Source: an uncultured Pseudomonadota bacterium
GTDB taxonomy: Bacteria; Oederibacteriota; Muellerivitia; Muellerivitales; Muellerivitaceae
DNA length: 64,000 nucleotides
Reading direction: 5' to 3'
Assembly: GCA_963843375.1 (NCBI GenBank)
Contig: CAWJKT010000009.1
Span: 128,001 to 192,000, forward strand
Position numbers and translations under genes: made by a program. The notes under the pieces are model-generated. The model was given only the letters and a program-made list of their open reading frames with translations. It had not been told where the DNA came from and ran no database searches. Positions 1-64,000 of this stretch are shown here, piece after piece (positions within the stretch are counted from its first letter, which is position 1; every line of letters starts with the position of its first letter).

Positions 1-265
1 CGCCGCCCCGCGATAGCCCGATGGCGATGCCCACTTGACTGCTGGCGGGGCCTGGGAGAAATTGGCAAAGCGCCACGATATCCACATAGGCGTGTTCGCT
101 TAACCATTTTTTGCGCGCGACAAATTCTTGGCGAAAATATCCCAAATGTGCGATGGGACCGCCGAAAGAAGTTAATCCCAGCCGTAAGAAGGTCAGGAAG
201 ATTTCAAATACATGGGAATGTTTTTCATCCCTCGGCGCTATCATTTTGATTTTCGTTTGGCTCAT
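1..265 (-). CDS. chrA: Chromate efflux transporter ChrA, N-terminal part (runs off the window)
   Basis: Manual minus-strand translation from ATG at 265: MSQTKIK...FLRLGLTSFGGPIAHLGYFRQEFVARKKWLSEHAYVDIVALCQFLPGPASSQVGIAIG, with the CHR-family FGGP and LPGP motifs. Not in the ORF track. Confidence 0.92.
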   Translation of the reverse strand, partial: MSQTKIKMIAPRDEKHSHVFEIFLTFLRLGLTSFGGPIAHLGYFRQEFVARKKWLSEHAYVDIVALCQFLPGPASSQVGIAIGLSRGG

Positions 266-348
266 CGCACCTATGCCCTATCTTTTAATTCAAAACCCGT
301 CCTAAAGTATAAGGGATTTAAGATGACCGCAACGGCAAAGGAGCGTTT

Positions 349-765
349 ATGAAAATGGATAAAGCGTTGATTTTAATCCGTCTGGCTGTCGGAGCCGTTT
401 TTCTTTCAGAGGGCATTCAAAAATTTCTGTTCTCGGAAACTTGCGGAGCGGGAAGGTTCGCCCAGATCGGCATCCCCGACCCCAATGTGATGGCGCCTTT
501 TGTGGGTGTGGTGGAAATTGTCTTTGGAGCTTTTATTATTATCGGTTTCCTGACCCGCTTATCTGCTATACCGCTTCTCATCGACATTAGCGTGGCCATC
601 GCGACTACCAAAATTCCTATCCTGATGGACAAGGGGTTTTGGGCCATGGCCCATGAAGCCCGGACGGATTACGCCATGTTCATGGGGCTTTTGTTTTTGT
701 TGATAGCGGGCGGCGGTGACTTTTCGGTTGGTTCTGTTTTGAAGTCAGGGAAAAAGAAGCGGTAA
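349..765 (+). CDS. DoxX family membrane protein
   Basis: Four hydrophobic segments, LIRLAVGAVFLSEGIQKF start and GGGDFSV end typical of DoxX; RBS AAGGAG. Confidence 0.85.
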   Translation: MKMDKALILIRLAVGAVFLSEGIQKFLFSETCGAGRFAQIGIPDPNVMAPFVGVVEIVFGAFIIIGFLTRLSAIPLLIDISVAIATTKIPILMDKGFWAMAHEARTDYAMFMGLLFLLIAGGGDFSVGSVLKSGKKKR

Positions 766-807
766 AGCTGAAGGGTTTAATCGTTAACTATCCATCAGGG
801 AGAGCGT

Positions 808-1356
808 ATGTCAACTTTTGAGAATATCGACGTTTCTATTTTTCGATGGATCAATTCAGATTGGTCAAATCCTGTTTTTGATAAAGTTTTCAGCTTATTT
901 AGCGATCTTCCGGTTCTCCTGGTTCCCGTTGTCATTTTAATCCTGTGGCTTTTAGTGAAAGGGGGAAAAGCAGGCTGGCTTTTTGTGTTGAAACTGATAT
1001 TGGCAGTGGCAGCTGCCAACGAAATCACGGAGCTTATTTTCAGACCCTGGATCGCCAGGGTGAGGCCCTGCGTCGCTTTGCAGGGGGTGAACACCCCCGA
1101 TGGGATATTGACGTCCTATTCTTTTCCCGCCGGTGCGGCGGCGCTAGTGGCGGCGGGCATGTTGGTTTTGACTTTTCGCTATCCCAAGTACAAATGGCTT
1201 TTTCTTTTTCTGGCGATAATGGTAGGCCTTTCTCGAATTTATTTGGGTGTTCATTATCCAACGGATGTTTTAGGCGGGTTTGCGGTGGGGATTCTGGCAG
1301 GGGGGATGGTAGAGTGGGTTTTTAAGATTGTGAAAAAGTTAATCAAGCGCGCATAG
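808..1356 (+). CDS. PAP2-superfamily membrane phosphatase homologue (C2 motif degenerate)
   Basis: SRIYLGVHYPTDVLGG C3 motif and RVRP present; SFPAGA replaces SFPSGH. Confidence 0.8.
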   Translation: MSTFENIDVSIFRWINSDWSNPVFDKVFSLFSDLPVLLVPVVILILWLLVKGGKAGWLFVLKLILAVAAANEITELIFRPWIARVRPCVALQGVNTPDGILTSYSFPAGAAALVAAGMLVLTFRYPKYKWLFLFLAIMVGLSRIYLGVHYPTDVLGGFAVGILAGGMVEWVFKIVKKLIKRA

Positions 1357-1407
1357 TTCAGGTTTTACCGGTCGTTCGCGAAAACGAATCCTTGAAAGGA
1401 AAATAAA

Positions 1408-1782
1408 ATGCAAGATTTGCTTTTGTACCTCGGGGCTTATCTGATCGGTTCTATCCCAGTGGGTTTTTTGATATTAAAAACGTTTAGGAATATCGACATG
1501 AGAAAAGTGTTCGATCGTCCTCTGACCCTATCGCAGAAACTGAAAATAACAGGCATTCCCCTGGGTCTGTTGGTCTTAGCGCTTAATGTGTTGAAGGGCG
1601 TCGCGGCCATTCTTTTAGCCCGCACTCTTTCCCCGACCGATCAACCGGATTGGATATTGGCGGGATTTCTTACCCTCTTAGGCGATGAGTTTCCGGTATT
1701 TCTAAAATTCAAAGGCTATCGGGATATCGGCGTCAGTGTGGGGGTTTTCGCTTCGCTTTTGTTTTGGATGATGACAAAATAA
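1408..1782 (+). CDS. Short, degenerate PlsY (glycerol-3-phosphate acyltransferase)-like membrane protein
   Basis: AYLIGSIPVG, LKG and PVFLKFKG motifs; only 124 aa, and the GSGN-GATN and GGKG motifs are missing. Confidence 0.65.
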   Translation: MQDLLLYLGAYLIGSIPVGFLILKTFRNIDMRKVFDRPLTLSQKLKITGIPLGLLVLALNVLKGVAAILLARTLSPTDQPDWILAGFLTLLGDEFPVFLKFKGYRDIGVSVGVFASLLFWMMTK

Positions 1783-1796
1783 ACGGGCGAGGATAC

Positions 1797-3026
1797 ATGA
1801 ATAAAATTTTTTTGAACTACGCTGCCGGGATGGTCTTGGCCCTGTCTTCCATACCCGCTTTCGCGGATATGCCGACAATCTCCCCGACTCCGACCAACAC
1901 ACAACCGACATTTGCATTTGGCGGCATGGTGGACGCTTACTATTCCTATAACTTCCCTAACGCTTCGGATAACACGGTGGGTCAAGGCAACAACTCCAGC
2001 GTTTATTTTTATAACGGTAAAGACGACAGCCTGGCTTTGGGGCTGGCAGAATTAACCGCCAACGCGACCCAAGGTCAAGGAAGTATTCATTTAGTCTTGG
2101 CGGACGGTATCAGTGCCTCCCCCAGCGCGGGCGGGGCGGGACTCAATCCATCCAACCCCCAGGGCATCGATGTGCTTCAAGCTTATTTTTCTTATAAACC
2201 CTCGGACTGGATCCTCAGCGCGGGAAGGTTTGTGGGCTGGACGGGAGCGGAAGTCATCGAAAGCCAGTACAACTGGAACTATACCCACTCGCTTCTTTTT
2301 CAATACACCCGTCCCTATTGGACCACCGGCCTTAGCGCGGCCTATCAACCGGACTCTGTTTTTAAAATCACGGGTTACGCGGTGGATGGTTGGAACAACG
2401 CCTCGGGGGCGGGCATCGGCAAGACTTACGGTTTTCAAATGGGCTTGACGCCTGACTCGGTTTGGAAATTCACGTTGAATGGCCTCATTGGTCCGGGTTC
2501 GGGCACTTCCTACGTCAATTTCGCCGGAACGAACGCCGCCAATTTTGTGGGGGAGGCCATTGTCATGTTCAAGGCCACGGACAAGCTTTCCTTCGCCCTA
2601 CAGGCGGACTATGTCGGCCAGGACGTGACCGGCGCTTCGACTCGAGATGTTTGGGGTTCGGGCGTGGATGCATGGGGTATGGCCCTTTATGGCCGTTATC
2701 AGTTTGAAAAAGATTGGGCCTTGGCTTTGAGAATTGAAAATTTGGAAGACAGCGAAAACATGTTCGGCCTCTTCGGAAACAATTTTATGCTTCCCGGCAA
2801 CTCGCTGGCGGTGGCCCCTGCTAAGGATGTGGAAGCCCAAGAATTGACCGTGACTATCGAACACAACTTGATGCCGAATTTAGTATTTAAAGTGGAAGGC
2901 CGAGCGGACGAGGCTTTGTCCGGCAACCAGGAAGTTCCCCTCACCAAAGGACCCTTTATCCCCGGCAGTGTGAACGATCAGGGCGACGAATTTACCTGTA
3001 CAGCTAGCGCGGTCTATAGCCTCTAA
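1797..3026 (+). CDS. Outer-membrane beta-barrel porin (BBP2/OmpL-like)
   Basis: Signal peptide ending AFA; GGMVDAYYSYNF, GRF..GAEVIES..NWNYTHSLLF and GW motifs; amphipathic C-terminal strand. Confidence 0.75.
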   Translation: MNKIFLNYAAGMVLALSSIPAFADMPTISPTPTNTQPTFAFGGMVDAYYSYNFPNASDNTVGQGNNSSVYFYNGKDDSLALGLAELTANATQGQGSIHLVLADGISASPSAGGAGLNPSNPQGIDVLQAYFSYKPSDWILSAGRFVGWTGAEVIESQYNWNYTHSLLFQYTRPYWTTGLSAAYQPDSVFKITGYAVDGWNNASGAGIGKTYGFQMGLTPDSVWKFTLNGLIGPGSGTSYVNFAGTNAANFVGEAIVMFKATDKLSFALQADYVGQDVTGASTRDVWGSGVDAWGMALYGRYQFEKDWALALRIENLEDSENMFGLFGNNFMLPGNSLAVAPAKDVEAQELTVTIEHNLMPNLVFKVEGRADEALSGNQEVPLTKGPFIPGSVNDQGDEFTCTASAVYSL

Positions 3027-3108
3027 TTTCGTTTGAGAATTCTTTTCTAGCGTTGCCTTCCACTTATTTGGTTTAGAAACGCCATTAAAATCATCAAAAA
3101 ACTTACCC

Positions 3109-3140
3109 TTGACTCTGGAGTATACTCCAGCACCTATACT
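3109..3140 (+). promoter_or_regulatory. MerR-family (ZntR-type) promoter/operator
   Basis: TTGACT (-35), 20-bp spacer containing the perfect 16-bp palindrome CTGGAGTATACTCCAG, then TATACT (-10), directly upstream of a MerR gene. Confidence 0.9.
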
Positions 3141-3156
3141 CGCGATTGGAGCGGAT

Positions 3157-3537
3157 ATGAAAACTAATGAAACTGTTTTGCAAATTGGACAAGTTTCCAA
3201 AAAAAGTGGAATGTCCATCGACACCATTCGTTATTACGAAAAGGAAGGTTTACTGAAAAAGCCGTCCCGGAGCGAAGGCGGTTTCAGGGTCTATTCCCAG
3301 GAAGCGGTAGACCAATTGGTTTTTATTCGAAAAGCCCAAGCTATGGGACTGACGCTTAAAGAAATTAAAAAAATTATGTGTTGCGGAGATAAAGGGCTTG
3401 AACCTTGCTGTGACCTGACGGTTGATTTGTTCGCGGCAAAAATCAACGAATTTGAAACCAAAATCTCGGAACTCGAAGAGATGAAGAAAAAGTTAAAGAC
3501 CGTATTGGGTGGTTGGGTAACAAAAAAGAGGAAATAA
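3157..3537 (+). CDS. MerR-family heavy-metal-responsive transcriptional regulator
   Basis: IGQVSKKSGMSIDTIRYYEKEGLL..RSEGGFRVY HTH; Cys pairs in CCGDKGLEPCC. Confidence 0.93.
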   Translation: MKTNETVLQIGQVSKKSGMSIDTIRYYEKEGLLKKPSRSEGGFRVYSQEAVDQLVFIRKAQAMGLTLKEIKKIMCCGDKGLEPCCDLTVDLFAAKINEFETKISELEEMKKKLKTVLGGWVTKKRK

Positions 3538-3547
3538 GGGGGCTGTT

Positions 3548-3985
3548 ATGGCGCTAAAGGTTTTGATTTTATGCACAAAGAATTCCTGTCGCTCACAAAT
3601 GGCGGAAGGTGTATTGAAACATTACGGTGGCGACAAGTTCATTGTAGAAAGCGCGGGTTTAGAACCTACACACGTTAATAAGAACGCCATCAAAGTCATG
3701 AAAGAAATCGGTATTGATATTTCCAATCAAAGTTCAAAGAACGTTGTAAGTTTCTTGGGGCAGTATTTTGGATTCATTATCACGGTTTGTTCTGATGCGG
3801 ATATGAGATGCCCAATTTTCCCAGGCGTGGCACAGCGGCTTTATTGGCCGTTCAATGACCCGCCCCAAACGGAAGAAGAGTCGGCTGAAATACTGGATGA
3901 ATTTCGTAAAGTTCGTGATGAAATTCATGTGAGATTCAAAGAAGTGGCTGAGAAGGGGTTTGGCGCTTTCACGGCTAAGAAGTAA
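3548..3985 (+). CDS. arsC: Arsenate reductase, LMW-PTPase (thioredoxin-coupled) type
   Basis: CTKNSCRSQMAEG P-loop, ITVC..CPIFPG, WPFNDP. Confidence 0.9.
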   Translation: MALKVLILCTKNSCRSQMAEGVLKHYGGDKFIVESAGLEPTHVNKNAIKVMKEIGIDISNQSSKNVVSFLGQYFGFIITVCSDADMRCPIFPGVAQRLYWPFNDPPQTEEESAEILDEFRKVRDEIHVRFKEVAEKGFGAFTAKK

Positions 3986-3986
3986 C

Positions 3987-4187
3987 ATGACCGGCGAGAT
4001 GGCGTTGTTTCGATGGTTTTTGGGAATGGCACAAATAACAGGCTCGACTATGGCGTTGGTGTTTTTGTTTAGAACTGGTTTGAGTCCGTTGTTCTGGGTG
4101 ACTTTTGCGGTCACAACTATTTTTACCATCACCAGCCGAATCCTATTTTGGCGGGGAAAGCATTGGAAGTCGTTCTTTACGGAATGA
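3987..4187 (+). CDS. Small two-TM hypothetical membrane protein inside the ars operon
   Basis: ATG one base after the arsC stop; two hydrophobic stretches. Confidence 0.55.
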   Translation: MTGEMALFRWFLGMAQITGSTMALVFLFRTGLSPLFWVTFAVTTIFTITSRILFWRGKHWKSFFTE

Positions 4188-4209
4188 TTCAAATTGAGGG
4201 GACATAACG

Positions 4210-4614
4210 ATGAGAGTTCATGTATCGATTAACGTCAAAAACGTCAGTGAATCGGTTGAGTTCTATGAAAAGGTATTCGGCGTCAAGCCACAAAAGCAGA
4301 CAGCCGATTACGCTAAATTTGATCTGAAAAAACCCGCTCTCAATTTTTCAATGCAGTCTCATTCAGACAGACCCATTAGTCGGGTTACCCATTTCGGGGT
4401 TGAAGTTGATTCGCCTATGGAACTTCAGGATTTTCAAAATAGGCTTAACGCAAGTGGTATTGCCGTAGAGGAAGAAAAACAGACTGCTTGTTGCTTTGCC
4501 CGTCAGGATAAAGCTTGGTTCAAAGACCCAGACGGCAATTCCTGGGAAATATTTCACGTGTATGAGCAGTTGCCAATTCATCCTTCTTCCAATTCCAGTC
4601 AGTGTTGTGCCTAA
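4210..4614 (+). CDS. arsI: ArsI/CadI-family VOC metalloenzyme (organoarsenical lyase-like)
   Basis: RVHVSINV, DYAKFDL..PALNF, HFGVEV, ACCFARQDKAWFKDPDGNSWE with the vicinal CC pair. Confidence 0.85.
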   Translation: MRVHVSINVKNVSESVEFYEKVFGVKPQKQTADYAKFDLKKPALNFSMQSHSDRPISRVTHFGVEVDSPMELQDFQNRLNASGIAVEEEKQTACCFARQDKAWFKDPDGNSWEIFHVYEQLPIHPSSNSSQCCA

Positions 4615-4641
4615 TTAATCCATCAGATAAAGGAAATGTAA

Positions 4642-5703
4642 ATGAGTGATCTTTCTAAAAAGATGAATGTCTTTGAACGTTACCTCACCCTTTGGGTTGT
4701 GCTTTGTATGGTGTTGGGTGTTTTGATTGGCAAAGTTTTACCCCAGGTTGTTACGGCGTTACAGCAAATGGAATTTGGCACAGGTAGCCATATCAACATT
4801 CCTATAGCTATTCTGATTTGGTTGATGATCTACCCGATGATGTTGAAGATAGACTTTGCCTCAATTAAGAACGTCGGCAAGCGTCCCAAAGGACTCTTGG
4901 TAACCTTGTTTGTTAACTGGCTCGTGAAGCCTTTCTCAATGGCTTTTTTGGGATGGTTTTTCTTTAAGGTGCTTTTTGTGCCCTTCTTGGGAGCGGAAGT
5001 GGCTAACCAGTATTTGGCAGGTGTCATCATCTTAGCCGCCGCACCTTGCACCGCTATGGTATTTGTCTGGTCTTATTTAGCGGGCGGGGATGCCGCTTAC
5101 ACGTTAGTTCAAGTATCGGTTAATGACCTGATTATGCTGGTCGCTTTTGCTCCCATTGTTCGGTTCTTGGTATCGGGCGCGTCGGGGTTGGAAGTTCCTT
5201 TCCAAGTTCTTTTATATTCAGTCCTTATTTTTGTAGTTATTCCACTCTTACTAGGCGCTGTCAGTCGTTGGCTCCTCATCCAAAAGAGTGGAGCCAAATG
5301 GTTCAATGAAAAGTTTTTGCCCGTATTCCAACCCATCACCATATTGGCTTTGCTGGCTACTCTGGTTTTGATCTTTGCCTTTCAGGCTCAAAACATTACG
5401 GGTAGGTGGTTGGATGTATTTTTAATCGCGATTCCCATTCTTATCCAGGTTTACTTTAACGCGGGGCTTGCCTATGGTTTGATGAAGCTTTTGAAAGTGC
5501 CTTATTCAGTGGCCGCGCCTGGCGCGTTGATTGGTGCCTCGAATTTCTTTGAATTGGCGGTCGCTACTGCGATCGCTTTGTATGGCCCGGGCAGTGGAGC
5601 GGCTTTAGCAACGGTAGTGGGGGTATTGGTCGAAGTGCCTGTCATGTTGTCGGTTTGTTCCATTTGTACTAATACAAAGGGTTGGTTTGGAAAGGAAAAA
5701 TAA
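4642..5703 (+). CDS. acr3: Arsenite efflux transporter Acr3
   Basis: FERYLTLWV, MIYPMM, AAPCTAMVFVWS, GASNFFELAVA and GVLVEVPVML motifs. Confidence 0.96.
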   Translation: MSDLSKKMNVFERYLTLWVVLCMVLGVLIGKVLPQVVTALQQMEFGTGSHINIPIAILIWLMIYPMMLKIDFASIKNVGKRPKGLLVTLFVNWLVKPFSMAFLGWFFFKVLFVPFLGAEVANQYLAGVIILAAAPCTAMVFVWSYLAGGDAAYTLVQVSVNDLIMLVAFAPIVRFLVSGASGLEVPFQVLLYSVLIFVVIPLLLGAVSRWLLIQKSGAKWFNEKFLPVFQPITILALLATLVLIFAFQAQNITGRWLDVFLIAIPILIQVYFNAGLAYGLMKLLKVPYSVAAPGALIGASNFFELAVATAIALYGPGSGAALATVVGVLVEVPVMLSVCSICTNTKGWFGKEK

Positions 5704-5706
5704 ACC

Positions 5707-6126
5707 ATGAAAAAGATTCTTTTTCTTTGCGTCGCGAATTCTGGCAGAAGTCAAATGGCCGAAGGAATCGCAAAAGAACTTTGGGGCGATAGCGCCCTTA
5801 TTCAAAGCGCCGGGTCAAAGCCATCATTGGTGAATCCCTATTCCATCAAGGTTCTGGCAGAGATTGGGATTAATGCTTCAGGCCAATATTCCAAGTCGGT
5901 GGCGGATATCGACCCTTCAACAGTGGATACGGTTATTACTCTTTGCGCCGAAGAAGAGTGTCCTGTTTTCTTGGGTAAGGCAGAGAGGATTCATTGGCCC
6001 TTGCCCGACCCTGGTGTTGGGGCCAATAGCGAAGAAGAAAAGCTTCAAAGTTTTCGTAAAGTTCGCGATGAAATAAAAAGCCGATTGAATAAGTTTAAAA
6101 ACGAAATGGGCGTTAAGGCAATTTAA
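5707..6126 (+). CDS. arsC: Second LMW-PTPase-type arsenate reductase
   Basis: CVANSGRSQMAEG, ITLCAEEECPVF, HWPLPDP. Confidence 0.88.
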   Translation: MKKILFLCVANSGRSQMAEGIAKELWGDSALIQSAGSKPSLVNPYSIKVLAEIGINASGQYSKSVADIDPSTVDTVITLCAEEECPVFLGKAERIHWPLPDPGVGANSEEEKLQSFRKVRDEIKSRLNKFKNEMGVKAI

Positions 6127-6160
6127 TAAAATTTAGTTCAAAAATACCAAAGAACTAACC

Positions 6161-6190
6161 TTGTCCACGGCGGGGACCTGTAGTAAACAA
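6161..6190. repeat. Imperfect palindrome TTGTCCAC-N14-GTAAACAA, related to the intron target site
   Basis: 14 of 16 nt identical to the reconstructed exon junction TTGTCCACGACG|AGGA; same 14-nt spacer and central GA. Confidence 0.55.
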
Positions 6191-6537
6191 TAATTTTTTC
6201 ACCATTTTGACCGTTTCCTCATTTTTCCCTGAACCTTTTCCCATAGTTTCCCGTAACACTTCGCTCCATGTGTAACATATTAGGAATTTTATTCCCCCCA
6301 GCTTCAACCACAATGGTGAAACTATGCAACGAGACTATCGAAGTGATAGCGACGACACCTGAAAATTTGTCCAAGGAAATGGGATTGAAATAATCAGTGT
6401 TTGTGACTCGGATCATAATGTGAGCCCCCAAAAATCATTTAAAATAATTTTCAGAATAATTTATTTCGCTGTGATCGGGGTCATATTCCCCTGTTACATT
6501 TCGAAGTGAATTCACTAAACCCAAAAAGGAGGAATTT

Positions 6538-6708
6538 ATGGCAAAGACAAATGACAAGGAAGCGACAAAGAAATCGGAGAAGGATGTCTCGAAGGATAAC
6601 CTGGAAGTGGCGGCATATTACCACTGGCAGCAACGGGGGTGCCCAAACAATGATGAATTGTGCGATTGGGTGGAAGCGGAAAAGGAATTGGTCGGAGCCT
6701 CAAAATAA
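6538..6708 (+). CDS. DUF2934-family small protein
   Basis: 56-aa ORF below the track cutoff with RBS AGGAGG; translation contains AAYYHWQQRGCPNNDELCDWVEAEKEL. Confidence 0.8.
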   Translation: MAKTNDKEATKKSEKDVSKDNLEVAAYYHWQQRGCPNNDELCDWVEAEKELVGASK

Positions 6709-7111
6709 ATCTTAATAAATAAATTGCTTTATACGACGCCGCTTGAATCAACCGTGTCCCAAACCCTTGTGGACACGGTTTCGAGCTTAAAGAGCAAACC
6801 GATACAAACGGGAGGCGGAACATGGTTGACGCCGTTATAAAGAAATACGGGCCTTTTTTTGAAAAATTGATACTGTGGGTAATAGAAGGTAAAAAATCCC
6901 CTTTTTGTCGGGACTATCCCCCAAGGTTGAAAACAACTCAAAAATCTTTTCGGAAAATGCGCAATAAAAACAAAGCCTTGGCTGTTCTGGCTCACGCTCC
7001 AATCCACCAAAAAGCTTAAAATGATTACTGGAAGAGGTTCTTGATAGGATACCGAGAAGGTGCCAGCGGAGTTATTCTGACGTGGTAAGAAAAAGAATCC
7101 TCCTCTAGAGG

Positions 7112-7149
7112 AACCCCGGATGGTTGTTAATCCCGGGGTTTTTTATTTT
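7112..7149 (+). terminator. Intrinsic terminator-like hairpin
   Basis: AACCCCGG...CCGGGGTT followed by a T run. Confidence 0.6.
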
Positions 7150-7165
7150 AGGGTTGTCCACGACG

Positions 7166-9106
7166 GTGCGTCCAGAAAAGGCAGGTGTGTTCAGCAAGAG
7201 ATAGTCTTGCATGGGTAATAGCCAAAGCCCATTAGCTAGGATGGCAGGCAAGCGGGAAACCTAATGTCTGAAGCCCATCAACAAAGCCATCGAAAGGATG
7301 GTGAGCGAGTCGTCGGGCCGTAACGAAAGTAAATGCACAGGTGGCCCCGAAAACAATTGCCTCGAAGGCCGAGTCCGCCGTCGTGGGACGAAGGCATCAT
7401 GGGCCAGCGCAGAGATATGGCTGAAGCGCTGGAACACTTCGGCGGGGTGATAGCAACGGCACGATGACAAGGACACGCCAAGCAACTGGAGAAACCCTCC
7501 TTGCCCCAAGCAGAAATGCTTGGAGAAGGGTAAGCCGTATAACCGTGACGCGGGAAAACGGCTGAAGGCGAGAGGGTTTAGGATGGGTTCATGGTAGCGA
7601 CGAAGCGTGGTAATGCCCGTGGAGCGAAGGAACCCTGCTGCTGTTAAGTCTCTCGACAAAACGGAAGGCAGTGACGGTATGAAAAAAACGTCTATCAACC
7701 TGCAAGACCTGAGACGAGAGATATACGTCAAAGCGAAGGCTGAAAAGAACTGGAGTTTCTGGGGACTGTACACTCATGTTTGCAAGATGAAAACGCTTCA
7801 ACAGGCATACCGGATGGCTAAGGTAAATAACGGAGCCCCAGGAATAGATGGGGTAACGTTTGATGCCATTGAGGGAGCTGGAGTGGAGCCATTTCTGGAA
7901 AGCATCCGGGGTGAATTAGTTCAAGGCACGTATAAGCCCGCTCGAAATCGGAAGAAGGAAATACCCAAGGGAAATGGGAAGGTAAGAGTCCTTGGGATAC
8001 CGAACATTCGGGATAGAGTAGTCCAGGGAGCGATGAAGCTCATTCTGGAGCCGATTTTTGAGGCCGATTTTCAAGAAGGGTCCTATGGGTATCGACCCAA
8101 GCGGACCGCTCATGCGGCTGTGAACAGGGTAGCATCAGCAATCGTTTGTAGAAAAACCCGAGTCATCGATGTAGACCTCAAGGCATATTTCGACACGGTA
8201 AGGCATGACCTGCTGATGAAGAAAGTTGCCCGAAGGGTTGAGGATGAAACGGTGTTGGGATTGTTGAAGATGATCCTGAAAGCCAGCGGCAAAAGAGGAG
8301 TCCCGCAGGGAGGGGTTATTTCTCCGCTTCTGGCAAATCTCTACCTCAACGAGGTGGATAAGATGCTGGAAAAGGCAAAAGAAGTGACCCGGCAAGGGAA
8401 GAACGACTATATCGAATATGCGAGGTTTGCTGACGATATGGTGATCCTTGTTAATGGATATCCGCAATGGGAATGGTTGGCAAAGGCTGCCTACCGAAGG
8501 TTACTTGAAGAGTTGACCAAGCTCGACTTACAAATCAACACGGACAAGACACGGATAGCAGACCTAACGAAAGGAGAAAGTTTCGGATTTCTGGGGTTTG
8601 ACTTTCGACAGGTGAAAACCCGTCGAGGGAAATGGGGAGTGAAGTTCACGCCGAAAATGAAGGCTCGGACAACACTTTTAGGCAAGCTCAAGGAAACATT
8701 TCGAAGCTTTCAATCCCAGCCGGTGCAGAGGGTGATTGAGCTGATCAATCCCAAACTGCGTGGATGGGTCAATTACTTTCGGATAGGAAATTCTAGTCGT
8801 TGTTTTAATTACGTGGAAAGATGGGTCGAGAATAAAATCAGAAGGCACATGATGCGTGCGAAGAAGCTTGATGGTTTTGGGCGGAATAGGTGGAGTAGGG
8901 AATGGATAAATAAGTATCTGGGGTTGTACAGAAGTTACCAAATACGTTATTACCAAGAACCGAAAGCACTACCAGTCCAATAAGTCACATAAACTTTGAC
9001 ATGAAGACAACAGGTGAGCGTAGTGCGGGAAATCCGCACGCTACGTTCGAGGAGGCGGGGACTGGAAACGGAGCCAGAAGGCCACCGCACCAGCCCTCGA
9101 CCCTAC
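7166..9106 (+). mobile_element. Complete group II intron
   Basis: 5' GTGCG at 7166; domain V GAGCGTAGTGCGGGAAATCCGCACGCTACGTTC at 9016-9048; domain VI ending CCCTAC at 9106; EBS1-like CGTCGT (7379-7384) complementary to the last exon bases ACGACG. Confidence 0.95.
7679..8983 (+). CDS. ltrA: Group II intron reverse transcriptase/maturase, no endonuclease domain
   Basis: GAPGIDG, RVLGIP..RDRVVQ, GVPQGGVISPLLANLYL, YARFADD, X domain LRGWVNYF. Confidence 0.96.
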   Translation: MKKTSINLQDLRREIYVKAKAEKNWSFWGLYTHVCKMKTLQQAYRMAKVNNGAPGIDGVTFDAIEGAGVEPFLESIRGELVQGTYKPARNRKKEIPKGNGKVRVLGIPNIRDRVVQGAMKLILEPIFEADFQEGSYGYRPKRTAHAAVNRVASAIVCRKTRVIDVDLKAYFDTVRHDLLMKKVARRVEDETVLGLLKMILKASGKRGVPQGGVISPLLANLYLNEVDKMLEKAKEVTRQGKNDYIEYARFADDMVILVNGYPQWEWLAKAAYRRLLEELTKLDLQINTDKTRIADLTKGESFGFLGFDFRQVKTRRGKWGVKFTPKMKARTTLLGKLKETFRSFQSQPVQRVIELINPKLRGWVNYFRIGNSSRCFNYVERWVENKIRRHMMRAKKLDGFGRNRWSREWINKYLGLYRSYQIRYYQEPKALPVQ

Positions 9107-9159
9107 AGGAGCCATCGTGGACACCTAATTTCCTTGCTTGAGAATAACCCCAAGTGATT

Positions 9160-10005
9160 TTAGGATTTACGGCCCTTGACCGCCGAGTTCCTTTTTAAAA
9201 CCCTCTGAACCTTATCCCAAAGCTTCTTCGATATGAGGGGTTGGTATTTGCCCTCGTAATGTTGTCCCTTCCATTGGAATGTTCCCGAATACATCTTGTT
9301 GGTGAGGATTTTGTGAACCGTACTCCGGGGAAGTGGCTTATTGCTTTTGCGAAAGACTAATCCCTTGGCTTTGAATTTCTCCGTTATCTCGTTGAGGGAA
9401 TAATCCCCTGAAGAATAGGTTTTGAATAGACGGATTACAAAAGGAGCCAAACGGCGATCCGGTTTGATGGTTCTTTTTCCCGCCTTTCCCAAAATGTTCT
9501 TATAACCCATGGGAGCCACCGAAGGCCAAATCCCCTGTTCCGCTTTTTCCGTCATGCCTTTACGAGTCTCTTCCGAAAGGTTATCCACGTAGTTCTTGGC
9601 CATCAAGACCTTAATCCCGTGGATGAACTTGTCGGCGGATTTGGAGTGGCTTGAAACGACGGCCCCTTCCTTGACCAAATGGATCTCAATGTCGATATCC
9701 TCCAAACAGACGTAATCTTTGAAATTGCGGTATAGGCGGTCGGTCTTCTCGACCAGCAGGTACTTGCAGTTGGAGTTGTTGATTAGGAAATCCACCATCT
9801 TCGCGAAGCCTACCCGACCCGATTGTTTGGCGGTTTCCACGTCGCGGAATTCCTTCACAATCTCGAAACCCTGGGTTTGACCATATTGACGAAGAAGCCT
9901 CAACTGGGCGGGGATTGAGAAGCCCTGCTTTTCTTGTCCCTTCGAGGACACCCGGACATAGAGGACGGCCTGGATGGCTCGACTGACCTTGCGATTTGAT
10001 TTCAT
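9160..10005 (-). CDS. Serine recombinase (resolvase + recombinase domains; lacks the Zn-ribbon/coiled-coil C-terminus)
   Basis: YVRVSS catalytic motif, DRLYRN, APMGY, ILTNKMYSG, QPLISKKLWDKVQ. Confidence 0.9.
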   Translation of the reverse strand: MKSNRKVSRAIQAVLYVRVSSKGQEKQGFSIPAQLRLLRQYGQTQGFEIVKEFRDVETAKQSGRVGFAKMVDFLINNSNCKYLLVEKTDRLYRNFKDYVCLEDIDIEIHLVKEGAVVSSHSKSADKFIHGIKVLMAKNYVDNLSEETRKGMTEKAEQGIWPSVAPMGYKNILGKAGKRTIKPDRRLAPFVIRLFKTYSSGDYSLNEITEKFKAKGLVFRKSNKPLPRSTVHKILTNKMYSGTFQWKGQHYEGKYQPLISKKLWDKVQRVLKRNSAVKGRKS

Positions 10006-10082
10006 TTATTTCCTCCGGTAGATAAGTTAAGGCATAAAGTTTCCATTTCAGAGGATAGGACCTGAGAGGAATAAGGCGAAAT

Positions 10083-10439
10083 GGAGTTCAATCCATTTGA
10101 ACTCAAAAAGTGGTTTTAGAGATTATTTATGGCGGGTTTCCAAAATTTTTGGAACGTAATGATGGAAGTTATTGGGAAGGTTTCTCACGACTTTATGGGA
10201 CTAAGTGGTTTATTGGGGTAAGTCTGAAGGGAAAGGACTCGTGGCGCAAGTGAGTGGCATAAAGGCTATAAGAATCAGGGATGAATGAGGACGGTGTAAG
10301 TTCTTAGGACAAGCTGGCGGATAAAGCCCAGAGGAAACCAGCGGCAGTGGAGTGAGTGTTGGGTGTTTTTGTCCATTCCAAAGGAGTTCAATTCATTTGA
10401 ACTCAAAAAGTGGACTTGAACCTTATTCAAGGCGGGTTT
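10083..10439. repeat. Two ~57-bp direct repeats exactly 300 bp apart, each with the palindrome GAGTTCAA-N5-TTGAACTC
   Basis: Palindromes at 10084-10104 and 10384-10404, both followed by AAAAAGTGG...TTATT...GGCGGGTTT. Confidence 0.85.
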
Positions 10440-10531
10440 TTCCATGCTCCGATGGCGAACCCCCCTATCTACGCATCAATAGAAATGCGTAAACCGATAG
10501 GGGGGTTCGCCCTCTCCGCATGGAAAAACCC
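10434..10531. repeat. 98-bp imperfect inverted repeat (long hairpin)
   Basis: Nested arms GGGTTTTTCCATGC/GCATGGAAAAACCC, GCGAACCCCCCTATC/GATAGGGGGGTTCGC and TACGCAT/ATGCGTA. Confidence 0.85.
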
Positions 10532-10815
10532 TTAAAAGTTATGAAACAGATTTGATGCGTAGATAAAAGAGTAATTGAATAGGAACAAGATTAAAGACAA
10601 AGACAGACATAGAGATTGAGGTGGGAGGACGGGAGTGAAGTGGTGGGGGAATTGAAGGGGAGCAGGAAAGACAGACCGTTATTGATGGAATGAGTGGGTG
10701 GTGGAAGATGAAGGGGTAGCGGGGGGTCAGTGGTAGGAGTGAAGTGGGTGTGGGTACGGTAGGGGGAGCAGGAAAGACAGGCCGTTGGGGAGCAGTGGTT
10801 GGGGTGAATGGCAGA

Positions 10816-11415
10816 TTAGTTTTGGATTTTCCGGGACCAGGCTTTTTCAGGATCTTCCAGGTCGCGGTTGACGAGGGACAGGTCGAATTCCTCGGGGTCA
10901 TAGGGTCTCCCGAACCACTCTATTAAATCCTCTCGATCCGGGTGGTTGGGATTCTTCATGGCTTCCACCAGGTTCTCGTATCCGGTGGTGCTTCCACAAT
11001 CCTCAGGGGGACAGGCGCGGGCCCCGGAGAGGCAGAGGGGGTATGGGCGGAGGGGATCAGAGGCTAGAACATCCTCTAAGACGATGTCATGTTCCCAGGC
11101 GTCCCCAAAGTCATAGAGGTATTCCAGGCGGTCGCCGGGTTTAAAAAGGACCCTTGAAAGGGGCACCTCACGGGAGTCGGTGTACTCTTTATCGTCGTAG
11201 CGGTCGTTTTCCGGGTCGGGTAGCTGAAAATGGGTTTCGTCCTTGATGAATTCGTGCAGGTGGCTGTCCGACCAGCCCATAGCCAGTTGAAGGACCTCAT
11301 GGAGTTCGTGAAGGGTAGTGGTGGGGGAAACCAGCAGTTGTCTCCAGATGGGCGGGTGAATGTCCTTGAGGGTGACTTTGAGCCGGTAGAGGCGTTGGGT
11401 TTTGGAGGGTGTCAT
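10816..11415 (-). CDS. Plasmid pRiA4b ORF-3 family protein
   Basis: LKVTLKDIHPPIWR, LHEVLQLAMGWSDSHLHEF, YLYDFGDAWEH, GARACPPEDCG. Confidence 0.9.
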   Translation of the reverse strand: MTPSKTQRLYRLKVTLKDIHPPIWRQLLVSPTTTLHELHEVLQLAMGWSDSHLHEFIKDETHFQLPDPENDRYDDKEYTDSREVPLSRVLFKPGDRLEYLYDFGDAWEHDIVLEDVLASDPLRPYPLCLSGARACPPEDCGSTTGYENLVEAMKNPNHPDREDLIEWFGRPYDPEEFDLSLVNRDLEDPEKAWSRKIQN

Positions 11416-11539
11416 GAAATTTCCGTCCTTTATGAAAGGGTTTTGGTTTTTTTGGTGGCCGTTTAAGGCCGGGTGCAACGGAATCGAAATATAACATCAC
11501 AAGGCACGAAAGAAAATAACCTTGGGGATGATTCATTAA

Positions 11540-11580
11540 GGGGGCTTCCAGGAAAACCACCAGGAAGCCCCCTTTTTTTT
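11540..11580 (+). terminator. Intrinsic terminator-like hairpin
   Basis: GGGGGCTTCC...GGAAGCCCCC followed by 8 T. Confidence 0.6.
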
Positions 11581-11759
11581 GAGTGGATGGAAGGGGATGG
11601 GGTAGTTAAGGGAAAACGGACTTATTCCAAGATAAAAAAAGGTATGTAATAAAAAACAGACTTGAAGACAACACTCAGAATCAAGAAGGCCATTTAAGGG
11701 GGAACGAAAAAGGGAAAGCACCTTTTTCGTGGGCCTTCCCCCTGGGTCAAGCTACCCGC

Positions 11760-12300
11760 TCTGCCAATCGCAAATGGCGATTGGCACAACCAAGGCTCTG
11801 GTGCCGTCTTGTGGACGGCACCAAGGTGAAAACCGCGGGCATCTTGACCCACCCCTATCCTCAGGGGCTTTGCCCCCGAACCCCTTACCAAAATGGAATT
11901 GCCCCTTTTGGAATTCCCGGAACCGTTGGTGGGGATTGAGTGGGAGCGTTGAAGATCCCTTTCCTTTTCCAGCGGGGACCCCACCAAGCCGTAAGCCCCC
12001 TCACCGTCTTGCAATCCTTCCCAATTATTTTAGCTCTTCTTGGAATAACGTTTTGGGGGCTACACAGCCGTTCGGCTGCAAGCCGGCGTGGGGGCTTACG
12101 GATTGGTACACCCCCGCTGGCACAGTCCCGTCTGGGCGACGAACAAATGCCGCCCTGACAGGACTGCGATAAAGGAAAGGGGCGTTTGAGTCCTCAGGGC
12201 CGTTTCCAGAAAGCCAAAGTTCGGCGTAGGCCAAAAAGATACCGCCTCGGTTTGTCTTTCTGGAAAGGGTCCCCCTTCCCCTGACGGGGAAGCGGCGCTT
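11760..12300. other. Non-coding region dense in nested inverted repeats (ssDNA leading-region/origin-like, or structured RNA)
   Basis: Hairpins TGCCAATCGC..GCGATTGGCA and TGGTGCCGTC..GACGGCACCA; long-range pairing across 11957-12181; no credible CDS. Confidence 0.6.
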
Positions 12301-12323
12301 CGGGTGGAGAGGATTCAAAATCT

Positions 12324-12371
12324 AGGACTATTCAGTCGAAGGACTGTTCAGTCAAAGGACTGATCAGTCCA
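12324..12371. repeat. Three tandem 16-bp repeats with internal dyad (AGGACTRWTCAGTCVA)
   Basis: aggactattcagtcga / aggactgttcagtcaa / aggactgatcagtcca. Confidence 0.85.
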
Positions 12372-12856
12372 AGGATTGGTGAATGGATGAAAGCTGACAG
12401 CTAAAGCTGTCAGCTTTCCTGATACTGGTTGTTATTTTTTCTGAGGATCACATAGGGTTCGTGAGTGGTAGTTCCTTCCTGAAGTTTCTTAAGTCATCCC
12501 CTACAGCCAACCTAGAGTTCCGGTAGTTGAGGTATTTGGACGATGGTCAGTTTCGGGAGTCCGTCCCGAGGCCTCATTGCGGTTTTTCTTGATTCCACGG
12601 CCACCCTTGCAAGGCAACTTTTGCGCCAGCCGAAGTTCACGGCTGTCACAAAAGTTAAGGGTGTCCTTCGTTTTTTTGTTCCTCATTAGTTCCTGAATTT
12701 TCCCACGCACGAACTCCCCAAACTCCGGCTTTTGCCTTCTCCCTCCCCCCTCAGGCTTTTGAGGGGGGAGGGGGAAGGCGGTTTTTAAAAGGCGAAGTCC
12801 TTTCGGACAAAGTCCCTTCGAACTAAGCCCAAAAAACAAAAAGGAGGTGGTGGGAG

Positions 12857-12994
12857 ATGACGGAGGAACAGGAAAAAAAGGAACCGAAATGGTGGGAGGC
12901 CGAAGGGAAGGAGCCTTTGGGCTGGAAGGTCAGGGAAGAGGAATTGGACTTGGCCTTGAAGAAGGTTTTGCAGGAATGGATGGGCGAGGCATGA
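12857..12994 (+). CDS. 45-aa acidic, Trp-rich hypothetical protein
   Basis: RBS AAGGAGGT upstream; MTEEQEKKEPKWWEAEGKEPLGWKVREEELDLALKKVLQEWMGEA; below the ORF track cutoff. Confidence 0.55.
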   Translation: MTEEQEKKEPKWWEAEGKEPLGWKVREEELDLALKKVLQEWMGEA

Positions 12995-13100
12995 ATGCCC
13001 GGCATGACATGCCCCGTATGACATGCTTCGCATGAAACCCATTCAACCTTTTGACTTTAAGGAACTCATTCACTCACTAACCAACACAGGAGGAAAAACC

Positions 13101-13979
13101 ATGAAGAGGAATATAGCGGAAGAAATTACGGGCAGGATTTTAGAGGACTTGGAAAAGGGAGTTTTGCCTTGGGAAAAACCCTGGAAAGCGGGACGGGGTT
13201 TGCCCCTGCCGATGAACGCCAGCACCCAGAAGCACTACCGAGGAATTAACGTCTTTGTCCTTTGGGACGAACAGGCGAGGCGGGGATTTTCTTCCCCGGC
13301 TTGGGTGACCTTTAACCAAGCCAAGGCTTTGGGAGGAACCGTCAAAAGGAGCGAAAAGGGAACGGGGGTTGTTTTCTACAAGCGACTCGCCAAGACCAAT
13401 TCTTTGAACCTCGACGATGAAGTCATGCTGGAAGAACAGACATTTTGGGTCTTGAGGACTTATACGGTCTTTAACCTCGACCAAGTGGAGGGGCTTGACC
13501 ACCTGAAACCCAAAGTTGAAACGGTGAAGCCTTTTGCCGCCATCGAGAGAGCCGAACGGCTCTTGAAGGATTCGGGAGCGAAGATCATTCACGCCGCCAT
13601 TGACCGGGCTTTTTATGAACCCAAGGGGGACTTGATTACCCTTCCCTTGAAAGGGAGCTTCAAAAATCCGGAAACCTATTACTCCACGGCCCTGCATGAA
13701 TTGACCCACTGGACCGGAAACGAGGCCCGATTGAATCGGCAATTCGGGAAGCGGTTTGGGGACCAAGCCTACGCTTTCGAGGAATTGGTGGCCGAAATGG
13801 GAGCGGCATTTCTTTGCGTCTCTTGCGGCATTCCTTATGACACCCAGCACGCCCGCTATATCGGTGACTGGATGAAAATTTTGAAGGACCACAAGCGGGC
13901 CATCTTCACGGCGGCGGCAAAAGCCCAGGCCGCTATGGACTTTGTGTTGAAAACCCAATTTGAGGAAGCGGTAGCCTGA
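13101..13979 (+). CDS. ardC: ArdC-family ssDNA-binding antirestriction protein with zincin-like domain
   Basis: PWEKPW, YRGIN, WVTFNQA, VFNLDQ, HELTHW, YAFEELVAEMGA; RBS AGGAGG before ATG 13101. Confidence 0.92.
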   Translation: MKRNIAEEITGRILEDLEKGVLPWEKPWKAGRGLPLPMNASTQKHYRGINVFVLWDEQARRGFSSPAWVTFNQAKALGGTVKRSEKGTGVVFYKRLAKTNSLNLDDEVMLEEQTFWVLRTYTVFNLDQVEGLDHLKPKVETVKPFAAIERAERLLKDSGAKIIHAAIDRAFYEPKGDLITLPLKGSFKNPETYYSTALHELTHWTGNEARLNRQFGKRFGDQAYAFEELVAEMGAAFLCVSCGIPYDTQHARYIGDWMKILKDHKRAIFTAAAKAQAAMDFVLKTQFEEAVA

Positions 13980-13993
13980 AAGGAGGCGGAACC

Positions 13994-14471
13994 ATGAATA
14001 AGCAATTGGCCTTGAGATTTAATTTGGAAAATTTGCCCGTTCCAACGGTTCCGCCCATTTCATGGGCGGAGGCCAGAGAATCGTACAAGCGGGGTCCGGT
14101 GGTGAGCGCTCCACAGGATGCGGCGGATTATTTTCGCAGGTATATCGGGGGAAAGCCCAATGAGTCTTTCCTCTGCATGTATCTCGATCACCGCAACCAT
14201 GTTTTGGACGTGGTCTTGGAAAGTGAGGGAACGGTGGATCATGCGGCGGTCTATCCCCGGCAAATTTTAAAACGGGTTTTGGACTTGGGGGGTACCGGAA
14301 TCATCCTGTCCCACAATCACCCGGCGGGGAGCTTGGAACCATCGGAGGGGGACAAGGCTTTGACCCGGCAGATTTTAGCCGGAGCGCCGCGCCCTGGGGG
14401 TTTCCATTCATGATCACTTGATTGTCACACATGAGGGGCACTTTTCGTTTCGGCAGGCGGGGTTGTTATGA
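13994..14471 (+). CDS. RadC/JAB-domain protein (frameshift near 14388)
   Basis: EGTVDHAAVYPR and HNHPAGSLEPSEGD JAB motif; C-terminus IHDHLIV..HFSFRQAGLL continues in another frame. Confidence 0.85.
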
Positions 14472-14607
14472 AATCGCCTTGGAAAGGAGGCCGACCGCCT
14501 CCTTTGCCGACTTGTCTTCGTGACCAAAGGGGGCGGCGCTGGGGGATTGGTTACAAAAATGAAAAATTTGGTTTTTTTAGGGGTAGCTCCGAGGGCGACC
14601 CCTTATT

Positions 14608-15222
14608 TTATTTCTTGAAGGATTTTTGAACACGCCCAACCCGTTCAGCCTTGTTTCCGGGATTGTCGTCCACTTCCGGTGGGAATATTTTGGAAGAATA
14701 TCTGTCCAAAACCGAATCCAGGGGGATTCTTAAATCCGCGGCTTTGACAAGCTCACGGTTTTGGTTGTCCTGGAAAGTAGCGATTTCAACGTGACGGCCA
14801 AAATCCTTGACGTTCTCCAGGGCTGAGGAATACATTCCGTCCTCGGTTACGACGATTGCGGTATCAAAGGTTTTCTTGGCGGCGTGAAAAACCAGATCAG
14901 AGGCGAATAAAACATCCATTCCCTTTTCGTGGACCCTTCCGTCCGACGTGGTATAGAGGCGTCCCAAACGCAGTTCCAGATGTGGCGTTTTATCGAGTGA
15001 ATCGAGAAACGAAATTTGGGTTTTGGCTTTGTCGGGAACGAGGTCTTTATCGTAGGCCACGTTGTAGTAATAGGTTTTCACCAGCTGCCGGTCGGGACCG
15101 GCCAGGGCGAGGCTTAGCTGGTAATAATCGACCCGGGTGACCCGGTTGTTACGCTTGAGGCCGAAATAAAAATTGTTTCCATCGATGAAAACACAGACAC
15201 GTTCCATATACCGATCAACCAT
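14608..15222 (-). CDS. NYN-domain (LabA/DUF88, PIN-like) protein
   Basis: VFIDGNNFY, EKGMDV, IVVTEDG motifs. Confidence 0.85.
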   Translation of the reverse strand: MVDRYMERVCVFIDGNNFYFGLKRNNRVTRVDYYQLSLALAGPDRQLVKTYYYNVAYDKDLVPDKAKTQISFLDSLDKTPHLELRLGRLYTTSDGRVHEKGMDVLFASDLVFHAAKKTFDTAIVVTEDGMYSSALENVKDFGRHVEIATFQDNQNRELVKAADLRIPLDSVLDRYSSKIFPPEVDDNPGNKAERVGRVQKSFKK

Positions 15223-15251
15223 TCTTGTGTTAATAAAATACCGGCTTTGGA

Positions 15252-15479
15252 TTAGGAAGTTATTTTCATAAGCTTCCAGGGCTCCACCCCTACCACTTCT
15301 GACGCGCGAAGGAAGGATTCTAAGCTCATGGGATTTCCAGTTTCCAGCAAAACCCAGCGTTTGGGCGTACAGCCATAGGCTTTGGCGGCCTTGGAAATGG
15401 AAAGGCCCGCTTTTTTCCGGGCCTTGCGGATGTTCTGGCCGATTTTCTGGTGGAATTCCTCGCGGTTCATGACACCCAT
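15252..15479 (-). CDS. XRE-family helix-turn-helix protein
   Basis: IGQNIRKARKKAGLS..LETG pattern. Confidence 0.75.
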   Translation of the reverse strand: MGVMNREEFHQKIGQNIRKARKKAGLSISKAAKAYGCTPKRWVLLETGNPMSLESFLRASEVVGVEPWKLMKITS

Positions 15480-15589
15480 ACTAGGCTGATTTTCAGAAAC
15501 CTACTTAGCCAGTAAATACTACCTAGGTAGGAAATTCTGGGTTAAAATGGCCTTGTCGATAATTGATATGGTCGATTTAGGGCGAACCT

Positions 15590-15853
15590 ATGGATAACCT
15601 CATGCGGGTTAGTGAAATACTATCATCCTGCCTCACAACCGAAGCCGTCCTAAGCTTACGGCCAGTCATACAACCTGAAATGGCCTCTCCAAAAGAGGAA
15701 AAAGAGAGTGTCAAGAACCAACTCTTTGTGGAACTTCTCGAACACGCCGGGCAAATTGTGATGGGAAAATTGAACCGGGAATTGGCACCCGATGAGGTTA
15801 TGTTGGTTTATAACCGGGTCAAGCAGTTCATGACGGCCAGGGGATATGATTGA
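15590..15853 (+). CDS. Hypothetical protein
   Basis: 87-aa ORF divergent from the HTH gene; no recognised motif. Confidence 0.4.
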   Translation: MDNLMRVSEILSSCLTTEAVLSLRPVIQPEMASPKEEKESVKNQLFVELLEHAGQIVMGKLNRELAPDEVMLVYNRVKQFMTARGYD

Positions 15854-15981
15854 GTGGGTTTTGATCTTCTGGGGAAGTGGGGAAAGTGGCGGAGTTTTTA
15901 AATATGGTCTGCATTTCAAAAACTTGCCTCAGGTTAAAAACAGATTTATTCTAATAGTAGAAAGTGAAGAGGGAGGTTGCT

Positions 15982-16401
15982 ATGAAACTTTTACCCGAAT
16001 TATTACCACACCTTTTTACTTTTGGTCTTATTGCAGTGGGTTGTCTATTTGGGTTCGTTATTCTAGTTTGGGCATTTGGGCTCACTATTCTTCCGATTCA
16101 CTGGGTAATAACAAGAATCACTGATACCCGTTGTCCCGAGTGCAAAGGGTTCTTTACACGGAAGCTAATGAATTGGGAAGTCACGGACGAGAGGGAAGTT
16201 TTACGGACCGTTGACCGCGTGGATGAAGGGATTGTTTATTCCAACCACCTTTTGGAACCCAATCACGTCATAGAGATCAACCGCAGGGAGCAAGTGACTT
16301 TCGTGGAAAAAACTATCCTCAACCATTGGGCTTGTAAGAATCCCCTTTGTGGACATGAGTGGAAGTCCGAAGAATCAAATGAATTCGAAGGTTCCTTATG
16401 A
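15982..16401 (+). CDS. Hypothetical membrane-anchored protein with putative Zn-binding cysteines
   Basis: RBS GGAGG; N-terminal TM; CPECK and CKNPLC. Confidence 0.65.
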   Translation: MKLLPELLPHLFTFGLIAVGCLFGFVILVWAFGLTILPIHWVITRITDTRCPECKGFFTRKLMNWEVTDEREVLRTVDRVDEGIVYSNHLLEPNHVIEINRREQVTFVEKTILNHWACKNPLCGHEWKSEESNEFEGSL

Positions 16402-16422
16402 AAGCTGTCGTTATAATGCGGC

Positions 16423-17385
16423 ATGGCACTCGACCTAGAACGTAAATTAGCCCTGTTGACCTTGTTGGCCAAATCCAAGCAATCCTTGGATTGCCGGGAA
16501 ATATTTCAAAACCTACCCACTTTTTATAACGATCAAAAACGCCAGTACAGTTCCACTAAAAAAATGTTCGAGCGGGATAAAGAAGAACTCATCGACGCGG
16601 GGTTTCTTGTCCTGGCCGAACCCATGGAAGTGGACAACGAGTTTCGTTACCGCTTGCATAAACCAGGGGAAATTCTCGACCGTCAATTCACGTTTACGCT
16701 AGAGCAAACCCAAATTCTTCGATCTCTTTTAGAAGACCCGCTATTTGTTGGGCAGGTGCCTGGCATAGCCTTAGCCGCGATCAGCAAATTATTGTCCTTT
16801 CATGGCCGGCTGGATGTGCAGTCTAAAACTATCGCTGCCAGCATTAAAAAAGAAGACCACAACCTAACCTTGGCCCTACAAGCGGGGCAGGTGAGTAAAG
16901 CCATCGAAGTGGAATATCCATCCCATTTGACTGACAAAATGGAACGACGGGTGTTTAGCCCCTACGGAGCCTTTTTGCGCACGGGCAAGACCTATCTAGT
17001 GGTTTGGTGCCATCGAGACCATGTACTGAAGGTTTTAGACATGAAACGCATGGGTACCATTCGCATCGCCCGAGAAAATTACCATGAAGCCCCAGAAGAA
17101 TTGACCATTGAGAATTTTTCCCAAACCCACAACTGGATTAGTGTGGAAGGCCGGGGCCATAAAATTATCCTGAAAGTCAAAGACAGCCAGGCCCATCGGA
17201 TAAAAGAGCATCACCCCTTCGCGGTGACACAAGAAAACCCAGATCATTCCATTTTGGCGGTTTATTTTGTGACCAACCTGCCCCGATATTTTAAATATGT
17301 GCTTTCCTTTGGCCGGGACGCGGAGATTTTAGAACCGCCTGATGTGCGCCAGTCCTTTCTCAAGTTTTTGGTGCAGAACACATGA
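16423..17385 (+). CDS. PafB-like HTH-WYL-WCX transcriptional regulator
   Basis: ERKLALL..KMFERDKEELIDAG (PafB-type wHTH signature MFERDKxEL), RVFSPY..TYLVVWC WYL region, GRDAEILEPPDVR WCX region. Confidence 0.88.
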   Translation: MALDLERKLALLTLLAKSKQSLDCREIFQNLPTFYNDQKRQYSSTKKMFERDKEELIDAGFLVLAEPMEVDNEFRYRLHKPGEILDRQFTFTLEQTQILRSLLEDPLFVGQVPGIALAAISKLLSFHGRLDVQSKTIAASIKKEDHNLTLALQAGQVSKAIEVEYPSHLTDKMERRVFSPYGAFLRTGKTYLVVWCHRDHVLKVLDMKRMGTIRIARENYHEAPEELTIENFSQTHNWISVEGRGHKIILKVKDSQAHRIKEHHPFAVTQENPDHSILAVYFVTNLPRYFKYVLSFGRDAEILEPPDVRQSFLKFLVQNT

Positions 17386-18356
17386 AAACAAAAAAGACCA
17401 AAGTCGATTGGACGGTTTCGCGCATGGTCGGGGTTTTTGCTGCCCTCAAGGAACCGATCAGTGTGGCCGAACTTAAAAAGCGATATGGCATAGGTATGCC
17501 CGAACTTCGCGAACTGGAATACAAAGTGTTAGGCAACGCGGAAGAAACCAGCGCCACAGGCAGTCTTCATTTCAGTTTGGAGTTTCAAACCGAAAACGGC
17601 CAAACCATGGTCAAACTCTTGACCCAACCCATTCTGGCTAAATCCGTTGGGGTATCCCTTGCCGAGGCGCACCTGGCCCAGCAAACTCTTTCCTTGGTCG
17701 AACTGCCTGAACCCCGGCAAAAGGCCTTAAAAGAAATTGTCCAGGCTCTGGGTGCGGCGGTTAAGAAGGGGAAGTATGCCCCGTCTTTGGACTTTTTATT
17801 GACCGCGCCTCATCTCCCATTTTCTGATAAGAACGCCAAACAGTTGGCCCAAGCCGTGCAAGATGAAATGGAAGTGCGATTTCTTTATGGCCGCAAACAA
17901 CAAGCTTGGCGCTATGTGCAGCCCTTTAGCCTGCGGCGGGACCAGGGCGAATGGCGTCTACTGACTTATGACCTAGAGCGTCAGGGGTTGAGGGTGTTTC
18001 TTCTGTCGAAGATCAAGCAGGTCAAGGTGGGCGAAAAGTTTGAATGGCCTCTTCGCTATACCAAAAGCCATATGAAGTCGATGGATTTGAGCCGTTACCG
18101 ACCCAACGGAACTGAAGTTGAAGTTCAAATTAAAATACGAAATCCGGCCTTTGAAAAGTTTCAAAGCCTTTTTCCTTATGTTCACATCGCACAGAAAGAC
18201 CGCGCTTGGAAGAAGTTGTCCATTTATAGCGCTGATCCCCAATGGGTGGCTCGTACCTTTTTATTTGGTTTGGGTGATGTCGAAATATTGGGGCCACCTG
18301 ATTTTAAACAAGCCTGGCTTGCGGAAATTAATGCGGTCAAAGCCCTCTACACCTAA
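17382..18356 (+). CDS. PafC-like WYL-WCX protein
   Basis: ATGA overlap with the preceding WYL gene; RYVQPF..WRLLTYDLERQGLRVFLLSKI; GDVEILGPPDF. Confidence 0.82.
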   Translation: MKTKKTKVDWTVSRMVGVFAALKEPISVAELKKRYGIGMPELRELEYKVLGNAEETSATGSLHFSLEFQTENGQTMVKLLTQPILAKSVGVSLAEAHLAQQTLSLVELPEPRQKALKEIVQALGAAVKKGKYAPSLDFLLTAPHLPFSDKNAKQLAQAVQDEMEVRFLYGRKQQAWRYVQPFSLRRDQGEWRLLTYDLERQGLRVFLLSKIKQVKVGEKFEWPLRYTKSHMKSMDLSRYRPNGTEVEVQIKIRNPAFEKFQSLFPYVHIAQKDRAWKKLSIYSADPQWVARTFLFGLGDVEILGPPDFKQAWLAEINAVKALYT

Positions 18357-18405
18357 ACCCTTTCGTTACCACCATTCCAGCCTTGTCTGTGCCAAACCTT
18401 ATCCT
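18355..18405 (+). promoter_or_regulatory. PafBC-type promoter motif copy 1
   Basis: AAACCCTTT at 18355; TGTCTG(18384)-tgccaaacct-TA-tcc-T. Confidence 0.75.
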
Positions 18406-18434
18406 TTCCTTTCATCAAAAAAAGGGAGGGTTTT

Positions 18435-18929
18435 ATGAATCTGACCAGCCAATTCGAGGAAATATTAGGAAAAAAAGACAACGATACGATGTTCAAGTGG
18501 ATCATGGAAAAGCTTTTGCTGAATCCCGATTCGATTGAGCTACGTGGAATGGCGGCCTTCGCCTTTTTGGTCCTCGATAAAACTTGGGTGGCCCGTGAAA
18601 TGGCTGAGACGGTTTTGAAAGAAAATCCTGACGAGACATGGTCCCTCGCCGCCCTGTTCGGTTCCTACCGGTACGACGATGTCACACGAAACGCCCGCTT
18701 CTTCGAGGATGAGTTTTTTAAACTGGGTCCCGAATGGATTCCCCGGTTCGCCAAAGCCTTCCATGACCAAACCGCCGAAAAGTTAATTTATTGCCTGACA
18801 CTTTACGGCACCCCTGCCCAAAAGTTTCTGTTGCTGGAAAATTACTTGGTTACGCCTGCTGATCCGCCCCTTGGGCAGTTGTCGCTTCCAATTGAGAATC
18901 TACCCAAAGAGCAAAAAAAGCGGAAATAG
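18435..18929 (+). CDS. Hypothetical protein (possibly helical-repeat)
   Basis: 164-aa ORF with RBS GGAGG downstream of motif copy 1. Confidence 0.65.
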   Translation: MNLTSQFEEILGKKDNDTMFKWIMEKLLLNPDSIELRGMAAFAFLVLDKTWVAREMAETVLKENPDETWSLAALFGSYRYDDVTRNARFFEDEFFKLGPEWIPRFAKAFHDQTAEKLIYCLTLYGTPAQKFLLLENYLVTPADPPLGQLSLPIENLPKEQKKRK

Positions 18930-18930
18930 A

Positions 18931-18981
18931 AAAGCCTTTAAAACAGCCATTTATAATCCTGTCCGTACCCGTTCCTATTGT
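18931..18981 (+). promoter_or_regulatory. PafBC-type promoter motif copy 2
   Basis: AAAGCCTTT at 18931; TGTCCG(18960)-tacccgttcc-TA-ttg-T. Confidence 0.78.
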
Positions 18982-19010
18982 AGGGGTGAAAGGGAAAGGA
19001 GGCGGTTTCA

Positions 19011-19256
19011 ATGGGAACACCATGGTTTACTTATGTGGTGGTTTGGGAGTATGACGAAGCCAAGAACACACAAACGGCCATCAAAGCTGAATTTGTTTCA
19101 GATCAAGAAGCGGAACAACTTGAAAAAGAATATCCCTATCCCCGTTACGGTGTAGATGTGTTGAATTCTTCCGACCGGGACGATTGGGGAATTCAGGTGG
19201 GGAGGGTTGAGGAGATGGGTTTCGACCCCTACATCAGTAATGATGCGTTCGATTAA
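19011..19256 (+). CDS. Small acidic hypothetical protein
   Basis: 81 aa, RBS AAGGAGG, D/E-rich. Confidence 0.7.
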   Translation: MGTPWFTYVVVWEYDEAKNTQTAIKAEFVSDQEAEQLEKEYPYPRYGVDVLNSSDRDDWGIQVGRVEEMGFDPYISNDAFD

Positions 19257-19351
19257 AAAGGAGAGGGAAACAAAGTCGTTTGGCGGATTTACCACTTGCC
19301 CCGGCCAAATTCTTGAAAAGGAATCAATAGGGACTAAAAAGGAAAATTAAT

Positions 19352-19843
19352 ATGAGTCACAATATACCGTTTGAAAATTTTGAAAATATTCATCAAGACA
19401 TACCCAGGGCTTTTAGTTTGCACAAGATGAAATTGATCACCTTCGCGTTTATACCAAAACGGTTTGAGGTGTTTGACCGACCGGAGTTGAATGACTTTCC
19501 CCGTAGTATTCTTTTTGCCAATACGGTTCAATTGGGGCGCTATGGCCAGTACCGTTTAAGCCTTTATGAGCCTGATTTATCAACCTATAAGAATTTAAAC
19601 GGCCAACAACAAATGCTTTATCGCAATGCCCACGGCGGAAACAGCCAGGTGAAGGTGCTTCGCCATGTGAAAGGCTATTATTCTGCGGCGAAAGTTTTTG
19701 ACGGGGTTGAAAACGAGTTTGCCTCGGGGGAGAGCTGGAAAAGCTTTTTCCTTTACTTGTCTTTGCTGGGCCGCCACCAGGATGAGGCGGGGGTAGAGGT
19801 GTTGGGTGGTGAGATATTGGATGCTTATCCGCCCAAACCATAG
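19352..19843 (+). CDS. Hypothetical protein
   Basis: 163-aa ORF with AAGGA RBS. Confidence 0.6.
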   Translation: MSHNIPFENFENIHQDIPRAFSLHKMKLITFAFIPKRFEVFDRPELNDFPRSILFANTVQLGRYGQYRLSLYEPDLSTYKNLNGQQQMLYRNAHGGNSQVKVLRHVKGYYSAAKVFDGVENEFASGESWKSFFLYLSLLGRHQDEAGVEVLGGEILDAYPPKP

Positions 19844-19872
19844 GCCGTTATTAAAAATAAGGAGGTGCAAAT

Positions 19873-20346
19873 ATGATCGAATTAGAAGAAGAGAAAACTA
19901 AAAAAATCCTCTACATCGATATGGACGGGGTATTAGTTGATTTTCATTTGGGCATTCAACGGCTGACCAAAGCCGAAGCTCAAGAATACGCCGGTCGGCC
20001 CGAAGATGTTCCGGGCATTTTCGCCCGTATGGACCCCATGCCTGGGGCAGTCGAAGCCTTTGATGTTCTGGCGGATCATTTCGACACCTATATTCTTTCG
20101 ACTTCCCCCTGGGAAAACCCCACAGCCGCCAGTGATAAAGTGAAGTGGGTCAAAAGCTACTTGGGTCCCAAAGCCAAAAAACGACTCATTCTGAGTCACC
20201 ATAAAAACCTCAACCGAGGGCACATCATCATTGATGACCGGTTAAAGCATGGGGTGGATGACTTTCAAGGCGAACATATCCACTTTGGTCAGGGCCAATT
20301 TAAAACCTGGAAAGCGGTATTGAAGTACCTTCTGCCCAAAGCCTGA
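19873..20346 (+). CDS. HAD-superfamily 5'(3')-deoxyribonucleotidase (NT5C-like)
   Basis: YIDMDGVLVDF motif I, ILSTSPW, K, IIIDDR. Confidence 0.85.
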   Translation: MIELEEEKTKKILYIDMDGVLVDFHLGIQRLTKAEAQEYAGRPEDVPGIFARMDPMPGAVEAFDVLADHFDTYILSTSPWENPTAASDKVKWVKSYLGPKAKKRLILSHHKNLNRGHIIIDDRLKHGVDDFQGEHIHFGQGQFKTWKAVLKYLLPKA

Positions 20347-20396
20347 AACCCTTTAAAAGGGCTATTTTGGGCTTTGTCTGTACCCTCTTTTAAGAT
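20346..20396 (+). promoter_or_regulatory. PafBC-type promoter motif copy 3
   Basis: AAACCCTTT at 20346; TGTCTG(20375)-taccctcttt-TA-aga-T. Confidence 0.78.
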
Positions 20397-20430
20397 TTTA
20401 CCCGTTGGTAAATCGAAAAAGGAGGGAGCC

Positions 20431-20514
20431 ATGCATCATGGGATCCTGACAGTTGTATTCATAATGGGGTTTGTTTTGTTCGCCTGTTGTTTGATCGCGG
20501 ATAAAAAAGAATGA
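20431..20514 (+). CDS. 27-aa single-TM peptide (paralogue 1)
   Basis: MHHGILTVVFIMGFVLFACCLIADKKE; RBS AAGGAGG; ATGA overlap with the next gene; paralogue at 34126. Confidence 0.8.
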   Translation: MHHGILTVVFIMGFVLFACCLIADKKE

Positions 20515-20852
20515 AAAAGTCGAACAAAGCGAAGGATCTTCAACGGCTTTTGGATTCCCTCGGGCCTGGGCCAAAGCCACTTCAAGACTATGTAGAAAGA
20601 CGGATTCGGGGCCAGGTTTGCCCCCGGTGCGGGTCAACTCAATTAGCTTATATCCTGCGAGGTTTGCAGGCAATGAACCCCCTTCTCGAAATGTTGATGT
20701 TGGTGGAAAAAGTGGTCTTCGGAGGTTGCATGGTAGGCTCCGGGGACAAAGAGTTATACTGCAACCAATGCGAGATGGAATTTGACCGCCAAAAGTTAAA
20801 TGTCCGAAAATCTATTGAAAAACGAGGGAAACATCTAATTGACTGGGCGTGA
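20511..20852 (+). CDS. Hypothetical Zn-ribbon protein
   Basis: CPRCGS..ILRGL..GGC..YCNQC pattern. Confidence 0.65.
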   Translation: MKKSNKAKDLQRLLDSLGPGPKPLQDYVERRIRGQVCPRCGSTQLAYILRGLQAMNPLLEMLMLVEKVVFGGCMVGSGDKELYCNQCEMEFDRQKLNVRKSIEKRGKHLIDWA

Positions 20853-20984
20853 ATAGAATTTGCTGATATCAAAGGAATTGAGGAATTTGGGTGTAGGGTC
20901 AGGTTAGAATTGGGCAGGTTTAATTAAACAGAAATATTCACTTTATCATTTAGAAACTTATGTTAATAAAGGTCAGGTTAAATA

Positions 20985-23900
20985 GTGAGACATGTTTTTA
21001 TTTCCGATTTGGTTAAAGAGTTACTCGGACCAAGAAATGGCGCAACAGAAAAATTTAAAACTAATATTGATGATCCCCGTAGTGAGTACACCACCGGCCA
21101 GTTGGAGCCCCCAAAAGCAAGTTTGAATGAAAAAGATATAGATAATGAGGACGGATTAGGTGAAGGCACCGCATCGGCAGAGGAAGATAACGAGGATCAA
21201 GTAGCGGGACTTTTAAATCAGGCTTTCATTGGTTCGGGTGAAAATTTCAGAAGAGTACCTTCTTCAATGGGTATTTCATTTGCGATGAATGAAATGCCAC
21301 AAGATGGCGATTTTGATGTGTGTGTAACTTGGGCCAGATACGTAAAAAACGAAGAAGAATGGGTTAGAAATCCTAGTTTTTGGATCGTGAAATTCAAAAC
21401 CGCTTCTTTACAAGAGGGTGTTGTTTCAGAAGATAAAACTTTATCTCTGTCTTACTACATTACGAAACTAGCCACCGGTGAATCCAAAATTTCTATTTAT
21501 TTAAGTTCGTTAATAAAAAAAGAAGACGCGGAGTTTACTCAAACAGAGGAAATAATTTTTCAGCCCGAAATCAGAGTTGTTCTTAAAAACAAAAATTCTC
21601 TTATCGAATTGGGCGATTTGAGTTTTTTTACCGATGATCCTGAATGGCGTATTTCAACTAGGCAATATGATCGTTTTAAAATTTTTGCCCGCGGTCACCT
21701 TTGCGGGGCCTACTGGAAAGACATAGACCCTCAGCGTCCTTATGAAGAGAAAATAAAACTAAACCCAGATTTACCTTTTAAGTGGATCGATGGCCTTCAT
21801 TTTTTAAGTACCAACCCTCAATTAGGACCATTTATTTATTCAGACTTACGAACGGATTTCATCCCCTTATATTCCTCGCCAGAAGCGGATAGTGGTTTGA
21901 AATTAGAACTTTATGCGGACTTAATCGCGAGCTGTGAAAATTTTGAGGCGTTAAAAAATATTCTCGAACCAATAATTATCGAATATGAAAATTGGGTCAA
22001 TCAAATTAAGGATGATGCGGCCACTAAAGAAATTGACGGCGAAATAATCAGAAGACATAAAGAGGCGATTGATAGAGTTAAGAAAGGTTTGCTTTTTATT
22101 AACAAAGACAAAGATGCCTTTTTGTCATTTTTATTTATGAATAAAGTGATGGCGAAACAATATTCATGGGGACGACAAGAAGATAAAAAAATGCGTTGGA
22201 GGCCATTCCAGCTTGTTTTTATTTTGTTGGCGCTAGAATCGACAGTTAATAAGGATTCTTCAGAACGTGAAATATGTGACACTATTTGGTTTCCTACAGG
22301 TGGCGGAAAAACAGAAGCTTATTTGGGGTTGGCCGCGTTTGCTTTGGCTTATCGACGCCGTACATCAGATACAGAATCAGATGGTTCAAAATCAGGTGAG
22401 GGTACTTGTGTTATTAGTCGCTACACTTTGCGTCTGTTAACAATTCAACAATTTAGACGCGCCTCAAAAATGATCATGGCTTGCGAAATTTTGCGTTGTG
22501 AGACTTCGAAAAGCGATTTTATTGGTTGGATGCCAAAAAGCTATGCAAATCAAACCGGTTTTGTTTGGGGCAGAACGCCATTTTCTATAGGTCTTTGGGT
22601 TGGAGGTGGTGTCACACCTAATGGGATGGAAGGTGCTGGCTTTAAGGACATACCACCGGGAGCAATTCATTTGTTGAACAAACCAGCACAAGATGATGGT
22701 CCGGATCCAGCCCAAATTATAAATTGTCCATGTTGTAATAGTGTTTTGTCGTTCCCATCAGACGGTATTTCCAGTGGTTCGTTAACATTAAAATTAATTA
22801 CAAATAAGAAGCCAATAGGTGTTGATCTTGAGAATTCAATTTCTAACGATAATTTCAAGGTCAGCAAAATAAGCTTTACACCTCATATTTCAAATGTATG
22901 TGGTTATTTAAAAATTGATATGGTTTTGACTTCCCCCGCAAAAGCCCTTGATATACATGAATGGTGGGTAAATGTAGCCGGTCCTACTTTGGGCGTTCAA
23001 CTATTATCATTTAATGCCTCTCGGCCTGGTTATTTTGGTATCCAAGGTGGATTACACGGAAAAATCACTGATTATGAAATTCGTTGTCCGGATCAGACAT
23101 GTGAGATTAACGCTGAATTTTATAAATTCAAACAACCTGGTACGGGTAGGGATTGGGAATATTCTTTAACACATCCAAGTTTTTCGTTACCGAGAGATCC
23201 CCATACTTCCAAAGGTTTGTGTATATCAGCTGAGACAGTTGACGAAAAACTTTATTCGTATCCACCATCGCTGCTCATTTCAACAGTTGATAAATTGGCT
23301 GGAATGGCATTTACGAATGAATCCGCGGCTTTATTTGGGCGTGTGCGAACGTTTTCATCGAAAAATGGCTTCTCTCAAGAAAACTCATCAAAAATAAAAG
23401 TTCTTCAATTTCAAACACCTTGGCTGATTATTCAAGATGAATTACATCTATTAGATGGACCGCTTGGCTCATCATTTGGTTTGTTTGAAACGGCGATTGA
23501 AGCTCTTTGTGATAAACCGAAATATATTGCCTCTTCGGCCACAATTAGAAACTCACTTGAACAAGTTAATTGTCTGATGGGGAGAAAAAGTAAAGTTTTT
23601 CCACCGGTTAATGTTGACGTAGGCGATGGCTTTTTTTTGAAGTTAAAAGAAGAGCATCCGCTAAAGGAAGACAAGCCAGGCCGTTTATTTATGGGTCTCG
23701 CGTTTCCTGGTAGAGCGCCTCAACGGCCTACAGCCCGTGTTTGGGGAAGACTTTTACAAACGGCACAAGATCAATTGAAAATAGTTGAGGAAATATCAGA
23801 TGAAAAGGTAAAAGCGGACACGCTTAGCGTTCTGGATAATTATTGGACTTTGATTGGTTATTTTAATGCTGTTCGTGAATTGGCGCAGGCAGAAACTCTT

Positions 23901-24761
23901 TACCGACAAGACATGCCAAATTATTTAGATAGATTAATGCGACAAAATCCAAATTCGATCAAGCGTGATTTAGATTCATCAAAGTTTAGAAATCTTTCAA
24001 GTCAAACGCGATCAAGTGATTTGCCTGGGTATTTATCAAAAATGGAACTCACAATTAACCATGTCGATTCATTAACAGCGGTCGCTTCAACTTCTATGTT
24101 TGGGACAGGGGTTGATATATCTAGACTTTCTTTAATGGTCGTTCACGGCCAACCAAAGTCAGCGTCACAATATATTCAAGCTGTGGGTCGCATAGGACGT
24201 GAAAGAGCGGGACTTGCTGTTGTTTTTTTCAGGGTTTCAAAACCAAGGGATTTGAATCACTATGAATATTTCACTGGTTATCATAGAAAATTGGCCGTAG
24301 CGGTTGAACCCATCACAGTAAAACCCCTTGCCCCTAAAGCATTAGATAGGACAATTGGACCCTTATTAGCGGTTTTACTTAGAAACTGGAATTTATCAAA
24401 ACCAGAAGTGCCGAAAGACATCGATTTAGATGTGAATGGCGGTCTTGTTACGATGTTAAATTCCGAAATATTAAATAAATTTCAAGAGATATTTAATCGC
24501 AAATGGGATCAGCAAACACCAGAACGACGACCATATCCGGACAAAAAACAATTTTTGAATTTCATTATTTCTCAAATTCAACGTTGGCAGGAATTCGCAA
24601 GGCGTCAGACTGAAAAAGGGAATGTTCTTAAATACAAGCCGGACAATAAAGCTGAGATTGTGGTTTTAGGTAGCGATAATTCAAACAGTGCGGTGTTTAC
24701 GAATGTGCCGCGATCACTTAGGGAAGTTGAGCCAATGATAAATCTCTCGGTTAGTAAATAA
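20985..24761 (+). CDS. drmA: DISARM helicase DrmA
   Basis: WRPFQL, WFPTGGGKTEAYLG, RYTLRLLTIQQF, IIQDELHL, SSAT, GVDISRL, YIQAVGRIGR; followed by DUF1998 and PLD genes. Confidence 0.92.
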   Translation: MRHVFISDLVKELLGPRNGATEKFKTNIDDPRSEYTTGQLEPPKASLNEKDIDNEDGLGEGTASAEEDNEDQVAGLLNQAFIGSGENFRRVPSSMGISFAMNEMPQDGDFDVCVTWARYVKNEEEWVRNPSFWIVKFKTASLQEGVVSEDKTLSLSYYITKLATGESKISIYLSSLIKKEDAEFTQTEEIIFQPEIRVVLKNKNSLIELGDLSFFTDDPEWRISTRQYDRFKIFARGHLCGAYWKDIDPQRPYEEKIKLNPDLPFKWIDGLHFLSTNPQLGPFIYSDLRTDFIPLYSSPEADSGLKLELYADLIASCENFEALKNILEPIIIEYENWVNQIKDDAATKEIDGEIIRRHKEAIDRVKKGLLFINKDKDAFLSFLFMNKVMAKQYSWGRQEDKKMRWRPFQLVFILLALESTVNKDSSEREICDTIWFPTGGGKTEAYLGLAAFALAYRRRTSDTESDGSKSGEGTCVISRYTLRLLTIQQFRRASKMIMACEILRCETSKSDFIGWMPKSYANQTGFVWGRTPFSIGLWVGGGVTPNGMEGAGFKDIPPGAIHLLNKPAQDDGPDPAQIINCPCCNSVLSFPSDGISSGSLTLKLITNKKPIGVDLENSISNDNFKVSKISFTPHISNVCGYLKIDMVLTSPAKALDIHEWWVNVAGPTLGVQLLSFNASRPGYFGIQGGLHGKITDYEIRCPDQTCEINAEFYKFKQPGTGRDWEYSLTHPSFSLPRDPHTSKGLCISAETVDEKLYSYPPSLLISTVDKLAGMAFTNESAALFGRVRTFSSKNGFSQENSSKIKVLQFQTPWLIIQDELHLLDGPLGSSFGLFETAIEALCDKPKYIASSATIRNSLEQVNCLMGRKSKVFPPVNVDVGDGFFLKLKEEHPLKEDKPGRLFMGLAFPGRAPQRPTARVWGRLLQTAQDQLKIVEEISDEKVKADTLSVLDNYWTLIGYFNAVRELAQAETLYRQDMPNYLDRLMRQNPNSIKRDLDSSKFRNLSSQTRSSDLPGYLSKMELTINHVDSLTAVASTSMFGTGVDISRLSLMVVHGQPKSASQYIQAVGRIGRERAGLAVVFFRVSKPRDLNHYEYFTGYHRKLAVAVEPITVKPLAPKALDRTIGPLLAVLLRNWNLSKPEVPKDIDLDVNGGLVTMLNSEILNKFQEIFNRKWDQQTPERRPYPDKKQFLNFIISQIQRWQEFARRQTEKGNVLKYKPDNKAEIVVLGSDNSNSAVFTNVPRSLREVEPMINLSVSK

Positions 24762-24763
24762 TT

Positions 24764-26578
24764 ATGAGTCAAGGCATTAGACCATCGCAATTTATTACGA
24801 CATTTGGCCCTGGTGCGATTATTGAGACCCCTTTAGGGCCACACGTTTTGTGTAGTACGGATGACGTTCTTAAAAGGATTAAAGATTCTGGAATTAAAAT
24901 GGAGGATTTGGCGATAAGGGATATTCGTCTTCAATGGGGACTTTTAAAGGGGAAGAGAATATTTAAGCTTCCTGATAGTCAAAATAATGATTGGAAAAAT
25001 TTCAGCTATCCGACAAGAAAATTCCCTTCTTGGAACCTTTGTGTGAAACACCATGTAATTCATAAGGCGTTAGATGGTTGTCCAAGATGTGTGAATAAAG
25101 ATAAACCAGAATCAAAGTTAAATAAATACGCTATCAGATTTTTAAGAGCTTGCCCGGAAGGGCATATGGATGATGTTGATTGGTGGTGGCGGGTGCATCA
25201 ACGAAGCAATCATTCTGGGGGAGTACGATGTACTAGTCAGTTTTTTAATTGGTCAGGGGCAGCTTCGTCCTTAAGTTCGATAATTATTAGTTGCGGCGGC
25301 AAAGGTTGTAATGCAAGTTGTTCGTTGGGTGATATCTACTCCTCAGAATCCGATTGTAAAGGTAACAGACCAGAACAACTTCGCAATAAAAGTGAAAAAA
25401 CTTGTGATAAAAGAATGCAAGTTTTTCAGAGAGGTTCGTTTGGTTTAAGGTTACCTGAGGTAGTGGCATCAATGACTATTCCGCCTCTTGTAAGCGAAGT
25501 TCACAAAAATCTGCAAAGAGAAGATGTGAGAAGAATGGTAGATTTGTTGAAATACAACAACATCTTAAACGAAGAAAATTTTTGGAAGAATTTAAAGAGA
25601 GATATTGAAGAAAAACGTATTCCGGAATTTATACAAGAGCAATTGAGATCATGTACTTGGGTAGAATTAGAAGAATCAATTACCCAAATCGAAAAGGCTA
25701 AAGTAGCGACAACGTTAACTGAATATCTTTGCCAGGAACATAAATCTTTAATTGATGTTGTCGATACTGGTTTCCCCCCTTATCCATATGACAATGAAAG
25801 AAGACCAGGGGAACCAATCAACTTTCAGGTTGAGGCAACAGCTATAAGGAGAAATGTATTAAGCCCATCCAAGAAGTTTACTTTTCGTGTTATGCCACTG
25901 GAGAGACTTAGGGTTGTATTGGTTCAAAGAGGTTATCGTCGAGTTGAATATAAGGCACCTGATTCTATTTTGACTTACAACGATGGAACATTTGATTTAA
26001 GTCCCCAAGATGTTTGGCTGCCTGGTGTTGAGCAATTTGGGGAAGGCATTTACATTGATCTAGACCCAAATTTACAAGGGCAAGAAAATTGGTATCCGAG
26101 CGGTGAGGCTGCCGTTAAGTGGGATAGTACAATCCCATCAAGTGCTGGGGTAAATGAACTTGTTTTATGGAACGCACTTTCCGTGTGGTGGCATTCTTTA
26201 TCTCATCGTTTAATAAACGCACTGGTAATACATTCTGGCTATAACTCATCTTCAATTAGGGAACGGTTATATTTAACTAAAACCCCAAAAGGCGAGCTTA
26301 GAGGGGGTGTTTTACTTTATACAACCCAACCTGGGGGTGATGGAACAATGGGCGGTTTAACTTCCCTTGTTCCCGAATTTGAAGATATTTTGAAAATCGC
26401 ATTGAATAATATAGACAGGTGTAGCAATGACCCGCTCTGTGAACACGCCGAAATTGACAAAATTTCAAAACTTGGCTCAGCTTGTTATTCATGCGAGATG
26501 GTTTCTGAAACGTCTTGCGAACATTTTAACGGTTATTTGCATAGAGGACTTTTACTTGAAAAGGCAAACAGGCCCTGA
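24764..26578 (+). CDS. drmB: DISARM DrmB (DUF1998 domain)
   Basis: IRPSQFITTFGPGAI, ACPEGHMDD, HSLSHRLI, GTMGGL, CSNDPLC..ACYSC..SETSCE. Confidence 0.92.
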   Translation: MSQGIRPSQFITTFGPGAIIETPLGPHVLCSTDDVLKRIKDSGIKMEDLAIRDIRLQWGLLKGKRIFKLPDSQNNDWKNFSYPTRKFPSWNLCVKHHVIHKALDGCPRCVNKDKPESKLNKYAIRFLRACPEGHMDDVDWWWRVHQRSNHSGGVRCTSQFFNWSGAASSLSSIIISCGGKGCNASCSLGDIYSSESDCKGNRPEQLRNKSEKTCDKRMQVFQRGSFGLRLPEVVASMTIPPLVSEVHKNLQREDVRRMVDLLKYNNILNEENFWKNLKRDIEEKRIPEFIQEQLRSCTWVELEESITQIEKAKVATTLTEYLCQEHKSLIDVVDTGFPPYPYDNERRPGEPINFQVEATAIRRNVLSPSKKFTFRVMPLERLRVVLVQRGYRRVEYKAPDSILTYNDGTFDLSPQDVWLPGVEQFGEGIYIDLDPNLQGQENWYPSGEAAVKWDSTIPSSAGVNELVLWNALSVWWHSLSHRLINALVIHSGYNSSSIRERLYLTKTPKGELRGGVLLYTTQPGGDGTMGGLTSLVPEFEDILKIALNNIDRCSNDPLCEHAEIDKISKLGSACYSCEMVSETSCEHFNGYLHRGLLLEKANRP

Positions 26579-27126
26579 TGGAAAGAAATTACGATGAAAT
26601 GCCGCAAATATTAGTAACCGGGCGATATTGGTTGGGTGTGGCAGGTGCGCGTTTAATTGGCGCTGAAGTCATTGATATGATTAATTCGGCAAAAAGGGAA
26701 ATCATAATTGTTGCGTATCGCTTAACAATCTCTGTTAACGAAATTAATCAAGCGCTCGAGAAAGCATTGGAACGTGGTTGTAATGTGCGAATTATTCGTA
26801 ATGGTGCCGATCAGATAGTCCGATCCGAGGAAAATTATTTAGAAAATCTTTTAACGAAATACACAACGTTATCAGTTTGGGATTTTAAAGAGACTGATGC
26901 GCAAATGTTTGGTATTGCACTTCACGCAAAAATGATAATTGTTGATAGGAAGGTTGCGGTAGTGGGATCAGCTAACTTTTCTAGAAACGGAATGATAGAA
27001 AATCATGAAATTGCCGTGCGATTATCGGGACCTGAAGTTAAGTCATTAGGTATGGCTTGTGAAGAGTTGTTAAAGAACGGTCGTAGTGATGGTGTTGTGA
27101 CTCAATGGAAGAAAAAAGATGTCTAG
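26578..27126 (+). CDS. drmC: DISARM phospholipase D-family nuclease DrmC
   Basis: LHAKMIIVD..VGSANFS..NHE HKD motif; position after drmB. Confidence 0.88.
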   Translation: MERNYDEMPQILVTGRYWLGVAGARLIGAEVIDMINSAKREIIIVAYRLTISVNEINQALEKALERGCNVRIIRNGADQIVRSEENYLENLLTKYTTLSVWDFKETDAQMFGIALHAKMIIVDRKVAVVGSANFSRNGMIENHEIAVRLSGPEVKSLGMACEELLKNGRSDGVVTQWKKKDV

Positions 27127-29506
27127 GTCATGGCATCTTGAAGCTAAATTTAACGAAAATTTATTTTCCTTAAATTGGACAGCTGATTCGACAAAACTCC
27201 TTCTAAATTTATTCAAGTATTTAGATTCAGCAAATAAACCGATATTAACAATGCTACCCCCTAATGTGAGTCCGGCCGCTGCCGCTGTTGTGGCTTCTTT
27301 GTATTTTCTGCCTGGTATGTCTAAACCACCTGAACCTCATTGCCGCATTGCTTTGTATCCAGGCTTACATTTTGTAAATCAATTAAAAGAAATTGCGTTT
27401 AAGGCGAATGATTTAACTGAAGCTGCGAGAATTTGCCGATTAATGGGTAAAGGCTCACCGAGGTTAAATGGCCCCTTAGAGAAACTTGGGGAACCGATTT
27501 ATAAAAGCATTGACGTTAATTATCATTGGATATTTAAGACCGCAAGAGTTTGGGATTTAAATTTTAAAAAACAAGAACGTATATTTTCACCACGCGGAAA
27601 TAATCATTATCATTTTGGTAAAAATGATCTTTACGATTCTTCGATCGACCTTTTTTTAACTGATCGTCTTGATTCAATCGTCGATAACAAAAAGCCATAC
27701 GACTTATTAATTTACTGTCCATCATTCCATTCTACGACATTGAGTCAGTCGGATGCGGACATTGATAACACGTTGAAAAAAGTTTTAACATTTCCAGCGG
27801 ATCGCAAATTAATTGTAGTTCGTAGTCCTTACGACCATTGGGCGTATTCTCTTGAAAAAAAGATGAAAATCGAAGGTATAGGTTTGTCATCACAAGTTAG
27901 TGCCGATAAAACGGAGGTTACTAATCGCAAAAACTTAACCTTTAAAATAGTCGACCAAATAATAAATCTGGAAGAGGCATTTGTACTATTTGATGAAATT
28001 AGAAAAATTTCTAAGAAACCTGAAACGAATAAGATTTCGCTAAATGAATTGCGCCGCATATTAAAAAGACTTTTGGTCGGTCTTGATCCTAAATATTTCG
28101 ATGATGTTTATCAGTTCGAAGACTTACCAGGACTAATTGAAAGGTTTGTGGATTCTGTAAATATGACCAAAGAATCTCTGGCATGGAAGGTAATAGATAA
28201 GATTAAAACCTCAATAATTTCTGGGAATTTGGTTACCAAAGTCGATGAAATTCGAGAAATTTGTGGTTCTGAAAAAGTGGAGGTTTGGGTAACAAAAGAA
28301 TTGGATAGACGAATAATTGAAGAGACGGTGGAGACAAACCAACTTGATACTAAAGTTAAGTTAGCGGACAGGTGGTTAACGCCTGGTGCGGATGAGTCGA
28401 ATAGATCAGTATTACTTTCACGAATCGATCGTGAGGTTGATTTGAATTTAGTTGCGTATTTAAAACCAGGGGATTTAATTGTAATGACAGCTTGGGAGGC
28501 GGTATTAAAGGGTTATGCGGAAAATGGTGGCAGATCTTCAATATTGAAATCATGGGAAAGATCAGAAAAATGGCGCCAACACGCTAACAATATAGGTATT
28601 ACACCTTTTGAAGTGGGTGTTACGTATGCGGATCCTGTATTAGATTTGGCTAATTATTTAGAATCTATACTTTCAACTTTAAATAATAAAACATTAAACG
28701 ACAAATCCGTGGTGATGGAAGAAGAGAAAAGTTGGTGGGATGAAGCGAATAATGAATCAGCTTATGAAACGGCTTTGGATCGTGCACAAGCGGTTGAGAA
28801 AACGGGCGACAATACTTATTTATGTAAAGAGGTGCTTTTTGATGGTGGATTAGGCATGTTTGTTCGCGAAGATGATGAATTCCAAATCATCTCCGAGGAG
28901 GAAGATGGTGCTGAAATATCACTAATTCCGGTAAAAAACTTAAGAGTTGGTATGATTGTGTTGCTTTTTAAAGACACTGAAAGAAATTCATTATTTGATC
29001 TGTTAATGGATCAATTGGAAAGATCCCCCCAGTATCAAACGGATGTACGGGTTGTAAAAGATTGGAAAGCAAAACTGAAAGCCCATGTACGGTTGAATAA
29101 TTTAAAAATCTCAGAAATAAAAGGTATGTTACGTTTAAGAAATAAGGCGTTCGATCATTTTACAATTCGATCTTGGGTATTTGGTTCCACAATGGCTCCG
29201 CAACATAAGGAAAACCTTGTTCTACTTGTAAAGGCTTTAGGTTTAAATACCGTTAAACCGGATGTTGTTTTTAGAAGTGTTAAGAATTTACGTTCAATCG
29301 CTATAACCCTTGGCAGAGCATTAAATCAAGTAATACTGCGCAAAGATTCGGATAAAATTGATGCCAGCGTTAAAGAAGCGCTCTTAGATGCCGGCATCGA
29401 TTTTGAAGAGCTTTCTGATGTTGTAGAGCCAAAATCGGTTATAAGTGTAACCCCCCAAAGCTTAGAAATTGAGGGAAGAAAGATACGTAAATTGTTTAAA
29501 GTATAA
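27119..29506 (+). CDS. drmE: DISARM class II DrmE-like protein
   Basis: 795 aa, overlaps drmC and lies between drmC and a C5 methyltransferase. Call rests mainly on size and context. Confidence 0.65.
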   Translation: MSRSWHLEAKFNENLFSLNWTADSTKLLLNLFKYLDSANKPILTMLPPNVSPAAAAVVASLYFLPGMSKPPEPHCRIALYPGLHFVNQLKEIAFKANDLTEAARICRLMGKGSPRLNGPLEKLGEPIYKSIDVNYHWIFKTARVWDLNFKKQERIFSPRGNNHYHFGKNDLYDSSIDLFLTDRLDSIVDNKKPYDLLIYCPSFHSTTLSQSDADIDNTLKKVLTFPADRKLIVVRSPYDHWAYSLEKKMKIEGIGLSSQVSADKTEVTNRKNLTFKIVDQIINLEEAFVLFDEIRKISKKPETNKISLNELRRILKRLLVGLDPKYFDDVYQFEDLPGLIERFVDSVNMTKESLAWKVIDKIKTSIISGNLVTKVDEIREICGSEKVEVWVTKELDRRIIEETVETNQLDTKVKLADRWLTPGADESNRSVLLSRIDREVDLNLVAYLKPGDLIVMTAWEAVLKGYAENGGRSSILKSWERSEKWRQHANNIGITPFEVGVTYADPVLDLANYLESILSTLNNKTLNDKSVVMEEEKSWWDEANNESAYETALDRAQAVEKTGDNTYLCKEVLFDGGLGMFVREDDEFQIISEEEDGAEISLIPVKNLRVGMIVLLFKDTERNSLFDLLMDQLERSPQYQTDVRVVKDWKAKLKAHVRLNNLKISEIKGMLRLRNKAFDHFTIRSWVFGSTMAPQHKENLVLLVKALGLNTVKPDVVFRSVKNLRSIAITLGRALNQVILRKDSDKIDASVKEALLDAGIDFEELSDVVEPKSVISVTPQSLEIEGRKIRKLFKV

Positions 29507-29560
29507 TTAGTATCTTGACTTTCAAGACAGAAAATAAATTTCCAGGAATTTGTAAATTAA

Positions 29561-30823
29561 ATGAAAAAAAGAGTTTTATCCCTTTTCTCCGGCTGTGGTG
29601 GAATGGATTTAGGTTTTGAAGGCGACTTCAATGTTTTGAAACGTTCTGTTGGCGAAATGTTTTTATTAACCAATAAAATTTCAAACACTAAAGATAAATG
29701 GGTTCACTTACCAAAAACTTCCTTTGAAACAGTCTTTTCAAATGACATTCTTCGAGGCGCTAAGGCGGCCTGGATTCCATATTTTAAAACCCATAGACAC
29801 AGCAAAGGTGAGTTTCACCTTGGTAGCATTGTTGACTTAGTAAAGGCTTTTAGAGCAGGAAATAAGAGTGTCTTCCCAGCTAGCATAGACGTAGTCACGG
29901 GCGGGTTTCCATGTCAGGATTTTAGTTTGGCTGGCAAAAGAAAAGGTTTCAATTCACACAAAGGGCACCATGGCGGTTTATTAACGGAAGCTGATGAGGC
30001 AAAGGAAGAAAACCGCGGCAAGCTTTATATGTGGATGAAAGATGTGGTTGATATTACTCGACCAAAAATGTTCATAGCTGAAAACGTAAAAGGTTTAGTG
30101 AGCTTAGAGAATGTTAAGCAAATTATTGAGGATGATTTTCGAAAAATAGGTGGCGGGGGATATGTGGTTGTTCCGGCGCGAGTATTACATGCTGCTAATT
30201 ATGGTGTTCCGCAAACAAGAGAAAGAGTTTTGTTTTATGGCTTTAAGCGTTCCGCGTTAAAGGCTGAAGCTTTAAAAGCCTTAACTTCTAAATCTGTTCC
30301 GGGTGAATACGATCCATACCCAGTAGCTACCCATAAAAGCAGCGCTAATCGTAGCGAGTTAATAACTGAGATGGATTTATTGCCAGTTGTAACTATTAAA
30401 GAAGCTTTAGCTGGATTGCCAGAACCGGAAGTGGCAAAAGAAGAGTCTCAAAAATGGTATTCAAAAGCAAAATACTACGGCCCGCATTTACAGGGGCAAA
30501 TTGAAGTTGATCCCAATAAACCTGGTCCCACGATTAGATCTGAACATCACGGGAATATTGAGTTCCGCCGTTTGGCAAAGAATCATGGTGGGAAGAACCT
30601 TGACGAATTGAACAAGGGCCTAAAAGAGCGTCGTTTAACTGTTCGCGAGTGTGCCAGAATTCAAACATTTCCAGACGACTACGAATTCGTTCGTAAAAAT
30701 GGCGAAAACCCTATTAGTTCTTCAGAAGGTTATAAGGTTATAGGGAATGCTGTGCCGCCGCTCTTGGCTTATCATGTAGCTGCTCGTTTAGAAAAATTAT
30801 GGCCTAAATTATTTAGGAGCTAA
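29561..30823 (+). CDS. DNA (cytosine-5)-methyltransferase (DrmMII-like)
   Basis: LFSGCGG, GGFPCQDFS, ENV, QTRERV, RECARIQTFPD, GNAV. Confidence 0.96.
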   Translation: MKKRVLSLFSGCGGMDLGFEGDFNVLKRSVGEMFLLTNKISNTKDKWVHLPKTSFETVFSNDILRGAKAAWIPYFKTHRHSKGEFHLGSIVDLVKAFRAGNKSVFPASIDVVTGGFPCQDFSLAGKRKGFNSHKGHHGGLLTEADEAKEENRGKLYMWMKDVVDITRPKMFIAENVKGLVSLENVKQIIEDDFRKIGGGGYVVVPARVLHAANYGVPQTRERVLFYGFKRSALKAEALKALTSKSVPGEYDPYPVATHKSSANRSELITEMDLLPVVTIKEALAGLPEPEVAKEESQKWYSKAKYYGPHLQGQIEVDPNKPGPTIRSEHHGNIEFRRLAKNHGGKNLDELNKGLKERRLTVRECARIQTFPDDYEFVRKNGENPISSSEGYKVIGNAVPPLLAYHVAARLEKLWPKLFRS

Positions 30824-30825
30824 TC

Positions 30826-31899
30826 ATGGTTTTTGGGACAAATCCAGAAGCGGATGCGAAAGAGTTTGAAGGTGTTTTGAAAAAGGGGCTAACTCTTTTG
30901 ACGGGCGATGCTGAGGCGAATGTTAAACACTTCATGGGTGAAAGTTCCTCGAATTTTGAGGAGATGGTTTATGAAGCCTTAAAAAAATCGGCCATTGGCA
31001 CCAATTTTGAAAACTACATTGAAATGGTTACAGGACATAAATTTCCAGACATTGTGTTTAACAATCGCTTTTACGGTGTTGAGGTTAAAAGCTTAAAACA
31101 CGATGGATGGAGTACCTTTGGTAATAGTATTTTTGAGAGCACCAGAGTCAAAAATATAGATCGTATCTATATTTTGGCGGGTAGATTGTCTGACCCGATT
31201 GAGTTTCGCTATAAAAAATACGAAGAATGTATCGACGACATTCAAATAACTCACTCACCTCGTTATCACATTGATATGGATGTAAAAGCAAAAGACACGA
31301 TTTTTACCAAAATTGGCCAAACCTATGACGAGTTTCGGAAATTAGAAAACCCACTTGGCCCATTGCGTGAATATTACAGGTCAAAACTAAAACCCGGAGA
31401 AGGTTTGTGGTGGCTTGAAAACGATGTGGAGAAAATTGGCAACAATAATTTAGTTGTGAAGGTTCTGAATGATTTGCCAGACGATGAACGAGAAGAAATA
31501 ATGATTGAAGGATTCGCGAGGTTTCCAAAACTTCTAAGCACTGACCAAAGTCGATATAAGAAATTCGCGACATGGTTAATTGTTGAGCATGGGCTTGTCT
31601 CGCACAATGTTAGGGACTTTTTTACAGCGGGCGGCCAAGAAGAAATCAAAGTAGGGGGCAAAACATATTTTGAAGTACCTCAAATTTTTTGGAGTCTGCA
31701 AGGTCGTATTAAGAAAATAAAAAAAGAAGTTGAGAAATTAAAACCGATCACCATTGTTGAAAATTGGGAAATTGAGGATAAATACAACCCGAAGAAATTT
31801 GAAACTTGGGTTGATTTAGTTGAAAGCCATTCTAAAAAGAAGTTGGAGAAATGTGGATTGCCGTTACGCAAAATGATTATGGATGAGTTGAAAAAATAA
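30826..31899 (+). CDS. Putative type II restriction endonuclease (PD-(D/E)xK)
   Basis: FPDIV..GVEVKS catalytic motif; located between the C5 MTase and vsr. Confidence 0.72.
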   Translation: MVFGTNPEADAKEFEGVLKKGLTLLTGDAEANVKHFMGESSSNFEEMVYEALKKSAIGTNFENYIEMVTGHKFPDIVFNNRFYGVEVKSLKHDGWSTFGNSIFESTRVKNIDRIYILAGRLSDPIEFRYKKYEECIDDIQITHSPRYHIDMDVKAKDTIFTKIGQTYDEFRKLENPLGPLREYYRSKLKPGEGLWWLENDVEKIGNNNLVVKVLNDLPDDEREEIMIEGFARFPKLLSTDQSRYKKFATWLIVEHGLVSHNVRDFFTAGGQEEIKVGGKTYFEVPQIFWSLQGRIKKIKKEVEKLKPITIVENWEIEDKYNPKKFETWVDLVESHSKKKLEKCGLPLRKMIMDELKK

Positions 31900-31909
31900 A
31901 GGTTGATAG

Positions 31910-32320
31910 ATGCGGACTAAAGAAATTACTTATCGAATAATGTCCGCCATAAAATCAAAAAACACCCGCCCCGAAAAACTGTTTGAAAAAGAATTAAGAA
32001 AATCAAAAATTAAGTACAAGAAGCATTATCCAATTGAAGGTAAGCCTGATTTTGTTATTTTTAATAAGAAAATTGCCGTGTTTATCGATGGTGATTTTTG
32101 GCATGGCAACAATTGGCGCCTACGGGGGTTTAAAAATCGAGCTCAAGAACTCAAAAGTTATAAGAAGTTTTGGTCAGATAAAATTAAAAATAATGTCGCG
32201 AGAGACAACAAAACAAACAAGAATTTAAGGAAAAAAGGTTGGGTCGTTTTGCGCTTTTGGGAACATGAGCTCAAAATTGATCCTTTCAAATGTTTGATTA
32301 AGTTGAAAAAGGCTTTTTAA
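31910..32320 (+). CDS. vsr: Very short patch repair endonuclease
   Basis: MSAIKSKNTRPE, GKPD, FIDGDFWHG, NVARD, GWVVLRFWE. Confidence 0.94.
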   Translation: MRTKEITYRIMSAIKSKNTRPEKLFEKELRKSKIKYKKHYPIEGKPDFVIFNKKIAVFIDGDFWHGNNWRLRGFKNRAQELKSYKKFWSDKIKNNVARDNKTNKNLRKKGWVVLRFWEHELKIDPFKCLIKLKKAF

Positions 32321-32401
32321 TAAATCTTTGTTTTATTAGAGTTTGCGCGTATACTTTTTAAGGGAATAATTATTGAAAAATAGCAAGGTTGGTAAGAGGT
32401 C

Positions 32402-32713
32402 ATGAAAAAACTGAAAGAAGCAAAAAGATTCAAGGTCACAATTGATGACAAAAATACTTTTATTGCTTGGACTTTTAGCGAGAAGTGGAACGAATGGTCT
32501 GAGCCTTATTTTGAAAAAAGCGAAGCTGATAAGGTTGCCAAGATTCATGACTGTAAATACAACCCCGAAAATGATTCTTATGAATTTGAGCAAAACGGTG
32601 ATGTGGAAGAATTCGAGGGAATTGAAATTAAAACCATAGAAGGTATCAAAAAGGTTTACGCAATTGGTGTGGGTTCATGGGTTTGGGATGAAGCCGAATC
32701 AGTTGAAAATTAA
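32402..32713 (+). CDS. Acidic hypothetical protein
   Basis: 103 aa, RBS GAGG; WNEW..PYF and YAIG..WVW motifs. Confidence 0.65.
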   Translation: MKKLKEAKRFKVTIDDKNTFIAWTFSEKWNEWSEPYFEKSEADKVAKIHDCKYNPENDSYEFEQNGDVEEFEGIEIKTIEGIKKVYAIGVGSWVWDEAESVEN

Positions 32714-32744
32714 ATTGATTACACTAAATTAGGGGTATAAATTT

Positions 32745-33017
32745 ATGAGTCAATACATATGGAAAACTGAAAAATATGAATTTAAAACTGGTTGGGATCG
32801 ACCGTTAGAATATTATTTTTTGGTGATAGAACACATTAATCAAAAGAAAAAGAAGAAAGCTCCTGTATTTTCCAACCTTGAAATTCTTACCGGTCCCGGA
32901 ATGACTCTTGAAGAAATCGAAGAAACTTGTTTACGTTATGTTTCAGCGTTGCCATCAGATATAAAAATGGCCTTACAAAACGATAAAATCAAACAGTCTT
33001 TGGAGTTGTTCATTTAA
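32745..33017 (+). CDS. Hypothetical protein
   Basis: 90 aa, GWDRPLEYYFLVI motif. Confidence 0.55.
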   Translation: MSQYIWKTEKYEFKTGWDRPLEYYFLVIEHINQKKKKKAPVFSNLEILTGPGMTLEEIEETCLRYVSALPSDIKMALQNDKIKQSLELFI

Positions 33018-33347
33018 ACCAGTTCCAATGACTTCAAGAGAATTTTTGTAAACGGGTTCTGTGGTGGTTTATAGGCCTTATGAATCGAGAATTCTTAAAG
33101 AAACCGCTGAATTTTTACCTAAGTTCAAAACCCCACTATACGTAATCATCAAACGCTTTAAGGACTTGCTGATACCCTTTCGTAATCAGAGTGTGCTTTA
33201 ACCGGAATTTAACGGTTCCGCCAGTCTCAAATCCTTCTTGCCTGTGTTGGTGCCCAACATGAGTTATGACTATTTGGAGATTGGTGAGGGAATATGATAA
33301 AATACCGTTAACGAATAATTTAAAAACCACGCTAACCTTAGGTGCGC

Positions 33348-33911
33348 ATGGAAAATATCTTTTCTTTAAACTACCCAGAGTACGCAACCATCAATCGAAT
33401 CAGCAAGATTTTAAAAGGAACTGGTTATTCGGCTTTTATTCCCGTAAGTAGGCAGCAAAAGGGCGTTGATTTTATTCTTCAAAACAACAAGAAGCCAAAT
33501 CATACGGTGCGATTTCAAGTCAAGAGTTCCAAAGTTTACCCAGAAAACAAACTAAAAACGTTCAATAACAAAAAAGAATATGGTTTGACTTTATGGTTTA
33601 ACAATTTCATTAATTCCGGGCAATATGAAAAAGGAAATTCTGATTATTATCTGTTTTTCGGCGTTTACCCAATTTTCACGAAATACACCACCAAAAAATC
33701 CAGAAAATTAAACGATTGGAAAGAAATACTTCTGTGCTTTAAAGAAGAGTATCTCTTTTCCCATATCAAAGAGAATGAACGATTTTTATATATCCATTTC
33801 AGCCTGAATGAAAATGGAAACGTTTCTGACGTTCTGGCGACCAGAGGGTTTAAAGAACATACGGACGTAACCGACTATTTAATTGAAAATCAACTTAAAG
33901 AGATTCTCTAG
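33348..33911 (+). CDS. Putative PD-(D/E)xK nuclease
   Basis: PEY..KGVDFIL..RFQVKSS (D...QxK variant). Confidence 0.55.
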   Translation: MENIFSLNYPEYATINRISKILKGTGYSAFIPVSRQQKGVDFILQNNKKPNHTVRFQVKSSKVYPENKLKTFNNKKEYGLTLWFNNFINSGQYEKGNSDYYLFFGVYPIFTKYTTKKSRKLNDWKEILLCFKEEYLFSHIKENERFLYIHFSLNENGNVSDVLATRGFKEHTDVTDYLIENQLKEIL

Positions 33912-34034
33912 GTATCGTCTGAATATTGCAGTCTTCAATTTCTTTGTATCTACTTCTAATTTCATTAAAAGCGTTGGCCGAATATACGGGGTAGCATATC
34001 TTTTGGATCAAAATTCTAAATAAGGAAAAAGCTT

Positions 34035-34086
34035 AAACCCCTTACTTTCCACCCAATCTAGCCCTGTCCGTACCATCCCCTAATCT
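34035..34086 (+). promoter_or_regulatory. PafBC-type promoter motif copy 4
   Basis: AAACCCCTT at 34035; TGTCCG(34065)-taccatcccc-TA-atc-T. Confidence 0.78.
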
Positions 34087-34125
34087 ATAAACGTATAAAA
34101 ATCAAAAAGAAGAGAGGTGGTCCCA

Positions 34126-34209
34126 ATGCATCATGGAATTTTTGGTTTATTCGTGGTTTTGGTTCTTGTGTGCGTTTTCGCTGCTATTTTCTCCGGTAAA
34201 AAGGAGTAA
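34126..34209 (+). CDS. 27-aa single-TM peptide (paralogue 2)
   Basis: MHHGIFGLFVVLVLVCVFAAIFSGKKE; RBS GAGGT; same length and termini as the 20431 peptide. Confidence 0.8.
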   Translation: MHHGIFGLFVVLVLVCVFAAIFSGKKE

Positions 34210-34350
34210 TAAGTTAGATAAACAGTGAATTTTAGGAATTGAGGTTTTTGTTGTAAACGCCGCTCGAAAAGTGTGACGGTGGGCGGTCCAAAAGTGTGAC
34301 ACCCCCCGCCTTCCATACGCCTTACGGTGTACGGTTGTAGGTTAGCCTTA

Positions 34351-35124
34351 TCAATCCTTCTTGTCTTTATGCTTTAGCCGTTTTTTTGATTCCACCAATC
34401 TATGGCTTTGGCCGTTCGCCTCTAGAATATGTACCCGATGGGTCAAACGGTCAATAAGCGCCCCCGTCATTCTCTCGGACCCCATGACTTCCACCCAATT
34501 TTCAAAGGGTAAATTAGTGGTCACGATCAGGCTAGTGCGCTCGTAGGCCTTGCTGACCACCTCGAAGAGCAGCTCCGCCCCGGCCTTGGCGAATGGGACG
34601 TAGCCCAGCTCGTCCAAGACGATCAAGTGGAGTCGGGCCAACTGCCGGTGGAACTTAGCCAGTTGTTTCTCCTCCCGGCGCTCCAGAAGCTCGGTCACCA
34701 AGCTGGTGACCGAGAAGAATTTCACCGCCCGGCCCTGGCAACAGGCCTGGAAGGCCAGGGCCGTGGCCAAGTGGGTCTTCCCGGTTCCTGAATTTCCGAT
34801 CAGCAGGACGTTTTCCTTTTTATCTATGTACTCGCCCCGCAGGAGTTCACGGGCCAACTCCTGGTTGATCGAGGGCTGGGCCTTGAAGTCGAATGTGTCC
34901 AATGTCTTGAGCACGGGAAAGCCGGCATCCCGAATGCGCCGCTCCTTGGCCCGGCGCTCCCGATCCAACAGTTCCAACTCGGCTAGTTTCAAGAGGAATT
35001 GCGGGTAGTCGCTGCGCTCGGTGCGGCAGAGCTGGGACATCTTGTCGTACTCGCGCAACATGGTGGGTAGCTTGAGCTTCTTGAGGTGGTGTTCCAATAG
35101 AAGGGTCTTTTTGGATTCGCTCAT
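34351..35124 (-). CDS. istB: IS21 helper ATPase IstB
   Basis: GNSGTGKTHLA Walker A, LIVLDELGY, TTNLPF..W, DRLTH. Confidence 0.96.
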   Translation of the reverse strand: MSESKKTLLLEHHLKKLKLPTMLREYDKMSQLCRTERSDYPQFLLKLAELELLDRERRAKERRIRDAGFPVLKTLDTFDFKAQPSINQELARELLRGEYIDKKENVLLIGNSGTGKTHLATALAFQACCQGRAVKFFSVTSLVTELLERREEKQLAKFHRQLARLHLIVLDELGYVPFAKAGAELLFEVVSKAYERTSLIVTTNLPFENWVEVMGSERMTGALIDRLTHRVHILEANGQSHRLVESKKRLKHKDKKD

Positions 35125-36635
35125 GACTCACCTCCCACCGGCATCAACTCGCGGTAGGCCGCAAGATCCGTCCGGGCCACCTGGACTTGCCGCAAGTGCT
35201 CACGCCCGTCCAGCTTGAAGGTGGTCATCCGGTAATACTCCCGGGAGTAGAGCAACTGAGCCACGCCGTCCCGGGTGTAGATTTCCATTTCCACGGCTTT
35301 CTTCACTGCCCGTGTGAGCTTGCCCATGGAATGCTTTTCCAAAAGCCGCATCGTCTTGATGAATTCCCGTGTCCCCTCGCCGTGGAACTTTTCTTTTCCT
35401 TTCATGCGGCGATGCAGGAGTGTGAAACTCTCCGGCAGATTCCAGTCTGCAAGGGGCCTGGCATGATCGAATGCTCCAGGTTTTCCCTCCAAAACCGCCA
35501 AATAATGCACGGGATTTAAGGCCTCACCCTCCTTGACCCAGAGGCGTTGGTGGGTGGCGATGAGCTTGTCCTTGTGGAAAATCTCCACCCGGTCGATGTA
35601 TCCCTTGACCACCACCGGGTGATGGGCCCACTCGCAGGGAACCGAATAGTCGTTTGTGTTGAAGCGCACCAGGGACATGGACGTGGCCGTGGTGGACTGC
35701 TTGATACAGCCGTCAAAAGCAGCCGCTGGCAAGGGCCTGAAATGGGCCTTTTCTTCGTCTAGAAGTTGCTCTTTGGGAAGTTTTTTGCCACGCAATTTGC
35801 GTTGCAAGTCCTCCTCACATTTCACCACCAACTGTTCGTTCCACCCCTCCATGTTCCCCGTCACCTGCGGCACCGGCACCATGAAATTCAGTCTCGGGTA
35901 TTTCACCATGCCTTCCACGACACCCTTCTCGTTGCCACGGCGCACGGTGCAGAAGTGGTGGTCGAAGAGGTAGTGGCTTACCAACTGCTGAAAACCCTGC
36001 GTCAACTCCCGTTCGTGTACCCCGATCAACTTCTTCACGAGAGTCTTGGCGTTGTCGTAGCTGATCCGCCAGGGCACTCCGCCGAAATACTTGAAGGCCC
36101 GGATATGGCCTTCCCAAACGAACTCGGTTGATTCCCGCTCGAACATCTGCACAAAAAAGGCATCCGAGTAGGGCAAGGCCATCACGAAGTAGGGGCGTTT
36201 TACCAACACTCCGTTGAGCTTGATCAGGGCATGGCCGAAATCCACTTGGGCCTCACCGGGCCGGTGGATCAAGGGCACAAAGACCTCGCTGTTTTTGCGT
36301 TTCAAGCCCCGGACGGCCTTTTTGACCTGGGTATAGCCCCCGGTGTAACCTTCCTCGGCCTTGAGGCGATCGAAGATGCGCTTGGCCGTATGGTGCTGCT
36401 TTTTGTGGACGTGCTTGTCGTCCTGGAGGATTTGCAGGATTCGGCCCAGGAAGGGCCCGATCTTCGGCTGGGGCCGCTCCTGCTTCATCTGGTAGCCAGG
36501 CGGCTGACTGTTTTCAAGAATCTTCCTCAAGGTCTCCCAGTGGATGCCTTCTTCCTCCATCACCTGGCGCTTGGAGACCCCCTCCACCAGGATTTTCTTG
36601 CGGATTTCAGTCCATTGGTCCATGTCCTTGTACAC
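35121..36635 (-). CDS. istA: IS21 transposase IstA
   Basis: PGEAQVDFG, YDN, EKGVVE DDE motifs; 4-nt overlap with istB. Confidence 0.95.
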   Translation of the reverse strand: MYKDMDQWTEIRKKILVEGVSKRQVMEEEGIHWETLRKILENSQPPGYQMKQERPQPKIGPFLGRILQILQDDKHVHKKQHHTAKRIFDRLKAEEGYTGGYTQVKKAVRGLKRKNSEVFVPLIHRPGEAQVDFGHALIKLNGVLVKRPYFVMALPYSDAFFVQMFERESTEFVWEGHIRAFKYFGGVPWRISYDNAKTLVKKLIGVHERELTQGFQQLVSHYLFDHHFCTVRRGNEKGVVEGMVKYPRLNFMVPVPQVTGNMEGWNEQLVVKCEEDLQRKLRGKKLPKEQLLDEEKAHFRPLPAAAFDGCIKQSTTATSMSLVRFNTNDYSVPCEWAHHPVVVKGYIDRVEIFHKDKLIATHQRLWVKEGEALNPVHYLAVLEGKPGAFDHARPLADWNLPESFTLLHRRMKGKEKFHGEGTREFIKTMRLLEKHSMGKLTRAVKKAVEMEIYTRDGVAQLLYSREYYRMTTFKLDGREHLRQVQVARTDLAAYRELMPVGGES

Positions 36636-36769
36636 TCCTTTTCCTCCCGGAAGCGTGGTTTTCATCACTGAAAAGCCCACATCTTCTAGGGAATTTCGGG
36701 GAGTGTCACACTTTACGACCGCCTTTTTGACCCTTCAGACCGTCACACTTTTGGAACGCCGTTTACACC

Positions 36770-36952
36770 TCGCTTCGGGATATCCCGGTCGTGATCCTGA
36801 CCAACTCCCGGTCGGAAGCGGACGTTCGGCAGGCCTATGAGATCGGGGCCAATTATTATTTGATAAAACCGGCCAACTTCGATGAGTTCCGCTCGGCCAT
36901 CCAAAAGGTGGAGGAAATTTGGCTGGCGGGGGTTAACGGGCAGGAGGACTAG
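36770..36952 (+). pseudogene. 3' half of a response-regulator receiver gene truncated by IS21
   Basis: Manual translation right after the IS end: SLRDIPVVILTNSRSEADVRQAYEIGANYYLIKPANFDEF..EEIWL; no start codon. Confidence 0.85.
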
Positions 36953-36961
36953 GAGGATTCC

Positions 36962-37594
36962 ATGAAACATTTAATGTCAAAAGTTTGGTGGATCTTGATG
37001 CTTAGGGGGATACTGGGTTTAGTTCTGGGGCTGGCATCTTTGTGGCTTTTGGGCAGCGGGGAAAAATACGGGGATGAATTTGGCTTTTCCTTCCTGATCA
37101 GGCCGGTGGAGTTGATGATGACCTTGGTTCTTTTGCTGGGATTTTACGCCTTTTTGGAGGGACTTTTCTCCATCCTTTTAGGAATACAAGACTTTGGCCA
37201 AGGACGCCGTTGGTGGGTACTGGTCGTGGAAGGGATGATGACCATCGGTTTGGGCCTTCTGGCTTGGATGCGACCTGGTCTTTCCATCTTGATCCTTCTT
37301 TATTGGATTGCCGCCTGGGCGATCCTGTCGGGTTTGATGGAGATGAACCAAGGCCTGCGGGGAACCGAATATCGGGACCGTCGGTCGACCCTTTTTTATG
37401 CCGGACTTCTTTCCCTGCTTTTCGGAGCGGTCATCCTTTTGCAGGGAACTGAAAGCGACCGCCTCGTCTGGACCATCGCCCTCTATGCGCTGGTATCGGC
37501 TGTTCCTCCTTTGATCTTGGGATACCACCTGCGCCGGTTCCGCTTGGGGTCCCTGAGAAAAAGAAGGCGCGTGGTGGTCCTCATGAGGGGCTAA
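36962..37594 (+). CDS. HdeD/DUF308-family membrane protein
   Basis: WWILMLRGILGLVLG, IAAWAILSG; six TM segments. Confidence 0.8.
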   Translation: MKHLMSKVWWILMLRGILGLVLGLASLWLLGSGEKYGDEFGFSFLIRPVELMMTLVLLLGFYAFLEGLFSILLGIQDFGQGRRWWVLVVEGMMTIGLGLLAWMRPGLSILILLYWIAAWAILSGLMEMNQGLRGTEYRDRRSTLFYAGLLSLLFGAVILLQGTESDRLVWTIALYALVSAVPPLILGYHLRRFRLGSLRKRRRVVVLMRG

Positions 37595-37656
37595 AGATCT
37601 AAGAACATTGGTGGAAAAGGGCGCGAACGCTATTAAAGTGTTGAGGGGATTTCCGA

Positions 37657-38091
37657 CTAATTTTTTTTGAGCCAGGTTTCTTCCAAGTAATTTATCAAGG
37701 CCCCGAAATGGGGAATATCATGCGGCTTCATGAGGAAATCATCAGCTAAGGAGAACCTGGCCTTTAATAAATCATGATCATTACGCGATCCAGTTAAAAT
37801 CAAGACAGGGATTTTCTTTAAACCCGAGTCCTCTTTGATTGTGGAAAGAACTTCCCAACCGCTTTTCTTGGGAAGGCTCAAGTCTAATAAGATGACATCA
37901 GGGGAGAGATGAAGGGATTTAAGATCATGGGGCCGGAGATAGTCCAACGCGCTTTCGCCGTCGGGCGCTACCGTCACATTGATGGGCCGTCTTGAATTCT
38001 CCAAGGCGTTCTTCATAAGCTCCGCATCCGCCGGGTTGTCCTCCACTAGAAGAATTTCAAACGGTTTAGTTTTTTGAGTTTCCGCTTTCAT
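37657..38091 (-). CDS. Single-domain response regulator (Rcp-like)
   Basis: ILLVEDN, PDVILLDLSLP, KP, C-terminal W. Confidence 0.9.
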   Translation of the reverse strand: MKAETQKTKPFEILLVEDNPADAELMKNALENSRRPINVTVAPDGESALDYLRPHDLKSLHLSPDVILLDLSLPKKSGWEVLSTIKEDSGLKKIPVLILTGSRNDHDLLKARFSLADDFLMKPHDIPHFGALINYLEETWLKKN

Positions 38092-38149
38092 GCGTTGCCT
38101 CCTTTGAAAAGCATTAATTCCGATTCTGGAACCCAAACCCACCGATGTC

Positions 38150-38641
38150 TTAAAAACCCAAGTTCCTTGATGCGCCGGGCGGAAGGTCCAGTCTTAATTC
38201 CTTAATCCAGTTCTCCTCAAGATAATTTAACAAGACGCCATACTGAGACCACACAAGGGGTTTTAAAAGATAGGCGCTTACCCGAGTTTGGTAGGCTTTC
38301 CATTTGTCTTCATCGAAATTGGAACTGGTCAGGATCAAAGTGGGGATATCGCTCAAGTGGCGGGAACGCTTGATTTCCGACGCGACTTCATGGCCGTTTT
38401 TTCGAGGAAGGTTTAAATCCAGCAGGATGAAATCAGGCCGGGATGTGGAAAAATAGGGATTTTTTCGACGTAAGTAGTTAATGGCTTGTTCCCCGTCTTC
38501 CACCACGTTCAGATTGATGGCATACCTGGAATTTTTGAAAGTTTCCTTTAAAAGGTTAACGTCACCGGGATTGTCCTCAACCAGAAGGATTTCCACAGCC
38601 CTTTGTTTTTTCGCCGGTTGAGTCTTCTGAATGGATTTCAT
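38150..38641 (-). CDS. Single-domain response regulator (Rcp-like)
   Basis: ILLVEDNPGD, PDFILLDLNLP, LLKP. Confidence 0.9.
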   Translation of the reverse strand: MKSIQKTQPAKKQRAVEILLVEDNPGDVNLLKETFKNSRYAINLNVVEDGEQAINYLRRKNPYFSTSRPDFILLDLNLPRKNGHEVASEIKRSRHLSDIPTLILTSSNFDEDKWKAYQTRVSAYLLKPLVWSQYGVLLNYLEENWIKELRLDLPPGASRNLGF

Positions 38642-38859
38642 GCCGCCCTCAGTTTTTGGAAAAAGTCTCGCCAAGGACAAGATGGAAAGACATTGTTTCT
38701 TGTCAAGTCAAGCCGCGAACCAATGAGCCGAAAAGCCGGCCCGTAAAAAACGAGCTTTGAAATAAGGTTAAATCCGATCGTGAATTTTTTTCAATCCCTA
38801 AAAGGGCCTTTATTTAAATTTTCAGCCAGAACGATCTTTTGTGATTTTTTTAAAAATTT

Positions 38860-39285
38860 TTAATTTGGTTTTTCTTGAATGTTCGGCGTGAAACAATTCG
38901 GGGAAGGTTCAACAGAGGAACGCACCATTTTTATTAAAGCACCGCCATCCAGTTGGTTTTTGACGATGTAGTGCTGAGCGCCCAATTTAACCGCTTCTGC
39001 GGCTAGGTCGGGATCGTTATAGCCTGAAAGCACGAAAACCGGGATGAGCGGCTGGATCCGGTGGATAAGCACCAAAGGTTCCAGTCCCAAAAAAATGGGA
39101 AGAGATAAGTCCAAGAGGATGGCATCGATCTTTTCCTGGGATATGCGTTTAAGGGCGGTATCTAATTCAGCGGCTCGCGCTAGTTCAAAATCCCCATTTC
39201 CGAATTCCTGAAAAGCCTCTATCAATAAAAAGGCGTCAGGGGAATTGTCCTCAACGATTAATATCTTGAATTTTCTAGGATTCAT
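38860..39285 (-). CDS. Single-domain response regulator
   Basis: ILIVEDN, ILLDLSLP, GAQHYIVK. Confidence 0.88.
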   Translation of the reverse strand: MNPRKFKILIVEDNSPDAFLLIEAFQEFGNGDFELARAAELDTALKRISQEKIDAILLDLSLPIFLGLEPLVLIHRIQPLIPVFVLSGYNDPDLAAEAVKLGAQHYIVKNQLDGGALIKMVRSSVEPSPNCFTPNIQEKPN

Positions 39286-39699
39286 AAAAGTATTTTATTT
39301 AATTTTCGGGCCTAAAAGCTTGGTTTTTTGCACTTGGATATAAAAAAGTATCCGAAAGTAAGGAAACCATTTACCTCTAATGAATAATTTTTAACTGATT
39401 TTTTACAAATTTTTTTTATTTTCTCTCTTGGTTCCTGAAACCTTGAGATTTTATAAAAATTCTTGATCAAATTCCCGATTTTAGATGGCTGGGTGTTTGA
39501 AATGCCCGCTGAATTGGCACGATTCCTTTTGGCGTTAATAAACCATATCGAATGTTTCCGAAAAATTATTTAAAAGCTCGGCGATATAATTAAATTGTAA
39601 TTGATAGCGATCGATTGTGCGGAAGTGGAACTCATCAATTTTCTTCCTCCTGCATTTCGCTATCCCCGGCCATTTTAACGATTTAAAACTGGAGGGCGA

Positions 39700-42600
39700 A
39701 TGTCAACTCAACTTCATCGTGAAGACTCGACTTTCGAAGCTGATTCCCTGGACGCGAACCAACTACTAAAAACCATGATGGCGTTAAAAAGGGGGGATTT
39801 TTCCGTCCGCCTTCCGATTGAATGGACCGGCACGGCAGGAAAGATCGCCGATACGTTCAACTATGTCGTGGAAATGAACGAACGCATGGCCGGGGAATTG
39901 GAACGGCTTCGTCAAGCTGTAGCTAAGGAAGGAAAGATCAATCAGCGGGCGTTGCCGGGGGAGTTTGGCGGATCCTGGTCACGGATGATCGAGTCGGTGA
40001 ACACCCTCATTGATGAACTGGTGCGCCCTACCAGTGAAATGTCGCGCGTTATTGGCGCCGTCGCCAAGGGAGACCTTTCCCAGGCGGCAGCCTTGGAAGT
40101 GAGCGGGCGTCCCTTGGAAGGAGAATTTCTTCAAACCGCCAGAACCATCAACACCATGGTGGACCAACTCCGGTCTTTCGCCTCGGAAGTTACCCGTGTG
40201 GCCCGCGAAGTCGGAACGGAAGGGAAATTAGGGGGCCAGGCTATCGTCCCGGGAGTCGCCGGTACCTGGAAAGACCTGACTGATAACGTCAATCTCATGG
40301 CCAGTAACCTGACCGGCCAGGTTCGTAATATCGCGGAAGTCACCATCGCCGTGGCTAACGGTGACTTGTCGAAAAAAATCACCGCCGACGTGCGTGGTGA
40401 AATACTCCAGTTAAAAGAAACCATCAACACGATGGTGGATCAACTCCGTTCCTTTGCCTCGGAAGTTACCCGCGTGGCGCGCGAAGTGGGTACGGAAGGA
40501 AAACTAGGCGGCCAGGCTATTGTGCCGGGAGTTGCGGGTACCTGGAAAGACCTTACCGACAATGTCAATTCCATGGCTAGTAATCTGACCGGCCAAGTTC
40601 GTAATATCGCGGAAGTCACCATCGCCGTGGCCAGCGGCGACCTGTCGAAAAAAATTACCGCCGACGTGCGTGGTGAAATTCTCCAGTTAAAAGAAACGAT
40701 CAACACGATGGTGGATCAACTCCGTTCCTTCGCTTCGGAAGTTACCCGTGTGGCCCGCGAAGTGGGTACGGAAGGAAAACTGGGCGGCCAAGCCCAGGTG
40801 CCGGGGGTTGCGGGAACTTGGAAAGACCTGACCGACAATGTTAATTCCATGGCAAGCAACTTGACCGGCCAAGTGCGTAACATCGCGGAAGTCACCACGG
40901 CCGTAGCCAACGGCGACTTGTCGAAAAAAATCACCGCCGACGTGCGTGGTGAAATACTCCAGTTAAAAGAAACCATCAACACGATGGTGGATCAACTCCG
41001 TTCCTTCGCCTCGGAAGTTACCCGTGTGGCCCGCGAAGTGGGTACGGAAGGAAAACTGGGCGGCCAAGCTGTCGTCCCGGGCGTCGCGGGAACCTGGAAA
41101 GATTTGACTGACAACGTGAACTTGATGGCCAGCAACCTTACGGGCCAAGTCCGTAATATCGCCGAGGTGACCATCGCGGTGGCCAACGGCGACCTGTCCA
41201 AAAAAATCACAGTCGACGTAAAGGGCGAAATATTAGCCTTGAAGAACACAATTAATATCATGGTGGACCAACTCAACGCTTTTGCTGGGGAGGTCACCCG
41301 TGTGGCCCGTGAAGTGGGTACGGAAGGAAATTTAGGAGGCCAGGCTCAGGTTCCGGGGGTCGCCGGCACCTGGAAAGACCTGACGGAGAACGTCAACTTG
41401 ATGGCCAGCAACTTGACAGGTCAAGTGCGCAACATTGCCGAGGTTACCATTGCGGTGGCCAGCGGAGACTTGTCGAAAAAGATCACGGCGGATGTGCGAG
41501 GTGAAATCCTCCAGTTAAAAGAAACCATAAACACCATGGTGGACCAATTGAGTTCCTTCGCTTCCGAAGTCACCCGCGTGGCACGGGAAGTCGGGACTGA
41601 CGGTAAATTGGGAGGCCAGGCCTATGTGCCCGGGGCAGCCGGTACCTGGAAGGACTTAACGGACAACGTAAATTCCATGGCCAGCAACTTGACCGACCAA
41701 GTGCGTAACATCGCCGACGTTACCACCGCCGTGGCCAGCGGCGACCTGTCTAAGAAAATCACGGTGGATGTCAAAGGTGAAATTCTCGAACTCAAAGATA
41801 CGATCAACACCATGGTGGACCAACTGAACGCCTTCGCGGGAGAAGTCACCCGCGTGGCCCGCGAGGTGGGTACGGAGGGGAAACTCGGCGGCCAAGCCCA
41901 GGTGCCGGGTGTGGGCGGGACCTGGAAAGAATTGACGGACAACGTAAATTCCATGGCCAGCAACTTGACCGACCAAGTGCGTAACATCGCCGACGTTACC
42001 ACCGCCGTGGCCAGCGGCGACTTGTCGAAGAAAATCACGGTGGACGTCAAAGGTGAAATTCTCGAACTTAAAGACACGATTAACACCATGGTGGACCAAC
42101 TGAACGCCTTCGCGGGAGAAGTCACCCGTGTGGCCCGCGAGGTGGGTACGGAAGGGAAACTCGGCGGCCAAGCCCAGGTGCCGGGTGTGGGCGGGACCTG
42201 GAAAGAATTGACGGACAACGTAAATTCCATGGCCAGCAACTTGACTGACCAAGTGCGTAACATCGCCGACGTCACCACCGCCGTGGCTAGCGGCGACCTG
42301 TCGAAGAAAATCACGGTGGACGTCAAAGGCGAAATCCTGGAGTTGAAAAATACCATTAACACTATGGTGGACCAATTAAGTTCTTTTGCTTCTGAAGTTA
42401 CCCGCGTGGCCCGCGAGGTCGGTACCGAAGGAAAACTCGGCGGCCAGGCTTACGTTCAAGGTGTGGGTGGTACTTGGAAGGAACTGACGGACAACGTCAA
42501 TTTTATGGCCAGCAACCTGACGGGCCAGGTTCGTAACATCGCGGACGTTACCACGGCTGTTGCAAAGGGCGACTTGTCGAAAAAAATTACGGTGGACGTC

Positions 42601-45600
42601 AAAGGTGAAATCCTAGAGTTGAAAAATACCATTAACACCATGGTGGACCAGCTCAACGCCTTTGCGGGAGAAGTCACACGGGTTGCGCGCGAGGTAGGTA
42701 CCGAAGGGAAACTCGGAGGCCAGGCCGAGGTGCCGGGAGTCGGTGGTACCTGGAAGGACTTGACCGACAGCGTGAATTCCATGGCCAGCAATTTGACCGA
42801 CCAGGTTCGTAACATCGCCGACGTCACCACCGCAGTGGCTAACGGTGACCTATCCAAAAAAATCACCGTCGACGTGCGGGGTGAAATTCTCCGTCTCAAG
42901 GAAACGATCAACACCATGGTCGACCAACTGCGATCTTTCGCCTCCGAGGTAACCCGCGTGGCGCGTGAAGTGGGAACCGAAGGAAAGCTCGGCGGCCAGG
43001 CTTACGTCCAGGGCGTCGGCGGTACCTGGAAAGACTTGACAGATAATGTGAATTCCATGGCCAGCAACTTGACAGGCCAAGTGCGTAATATCGCCGATGT
43101 CACCACCGCTGTGGCCCGGGGCGACTTGTCCAAAAAAATCACGGTGGATGTCAAGGGCGAGATTTTGGAGTTGAAGAACACCATTAACACCATGGTGGAC
43201 CAGTTAAACGCCTTCGGCGGGGAGGTCACCCGCGTGGCGCGTGAAGTGGGAACCGAAGGAAAGCTCGGCGGCCAGGCGCAAGTCAAGGGGGTTTCGGGGG
43301 TTTGGAAAGACCTTACCGACAACGTCAACCTTATGGCGGCCAATCTGACCGATCAGGTTCGTAATATTGCAAAGGTGGTCAGTTCGGTCGCCAGCGGAGA
43401 ATTGAAACAAAAACTCACCGTCGTGGCCAAGGGCGAAATCGCCGCTTTGGCTGACACGATCAATAGCATGATTGATACCCTGGCCACCTTCGCGGCCCAG
43501 GTCACCAGTGTGGCGAGGGAAGTCGGTGTGGAAGGGCGGTTGGGAGGCCAGGCCAATGTTCCGGGTGCGGCGGGAACCTGGAAGGACCTAACCGACAACG
43601 TCAATCAACTTGCGGCTAACTTGACAACCCAGGTACGCGCCATCGCCGAGGTGGCCACCGCCGTGACCAAAGGTGATTTAACTCGGTCAATTCGTGTTGA
43701 TGCCAGCGGCGAAGTTGAAACTTTGAAAGACACCATTAACCAGATGATCGCCAACCTACGCGGCACCACCCAGAAGAACGCCGAACAAGACTGGCTCAAG
43801 ACCAACCTTGCGCGCTTTACCCGGATGTTGCAGGGACAACGTGACCTTCCAACGGTTGCGAAGGCCATCCTGTCCGAACTGAACCAGGTTGTGGCAGCCC
43901 AACACAGCGCCTTTTATATCGCCAATACCAAGGAGCAGGGTGAAACACGCCTCCAGTTTCTTTCCGGTTTTGCCTATAGATCCCAACCGGAACTTCCAAA
44001 GGAATTCGCCCTTGGAGAGGGCTTAGTAGGAGAGTGTGCTCAGGAGAAGTCCCGGCTTCTGCTGAACAAGGTCCCCAGTAATTACATCCGCATAGGCTCG
44101 GGATTGGGTGAATCCACACCCTCGAATATCGTGGTGCTTCCGGTTCTTTTCGAAGGCCAAATAAAGGGCGTGCTGGAATTGGCGTCTTTTGAGACTTTCA
44201 GCACGACCCATTTAGCGTTCCTCGAGCAGTTAATGGAAAGTATCGGTATCGTCATTAATACTCTTGAAGCGACTCTGCGCACGGAAACTCTGTTGAAACA
44301 CTTGCAAAGCCAGCAGGAAGAATTGCAGAAAACCAACCAGGAGTTAGAAGAAAAGGCTGACCAGTTGGCCCTGACATCCAAATACAAGTCCGAATTCCTT
44401 TCCAATATGTCCCATGAGTTGCGCACCCCATTAAACAGCATGCTGATTCTCTCCCAACAACTGGCGGAGGATTCCAAGAACCTAACGACTAAACAGGTGG
44501 AATACGCTCGAACCATCCACGCTTCGGGCGGCGACCTGTTGCTTTTGATCAACGACATCCTTGATTTGGCAAAGGTGGAATCCGGCACCATGACCTTGGA
44601 TGTGGACAATGTGCCTTTCAACGAAATGCGCGAGCATATGGAAAGGCTTTTCCGCCACGTGGCCGAAGGTAAGGGCTTGAACTTTAACATCGAGATTGAT
44701 TCCCGGTTGGGCGGGGAGATTCATACGGACTCCAAGCGTCTGGAACAGGTCTTGAGAAATCTCCTTTCCAACGCCTTCAAGTTTACTGAAAAGGGTCAGG
44801 TGTCCCTCAAGATATCTTCCGCTAGCAGTGGCTGGAGCCCAGATCACCCGGCCCTTAGCAGGGCGGAGGAAGTGGTGGCTTTTTCCGTTATCGACACGGG
44901 AATCGGAATCCCTGAGGACAAGCAAAAGATCATCTTTGAGGCGTTTCAACAAGCCGAAAGCGGAACCAGCCGGAAATATGGAGGCACGGGTCTGGGTTTG
45001 TCGATCAGCCGGGAGTTGGCCAAGCTCCTTGGAGGACAGTTGACTCTGTCCAAGAGCCACCTTGGACGGGGTAGTACTTTTGTGCTCTACATGCCCAAGA
45101 ACTTCATACAGGTCAAAACGGCCGGCATGAGTACAAGCCAGGCTGAAAAAACGGCCTTATTGCTTCCTAAGCCTTACCGGGATCCCCTGAAGGCGGAAAA
45201 CGAAGGGGTGGTGGTGGCCGCAAGCAAGGTGGCGGACGACCGCAGAAACATCAAGCCCGGGGATAAAGTGCTTTTAATCGTTGAAAATGACGCCAACTTT
45301 GCCCGAATTCTGGTTGATGTAGCGCATGACAAAGGCTTCAAAAGCCTCGTGGCCCTTCGAGGTGATACGGCCCTGCGTTTGGCCGATGAGTTCCGGCCCA
45401 GCGCGGTGACACTGGACATTCAGCTTCCAGACATCGACGGTTGGAAAATACTTTCGCGATTCAAAAATGACCTGGCCGCCCGTCATATCCCCGTGGAGAT
45501 TATCTCTGCCGATGAGGATTGGACGAGGGGTTTAAAACAGGGGGCGGTGGGCTTTCTCGCAAAACCCGTCAGTAAGGAGGGGTTAAAGAAGGCCTTTGCG

Positions 45601-46428
45601 GACATCCAAAAGTTCCTAGAACCTGGTGTCCGTCAACTCCTGCTTGTTAGCGCCCAAAAGAGTCAGCGTAACAAACTCAAGGAAATGCTGGAATTCGGGG
45701 AGATCAAGGTGAAAGCCGTATCTGACAGTCGGGAAGCACTGCCGCTATTGAAGAAGGGAAACTTGGATTGTCTTGTTCTTGAATTGCCGGAAGCGGATGG
45801 TTTCCGAATGTTAAAGGAGATACATTCCAATTCCGATTTCGCCAACCTGCCCACTGTTGTTTACATCAACAGCGACTTAACCAAGGAAGAGGAAGCGCAA
45901 TTGAAGCGCGCTTCCAAAACTTGCGTCATCAAGGAGTCTAAATCCCTTGAACGTGTAGTGGACGAGGTGGCCCTTTTCCTTCACCAAGCGACCGCGAAAT
46001 TGCCTGAAACCAAACGAAAAGGAATTGAGCAATTGTACCAAAGCAACGCGGCCCTGACGGGGCGTAAGGTATTGGTAGTCGACGACGACATCCGGAATAT
46101 TTTCGCCATGACCAGTCTTTTGGAGCATCAGCAGATGAAAGTCGTTTCGGCTGAAAGCGGTCGTGAGGCCATCGACCTTTTGGAAAAGACTCCGGACGTC
46201 GATATTGTGTTGATGGACATCATGATGCCGGAAATGGACGGTTATGACACCATGCAGGCGATTCGACAAAAGAAATCTTTCAAATCCCTGCCCATCGTCG
46301 CTTTAACCGCCAAGGCCATGAAAGGGGATCGTGAAAAATGTATCGAGTCCGGCGCTTCGGATTACATCACGAAACCGGTCGATTCGGAACAGTTGATTGC
46401 CATTATGCGAATGTGGGTGAGCCGGTAA
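39700..46428 (+). CDS. Poly-HAMP hybrid histidine kinase (HAMP repeats-GAF-HisKA-HATPase-3 receivers)
   Basis: About 13 tandem 92-aa repeats, [10 protein letters not shown]-box, N/G boxes, GGTGLGL, three REC domains; no TM segment. Confidence 0.95.
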
Positions 46429-46542
46429 CAAGCGAAGGAATAGGTTTCAAATCGAGAAAAGGGGAATTGAAAGAATCCATCCCAAGGGGGAAGAAGCCAG
46501 GTTGGATAAAGGTCTTTTTTGACCTTTGAAGGAGGGAAATAC

Positions 46543-47898
46543 ATGACAGAGAAAGATAGCCCGGTCAATATTCTCTTAGTCGACGATGAGCCGAAAAACC
46601 TTTTGGCATTGGAAGCCGTTTTGGAGGGACTAGGCCAGAACCTCGTGAAGGCGCGTTCGGGCGATGAAGCCTTAAGGCGTCTTATTCATGAGGACTTTGC
46701 GGTCATCCTTTTGGATGTGCTGATGCCAGGGATGAACGGTTTTGAGACGGCGACACTGATCCGTCAGCGCGACCGAACTAGATATACGCCCATCATTTTT
46801 TTGACGGCGGCTGGAAAATCCGAAACCGAGATGTTTCAAGGCTACGCTGTGGGCGCCATTGACTACTTGGTGAAACCTTTTGTCCCGTCGATCTTGCGGT
46901 CCAAGGTTGTAGTCCTGATCGATTTGTACCGAAAGAACGAGCAGGTTCGCCAGCTAAATGAAGAACTTAGCCATAGGTCTCAGGAGTTAGAGATCCTTAA
47001 CTTGAAATTAAAAAATGAAAACGAGATTCGCAAACGGACCGAAGAGGAGTTGCGCCAATCGGAGGAGGGGTTAAAAAGCCTCAACGCCACATTGGAGGCA
47101 AAGGTTGTGGAGCGAACGGAAACGGTGGAAGAACGAAGCCGCCAACTGGCCAAGATTAATGTCGAACTGGAGCAGTTCGTTTACGCCGCCTCTCATGACT
47201 TGCAAGAGCCCTTGCGAACGGTGACCAGTTTCTTGCAACTATTGGAGCGCCGCAACAGGGATTTGCTGGACAATGATTCAAAACAATTCATTGATTTCGC
47301 CGTCAAAAGCTCCGAACACATGCGCAGCCTGATCAACGGCCTTTTGGAATTCTCGCGGGTGAACTTGAAGGAAAAAAAGTTTCAGAGTGTTGATTGTAAT
47401 GTGATTGTAAGTGAGATCCTTAAACAATTAAACGCTTCCATTGTCGAAAGCGGAGCCAAGGTGGAATGCCTGTGGTTACCCGAGGTTTGGGGCGAGCCGA
47501 TGTTATTAGGGCAGCTTTTCCAAAATCTGATTGGAAACGCCCTCAAGTTTTGTTCCGAACGTTCTCCGCGAGTGGAGGTAGGAGCTGAAAAGCGGGAAGG
47601 GGAATGGCTTTTTTGGGTCAAGGACAATGGTATTGGCATTGAACCGCAGTATTTCCGCCAGATTTTCCTTCTTTTTCAGAGACTTAACAATCGTGAAAAT
47701 TTTCCCGGAGCCGGCCTGGGTTTGGCTGTATGCCAAAAAACCGTGGAACTTCACGGAGGTAAGATTTGGTGCGAATCTGAGTTTGGGAAAGGTTCCCGCT
47801 TTTTCTTTACGATTCCTTACTCCCCGAAAGTCGCTGAGGCACCCAGGTTGGAATCGGCAATTAAAAAGGAGAAAGTGGGGAATCCGGGCCAAGGCTAG
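46543..47898 (+). CDS. Receiver + histidine kinase hybrid
   Basis: N-terminal REC, SHDLQEPLR H-box, GAGLGL. Confidence 0.92.
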   Translation: MTEKDSPVNILLVDDEPKNLLALEAVLEGLGQNLVKARSGDEALRRLIHEDFAVILLDVLMPGMNGFETATLIRQRDRTRYTPIIFLTAAGKSETEMFQGYAVGAIDYLVKPFVPSILRSKVVVLIDLYRKNEQVRQLNEELSHRSQELEILNLKLKNENEIRKRTEEELRQSEEGLKSLNATLEAKVVERTETVEERSRQLAKINVELEQFVYAASHDLQEPLRTVTSFLQLLERRNRDLLDNDSKQFIDFAVKSSEHMRSLINGLLEFSRVNLKEKKFQSVDCNVIVSEILKQLNASIVESGAKVECLWLPEVWGEPMLLGQLFQNLIGNALKFCSERSPRVEVGAEKREGEWLFWVKDNGIGIEPQYFRQIFLLFQRLNNRENFPGAGLGLAVCQKTVELHGGKIWCESEFGKGSRFFFTIPYSPKVAEAPRLESAIKKEKVGNPGQG

Positions 47899-47977
47899 AG
47901 TAACGGATTCGGTTTGGGAAAATATCGCCTTTAACTAGGAGTTTTTACGGTAAAGCTACGTATGTAAAAGAGGACTC

Positions 47978-48682
47978 ATGTCTCTCGAGAAAATGAAATC
48001 AAAAATTGTTTCGACAATTCGAGAAGAATTTTTAAAACATCATGTTCGAATCGATGATGAGAACATACGTTCATCGGAAACGAAAGATGTTTTGTCGATC
48101 TGGATTGAACAAAAAGACGGCTTAAATACCAGCAGAGATAAATTTATAGTCAATAAGGGCGATTTGTTGGATGGGGTTAACTATTCCCTTGCCATCGATT
48201 ATCGCATTGGCAAATGGATAAATTATTACGAATGCGAGTTTTCCAAAATACGAACGAGGGCTCCCATTTTGATGGCGGACGACAACGTGGGTGATTGTTT
48301 TCTCGTGGCTGAAGCCTTGAAAGCCAATCTGGTTGAAAATCCTTTTGTGGCAGTTTCGGATGGCGAGGAATTGCTGAACTATCTTTTTCGACGAGGAAAG
48401 TTTGCCAGTCCAGGGTTGGCGCCTTGTTTTATTCTTTTGGATTTAAACATGCCTCGAATAGACGGACGAGAAGTCTTACAAGTCCTCAAAACCGACAATA
48501 GCTTTCGCAAAATACCAGTAGTGGTATTTTCTTCATCCAAAGCTGAGCAGGATATTTTGAAGGCCTATGATTACGGGGGTAATTCTTTCATTACCAAGCC
48601 CTCGACTTTTGAAAGGCTTTTAGAAATAGTGAAAATTCTTCAAGTGTATTGGCTGGATGTCATAGAACTTCCTTTTGGTTAA
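47978..48682 (+). CDS. Response regulator with ~95-aa N-terminal extension
   Basis: ILMADDN, ILLDLNMP, FITKP in the C-terminal part. Confidence 0.85.
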   Translation: MSLEKMKSKIVSTIREEFLKHHVRIDDENIRSSETKDVLSIWIEQKDGLNTSRDKFIVNKGDLLDGVNYSLAIDYRIGKWINYYECEFSKIRTRAPILMADDNVGDCFLVAEALKANLVENPFVAVSDGEELLNYLFRRGKFASPGLAPCFILLDLNMPRIDGREVLQVLKTDNSFRKIPVVVFSSSKAEQDILKAYDYGGNSFITKPSTFERLLEIVKILQVYWLDVIELPFG

Positions 48683-48891
48683 TAGATTTCCCTTAAGGTT
48701 TGAATTAGGGACATCCCATTTTCTGATCAAAGAGGTAAAATTAACTCAGAAGAAACAATTTAATTGTTGGGGTTGACGCGTCAACGATTATCATTCGTTC
48801 TCATTTAAAAAAGAGAGAAAACCTGGCTTGATCGCCGGGAGTTCCTCTTTCCTATGCCGATTCAATACTGATCAAATTGTTAGGAGGCGTT

Positions 48892-49344
48892 ATGATCTCG
48901 TTAACCCAAAAGTTAAGCCGGTCCATCCACGTCTTGCTCGTTGAGGACAACCTTGCCGATGTCACCCTCATTGTGGAAGCTTTCAAGGGGTGTCAAAAGC
49001 CGATCCAAGTGACTCGAGTGAAAGACGGGGAAGAAGCCCTTCAATATCTTCGGGGCCAGAGTCACCTTGCCCAGACCCATAGGCCCGATCTTGTCCTCTT
49101 GGACTTAAACATGCCAAAAAAATCCGGGTTGGAGGTATTAAACGAAATTAAATCCGACCCGGAATTAAAAGAGATACCCGTGGTGGTCTTGACTAATTCC
49201 AAGATGCAATCGGACATCCAAAAGGCTTACGAGTCCAAGGCCAATTTTTACATTGTTAAACCCTCCGATTTGGATGAACTATTCGGGGTCGCGAAATACT
49301 TGGAAACTATTTGGTTGAAAAGTGTGGACAGCCCAGACGATTAA
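48892..49344 (+). CDS. Single-domain response regulator (Rcp-like)
   Basis: VLLVEDN, PDLVLLDLNMP, YIVKP. Confidence 0.9.
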   Translation: MISLTQKLSRSIHVLLVEDNLADVTLIVEAFKGCQKPIQVTRVKDGEEALQYLRGQSHLAQTHRPDLVLLDLNMPKKSGLEVLNEIKSDPELKEIPVVVLTNSKMQSDIQKAYESKANFYIVKPSDLDELFGVAKYLETIWLKSVDSPDD

Positions 49345-49413
49345 ATTCTTTGCGTTCGGATGAAAGGAAACCCTTCGATGGTTGGGTTTCCCCTGCGGTT
49401 GTAAGGGGTGGTT

Positions 49414-50742
49414 ATGAATTTAACGCCAACCCGTATTTTACTGATAGAAGATAATCCCGGAGATGCCCGCCTACTTAAGGAGACTCTCGGGGAACAAAAG
49501 GAACCTCTGTATCTTTTAGAAAGAGCCCCGAACCTTCGTGAGGGCCTGGGACGTCTTAGCAGAGGTAACTTGGACCTCGTTTTGTTAGACCTGTTTCTTC
49601 CCGATTCCTCCGGCGTTTCGACATTAGAGTCGGCTTTGAAAGCCGCAAACCAAGTCCCCATTATCGTTTTGACGGGTCTGAATAATACGGAAACCGCCAT
49701 GAAATCACTCAAAGAGGGAGCCCAGGATTTTCTGGTAAAGGACAATTTAAGCAGGGAAGTTCTCACTCGTTCCATCAGCTATTCCATTGAGCGTTATCGC
49801 CTTCACAAAAAACTACAGGAGGACGAAGAACGGTATTATTTGGTTGCCCAAGGCTCTCATGATGGACTTTGGGATTGGGACCTTCAATCGGATCGGATTT
49901 ACTTCTCCCCGCGTTGGAAACTCATGCTAGGTTACGCCGATGGGGAGATCGGGTGGGATCCAAGTGAATGGCTCAACCGCATCCATCCGGGGGATCTGGA
50001 GAAGGTTAAGCGGGATTTGTCCGACCATCTTTCGGGCAAGTCTTCGCATTTTTCCAACGAGCATCGTCTTCAGCATAAGGATGGCCGTTATCGATGGGTT
50101 TTGGGCAGGGGGCTGGCCATTCATTCCGGTCGGGACATGCCAACCCGTATTGCGGGTTCCTTCACCGATATTACCCGCCATAAGGAAATGGAAAAGAAAC
50201 TGGCCTTGCGCGCCTTTTACGATCCATTAACGGGTCTTCCCAACCGAGCCCTTTTCATGGACTGCCTTGGTCGGGCCTTCGCCCGGCTGGAGAGACATCC
50301 ACATAACATTTTTTCCGTTTTCTTTCTGGACTTAGACCATCTCAAACAAATCAATGACCATATAGGTCACCAAGCCGGGGACGAACTCTTGATCGAGTTC
50401 GCCCGGAGAGTGAAATCCACCGTCAGGCCGAACGACTTGGTGGCACGTATGGCCGGCGATGAATTCACGGTACTTTTGGAAGACATTAAGGATATTCAGG
50501 AAACCAAAGAAGTGGCGGAGCGTATCCTGGAAACGATGCGAATACCCTTCCTATTAGGAGGGCAAGAGGTGGTTTCTACAGTTAGTATTGGTATTGCCTA
50601 TTCCGATTGTGGAAAGGAGGACCCCGATGGTCTTCTGAAAGCCGCAGACTCAGCAATGTATTTGGCCAAGGAAGCAGGCAAAGCCCGCTATGAAGTTTTC
50701 GGCCAACCCAAAAACCCCGGCGAACCGCCCGCAAATTCCTGA
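49414..50742 (+). CDS. REC-PAS-GGDEF diguanylate cyclase (AGDEF variant)
   Basis: REC, GLWDWD PAS, DPLTGLPNR, RPND I-site, RMAGDEF. Confidence 0.92.
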   Translation: MNLTPTRILLIEDNPGDARLLKETLGEQKEPLYLLERAPNLREGLGRLSRGNLDLVLLDLFLPDSSGVSTLESALKAANQVPIIVLTGLNNTETAMKSLKEGAQDFLVKDNLSREVLTRSISYSIERYRLHKKLQEDEERYYLVAQGSHDGLWDWDLQSDRIYFSPRWKLMLGYADGEIGWDPSEWLNRIHPGDLEKVKRDLSDHLSGKSSHFSNEHRLQHKDGRYRWVLGRGLAIHSGRDMPTRIAGSFTDITRHKEMEKKLALRAFYDPLTGLPNRALFMDCLGRAFARLERHPHNIFSVFFLDLDHLKQINDHIGHQAGDELLIEFARRVKSTVRPNDLVARMAGDEFTVLLEDIKDIQETKEVAERILETMRIPFLLGGQEVVSTVSIGIAYSDCGKEDPDGLLKAADSAMYLAKEAGKARYEVFGQPKNPGEPPANS

Positions 50743-51044
50743 AAAATTGCTGTCCAATATTTATTAAGGGGAAGGGCTTCTATAATTTCGTCAAAATCCA
50801 TCAATTGCCTTACTATAACCTTGTTTTGGGAAAATGAATTTTGTTAAAGTCCGAACGATAAAATTTTGATAGACACGGTTATGACACTAGTGCAAAATCA
50901 ATCTCCCTTTGGGAAGGCTGGTTGGAAAAACCTTTTGGATAGTAGGGTTTTTTTACGATTGTTTGCGAGTCTTTTAAAAATGACTGAAACCGCCTAAGGG
51001 CGGCTGGTCAATGTGTTTGAAATGGCTTGTAATAGAGGAAAATG

Positions 51045-51100
51045 GAGCAACGCTTCTTGTAAGCGGTACGTCACCGGTCCGATTTCCGGTCGCTACTCTA
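51045..51100 (+). pseudogene. Degenerate 3' fragment of tRNA-Thr(UGU)
   Basis: GAGCAA..CTTGTAAGCGGT..GTCACCGGTCCGATTTCCGGT resembles the anticodon and T arms; lies just before tRNA-Tyr where thrU normally sits; no 5' acceptor or D arm. Confidence 0.6.
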
Positions 51101-51141
51101 CTTTTCTTTGATAAAAGACTCGGCTTTTCGCGAGGATTAGT

Positions 51142-51229
51142 GGACAGGTGCCCGAGTGGTCAATGGGAGCAGACTGTAAATCTGCCGGCCGTCCGGCCTA
51201 CGAAGGTTCGAATCCTTCCCTGTCCACCA
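51142..51229 (+). tRNA. tRNA-Tyr(GUA)
   Basis: GGACAGG/CCTGTCC acceptor stem, CTGTAAA loop, long variable arm, TTCGAAT, CCA. Confidence 0.97.
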
Positions 51230-51436
51230 TGCAATGCGCCCTGTTCTTCTAGAATTGTTTTAGGGGAGCGGGGCTTACTTTTAGCGGACCATCTTTACTC
51301 TTAGATTGAAAATTGGGATACTTTTAGCTCACGCAAGTTTTCTATAATTAGGGCTAGGGCCTAAAAACAAGAATTGTGTCACCCCCATTACCTTCATCGG
51401 GTTTTGCCCGATATAGAAATAAATGAGGGTGCGGGT

Positions 51437-51511
51437 GCGGGAGTAATTCAGTGGTAGAATGCCACCCTTCCAAGGTGGACGTCGCCGGTTCGAATCCGGT
51501 CTCCCGCTCCA
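51437..51511 (+). tRNA. tRNA-Gly(UCC)
   Basis: GCGGGAG/CTCCCGC stem, CTTCCAA loop, CCA. Confidence 0.97.
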
Positions 51512-51584
51512 TTATTAATGTTGAGGGATTGAAGCTAAACCTTCCTTAACTTGTTTCCCTTGCTAATTGATTGGAATTTGAATC

Positions 51585-53390
51585 ATGAAAGATACCTTTA
51601 CAACAAGTAATCCATCGGAAGCCATTCCCGGGAATCCTAATCCCGTTACGGAAATGAATGCCTTCATGGATGACCGAGTTATCCTTTATGGCCGACCCGG
51701 TTTATGCCGTACCCCTGAGGAACTTCTTTCGAGCGATGGCTTCCAGAATGTCTTAAAACATTTTCTTAAAAAAATGATTGTCCAGGATTCGCCTATATTG
51801 AACTGTATCCTTCCTTTCAAAACGGGTGAGGATTATGACGCGCCTAAATTAGCCAGTTTCTTAAAGGAACTTTTAACCAAGGATGTGCATGAAACTTTTT
51901 TCGCGACGACTGATCTAGTGCTTTTAAAAGATTTTGTAGAGGAACTTTATGCTTATTGGCGCCGCCGGGAGCGATTCGTAATTTTCGACCGGGACGTAGA
52001 GGATGGAGGGATTGACCTAAAGGAATATCATCAAATCTTTGTCCGGGCCAATGAGGAGTTTAAAAGTCTAGTGCTGGGTACATACCGGCATATTTCGGCT
52101 CATGTGACAGGGGATTGGTTCAAGGTTTATCGGCAATTGCCAGCGGGGGTTGGGGTTGGGTTTTTAGCTGAAAAGATCAACTGGAAATTTCCCTCGGACA
52201 TTTACCAAAAACTTAAAAACATCCCTTTCATTCGCTTGTCGCTCATTTATCCTCCGCTCATTTATTACACGAAGAGCAACAAGCGACAAGGTAAATTCAA
52301 CCCCTTAGCCAAGAACCCGATGGATTCGGTCAAGCTTGATTCTTCCCGATGGCTTTGTTTCCCGGCTAAAATCGGAACCCTTATTATCTATATTTATTTC
52401 CATAAAGATTTCATTTCGCATGCAGCCGGTCTTTCAAATCTCTTTGAACTTGCCAGCGCACAGGAAATCGCAAACCATAAACCCGATGGAGTGATGTTGT
52501 TCGGCGTGGATCCGTCTTTGATGGAGAACCAGTTGGTGGGTTATTACGAAGACACTGCCAGCGGAGTTTTGGTGGGCGCGGTGGCCTTTCAAATCCCAGA
52601 CGTGGATTATTTCGGATATTTCAAAAAAACCGCCTTGACCATTCACAATCTCATTATGATCGAGAAGGAAAACCTTCCGATTCATGGCGCAATGGCCAAG
52701 ATTGATTTGAAATCGGGTAAAAGCGCCCATGTGGTGATCGTGGGTGATTCCGGCGCAGGAAAGTCCGAATCCTTGGAAGCTTTTCGAGTTTTAGCGGATA
52801 AATACATCCGCCAGTTGACGGTTATTTTTGACGACATGGGTTCCTTAAGTATTAATCCGGACGGGCAAGTTGTCGGCCGAGGTACCGAGGTGGGCGCTTT
52901 TGTTCGGCTGGATGATTTACATCCCGGGTATGCCTACACGGAAATTGACCGGTCGGTTTTCATGAATCCCCATTTAAATAATGCCCGGTTGGTTATGCCG
53001 ATTACCGAATACCGTCATGTGGTTGCCGGTTACCCGGTTGACCTATTTTTGTACGCGAACAATTATGACAATGTGGATGAGGAACATCCTCACCTGCAAA
53101 TGATGACGGATGAATCTGCTGCCTATGAAGTCTTCGCGAATGGGGCTCGTTTGGCCAAGGGGACGACCGATGAAAAAGGACTAGTTCACACCTATTTTGC
53201 TAATCCTTTCGGTGCTCCACAAAAGAAAGATAAACACGAACCTTTGGCCAAAAAATTCTTGAATCAATTGATCAAAAACGGCAAGAAAGTCGGCCAATTG
53301 CGCACTCGTTTGGGGATATCCGGTTATGAAACAAAAGGGCCCGAGGAAGCCGCCCAATCCCTTTTCCAATACATCACAAAAAATCTTTAA
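51585..53390 (+). CDS. Phosphoenolpyruvate carboxykinase-like protein
   Basis: YFGYFKK, PIHGAM, GDSGAGKSE P-loop, IFDD, FANPFG. Confidence 0.75.
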   Translation: MKDTFTTSNPSEAIPGNPNPVTEMNAFMDDRVILYGRPGLCRTPEELLSSDGFQNVLKHFLKKMIVQDSPILNCILPFKTGEDYDAPKLASFLKELLTKDVHETFFATTDLVLLKDFVEELYAYWRRRERFVIFDRDVEDGGIDLKEYHQIFVRANEEFKSLVLGTYRHISAHVTGDWFKVYRQLPAGVGVGFLAEKINWKFPSDIYQKLKNIPFIRLSLIYPPLIYYTKSNKRQGKFNPLAKNPMDSVKLDSSRWLCFPAKIGTLIIYIYFHKDFISHAAGLSNLFELASAQEIANHKPDGVMLFGVDPSLMENQLVGYYEDTASGVLVGAVAFQIPDVDYFGYFKKTALTIHNLIMIEKENLPIHGAMAKIDLKSGKSAHVVIVGDSGAGKSESLEAFRVLADKYIRQLTVIFDDMGSLSINPDGQVVGRGTEVGAFVRLDDLHPGYAYTEIDRSVFMNPHLNNARLVMPITEYRHVVAGYPVDLFLYANNYDNVDEEHPHLQMMTDESAAYEVFANGARLAKGTTDEKGLVHTYFANPFGAPQKKDKHEPLAKKFLNQLIKNGKKVGQLRTRLGISGYETKGPEEAAQSLFQYITKNL

Positions 53391-53494
53391 AATTAACTTA
53401 ATCATAAGCTGATGCTAATCATAAAGATCTCGGCCCGGGTTGACTAGGCTTCGGTCATGAAAAAGTCCGTAAATTTCATATTGGGAGGTGGGTT

Positions 53495-54899
53495 TTGAGT
53501 TTTCGTATTGAACATGATTCCATTGGCGAGTTGAAGGTGCCTGAAGAGGCTTTGTGGGGCGTTCAGGCCGAAAGGGCGGTCCAGAATTTTCCCATCAGCG
53601 GTATTAAACCTCACAAAGTTTTCATCCAAGCGACTGTTCATATAAAGAAAGCCGCCGCTAGGTTTCACGCCGCGGTTGGGATGCTTGACAAGAAAAAGGC
53701 TGAGGCTATTGTCGCGGCTTCTGATGAAATTTTAAAACAAGAAAAATGGCTGGACCATTTTGTGGTGGATGTATACCAAGCCGGCGCCGGAACCAGCCAC
53801 AACATGAACACGAATGAGGTTTTAGCCAACCGGGCTATCGAATTATTGGGGGGCAAAAGGGGAGACTATAAGCTTGTCCACCCGAATGATATGGTCAACA
53901 TGGGGCAATCCACCAATGATGTGATACCCACGGCCATTCGCCTTTCGGGGCTCCTGTTAACGAGGGATTTTCTTCCCGTTCTCAAGAAATTAGCCTCCAC
54001 TTTTCGCAATAAAGGAAAGGAATTCAAAAAGGTCTTTAAATCGGGCCGCACCCATTTGCAAGATGCGGCGCTGATGACGTTGGGTCAGGAATTTAACGCT
54101 TATGCTGAAAATATGGAGAGGCATTGCCTTCGAATCGAGAGAGCCTCTGGGGATTTAACCGAACTGGGTATCGGTGGTTCGGCGGTGGGTACCGGGCTCA
54201 ATACCCACAAAGATTATTGCAAGGAAATGGCGTCGCTGCTTTCTGAACAAACGGGATTGAAACTAACCCCTCATCCGAATCTTTTTGAAGCGATGCAAAC
54301 TATGTCGCCATTTGTTTCCCTTTCTAATGCTTATCGGAACTTGGCTTTGGATTTGACCCGCATCGCCAATGATTTCCGTTTAATGACGAGCGGTCCAGCT
54401 ACCGGGTTTGGAGAAATACTTTTGCCGGTCATGCAACCTGGATCATCAATCATGCCCGGAAAAGTTAATCCCGTCATGGCCGAGTGCCTCAATATGGTTT
54501 GTTATCAGGTGTTGGGCCACGATACGACGGTTGCTTTTGCCGCCCAGGCGGGCCAGATGGAATTGAATGTGATGATGCCCGTTTTGGCTTATAACCTGAA
54601 CCAGGAAATCACGCTCTTGACTAATATGCTTAAGGCTTTTGAAGAAAAATGCGTTTCGGGTGTGAAAGCCGAAGAGGCCCGGTGCCGCTATTACGCGGAT
54701 CAAAGTACCCAGGTGGCCACGGCTTTGAATCCTGTCATCGGGTACGAGAAAGCGGCGGAAGTGGTGAAGGCAGCATTGAAAGAAGGCAAAGACTGTTCGT
54801 CAGGTTGTCTTGGAGAAGAAATTATTGACCGAGGAAAAATACAATCAGGCGGTACAGCTGGAAAAAATAGTCGATCCTCATGGGCGGGACGGGGTATGA
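53495..54899 (+). CDS. aspA: Aspartate ammonia-lyase / class II fumarase family (frameshift near 54790)
   Basis: QAGAGTSHNMNTNEV (aspartase-type), GRTHLQDA, GSSIMPGKVNP; C-terminus KTVRQVVLEK continues in the shifted frame. Confidence 0.8.
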
Positions 54900-54981
54900 C
54901 GGAATGTTTTGATTGTGACGCATTCGGGGGCTTGGTTTGTTTGAGAGTGAGGAAAATGGCCTTAAATATAGCCATTTCTCC

Positions 54982-55009
54982 TTGACAGGCGACCTTTCAA
55001 ACGTACAAT
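54982..55009 (+). promoter_or_regulatory. Sigma70 promoter for tRNA-Thr-tuf
   Basis: TTGACA-16 bp-TACAAT upstream of tRNA-Thr. Confidence 0.75.
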
Positions 55010-55031
55010 ACCTTACTCTTGCATGACCCCC

Positions 55032-55107
<76 letters not shown>

Positions 55108-55154
55108 TCGTTGCATGGTAACCCAAAGTTTTAATTATTTTGGAGGAGCAGAAG

Positions 55155-56346
55155 ATGTCAAAAGAGAAATTCGTACGGAACAAGCCGCACGTGAATATCG
55201 GGACGATTGGTCACGTCGACCACGGAAAGACGACGCTGACGGCTGCGATCACGACGGTATTGGCGAAAAAAGGTTGGGCGACGGCGAAGGGATACGCGGA
55301 CATCGATAACGCCCCGGAAGAAAGGGAGCGCGGGGTTACGATTAATACCTCCCACGTGGAGTACCAGACCGAGAAAAGACATTATGCCCATGTGGACTGC
55401 CCGGGTCACGCGGACTATATCAAGAACATGGTGACGGGAGCGGCCCAGATGGACGGGGCGATTCTGGTGGTTTCGGCCGCCGACGGCCCGATGCCTCAGA
55501 CGCGGGAACATATTTTGTTGGCCCGCCAGGTCGGGGTGCCATTTATCGTTGTTTTTCTGAACAAGTGCGACATGGTGGACGATAAGGAATTGTTGGAATT
55601 GGTCGAAGTGGAAGTGCGTGATCTGCTGACCAAGTACGGTTTTCCCGGGGACAAGACGCCGGTCATCAAGGGTTCGGCGACGAAGGCCTTGGAAGGGGAT
55701 GCCGGGGAGCTTGGGGAACAAGCGATATTCAAGTTGATGGATGCGGTTGATAGCTATATTCCCGAGCCGAAGCGGGACGTGGATAAGGACTTCTTGATGG
55801 CGGTTGAAGACGTGTTCCTGATCACGGGGCGTGGAACGGTAGCGACGGGAAGAGTCGAAAGAGGCCGGGTAAAGGTTGGAGAAGCGGTGGAAATAGTGGG
55901 GATCAAGCCGACGAAGGACACGGTGGTGACCGGGCGTGGAAATGTTCCGCAAATTGCTGGATGAAGCCCAAGCGGGAGACAATATCGGAGTGCTCTTAAG
56001 AGGCGTGGAAAAGAAGGATATTGAGCGAGGGCAGGTATTGGCCAAGCCCAAGAGCATCCTGCCGCACGCGAAGTTCAAGGGAGAAGTCTACGTGTTGACG
56101 AAAGAGGAAGGCGGACGCCATACGCCGTTTTTCAACGGATATAAGCCGCAGTTTTTCTTCCGGACGACGGACGTGACGGGGTCGGTGAAGTTACCGCAAG
56201 GGGTGGAGATGTGCATGCCGGGGGACAACATCACGATGGACATCGAGTTGATCGTGCCGGTGGCGATGGAAAAAGAGCTGAGGTTCGCGATCCGGGAAGG
56301 CGGCCACACGGTGGGCGCCGGTGTCGTAACCCAGATCGTTGAATAA
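55155..56346 (+). CDS. tuf: Elongation factor Tu (apparent +1 frameshift near 55933)
   Basis: [34 protein letters not shown] split over two ORFs. Confidence 0.97.
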
Positions 56347-56369
56347 AGAAATCGAAGGAATAGACACTC

Positions 56370-56519
56370 ATGCGTGAGCAAATTACATTGGCTTGTTCGG
56401 ACTGTAAACGCCGCAATTATCATAAGACGCGGGACAAAAGGAAAACTCCGGATAAGTTAGAGGTTAAGAAATATTGCCGGTGGTGCCGCAAGCACACGTT
56501 GCATAAGGAAACCAAATAA
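56370..56519 (+). CDS. rpmG: 50S ribosomal protein L33 (Zn-binding C+ form)
   Basis: [34 protein letters not shown], 49 aa. Confidence 0.95.
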
Positions 56520-56532
56520 ACCGAAATTTCTT

Positions 56533-56608
56533 AGGGCAGTAGCTCTAATGGTAGAGCGGCGGTCTCCAAAACCGCGCGTTGAAGGTTCGAATCCTTCCTG
56601 CCCTGCCA
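56533..56608 (+). tRNA. tRNA-Trp(CCA)
   Basis: AGGGCAG/CTGCCCT stem, CTCCAAA loop, CCA. Confidence 0.97.
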
Positions 56609-56689
56609 GCTATGTCAAATCATCAGGCAAGCAGATGCCACTGGAGTCCTGCCATCCGGATGAAGGAACCAACGGTCAAAAGGTGAGGA

Positions 56690-56878
56690 ATGTTCGAGAA
56701 CTTAAAGGTTTTTTTCGCGGAAGCGAAGTCGGAATTTAAAAAAATCTCTTGGCCCAATTGGGAGGAGATCAAGGGTTCGACCGCTGTAGTCTGCGTCACT
56801 ATTATTTTTTTAATGATGGTTTTGGCGATTTATGATTTTGGCGTTAGCAGCCTGATGGGATTAGTAGTCAAACAATAA
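56690..56878 (+). CDS. secE: Preprotein translocase SecE
   Basis: EFKKISWP motif plus one TM; conserved position. Confidence 0.93.
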   Translation: MFENLKVFFAEAKSEFKKISWPNWEEIKGSTAVVCVTIIFLMMVLAIYDFGVSSLMGLVVKQ

Positions 56879-56896
56879 AGAGAGGTAGTCTTGCAA

Positions 56897-57429
56897 ATGT
56901 CCAAGCGCTGGTACGTGATCAATACTTATTCCGGATACGAAGCCAAGGTAAAAACAAACCTGGAAAACCGGATTAAGAGCATGAAAATGGAAGACAAGAT
57001 TTTCCAGATCCTGATCCCCTCGGAGGAAGTCACCGAGACCCGTGCTGGCAAGAAGCGCATTACGAATAAAAAATTCTTCCCTGGTTATATCCTTGGTGGA
57101 AATGGATATGGACGAGAATTCCTGGTCGGTGGTTCGCAATACCCCCAAGGTCACCAGTTTCGTGGGGTCGGGCAATAAGCCCATTCCGCTTCCGGACGAG
57201 GAAGTGACGGCAATTCTTGAACATATTGGCAAACGCCGTGAGCGCAGGGCCTTGAAGAGCCAGTTTGATAAAGGTGATTTGGTGAAGGTGATGGATGGGC
57301 CATTTCGCGAATTTCTCTGGTTCGGTTGAGGAAATCAATCCGGAGCGCGAAAGGGTGAAGGTCATGGTGACCATCTTCGGCCGGCAGACGCCGGTGGAAT
57401 TGGAATTCCACCAAATCGAAAAAGAATAG
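56897..57429 (+). CDS. nusG: Transcription factor NusG (two apparent frameshifts)
   Basis: [42 protein letters not shown] across three frames. Confidence 0.93.
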
Positions 57430-57469
57430 CTTGCTTTTAGGAAGCGAGTAGAAGGAATAAGGAAAAGTC

Positions 57470-57895
57470 ATGGCAAAAGAATTAAACGCGATGGTGAAGC
57501 TTCAAATACCAGCCGGCAAGGCGAATCCGGCCCCGCCGGTGGGACCGGCTTTAGGCCAGCACGGTGTCAATATCATGGAGTTCTGCAAGCAATTCAACGC
57601 GGCAACCCAAAAACAGGATGGTCTGATCATTCCGGTGGTCATTTCCATTTATAAAGACCGCTCCTTTACTTTTATTACCAAGACACCCCCGGCTTCAGTT
57701 CTCTTGTTGAAAGCAGCGGGTTTGGCCAAGGGTTCACCGGTTCCCAATAAGCAAAAAGTCGCCAAGGTGACGTTGAAACAGGTTGAGGAAATCGCCAAGA
57801 CTAAAATGCCGGATTTAAACGCCCAAAAGCTGGATTCCGCCATGCGAATGGTGGAAGGTACGGCTCGCAGCATGGGAATCGAAATTCAAAGGTAA
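57470..57895 (+). CDS. rplK: 50S ribosomal protein L11
   Basis: [18 protein letters not shown]. Confidence 0.98.
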
Positions 57896-57927
57896 CCTCC
57901 GGGTTTCTTTTGGTTTCAAAAAATAAC

Positions 57928-57968
57928 TGTGGGAGCTTCATCGAAATGGTGGGGCGTTTGAACCACGG
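57928..57968 (+). promoter_or_regulatory. Putative L1-binding leader between rplK and rplA
   Basis: GTGGGAG...GAACCAC stem immediately before the rplA RBS. Confidence 0.55.
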
Positions 57969-57977
57969 GAGGAAAAT

Positions 57978-58688
57978 ATGGCTAAGAAGGCTAGCAAAAG
58001 GCATCGCAAAAACGCTGAGTTGGTGGATAAAACCAAGTCCTATGCCCTGACCGAGGCGGTTGGAATTCTTAAAAAAGCGGCACCCGCCAAGTTTAATGAG
58101 ACGGTCGAGCTTCATATCAAGCTCGGAGTGGATCCCAAAAAGGCCGACCAACAGGTTCGCGGTACGGTTTCTCTCCCGCATGGTACGGGCAAAACCCTCA
58201 AAGTCGCGGTTTTGGCCAAGGGCGAAAAAATAAAAGAAGCCGAAGCCGCCGGGGCTGATTTCGCAGGCGACACCGATTTGATTGAGAAGATCGCCGGTGG
58301 ATTCCTGGATTTCGACGTCCTGGTTGCGACCCCCGATATCATGCGTGAAACCGGTAAATTGGGTAAGGTGCTTGGCCCCAAAGGTTTGATGCCTAATCCC
58401 AAGGCCGGAACGGTAACCCCCAACGTGGCCCAAGCGGTAAAGGAAATCAAAGCCGGTAAGATCGAATACCGCGTGGACGACCAAGGCATCTGCCACGCAG
58501 GGGTAGGCAAGATCAAATTCGAAGAGAAACAGATTCTTGAAAACGCCCAGGCCTTGATCAAGACCCTGGTGTCAGTAAAACCCGCCTCGGCTAAGGGAAC
58601 TTATTTGATTTCGGCCCATTTGACGTCAAGCATGGGCCCCGGAATCAAGGTGGACACGGGGGAGTTTACAAAAACCGTCGCCAAGTGA
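57978..58688 (+). CDS. rplA: 50S ribosomal protein L1
   Basis: [30 protein letters not shown]. Confidence 0.98.
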
Positions 58689-58742
58689 TATTATTCAAAG
58701 CTCCCCGGCCTTCGGGTTGGGGCGTTTAAGAATGTAAAGATT

Positions 58743-58861
58743 GTCAAAGACAGCAGGTGTTCCGAAAGGGACTTAATGCAAGCCTGCCGAGACGAATCGG
58801 AAGATTAAGAGTATTCCAATACCCTTCATCCGGTCGTTTCGGATGAGGGGTTTTTCTTTTT
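58743..58861 (+). promoter_or_regulatory. L10 leader with downstream attenuator hairpin
   Basis: AAAGACAGCAGG..TTAA..CCTGCCGAG pattern, then hairpin CTTCATCCGG/TCGGATGAGG plus T run before rplJ. Confidence 0.7.
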
Positions 58862-58946
58862 GAGGCCAAAGGTTCGATAGAACGAATCCGGCTCAAAATT
58901 CCCTTATCCCTAGTTTGAAAATTGATTCGAGAAGGTGGTGATTTTT

Positions 58947-59493
58947 TTGACAGAACACAAAAAGCGCGAACCGAAAGCGGAAAAGGTCCAGGTGGTGGAG
59001 GATTTCACCAAAAGGGTTCAATCGGCCAAATCGGCTGTCATCACGGGTTACACCGGGTTGACGGTAGAGGAAGTCACGGACTTGCGCGCCAAGCTTTTTC
59101 ACGCCAAGGTTGAATACCATGTGGTGAAGAACAACTTGGCCCGTATCGCCTTGAACAAGTGCAATATCACGGTTCTCGACGATCTTTTGACCGGCCCCAC
59201 GGCCATCGCTTTAGCGATGGAGGACGCAGTGGCTCCGGCACGAGTTCTTTCCAAGTTCGCCAAGGACCACGATAAGTTGTCCGTCAAGGGCGGATGGATG
59301 GAAGGGACGCAAGATCACCGTTCAGGACATCAAGGCCTTGGCGAATTTGCCGAGCCGCGAGGTACTGCTGGCGAAAGCCTTGGGCAGCATGAAGTCGCCT
59401 ATTTCCGGCATCGTTCAGGTTTTGGCTGGTCCGGCTCGCAAACTGGTTTATGCCCTCAATGCCGTCGCTCAGGCGAAGGGAAAAACAGCTTAA
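58947..59493 (+). CDS. rplJ: 50S ribosomal protein L10 (apparent frameshift near 59307)
   Basis: [34 protein letters not shown] in the shifted frame. Confidence 0.93.
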
Positions 59494-59560
59494 TTCTATT
59501 AACCTTCTTCGGCCTTTGTGGCCGGATACAAGAAAATTAAAATATTGGAGGAAGTTTCAA

Positions 59561-59941
59561 ATGCCTACTTTAACAAAAGATGAGTTTATCGCCGCGATAG
59601 AGCAAATGAGCGTTCTGGACTTGAACGAACTCGTGAAGGCTCTCGAGACCAAGTTTGGCGTATCGGCTGCTGCCCCCGTGGCGGTCGCCGCCGGAGGCGG
59701 AGCCGCTGCCGCCGCTGCCGAGGAAAAGACCTCGTTTGACGTGAATTTGAAGACGGTCGATGCCGCCAAGAAAATCAACGTCATCAAGGTCGTCCGCGAA
59801 GTCACAGGATTGGGCTTGAAGGAAGCAAAGGATCTGGTGGACGGGGCCCCGAAGCCCATCAAGACTGGCATTTCCAAGGCCGAGGCCGATGGAATCGTTG
59901 CCAAGTTCAAGGATTCCGGCGCCGAAGTCGAAATCAAGTAA
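59561..59941 (+). CDS. rplL: 50S ribosomal protein L7/L12
   Basis: [32 protein letters not shown]. Confidence 0.98.
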
Positions 59942-59951
59942 GCGGGTTTCC

Positions 59952-60002
59952 AAAGCCTCCTGCGGCGCGTTTCTTAAGTGCCACGGGAGGCTTTTTTGTT
60001 TT
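59952..60002 (+). terminator. Intrinsic terminator after rplL
   Basis: AAAGCCTCC...GGAGGCTTTTTT. Confidence 0.7.
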
Positions 60003-60060
60003 GTGGACTTGTTAAAAAAGGTAACATAGGCCACCCTTACCAAAACAGGGAGGTAAACTC

Positions 60061-60553
60061 GTGGAAAATGCTCTTATTGAACAAATCCGGAAAAATTTCG
60101 AATACGATTACTGGGCTAATGACCAATACATAAAGGCTCTTTTGGAAATGTCCCAGCCGCCTGAAAAGGCCGTAAAAATTTTCGCTCATATCTTATTTGC
60201 GTTGGATGTTTGGCTTGCCCGCTTGATGAAGGAGGATCTTTCCCAATACAAGGATCCCACTCCCCCCTATTCCCTCCTTGAGAGTCGGAAAAAATTGGAC
60301 GATCTTCATGAAAAATGGAAAAGGTATTTGGCTATCTTTAACGCCGGAGGAGATGACAGAGAAGTTCACCGCCCCCAACACCCAGGGAAAACTTTCCGAG
60401 CACATGGTTCAAAACGTTCTATTTCAGGTAGTTCACCCATTCCCACTATCATCGTGGCCAATTGGCGCCCCTCGTGCACCAGGCGGGGGCAAACGCCCCG
60501 GGACCGATTACATCGGTTATGCCTATGCGATAGGTGAGTCCAAATTAGTATGA
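60061..60553 (+). CDS. DinB-family protein (frameshifted)
   Basis: FEYDYWAN, HILFALDVWLAR and HSHYHRGQL in different frames. Confidence 0.75.
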
Positions 60554-61201
60554 ACAACGGCCTATTTATTACATTTGAAGGTACGGAAGGGTCCGGTAAA
60601 ACCACCCAACTGCGTCTCTTGGCCGCGGTCCTCAAGGAATACCGAGTCCCGCACATTGTCACGCGGGAGCCGGGTGGGTCCAGCTTGAGTACCCAATTGC
60701 GGCATTGGATCCTGAACAAACTGGAATACAAACTGATGCCCCGGACCGAATTGTTATTGTTCCTGGCCGACCGGGCCCAGCATGTAGGGGAAGTCATCGA
60801 ACCCGCTTTGAAACAGGGAAAAGTAGTTCTTTGCGACCGTTACTCCGATTCCACCTTGGCCTACCAGGGCGGGGGCCGGGGTTTCGAGATGAAGCTTTTA
60901 AAAATACTGAATCAAGTCGCGAGCGAATTGAAACCCGACTTAACCCTTCTTTTCGACCTGCCGGTTGAAGTGGGACTTCAGGCGGGCCCTGGGCCGAGGC
61001 AAGGGGAAGGACCGCATGGAAAGTGAAAGCCTGAGATTCCACAGGGCGGTCCGCCGGGTTTACTTGGAAACCGCCCGCAAGGAAAAGGGACGATTTATCG
61101 TCGTCAATGCTAACCAAAGCCGGGAATTCGCTTACCAGGAAATGTTGGAAGGCTTGATCGATCGGCTGCCTTTACGAAAAAAAGGTGGGAGACGTGGCTG
61201 A
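60550..61201 (+). CDS. tmk: Thymidylate kinase (frameshift near 60975)
   Basis: FITFEGTEGSGKTTQ, TREPGG, CDRYSDSTLAYQG. Confidence 0.93.
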
Positions 61202-62267
61202 ATTTATCGTTCCCCGTTTGGAAAAACTTAATTCTCAACCAGAAGTCCAGAAGCTTTTAAAGGGTCTTTTGAATCATCCGGGCGTCCAAACTTTTCTTTG
61301 GGTTGGGCCGGAAGGGACCGGCAAGAAAACTTACGCTCTTCCTTGGTTCGAAGTCTTTTTTGCAAGGAAGGAGTCGATTGCCCGGGTTGCCCACCTGCAG
61401 GCAGGTTCTTTAGCAAAACCCATCCCGATCTCTTTTGGGTCCACCGTGGACTATTTCTGGAGCGATGATTCGGAAGATAATAAAAAACAAGGGATTGTGG
61501 TGGATGTGGCCAAACGCTTGCGGAAAAACTTAACCAGGCGCCTTTTTCGGCGCCTTTCAATGTCGCGGTAATTCCAAACGCGCGAGGGATTGAATGAGCA
61601 GGCCCAAAATGTTCTTCTTGAAAACCCTGGAGGAGCCTCCGGCCAACTCTCTGGTGATTTTACTTGCCGAAAAGACCGGAGATTTTCTTCCAACGGTCCT
61701 TTCCCGTTGCCGACTCGTTCGTTTTCCGGCCTTGTCCACAACGAATATTGAGGGGATACTGGTGAAGGATTACGGTTGGAAAAAGCCCGAAGCGTTAAAA
61801 GCGGCCGAGGAAGCAAATGGCAATTTGGCCTTGGCGTTGAAAATGAGTGATGAAAACTGGGCCCAATTCCGGGATAAGGTCTGTGGGGATTTTGACAAGG
61901 CTCTTCAGGGTCCGGACGAGGAATGGCTTTCCTTGGTCAGCGAATATGACCAATGGGAACCCGATTTTTTAGGCGATAGTGGAAATGACGGCAACCCAAC
62001 GAAAGGCCGAAGTATTAACCGCGGCCTTCCAGGTTTACTTGGCTTTGTGGTCCCGACGGTTATCAGGCGGGGCGGAAGTCCCTGACCAGATTGACCTCCC
62101 TGCCGGCGGACGTGGTCTTAAAATGTCTGCAAAAACACCAGGATATGATTCCAACTAACCTGAATTCGAGGATGATCCTGGATCATTTATTCTTGGAATT
62201 AAGGGAAGGTTTCAAAAAGGGCGAACTCCCTAACCGTTCTTTCTCGGAAATGTCGGTGCAAATGTAA
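61194..62267 (+). CDS. holB: DNA polymerase III delta' subunit (several frameshifts)
   Basis: GPEGTGK, LKTLEEPP, LPTVLSRC; follows tmk. Confidence 0.85.
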
Positions 62268-62272
62268 AGTGA

Positions 62273-63857
<1,585 letters not shown>

Positions 63858-63858
<1 letters not shown>

Positions 63859-64000
63859 TGGCCGCTCTTATTGATTCCCATTGCCATTTGGATGACGAAC
63901 GTCTTTTGGTTGACGAGGAAAATGTCCTCAAGAAAGCCAGGGAATTCGGAGTGGAAATTCTCGTGACTATTGGTACGGACGAGAAAACATCGGCTGCGGC
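63858..64000 (+). CDS. tatD: TatD-family nuclease, N-terminal part
   Basis: MAALIDSHCHLD; TAATG overlap with metG; usual metG-tatD order. Confidence 0.85.

Follow-up and report, generated by a model that had tools for sequence, protein, structure and literature searches.

The window analysed here, a 64,000-nucleotide stretch from the genome of an uncultured peat-bog bacterium, contains two overlapping regulator genes on a mobile defence island, followed by four promoter-like sites with genes behind them. The assembly comprises 4,051,312 bases in 32 contigs and is 80% complete. A relative with a 94% identical copy of the first regulator gene belongs to candidate division FCPU426 and to the family of the window's genome, and the host is therefore not actinobacterial, as the initial annotation had supposed. 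The features are as follows, in window coordinates:

15982..16401, + strand: membrane-anchored zinc-ribbon ORF, 139 aa from ATG, ending 21 nt 5′ of the pair
16423..17385, + strand: gene 1, PafB-like wHTH-WYL-WCX protein, 320 aa (Pfam, profile and fold matches)
17382..18356, + strand: gene 2, PafC-like WYL-WCX protein, 324 aa (Pfam WYL and profile matches)
18384..18405, + strand: promoter-like site 1, TGTCTGTGCC-aaacct-TATCCT, 29 nt to ATG at 18435
18435..18929, + strand: X165, all-helical TPR-like protein of 164-165 aa, conserved regulon member
18960..18981, + strand: promoter-like site 2, TGTCCGTACC-cgttcc-TATTGT, 29 nt to ATG at 19011
19011..20346, + strand: three-gene unit behind site 2, namely an 81-aa ORF (19011-19256), a 163-aa ORF (19352-19843) and an NT5C-type 5′(3′)-deoxyribonucleotidase (19873-20346), all on the + strand
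20349..20361, + strand: terminator-like hairpin CCCTTTAAAAGGG with a T-rich run after it, separating site 3 from the nucleotidase gene (consensus match only)
20375..20396, + strand: promoter-like site 3, TGTCTGTACC-ctcttt-TAAGAT, 34 nt to ATG at 20431
20431..20514, + strand: 27-aa hydrophobic peptide MHHGILTVVFIMGFVLFACCLIADKKE, with a strong ribosome-binding site and a stop overlapping the next ATG
20511..20852, + strand: 113-aa zinc-ribbon protein, coupled to the 27-aa peptide
20985..29506, + strand: DISARM drmA, drmB, drmC, drmE (PADLOC DrmA E 0, DrmB 5.7e-161, DrmC 9.5e-37; Pfam DrmE_C 5.3e-22)
29561..32320, + strand: C5 cytosine methylase, type II restriction enzyme-like protein and Vsr
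34065..34086, + strand: promoter-like site 4, TGTCCGTACC-atcccc-TAATCT, 39 nt to ATG at 34126
34126..34209, + strand: second 27-aa hydrophobic peptide MHHGIFGLFVVLVLVCVFAAIFSGKKE, behind site 4
34252..36767, − strand: IS21 element (istA, istB), with Pfam IstB_IS21 and Mu-transposase C domains

The translation of the zinc-ribbon ORF upstream of the pair combines an N-terminal hydrophobic stretch with CxxC...CxxH motifs and has no match in Pfam or PHROG. A 66% identical fragment sits immediately 5′ of the pair in G070, and the G054 island has a 48% identical copy at another position; in the window this ORF may be co-transcribed with the regulators.

The regulator pair

Genes 1 and 2 overlap by 4 nt in an ATGA, the start of the second lying over the stop of the first. 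Pfam WYL matches both, with WCX above cut-off in gene 1 and below it in gene 2, and the KKMFERDK stretch of gene 1 is unchanged in all 15 aligned relatives, which bears out the earlier description of two coupled WYL-WCX genes with an MFERDK motif in the first. No other WYL pair is present in the assembly.

Profiles were built from 15 relatives of gene 1 and 11 of gene 2; their matches in the five genomes with a close pair are partly circular, since the profiles include those genomes' own sequences. Over its full length, the gene-1 profile matched the PafB half of 6sj9 (E 1.3e-35) and Mycobacterium smegmatis PafB (7p5x_AY, E 1e-26), with matches to DriD (6e-9), CapW (4e-6) and BrxR (4e-4) in the WYL-WCX part only. 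The gene-2 profile had full-length matches to M. smegmatis PafC (7p5x, E 6.5e-17) and to residues 348-657 of 6sj9, its PafC half (E 4.5e-25), and a partial one to PafB (2.2e-11). For the gene-1 model the top Foldseek match was 9fnd_X at 1.8e-13, although PafB and DriD cannot be told apart by fold search alone (1.8e-13 versus 1e-12). Pfam HTH_PafC gives no match to gene 2 itself and matches only 2 of the 11 members of its family.

The pair resembles PafBC of Mycobacterium and other Actinobacteria (6sj9, 7p5x, 9fnd; PMC6789036, PMC8635444, PMC11804915) in consisting of two neighbouring wHTH-WYL-WCX paralogues, the B gene preceding the C gene, each with a profile matching the corresponding subunit, and in the MFERDK recognition helix. 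In M. smegmatis PafB, GTC is reported to be read by R46 and R50 (PMC8635444), which correspond in the gene-1 profile alignment to the invariant K47 and R51 inside KKMFERDK, the first arginine being a lysine here. Unlike its actinobacterial counterpart, the pair of this FCPU426 host lies on a mobile defence island and does not adjoin pafA or proteasome genes; no pafA, pup or proteasome gene was found in the window, in agreement with the initial annotation, and the whole assembly gave no Pup-ligase match.

Four promoter-like sites and the genes behind them

The motif TGTCYGTRCCNNNNNNTANNNT (TGTCYGTRCC-N6-TANNNT) has four copies in the window, starting at 18384, 18960, 20375 and 34065 and in each case on the + strand. 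All four sites are intergenic, with a purine-rich ribosome-binding site downstream and an ATG 29, 29, 34 and 39 nt past TANNNT, confirming the equally spaced copies first noticed. Their frequency exceeds chance: 100 dinucleotide shuffles of the window yielded 0 matches (chance expectation 0), and the whole 4.05-Mb assembly contains the same four copies and no others. A weight matrix scored the four sites at 25-32 bits, with a runner-up of 19.5 among 8.1 million positions, and among the 13 TGTCYGTRCC 10-mers genome-wide TANNNT follows at the correct distance in these 4 alone; the looser TGTCNGT-N9-TANNNT occurs 18 times genome-wide, estimated at about chance level. At 80% completeness of the assembly, further sites could exist. 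A weight-matrix scan found no site upstream of the regulator genes.

Written in PafBC format, the window motif reads TGTCYG-N10-TA-N3-T, a non-palindromic 22-nt site with the same spacing as the consensus given in PMC8635444, tGTCgg(N10)tA(N3)T, which comprises a -26 element and a -10 without a -35. The motif differs in its pyrimidine at position 5, already pointed out with the PafBC geometry in the initial annotation, and in the added GTRSC at positions 6-10. The bases at the would-be -35 of the sites (CAGCCT, TAATCC, GGGCTT and TAGCCC) form no -35 element, and no TG precedes the -10 to make an extended -10, so these promoters should be weak without an activator.

This promoter structure speaks against a reading in which the pair is a CapW/BrxR-type repressor, occupying the TGTC element and blocking RNA polymerase pending its release by a ligand. 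Such a role would be in keeping with the studied WYL regulators adjoining defence systems, CapW of CBASS and BrxR of BREX, which share the wHTH-WYL-WCX architecture and are described as repressors (PMC9122588, PMC11662680, PMC9122601), and the site does overlap -28 to -19 of each promoter. However, CapW and BrxR are described there as single-gene homodimers, and their similarity to the pair is confined to the WYL domain and far weaker (4e-6 and 4e-4, versus 1e-26 to 1e-35 for PafB), whereas here the element is non-palindromic, two different subunits are encoded, and the regulator genes lack a site of their own; we consider repression quite improbable.

Behind site 1, the X165 model (pLDDT 83) has weak best PDB matches to TPR proteins only (E 0.08); homologues are found behind this motif in L011, L034 and L040 and within an FtsZ-like operon of L004. 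In the site-2 unit, family searches including Pfam and PHROG gave no match for the 81-aa and 163-aa ORFs, and the third gene was identified by Pfam NT5C (E 1.6e-16) and the PHROG deoxyribonucleotidase family (1.3e-10); all three are 97-99% identical in L003. The zinc-ribbon protein behind site 3 is 54% identical to its L003 counterpart, and no terminator-like site was found between its gene and DISARM (20852-20985), so that read-through from site 3 into DISARM may occur. Both 27-aa peptides are the sole members of their type in the assembly. The IS21 element, bounded by terminal inverted repeats at 34252-34280 and 36739-36767, cuts off whatever stood behind site 4. RNA-library contigs cover parts only of gene 2 and the 81-aa and 163-aa ORFs, and may be DNA carry-over.

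None of the four sites precedes a repair gene, and the local regulon of four sites compares with about 150 genes for PafBC. The earlier proposal of small effectors in place of repair genes therefore stands in its second half, but its first half is too narrow: the predicted regulon also includes X165, its most conserved member, and, in relatives, FtsZ-like genes and CBASS, and possibly DISARM.

Recurrence beside related pairs

The same promoter grammar adjoins pairs 37-49% identical to the window's in other FCPU426 genomes, where it precedes X165, small membrane peptides, truncated FtsZ-like genes and a patatin/CD-NTase CBASS operon, the last with a relative of the pair upstream of it. Sites on the gene strand number 3 beside the pair in L003, 2 in L004 (pair 49% identical), 2 in L011 (37%) and 4 in L034/G070. 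G036 has a variant, TGTCC[CT]TGG-N7-TANNNT, at exactly 2 genome positions, both directly 3′ of its pair and each with a small membrane peptide behind it. No motif was found beside the G039 pair (3.4 kb of downstream flank), the G018 pair (3 kb) or within 10 kb of the G058 pair; G058 has one site 13.4 kb downstream of its pair and another before an X165 homologue on a different contig. Across 14 sites from 6 genomes the consensus is gCCn-TGTCCGTGSC-N6-TANNNT, with T1, G2, T3, C4, G6, T7, A18 and T22 invariant.

In a scan of the phylum, the 5 genomes with a close pair gave 18 pattern matches versus 0 for reversed-pattern controls, and the 94 remaining genomes gave 38 matches in all. Strong X165 matches, a close pair and motif enrichment coincide in the same 5 of 99 genomes. 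This enrichment confined to pair-carrying genomes bears on whether the motif is merely the conserved head of duplicated cassettes, a recombination joint or another factor's promoter, unconnected with the WYL pair. Where related islands differ, their break points do cluster at the sites: identity to L003 drops from 96-100% to 54-60% immediately past site 3, metagenome contigs diverge at 18350, 19023, 20353 and 20424, and sites 3 and 4 have an MHH-peptide cassette in common. Yet element sequence and spacing are kept beside the 37-49% identical pairs amid unrelated flanking DNA and match the consensus of PMC8635444 position for position, and a cassette joint could also be a promoter, making an unlinked motif highly improbable. 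Taken together, the homology of the pair, the geometry of the motif, its restriction to these sites in the genome and its conservation between genomes support the initial view of a PafBC-type pair that has a local regulon to itself, free of repair genes.

Ligand, island setting and proposed mode of action

In M. smegmatis, ssDNA binding needs an arginine pair in each subunit, R211/R214 of PafB and R201/R204 of PafC (PMC11804915). The equivalents here are Asp206/Arg209 in gene 1 and Leu207/Lys210 in gene 2, and with the first arginine missing from both subunits the ligand may differ from that of PafBC. Sensing of ssDNA or phage by the pair is something we infer. DdaA of Moraxellaceae, as described in PMC12392091, also has its first WYL arginine replaced and is nonetheless DNA-damage responsive; like the proposed regulator it is a WYL activator, directly controlling anti-phage genes together with the damage response. 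It is, however, a chromosomal homodimer that recognises a palindrome-like CGWCA-N5-TGWCG and replaces SOS genome-wide, in contrast to the heterodimer-type pair, PafBC-type site and purely local regulon found here, in a genome with a LexA gene elsewhere.

The pair lies directly 3′ of ArdC (13023-13979) and RadC (13994-14413), and a serine recombinase is present at 9160-10005. ArdC and RadC typically belong to the leading regions of conjugative elements, which are expressed early. The block they form is 75-81% identical in DNA in G054 despite a different pair and cargo there, and the island occupies different chromosomal positions in the two species of the genus. These observations would fit an entry or establishment switch rather than a phage sensor, with the island arriving as ssDNA, or replicating after excision, and the activator firing the cargo promoters once in a new host. 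We regard this as unlikely: no relaxase or type IV secretion genes were seen in the window, and the relatives' cargo of CBASS and small membrane peptides suits infection-triggered defence better than establishment. The two roles are not exclusive, since one sensor could serve both.

We consider it likely that the island carries an activator of the PafBC type which controls a local, cassette-like regulon, acting at promoters that have a -10 and a -26 element and lack a -35. The two genes would encode the PafB-like and PafC-like subunits of a heterodimeric WYL transcription activator, the HTH of the former reading, by analogy with mycobacterial PafBC, the GTC of the -26 element TGTCYGTRSC, placed 6 nt upstream of the TANNNT -10. 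The complex would be switched on when its WYL/WCX domains bind a nucleic acid, for which the likeliest candidate is ssDNA arising in phage replication, DNA damage or DNA entry, and it would then enable the housekeeping sigma factor to use these promoters, which would otherwise be silent. The predicted outputs are four transcription units: X165; the 81-aa and 163-aa ORFs with the dNMP phosphatase; a membrane peptide coupled to the zinc-ribbon protein, perhaps extending into DISARM; and the second membrane peptide.

The nucleotidase could deplete the dNMP pool, and the membrane peptides could be damage- or infection-induced effectors of growth arrest or abortive infection. DriD of Caulobacter offers a parallel as an ssDNA-activated WYL activator whose reported outputs include the small membrane division blocker DidA (PMC9186387), to which the truncated FtsZ-like genes behind the promoter grammar in L004 and L011 may be likened; it differs in being a homodimer and in its site, CGAC-N7-GTCG (as given in PMC12392091), and the window has no FtsZ-like gene, the search having returned the host ftsZ only. 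TisB and DinQ of Escherichia coli, two SOS-induced small membrane toxins, are comparable as very short hydrophobic peptides behind a damage-responsive promoter, and differ in that the promoter here would be of the activator type. Through its four promoters the switch probably activates genes of the island, tiny membrane peptides among them, and not genes for DNA repair.

A regulator pair related to PafB and PafC

Two coupled WYL-WCX genes, the first with a PafB-type motif, had been proposed in the initial annotation, and closer comparison bore this out: the genes are paralogous, overlap by 4 nt (ATGA, 17382-17385), and gave full-length profile matches, each best to a different subunit of PafBC. 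The assembly has no further WYL genes; the two are listed here with the four promoter-like sites and the transcription units behind them.

16423-17385: gene 1, PafB-like, 320 aa; Pfam WYL, WCX above the cut-off
17382-18356: gene 2, PafC-like, 324 aa; Pfam WYL, WCX below the cut-off
18384, + strand: site 1, before unit 1 (18435-18929, a 164-aa ORF of the helical-repeat family X165)
18960, + strand: site 2, before unit 2 (an 81-aa ORF, a 163-aa ORF and an NT5C-type deoxyribonucleotidase, Pfam 1.6e-16)
20375, + strand: site 3, before unit 3 (a 27-aa peptide, then a 113-aa zinc-ribbon protein)
34065, + strand: site 4, before unit 4 (another 27-aa peptide, built like that of unit 3; an IS21 element begins 43 bp further on)

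Searches with the single sequences returned weak matches to Mycobacterium smegmatis PafC and PafB (E 1e-3 to 1e-2), and relatives were rare: a word-based search among 5.8 billion clusters found 18 relatives of gene 1 and three of gene 2. A profile of 15 gene-1 sequences matched the PafB half of the fused Arthrobacter PafBC (6sj9) at E 1.3e-35 and M. smegmatis PafB (7p5x_AY) at E 1e-26, from residue 3 to residue 317; its lesser matches were to PafC (2e-14), DriD (6e-9), CapW (4e-6) and BrxR (4e-4), the last three confined to the WYL-WCX part. The gene-2 profile (11 sequences) matched the PafC half of 6sj9 (residues 348-657) at E 4.5e-25 and M. smegmatis PafC at 6.5e-17 over its full length, with a partial match to PafB at 2.2e-11. 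These profiles are decisive for the predicted assignment of gene 1 as PafB-like and gene 2 as PafC-like. The structure model of gene 1 (pLDDT 78) found PafB of 9fnd first (1.8e-13) and then DriD (1e-12); judged from this model, fold alone does not tell the two apart. In the gene-2 family, WCX was recovered in all 11 members at E up to 1, and the Pfam domain HTH_PafC, which in PafC contacts sigma region 4, was undetected in gene 2 and matched by 2 of its 11 relatives; the gene-2 profile aligns to PafC from residue 11-12 on.

Residues with a known role in PafBC are kept in part. According to the available text of PMC8635444, PafB reads the GTC triplet of its promoters with R46 and R50. The profile alignment places the invariant R51 at R50 and an invariant lysine, K47, at R46, both within KKMFERDK, a stretch that is invariant in gene-1 relatives. 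PafB R211/R214, to which PafC R201/R204 correspond, are described as essential for ssDNA binding in the accessible part of PMC11804915. The corresponding residues of gene 1 are D206 and R209 and those of gene 2 L207 and K210, so the conserved WYL arginine pair is not kept and ssDNA sensing is not assured. The activator DdaA likewise is without the first arginine, as stated in the portion available of PMC12392091.

Promoter-like sites and the units behind them

A pattern scan of the window for TGTCYGTRCC-N6-TANNNT recovered the same four positions that had been put forward as an identically spaced motif, each followed by a ribosome-binding site and an ORF. All four are intergenic; a purine-rich ribosome-binding site and an ATG follow, with 29, 29, 34 and 39 nt between the -10-like hexamer and the ATG at sites 1-4. 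The motif also exceeds its chance frequency: 0 of 100 shuffles of the window contained any match, and in the whole assembly (4,051,312 bases in 32 contigs, 80% complete, 4% contamination) matches to the exact pattern were limited to these four sites. The 10-mer TGTCYGTRCC alone has 13 copies in the assembly, and TANNNT stands at the right distance in four of them, the window sites, while the loose pattern TGTCNGT-N9-TANNNT has 18 copies, estimated to be near the chance level. A weight matrix built from eight sites scored the window sites at 25-32 bits, against 19.5 for the next best of 8.1 million positions.

The in vivo PafBC consensus is given as tGTCgg(N10)tA(N3)T, a -26 element and a -10 with no -35, in the text available of PMC8635444. 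The spacing at the window sites is identical. Position 5, the published g, is C or T at the sites of the window and its relatives, in agreement with the pyrimidine reported earlier, and positions 7-10 (TRSC) are additionally conserved. At all four window sites the six bases at the expected -35 place are unlike TTGACA, and no TG stands ahead of the -10 as in an extended -10. This 22-nt geometry without a -35-like hexamer is common to the four window sites and 10 sites in relatives, and 14 sites from six genomes gave the consensus gCCn-TGTCCGTGSC-N6-TANNNT. The motif is non-palindromic, and no copy was found upstream of the pair itself.

The X165 protein of unit 1 had no family match in Pfam, defence and PHROG searches. 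Its model is confident and all-helical, with generic TPR proteins as fold neighbours (best E 0.08) and TPR-like leads only in the ESM Atlas, and these model-based matches indicate no specific function. Homologues were found in the relatives' loci L003, L004, L011 (two copies) and L034 and in genome G058. Strong matches fell in exactly the five pair-bearing genomes of 99; since the X165 profile was built from those five genomes, it is the lack of strong matches in the other genomes that carries information. Unit 2 ends in a terminator-like hairpin. In unit 3, the 27-aa peptide consists of MHHG, a hydrophobic core and DKKE, and its stop overlaps the ATG of the zinc-ribbon gene; no terminator-like site was found between unit 3 and drmA at 20985. 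Peptides of the MHHG/DKKE design number two in the assembly, those of units 3 and 4. Two peat metatranscriptome runs contained only 5-6% of the sampled words. Pieces of 17279-18039 and 19184-19634 were covered by their contigs, as were parts of 31.7-32.9 kb; such contigs show neither starts nor strand and may reflect DNA carry-over, so this coverage is not taken as a sign of expression, and gaps in it carry no weight. Repair genes were found behind none of the four sites, all of which lie within the island.

Like PafBC, the window has two adjacent paralogous wHTH-WYL-WCX genes, B before C and translationally coupled; of the characterised WYL regulators, PafB is the one nearest to gene 1 and PafC the one nearest to gene 2; and the sites share the spacing of the -26 element and TANNNT without a -35. 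Unlike the known PafBC, which is linked to the pafA/Pup-proteasome locus, the window pair has no such neighbour: as first reported, the window contains no pafA or Pup-proteasome gene, and the assembly has no Pup ligase. The one proteasome-family match in the assembly is weak (28.5 bits), and we infer that it is HslV-like because the control search matches Escherichia coli too. The known regulator, which is activated by ssDNA and acts by sigma adaptation on RNA polymerase, also governs a genome-wide damage regulon that includes repair genes, as opposed to four island sites here. CapW and BrxR resemble the pair in that it adjoins defence systems, but they are single-gene homodimers with a palindromic operator at their own promoter, whereas two different subunits occur here. 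Membership of the PafBC family holds for architecture, for the homology of each subunit and for promoter grammar, and fails for proteasome linkage, a global repair regulon and the arginine pair. Because the family likeness is thus partial, the supported reading is that of a predicted PafBC-type activator repurposed as a local switch of a mobile defence island. The central claim of the initial annotation, a PafBC-like pair with its own local regulon rather than repair genes, is supported by homology, motif geometry and four sites restricted to the island.

Relatives of the pair and their cargo

A motif search around homologous WYL pairs of other genomes had been proposed; the motif was seen there in four loci, and as a variant in genome G036.

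Relatives of gene 1, with identity to gene 1 and motif sites
L003 (genome G044, candidate division FCPU426): 94%; three sites, in the same places as in the window
L004 (G054, same genus): 49%; TGTCCGTGCC-N6-TAAGGT, followed by a small ORF and genes for a patatin and a CD-NTase
L011: 37%; two sites, of which one leads into an FtsZ-like gene and the other into a homologue of the 164-aa ORF seen in the window
L034 (G070, another genus): four sites
G058: 38%; four pattern matches in the genome, none of them within 10 kb of the pair

Immediately behind its pair and ahead of an FtsZ-like gene, L004 has a second motif copy, in which the -10 reads CATGAT. The sites of L034 precede a 46-aa membrane peptide, a member of the 164-aa family, a 140-aa protein whose C-terminal segment is hydrophobic, and the latter's paralogue. 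In G058, one match precedes a 164-aa protein homologue by 40 nt, on a contig other than that of the pair; another, which shares the strand of the pair and lies 13.4 kb further downstream, precedes a 140-aa membrane protein. The G036 variant, TGTCC[CT]TGG-N7-TANNNT, has exactly two copies genome-wide; both immediately follow the pair, and a small membrane peptide lies behind each. Genome G037 has four matches to TGTCCYTGG-N7-TANNNT and 0 control matches, with no close pair by profile search; a more distant regulator may use this variant site. No site was found in the 3-3.4 kb of flank in G039 and G018, or with the high-GC pairs L015 and L016 (26% identical); the second gene of L016 carries HTH_PafC, with no pafA nearby. 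Eleven metagenome contigs (L006-L010, L012-L014, L017-L019; 1-4.3 kb) had too short a flank for a motif test, and no related locus was found in the viral contigs searched. Among 99 genomes of the phylum, TGTCYGTRSC-N6-TANNNT had 18 matches in the five with a close pair and 0 to a reversed control; the remaining 94 together had 38. The record of L004 is titled 'uncultured proteobacterium', against its placement in the window genome's genus; the family includes an FCPU426-labelled MAG, and the title is probably mislabelled.

Defence genes near the relatives' pairs include CBASS, GmrSD and helicase-nucleases. Truncated FtsZ/tubulin-like genes lie behind two of the pairs (L004:11980-13475 and L011:11996-14299; 308-328 aa long, where the host FtsZ frame has 392 aa); these two genes share 49% identity, adjoin X165 homologues, and could act as an inducible poison of cell division. 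The window showed only the host ftsZ and no such cargo. In the sister species (L004:18737-20943; L036:1-945), the promoter element is immediately followed by a small ORF and by genes for a patatin phospholipase and a DncV-like CD-NTase, an operon that would be a CBASS under a PafBC-type promoter instead of a CapW repressor. The suggestion of a regulon of small effectors fits the 27-aa peptides and small ORFs and is otherwise too narrow, as X165 and a nucleotidase would belong to it in the window, and FtsZ-like proteins and CBASS in relatives.

The island and exchange of its units

The pair and its regulon block lie inside a low-GC island that also holds a serine recombinase, ArdC, RadC, an NYN-HTH insert and the defence genes DISARM drmA, drmB, drmC and drmE, a C5 methylase, a restriction enzyme-like gene and Vsr. 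Further features of the window are as follows.

7149-9123: group II intron region (reverse transcriptase/maturase 7607-8983), 94% DNA identity to G070, of another genus
14614-15958, - strand: NYN-domain gene and small HTH gene
29561-32320: C5 methylase module after drmE, then the restriction enzyme-like gene and Vsr
34252-36953: IS21 region whose 29-nt inverted repeats lie at 34252 and 36767; immediately beyond the element comes the 3' end of a response-regulator gene
39700-46428: 2242-aa sensor kinase with 13-14 HAMP repeats, GAF, HisKA/HATPase and three receiver domains
60550-63752: several housekeeping genes that seem split or shortened

From sequence comparison we take the island to be mobile, because its ArdC-RadC part shares 75-81% DNA identity with G054 while the island flanks map to another G054 contig. 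A class 2 DISARM system comprises drmA, drmB, drmC, drmE and a drmMII methylase, of which drmA, drmB, drmC and drmE were recovered here. The C5 methylase scored better as type II restriction-modification (1.5e-74) than as DrmMII (1.9e-35); on this ground, and given its restriction-like and Vsr neighbours, DISARM may share or borrow the methylase of a type II module. At the right junction, sister-species homology begins exactly at 36768, the IS21 end. With further copies of the IS present on contigs C4 and C19, this junction could be either a true insertion into the response-regulator gene or an assembly join through the repeated IS. The group II intron is far more similar to its G070 copy than the DNA around it is, which suggests recent movement of a retroelement. 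The segment at 14614-15958 is absent from L010, which matches both sides, and is a 1.3-kb insertion, possibly of a toxin-antitoxin-like pair. Many single receiver-domain genes surround the sensor kinase. Methionyl-tRNA synthetase is spread over two frames (62303-62533 and 62682-63752). The DNA polymerase III delta-prime region is also affected, as is a short thymidylate kinase; these may be assembly frameshift errors. The assembly has LexA; RecA was not found in it, which at 80% completeness does not imply absence from the organism.

The window and L003 share 96-100% identity as far as about 20411 but 54-60% from there on, placing the break directly behind site 3; downstream, L003 has DUF2779 and a helicase-MZB protein in place of DISARM. 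Metagenome contigs of at least 90% likeness diverge at 18350, 19023, 20353 and 20424, and one unmatched contig end still has TTGTCCGTAC. As these contigs may stem from several strains, the divergence points at the sites are a lead only. A tentative and rather unlikely reading is that the units are activator-addressed cassettes, each headed by a PafBC-type promoter and swapped between islands by recombination at or next to it, with one nucleic-acid-sensing heterodimer as a single infection or damage alarm for open-ended, exchangeable effectors. The effectors seen would then be membrane peptides, a dNMP phosphatase, truncated FtsZ, CBASS and perhaps DISARM.

The literature, in the parts available, describes PafBC as a chromosomally encoded master regulator of DNA repair in mycobacteria and further actinobacteria, and in those parts we found no statement confining it to that group. 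In literature searches the nearest regulators found were DdaA, CapW, BrxR and SiwR, and we found no paper on a PafB/PafC-type pair on a mobile island or controlling defence genes. What is new here is a local, cassette-like regulon in a defence island: the two-subunit design and its promoter grammar appear to be present in a candidate phylum, on a mobile island, and wired only to island cargo. If this is true, sigma adaptation would not be confined to Actinobacteria, and the cassette reading, if true, would show it at work outside them. Defence islands would be switchable by an activator, beyond release from CapW/BrxR-type repression, and the promoter motif would be a practical tag for inducible effectors of uncultured bacteria, such as X165, the 27-aa peptides and truncated FtsZ.

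Follow-up and report, generated by a model that had tools for sequence, protein, structure and literature searches.

Two 27-residue open reading frames (ORFs) on either side of a DISARM defence block are members of a new family of predicted single-helix membrane peptides, 27-35 residues long and tipped with histidines at the N-terminus. They lie in the window, the 64,000-nucleotide stretch of DNA analysed here, in a genome referred to below as G000. The reading frame and an uncharged single membrane helix are under selection in both ORFs, and the peptides are likely switched on when a tandem pair of WYL-domain regulators senses single-stranded DNA (ssDNA), as comparison with PafBC suggests. 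The DISARM block is exchangeable and lies outside the peptide system, and the peptides are independent of it. Coordinates are given in Table 1.

Table 1. Features of the WYL island in the window.
Feature	Position	Strand	Remarks
PafB-like wHTH-WYL-WCX regulator	16423..17385	+	MFERDK recognition helix; predicted activator subunit; Pfam WYL+WCX
Second WYL protein of tandem pair	17382..18356	+	PafC position; Pfam WYL; weak match to PafB/PafBC chains, E 0.01
Promoter motif 1, TGTCTG-N10-TA-N3-T	18384..18405	+	Precedes 164-aa gene of unknown kind, 18435-18929
Promoter motif 2	18960..18981	+	Precedes 81-aa unknown gene 19011-19256, 163-aa gene, NT5C nucleotidase 19873-20346
Promoter motif 3	20375..20396	+	Directly upstream of peptide 1
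Peptide 1	20431..20514	+	27 aa; His-His, 20-residue apolar helix, DKKE tail; SD AGGAGG, 20420-20425
Zinc-ribbon protein (CxxC...GGC...CxxC)	20511..20852	+	113 aa; unnamed widespread family; coupled to peptide 1
DISARM cargo, Class II-type	20985..32320	+	DrmA, B, C, E, C5 methylase, REase, Vsr; low GC
Promoter motif 4	34065..34086	+	Directly upstream of peptide 2
Peptide 2	34126..34209	+	27 aa; His-His, 21-residue apolar helix, KKE tail; SD AGAGGT, 34113-34118
Sigma70-like site, 10/12 match	34229..34257	-	-35 in IS21 end; points into peptide 2
IS21-family element (istA/istB)	34252..36767	-	Ends island behind peptide 2; no target-site duplication

The initial annotation had proposed two unannotated membrane peptides with good ribosome-binding sites, and both hold up, the translations being exact at the tabulated positions and each ORF following a Shine-Dalgarno (SD) sequence. 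Chance is a poor source for such a pair: the genome contains 41 ATG-CAY-CAY starts, 15 of which open ORFs of 20-35 residues, and only peptides 1 and 2 are of membrane type, while among 27 SD-led small hydrophobic ATG ORFs these two alone carry two histidines within the first five residues. Aligned without gaps, the peptides share 9/27 residues at a DNA identity of 53%, and over codons 5-23 the second codon position is conserved (identity 0.21, 0.68 and 0.32 at positions 1, 2 and 3). When the observed number of substitutions was drawn from the base composition of the cores themselves, a core without stops or charges and of equal hydrophobicity was kept in 0.0005-0.0064 of trials, which together with the codon pattern sustains the earlier claim of selection on the membrane peptide. 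Both peptides are absent from a 15-billion-protein set. Gene callers mostly miss these peptides.

Homologues with a kept frame exist in relatives, with one further gene of 27 residues in G023 and one of 35 residues in each of G039 and G060, giving five family genes in four genomes, a count that includes non-independent kin and two members located by inspecting the surroundings of the WYL pair. All five share two or three N-side histidines, an apolar run of 20-22 residues and two C-terminal lysines or arginines around a scrambled core, and histidine is the sole conserved N-terminal feature across three families of the phylum. The three 27-residue alleles are mutually about equidistant, and the nearest member to peptide 2 is the G060 peptide (10/21 positions identical; helix shuffle p 0.0004, the best of 6 comparisons). 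The helix core itself is barely conserved: when each 27-residue allele was scored against the other two, 178, 58 and 39 of 266 unrelated host helices did as well or better. In a close allele from run X11 all five changes are non-synonymous, against 5/11 in the neighbouring gene (Fisher p 0.09).

The family is restricted to 4/101 genomes, always on the WYL island, and is not conserved across the host clade. A five-member profile detected no further member in the 101 genomes; the 7 matches outside its training set (E up to 0.05) are helices within longer frames or lack a start, as are the 3 checked among 11 weak matches from another scan. As regards homology to SidA, DidA or AciT, the peptides gave no Pfam, NCBIfam or PDB match and a best PHROG E of 0.07, and the ESM Atlas returned only unnamed clusters for the G060 peptide (0.81) and the zinc ribbon (0.93). 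With the pattern MHH-N-KK in the 101 genomes, the best-looking matches beyond G000 and G023, in G093 and G076, proved to be chance on inspection, the other listed rows being judged from printed DNA only; among the matches listed for MHGFHG, G039 and G060 were exact and that in G002 was an 18-residue chance frame. A metagenome scan for the promoter with an MHH start yielded 33 matches, 32 by chance and one real (L068, the same protein as in G023). Viral scans gave 9 and 2 pattern matches, none real, zinc-ribbon and WYL queries found no viral locus, and tblastn of the peptides against plasmids and phages found no match. A genome-wide search for the locus returned only G023, G001 and G017.

The regulators preceding the peptides form a tandem wHTH-WYL-WCX pair, as in PafBC, and a clade profile of the first has PafBC chains as its best PDB matches (6sj9_A, 7p5x_AY, 9fnd_X). 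In the helix-3 positions of PafB, R50 is an invariant arginine and R46 an invariant lysine in 6/6 sequences. The layout of the window promoters equals the PafBC consensus tGTCgg(N10)tA(N3)T (PMC8635444), so the proposed WYL-type promoter before the peptides is borne out. The strict motif, defined in G000, occurs 4 times in the 4.05-Mb genome, each time downstream of the WYL pair. It recurs independently in G018, where 4/8 genome-wide matches fall on the 9.3-kb WYL contig (0.009 expected), and in G039 as two copies right behind the WYL pair; the G060 promoter is one base off, missing the last T of the -10 box. The likeness to PafBC thus covers the tandem pair, the MFERDK helix and a GTC element 10 nt before the -10 box (PMC8635444, PMC7617703), whereas here the motif is island-local, the pair has no adjacent pafA, and the targets are unknown small genes rather than repair genes. 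As for genome-wide DNA-repair targets, the strict motif was found only in the island, and recA was not found in the 80%-complete assembly.

The PafBC-like WYL clade is present in 7/101 genomes, and all four peptide genomes are among these 7, in three families of the phylum, in agreement with the predicted co-occurrence. The 3 clade genomes without a peptide member are G001, which is 99% complete, and G017 and G018, where contigs end; at the more distant WYL loci of G065 and G044, no small hydrophobic SD-led ORF was found. In G001 an FtsZ/tubulin-domain gene is the first gene past the WYL pair, behind a motif variant, and other first genes behind these promoters in G017, G018 and G039 encode membrane proteins. 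Within the window, the same motif does stand before both peptides, as had been noted, but it also precedes the unrelated genes at 18435 and 19011. The regions upstream of the two peptides match at 33/64 bases, compared with 28-36/64 for the other five promoter pairs, so the two peptide promoters resemble each other no more than the island's other two do and bear no mark of duplication. This, with the equidistance of the 27-residue alleles, leaves unsupported the idea that promoter and peptide were duplicated together and so mark where DISARM was inserted.

The DISARM block between the two peptides is itself confirmed (DrmA, DrmB and DrmC by PADLOC, DrmE by Pfam), and the bracketing positions are correct. 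The right-hand bracket, however, owes its existence to chance truncation: the IS21 element cuts the island 43 nt past peptide 2, and its far end adjoins a headless response-regulator gene. DISARM is also incidental to the peptides because in G023, where the island is ICE-like, the peptide precedes different cargo; no drmABC block lies beside the G023, G039 and G060 members in the stretches read. The supposed tie between peptides and DISARM is thus not supported. A loose pattern for palindromes of the cassettes belonging to the neighbouring recombinase had no match close to the peptides.

Since only core length and hydrophobicity are kept, the peptides might be generic membrane toxins or dormancy peptides induced by the WYL pair, a somewhat unlikely reading in which an apolar helix, IbsC- or ShoB-like but kept in check by transcription rather than by an antisense RNA, would depolarise or stress the inner membrane and give abortive infection or dormancy. 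Defence cargo lies behind the regulon in G000, G023, G001 and G039, and a partial allele in run X1, at depth 2.7, carries an aspartate in the core. IbsC needs little beyond ~10 hydrophobic residues, and the type I toxins TisB, DinQ, IbsC, ShoB and ZorO have a 19-29-residue hydrophobic helix with a cationic C-terminus and are often repeated (PMC8309996); the window peptides likewise have the size (<60 aa), helix and cationic C-terminus of that class. On the other hand, a polar or charged face of the TisB/DinQ type is found in 0/5 complete alleles (hydrophobic moment 0.01-0.10), an Rfam scan gave no match near either peptide gene, and complementarity within the island is at best 10-12 nt, equal to shuffles. 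Moreover, one contig of the metatranscriptome run X19 covers the G023 allele in untreated peat, which, for a single, unstranded contig lacking a silent-stretch control, hints weakly that expression is tolerated in some cells. RNA run X20 gave no match on the window, which does not imply absence.

The least credible reading is a classical type I toxin-antitoxin system like those of TisB and DinQ, the depolarising peptides cited in the initial annotation. Size and hydrophobicity would suit it, as would the minus-strand sigma70-like site pointing into peptide 2, but this site relies on the end of the IS, is not matched by one at peptide 1, and may be an IS-made antisense promoter or chance (34 sigma70-like sites found, 41 expected by shuffle). 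The predicted leader, its start inferred from the -10 box, is only 28-33 nt, whereas those of tisB and dinQ are long and processed. The searches turned up neither an antisense RNA nor a long leader, the helix shows no charge zipper and no polar patch, and the promoter is probably of activator type rather than LexA-repressed. In anatomy the peptides therefore do not resemble TisB and DinQ; LexA is encoded in the host genome.

The stop codon of peptide 1 overlaps the start of the zinc-ribbon gene (ATGA), an arrangement kept in G000, G023 and runs X1 and X11, and peptide and zinc ribbon are exchanged jointly right after the promoter (identity 93-100% before, 58-62% after). The peptide could therefore be an accessory subunit that anchors or tunes a partner, be it the zinc ribbon or some complex in the membrane, for instance a phage receptor or, for entry exclusion, the conjugation pore, though we regard this as unlikely. 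An N-terminal hydrophobic helix occurs in 15/140 zinc-ribbon homologues and in 15/32 of the N-terminally extended ones (2 of the 15 being query members), and the membrane proteins behind the promoters in G017, G018 and G039, with the ICE-like island of G023, would fit a membrane complex. Yet 125/140 homologues lack the helix, peptide 2 has no stop-start overlap with a following gene, and in G012 a broken zinc-ribbon gene directly follows the promoter and the peptide is missing. The gene in G060 is monocistronic and ends in a strong terminator hairpin, so that the peptide would need no coupled gene to work. No canonical -1 slippery heptamer is formed by the A-run that precedes the stop. Fusion of peptide and zinc ribbon through a programmed -1 frameshift, which is in frame at peptide 1 and in G023 but absent at peptide 2 and in G060, was retained only as a minor option. 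Very improbable is a purely translational leader delivering ribosomes to the zinc-ribbon gene; the ATGA/GTGA overlap, the lack of a good SD at the zinc-ribbon start and a predicted hairpin of -12 to -15 kcal/mol around it would suit such a role, but an apolar helix of 20 residues would be superfluous in a leader, conservation lies at codon position 2, and neither G060 nor peptide 2 has a coupled gene.

The conserved histidines could alternatively make the peptide metal- or pH-responsive, the outer-face pair binding Cu, Ni or Zn or titrating in acid peat and thereby gating helix activity. In the 27-residue forms histidine occupies residue 3, the ATCUN position, and the DNA carriers are peat and permafrost runs. 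In the 35-residue forms, histidines at residues 2 and 5 break the ATCUN pattern, which in any case requires a free N-terminus. CAT and CAC are about equally frequent in the genome, yet each of the 6 histidine codons in the 27-residue alleles is CAT, which suggests a possible contribution from constraint on the DNA or RNA. ATCUN peptides have been linked to lipid oxidation (PMC9692552), but overall this reading is improbable.

We tentatively favour an ssDNA-induced, antitoxin-free division brake belonging to the WYL regulon of an ICE-like island, comparable to DidA, AciT and SidA. By analogy with PafBC, ssDNA from phage, damage or element transfer would activate the WYL heterodimer, and the active pair would let housekeeping RNA polymerase open the -35-less promoters. 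The short SD-bearing leader would permit immediate translation, the peptide would insert N-out/C-in with its histidine pair outside, to judge by charge, and the helix might then, as in DidA, AciT and SidA, stall the late divisome or another membrane step while the island's defence cargo acts. Because the core is hypervariable and the X11 changes are non-synonymous, a generic hydrophobic effect or an arms race fits better than docking on a conserved divisome protein. Against a brake stand the patchy, island-borne distribution, compared with genus-wide AciT, the incomplete -10 box of G060 and the lysine at the PafB R46 position.

The WYL activators DriD of Caulobacter and DdaA of Acinetobacter drive the small membrane division inhibitors DidA and AciT, respectively (PMC4211646, PMC13010146). 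DidA sits in the inner membrane, and the 29-residue SidA is SOS-induced; like the predicted window peptides, both are small single-helix inner-membrane outputs of a damage pathway, with no antitoxin described in the sections of PMC4211646 drawn on. DidA differs in its 71 residues and its control by a DriD homodimer, whereas the tandem pair described here is of PafBC type and sits on a mobile island, and the peptides combine a hypervariable core with a His-tipped N-terminus and have no family match. AciT is membrane-anchored, as the window peptides are predicted to be, but is conserved across its host genus behind a DriD-like promoter box, whereas the His-tipped family is patchy with a PafBC layout; DdaA also activates defence genes (PMC13010146). 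A mobile element that encodes a membrane-enriched protein delaying host division is known from ParA-Shi of ICEclc, with the difference that Shi needs ParA (PMC6812849).

At defence islands, WYL regulators have mostly been described as repressors, and the activators PafBC, DriD and DdaA as regulators of the host's DNA-damage response (PMC13010146). Here a PafBC-type pair is carried, together with the promoters belonging to it, on a mobile island, and small membrane proteins repeatedly come first behind it. Extending the division brake, one may imagine, doubtfully, a family of conjugative islands with their own PafBC-type ssDNA alarm and swappable promoter cassettes, whose His-tipped peptides would be antitoxin-free arrest effectors halting division or growth on phage or element ssDNA, the helix diversifying against phage counter-measures and the outward histidine pair tuning it to metal or acid. 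If true, this would be the first micropeptide effector family controlled by sigma adaptation, and the first on a mobile element. With 27-35 residues and five natural alleles, the output of the island alarm, be it a division brake, depolarisation or exclusion, is directly testable.

Both 27-aa ORFs reported in the initial annotation, peptide 1 and peptide 2, were confirmed, each preceded by an SD site. Between them, 9 of 27 residues agree, with 53% identity at the DNA level, and core identity by codon position is 0.21/0.68/0.32, the second position being the conserved one. Among the 41 MHH starts in the source genome, G000, whose contig C9 contains the window at 128001-192000, a short hydrophobic ORF follows from these two only. 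The proposal of selection on a membrane peptide is borne out by the conserved second position and by the survival of an intact apolar core in just 0.0005-0.0064 of trials of composition-aware substitution at the observed divergence; in nucleotide shuffles the fraction was 0.0004-0.038. The core residues themselves are, judging from the sequences, free to vary: the three 27-aa cores are mutually no more alike than unrelated helices (178, 58 and 39 of 266 score equally high). In an allele from sequencing run X11, 5 of 5 peptide changes are non-synonymous (4 conservative, 1 ATG to GTG) versus 5 of 11 in the adjoining zinc ribbon (p 0.09). Because this scrambling argues against a fixed partner, it favours generic membrane toxicity, an explanation we consider doubtful but worth retaining.

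The upstream regions share the word TGTCYG-N10-TA-N3-T, whose layout is that of the PafBC consensus promoter, tGTCgg(N10)tA(N3)T (PMC8635444). In line with this, the first protein of the tandem WYL pair has PafB/PafBC as best PDB matches and carries the MFERDK helix. The strict motif, a pattern built from these same four sites, occurs 4 times in the 4.05 Mb of the source genome, always ≤16 kb after the WYL pair. The same motif does precede both peptides, as had been claimed, but it is not peptide-specific, preceding the genes at 18435 and 19011 as well as those at 20431 and 34126. Among genomes outside its construction, G018 places 4 of 8 hits on its 9.3-kb WYL contig (0.009 expected), G039 has two variants after its WYL pair, and G001 and G017 have one site each. 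Upstream of the two peptides 33 of 64 bases agree, a figure inside the 28-36 span seen for the remaining five promoter pairs, so the motif is a regulon mark and not the trace of a duplicated promoter-peptide unit at a DISARM insertion, as first suggested. Regulon units look swappable, and in run X1 a 672-nt promoter-gene unit is substituted by 904 other letters in one contig. The regulon also includes an NT5C-type deoxynucleotidase, which could drain nucleotides during infection. In G012, a genome that yielded no WYL pair, an orphan promoter of this layout precedes a frameshifted zinc-ribbon gene.

A DISARM block does lie between the peptides, with a class II-type gene set (PMC9142583). IS21 begins 43 nt past peptide 2, lacks a target duplication and abuts a headless response-regulator gene, so sequence once 3' of peptide 2 has been lost; its end may create a sigma70-like antisense promoter against the peptide. 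A role for the peptide as a DISARM component is not supported, as linkage failed: G023 carries it with different cargo. Elsewhere in the window, EF-Tu, L10 and several genes beyond them look truncated or frame-split, suggestive of assembly indel errors; the assembly (80% complete) contains LexA and yielded no RecA match.

Features of the peptide loci and their surroundings (window positions unless a locus or contig is named)
Feature	Position	Strand	Remark
Peptide 1	20431-20514	plus	27 aa
Peptide 2	34126-34209	plus	27 aa
Zinc-ribbon gene	20511-20852		CxxC...YG...GGC...CxxC
NT5C-type deoxynucleotidase	19873-20346		
Unit replaced in run X1	18350-19023		
Possible antisense promoter into peptide 2 (sigma70-like)	34229-34257	minus	-35 box from IS21 end
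Group II intron with RT/maturase, and short serine recombinase	7155-9123 and 9160-10005		island left end
Truncated or split genes	55140-64000		
Frameshifted conjugation half	G000:C9:17958-32263		outside window
Orphan promoter	G012:C3:539500-539816 (L109)		
FtsZ/tubulin GTPase-domain gene	L033:11747-12733 (G001:C4)		directly after WYL pair; promoter variant with CATGAT as -10
G060 peptide	L229:1598-1705		35 aa
G060 sigma-factor-like gene	L229:1772-2473 (G060:C129)	minus	directly after WYL pair

This WYL clade is present in 7 of 101 genomes searched, and the anticipated homologues, with kept frame and a WYL pair nearby, were found in G023 (27 aa), G039 and G060 (both 35 aa). G023, of another genus in the same family, matches the window at 93-100% identity between the WYL pair and the third promoter, both included; across the SD, peptide and zinc ribbon the figure falls to 58-62%, yet a MHH...DKKG peptide (P0003) remains. 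Its cargo is another helicase/methylase/GmrSD set, then TrbL, a TraG-type ATPase and a tyrosine integrase; the genes read there make this island ICE-like. The source genome holds a frameshifted copy of this conjugation half (including TPR-GGDEF) and a second, more distant one on contig C23.

The 35-aa peptides, from two other families, start MHGFHGG and lie 454 nt (G039, P0179) and 776 nt (G060, opposite strand) from the WYL pair, each with an SD and a promoter of PafBC layout, one base off in G060, where a -45 kcal/mol hairpin follows the peptide. There, a gene judged sigma-factor-like from its sequence is convergent to the peptide gene, with one terminator shared between the two. Peptide 2 and the G060 peptide agree at 10 of 21 positions (p 0.0004 by shuffling, the best of 6 comparisons; others 0.03-0.38). 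Each of the five members has 2-3 His ahead of an apolar run of 20-22 residues and 2 K/R behind it. Run over the 101 genomes, a profile built from the five returned 12 matches with E ≤ 0.05, the members themselves and 7 others rejected as non-members. G001, G017 and G018, which carry this WYL clade, showed no member; their first gene behind the motif encodes, respectively, an FtsZ-domain protein (a possible division modulator on the island), a membrane protein of 140 aa, and a helix of 44-46 aa that lacks an SD. G039 additionally has a 65-aa two-helix gene, and ArdC and RadC precede the WYL pair in G001 as in the window. A 17-nt word that looks like a REP-type repeat occurs ~8-28 times per genome on many contigs of G012, G020, G022 and G024, often as close inverted pairs.

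The suggested likeness to TisB, with its strip of alternating charges, and DinQ, with its polar patch, both having antisense RNAs and processed leaders (PMC8309996), was not supported. In contrast, all five complete cores are uncharged, with hydrophobic moments of 0.01-0.10 (one partial low-depth allele has Asp), and the predicted leader of the window peptides is 28-33 nt, so that two defining tests of that class failed; no antitoxin was found near them apart from the possible IS-dependent sigma70-like site. A role alongside a partner, the zinc ribbon or another protein, seems unlikely: four alleles keep the stop-start overlap, and an N-terminal helix is present in 15 of 140 zinc-ribbon homologues (from 150 hits, after removal of 10 partial matches), but the peptide stands alone in G060 and the zinc ribbon in G012. 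The unnamed zinc-ribbon family counts 2030 representatives (E ≤ 0.001), with single fusions to membrane helices, ADP-ribosylglycohydrolase, WapI-like, BrxC-wHTH and ion-channel domains. Binding of metal or protons by the His pair, a reading that draws on the definition of the ATCUN motif, is very improbable.

The closest likeness, one of proposed function under PafBC-type control with no claim of family membership, is to DidA and AciT, small membrane division inhibitors driven by the WYL activators DriD (PMC4211646; SidA, at 29 aa, matches in size) and DdaA (PMC13010146), and element-encoded division arrest is known from ICEclc (PMC6812849). By this analogy the WYL pair would switch on the peptide, which would brake cell division, a role we propose tentatively.

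DNA of the locus was recovered in peat and permafrost runs. One 165-nt contig (depth 9.6) of RNA run X19, unstranded and without silent control, covers the G023 peptide and zinc-ribbon start; RNA run X20 gave no match to the window. The peptides match nothing in Pfam, NCBIfam, PDB, plasmids or phages (best PHROG E 0.07), and the family is not described in the available portions of the literature searched (including PMC7617703, PMC12648545 and PMC9692552), though small-protein lists in subscription journals or supplements could have a bearing here. We conclude that the peptides form a micropeptide family that is new, within a type of circuit already known; the family is real and its function is proposed by analogy, with division arrest and generic membrane toxicity together making a brake on growth fairly probable.
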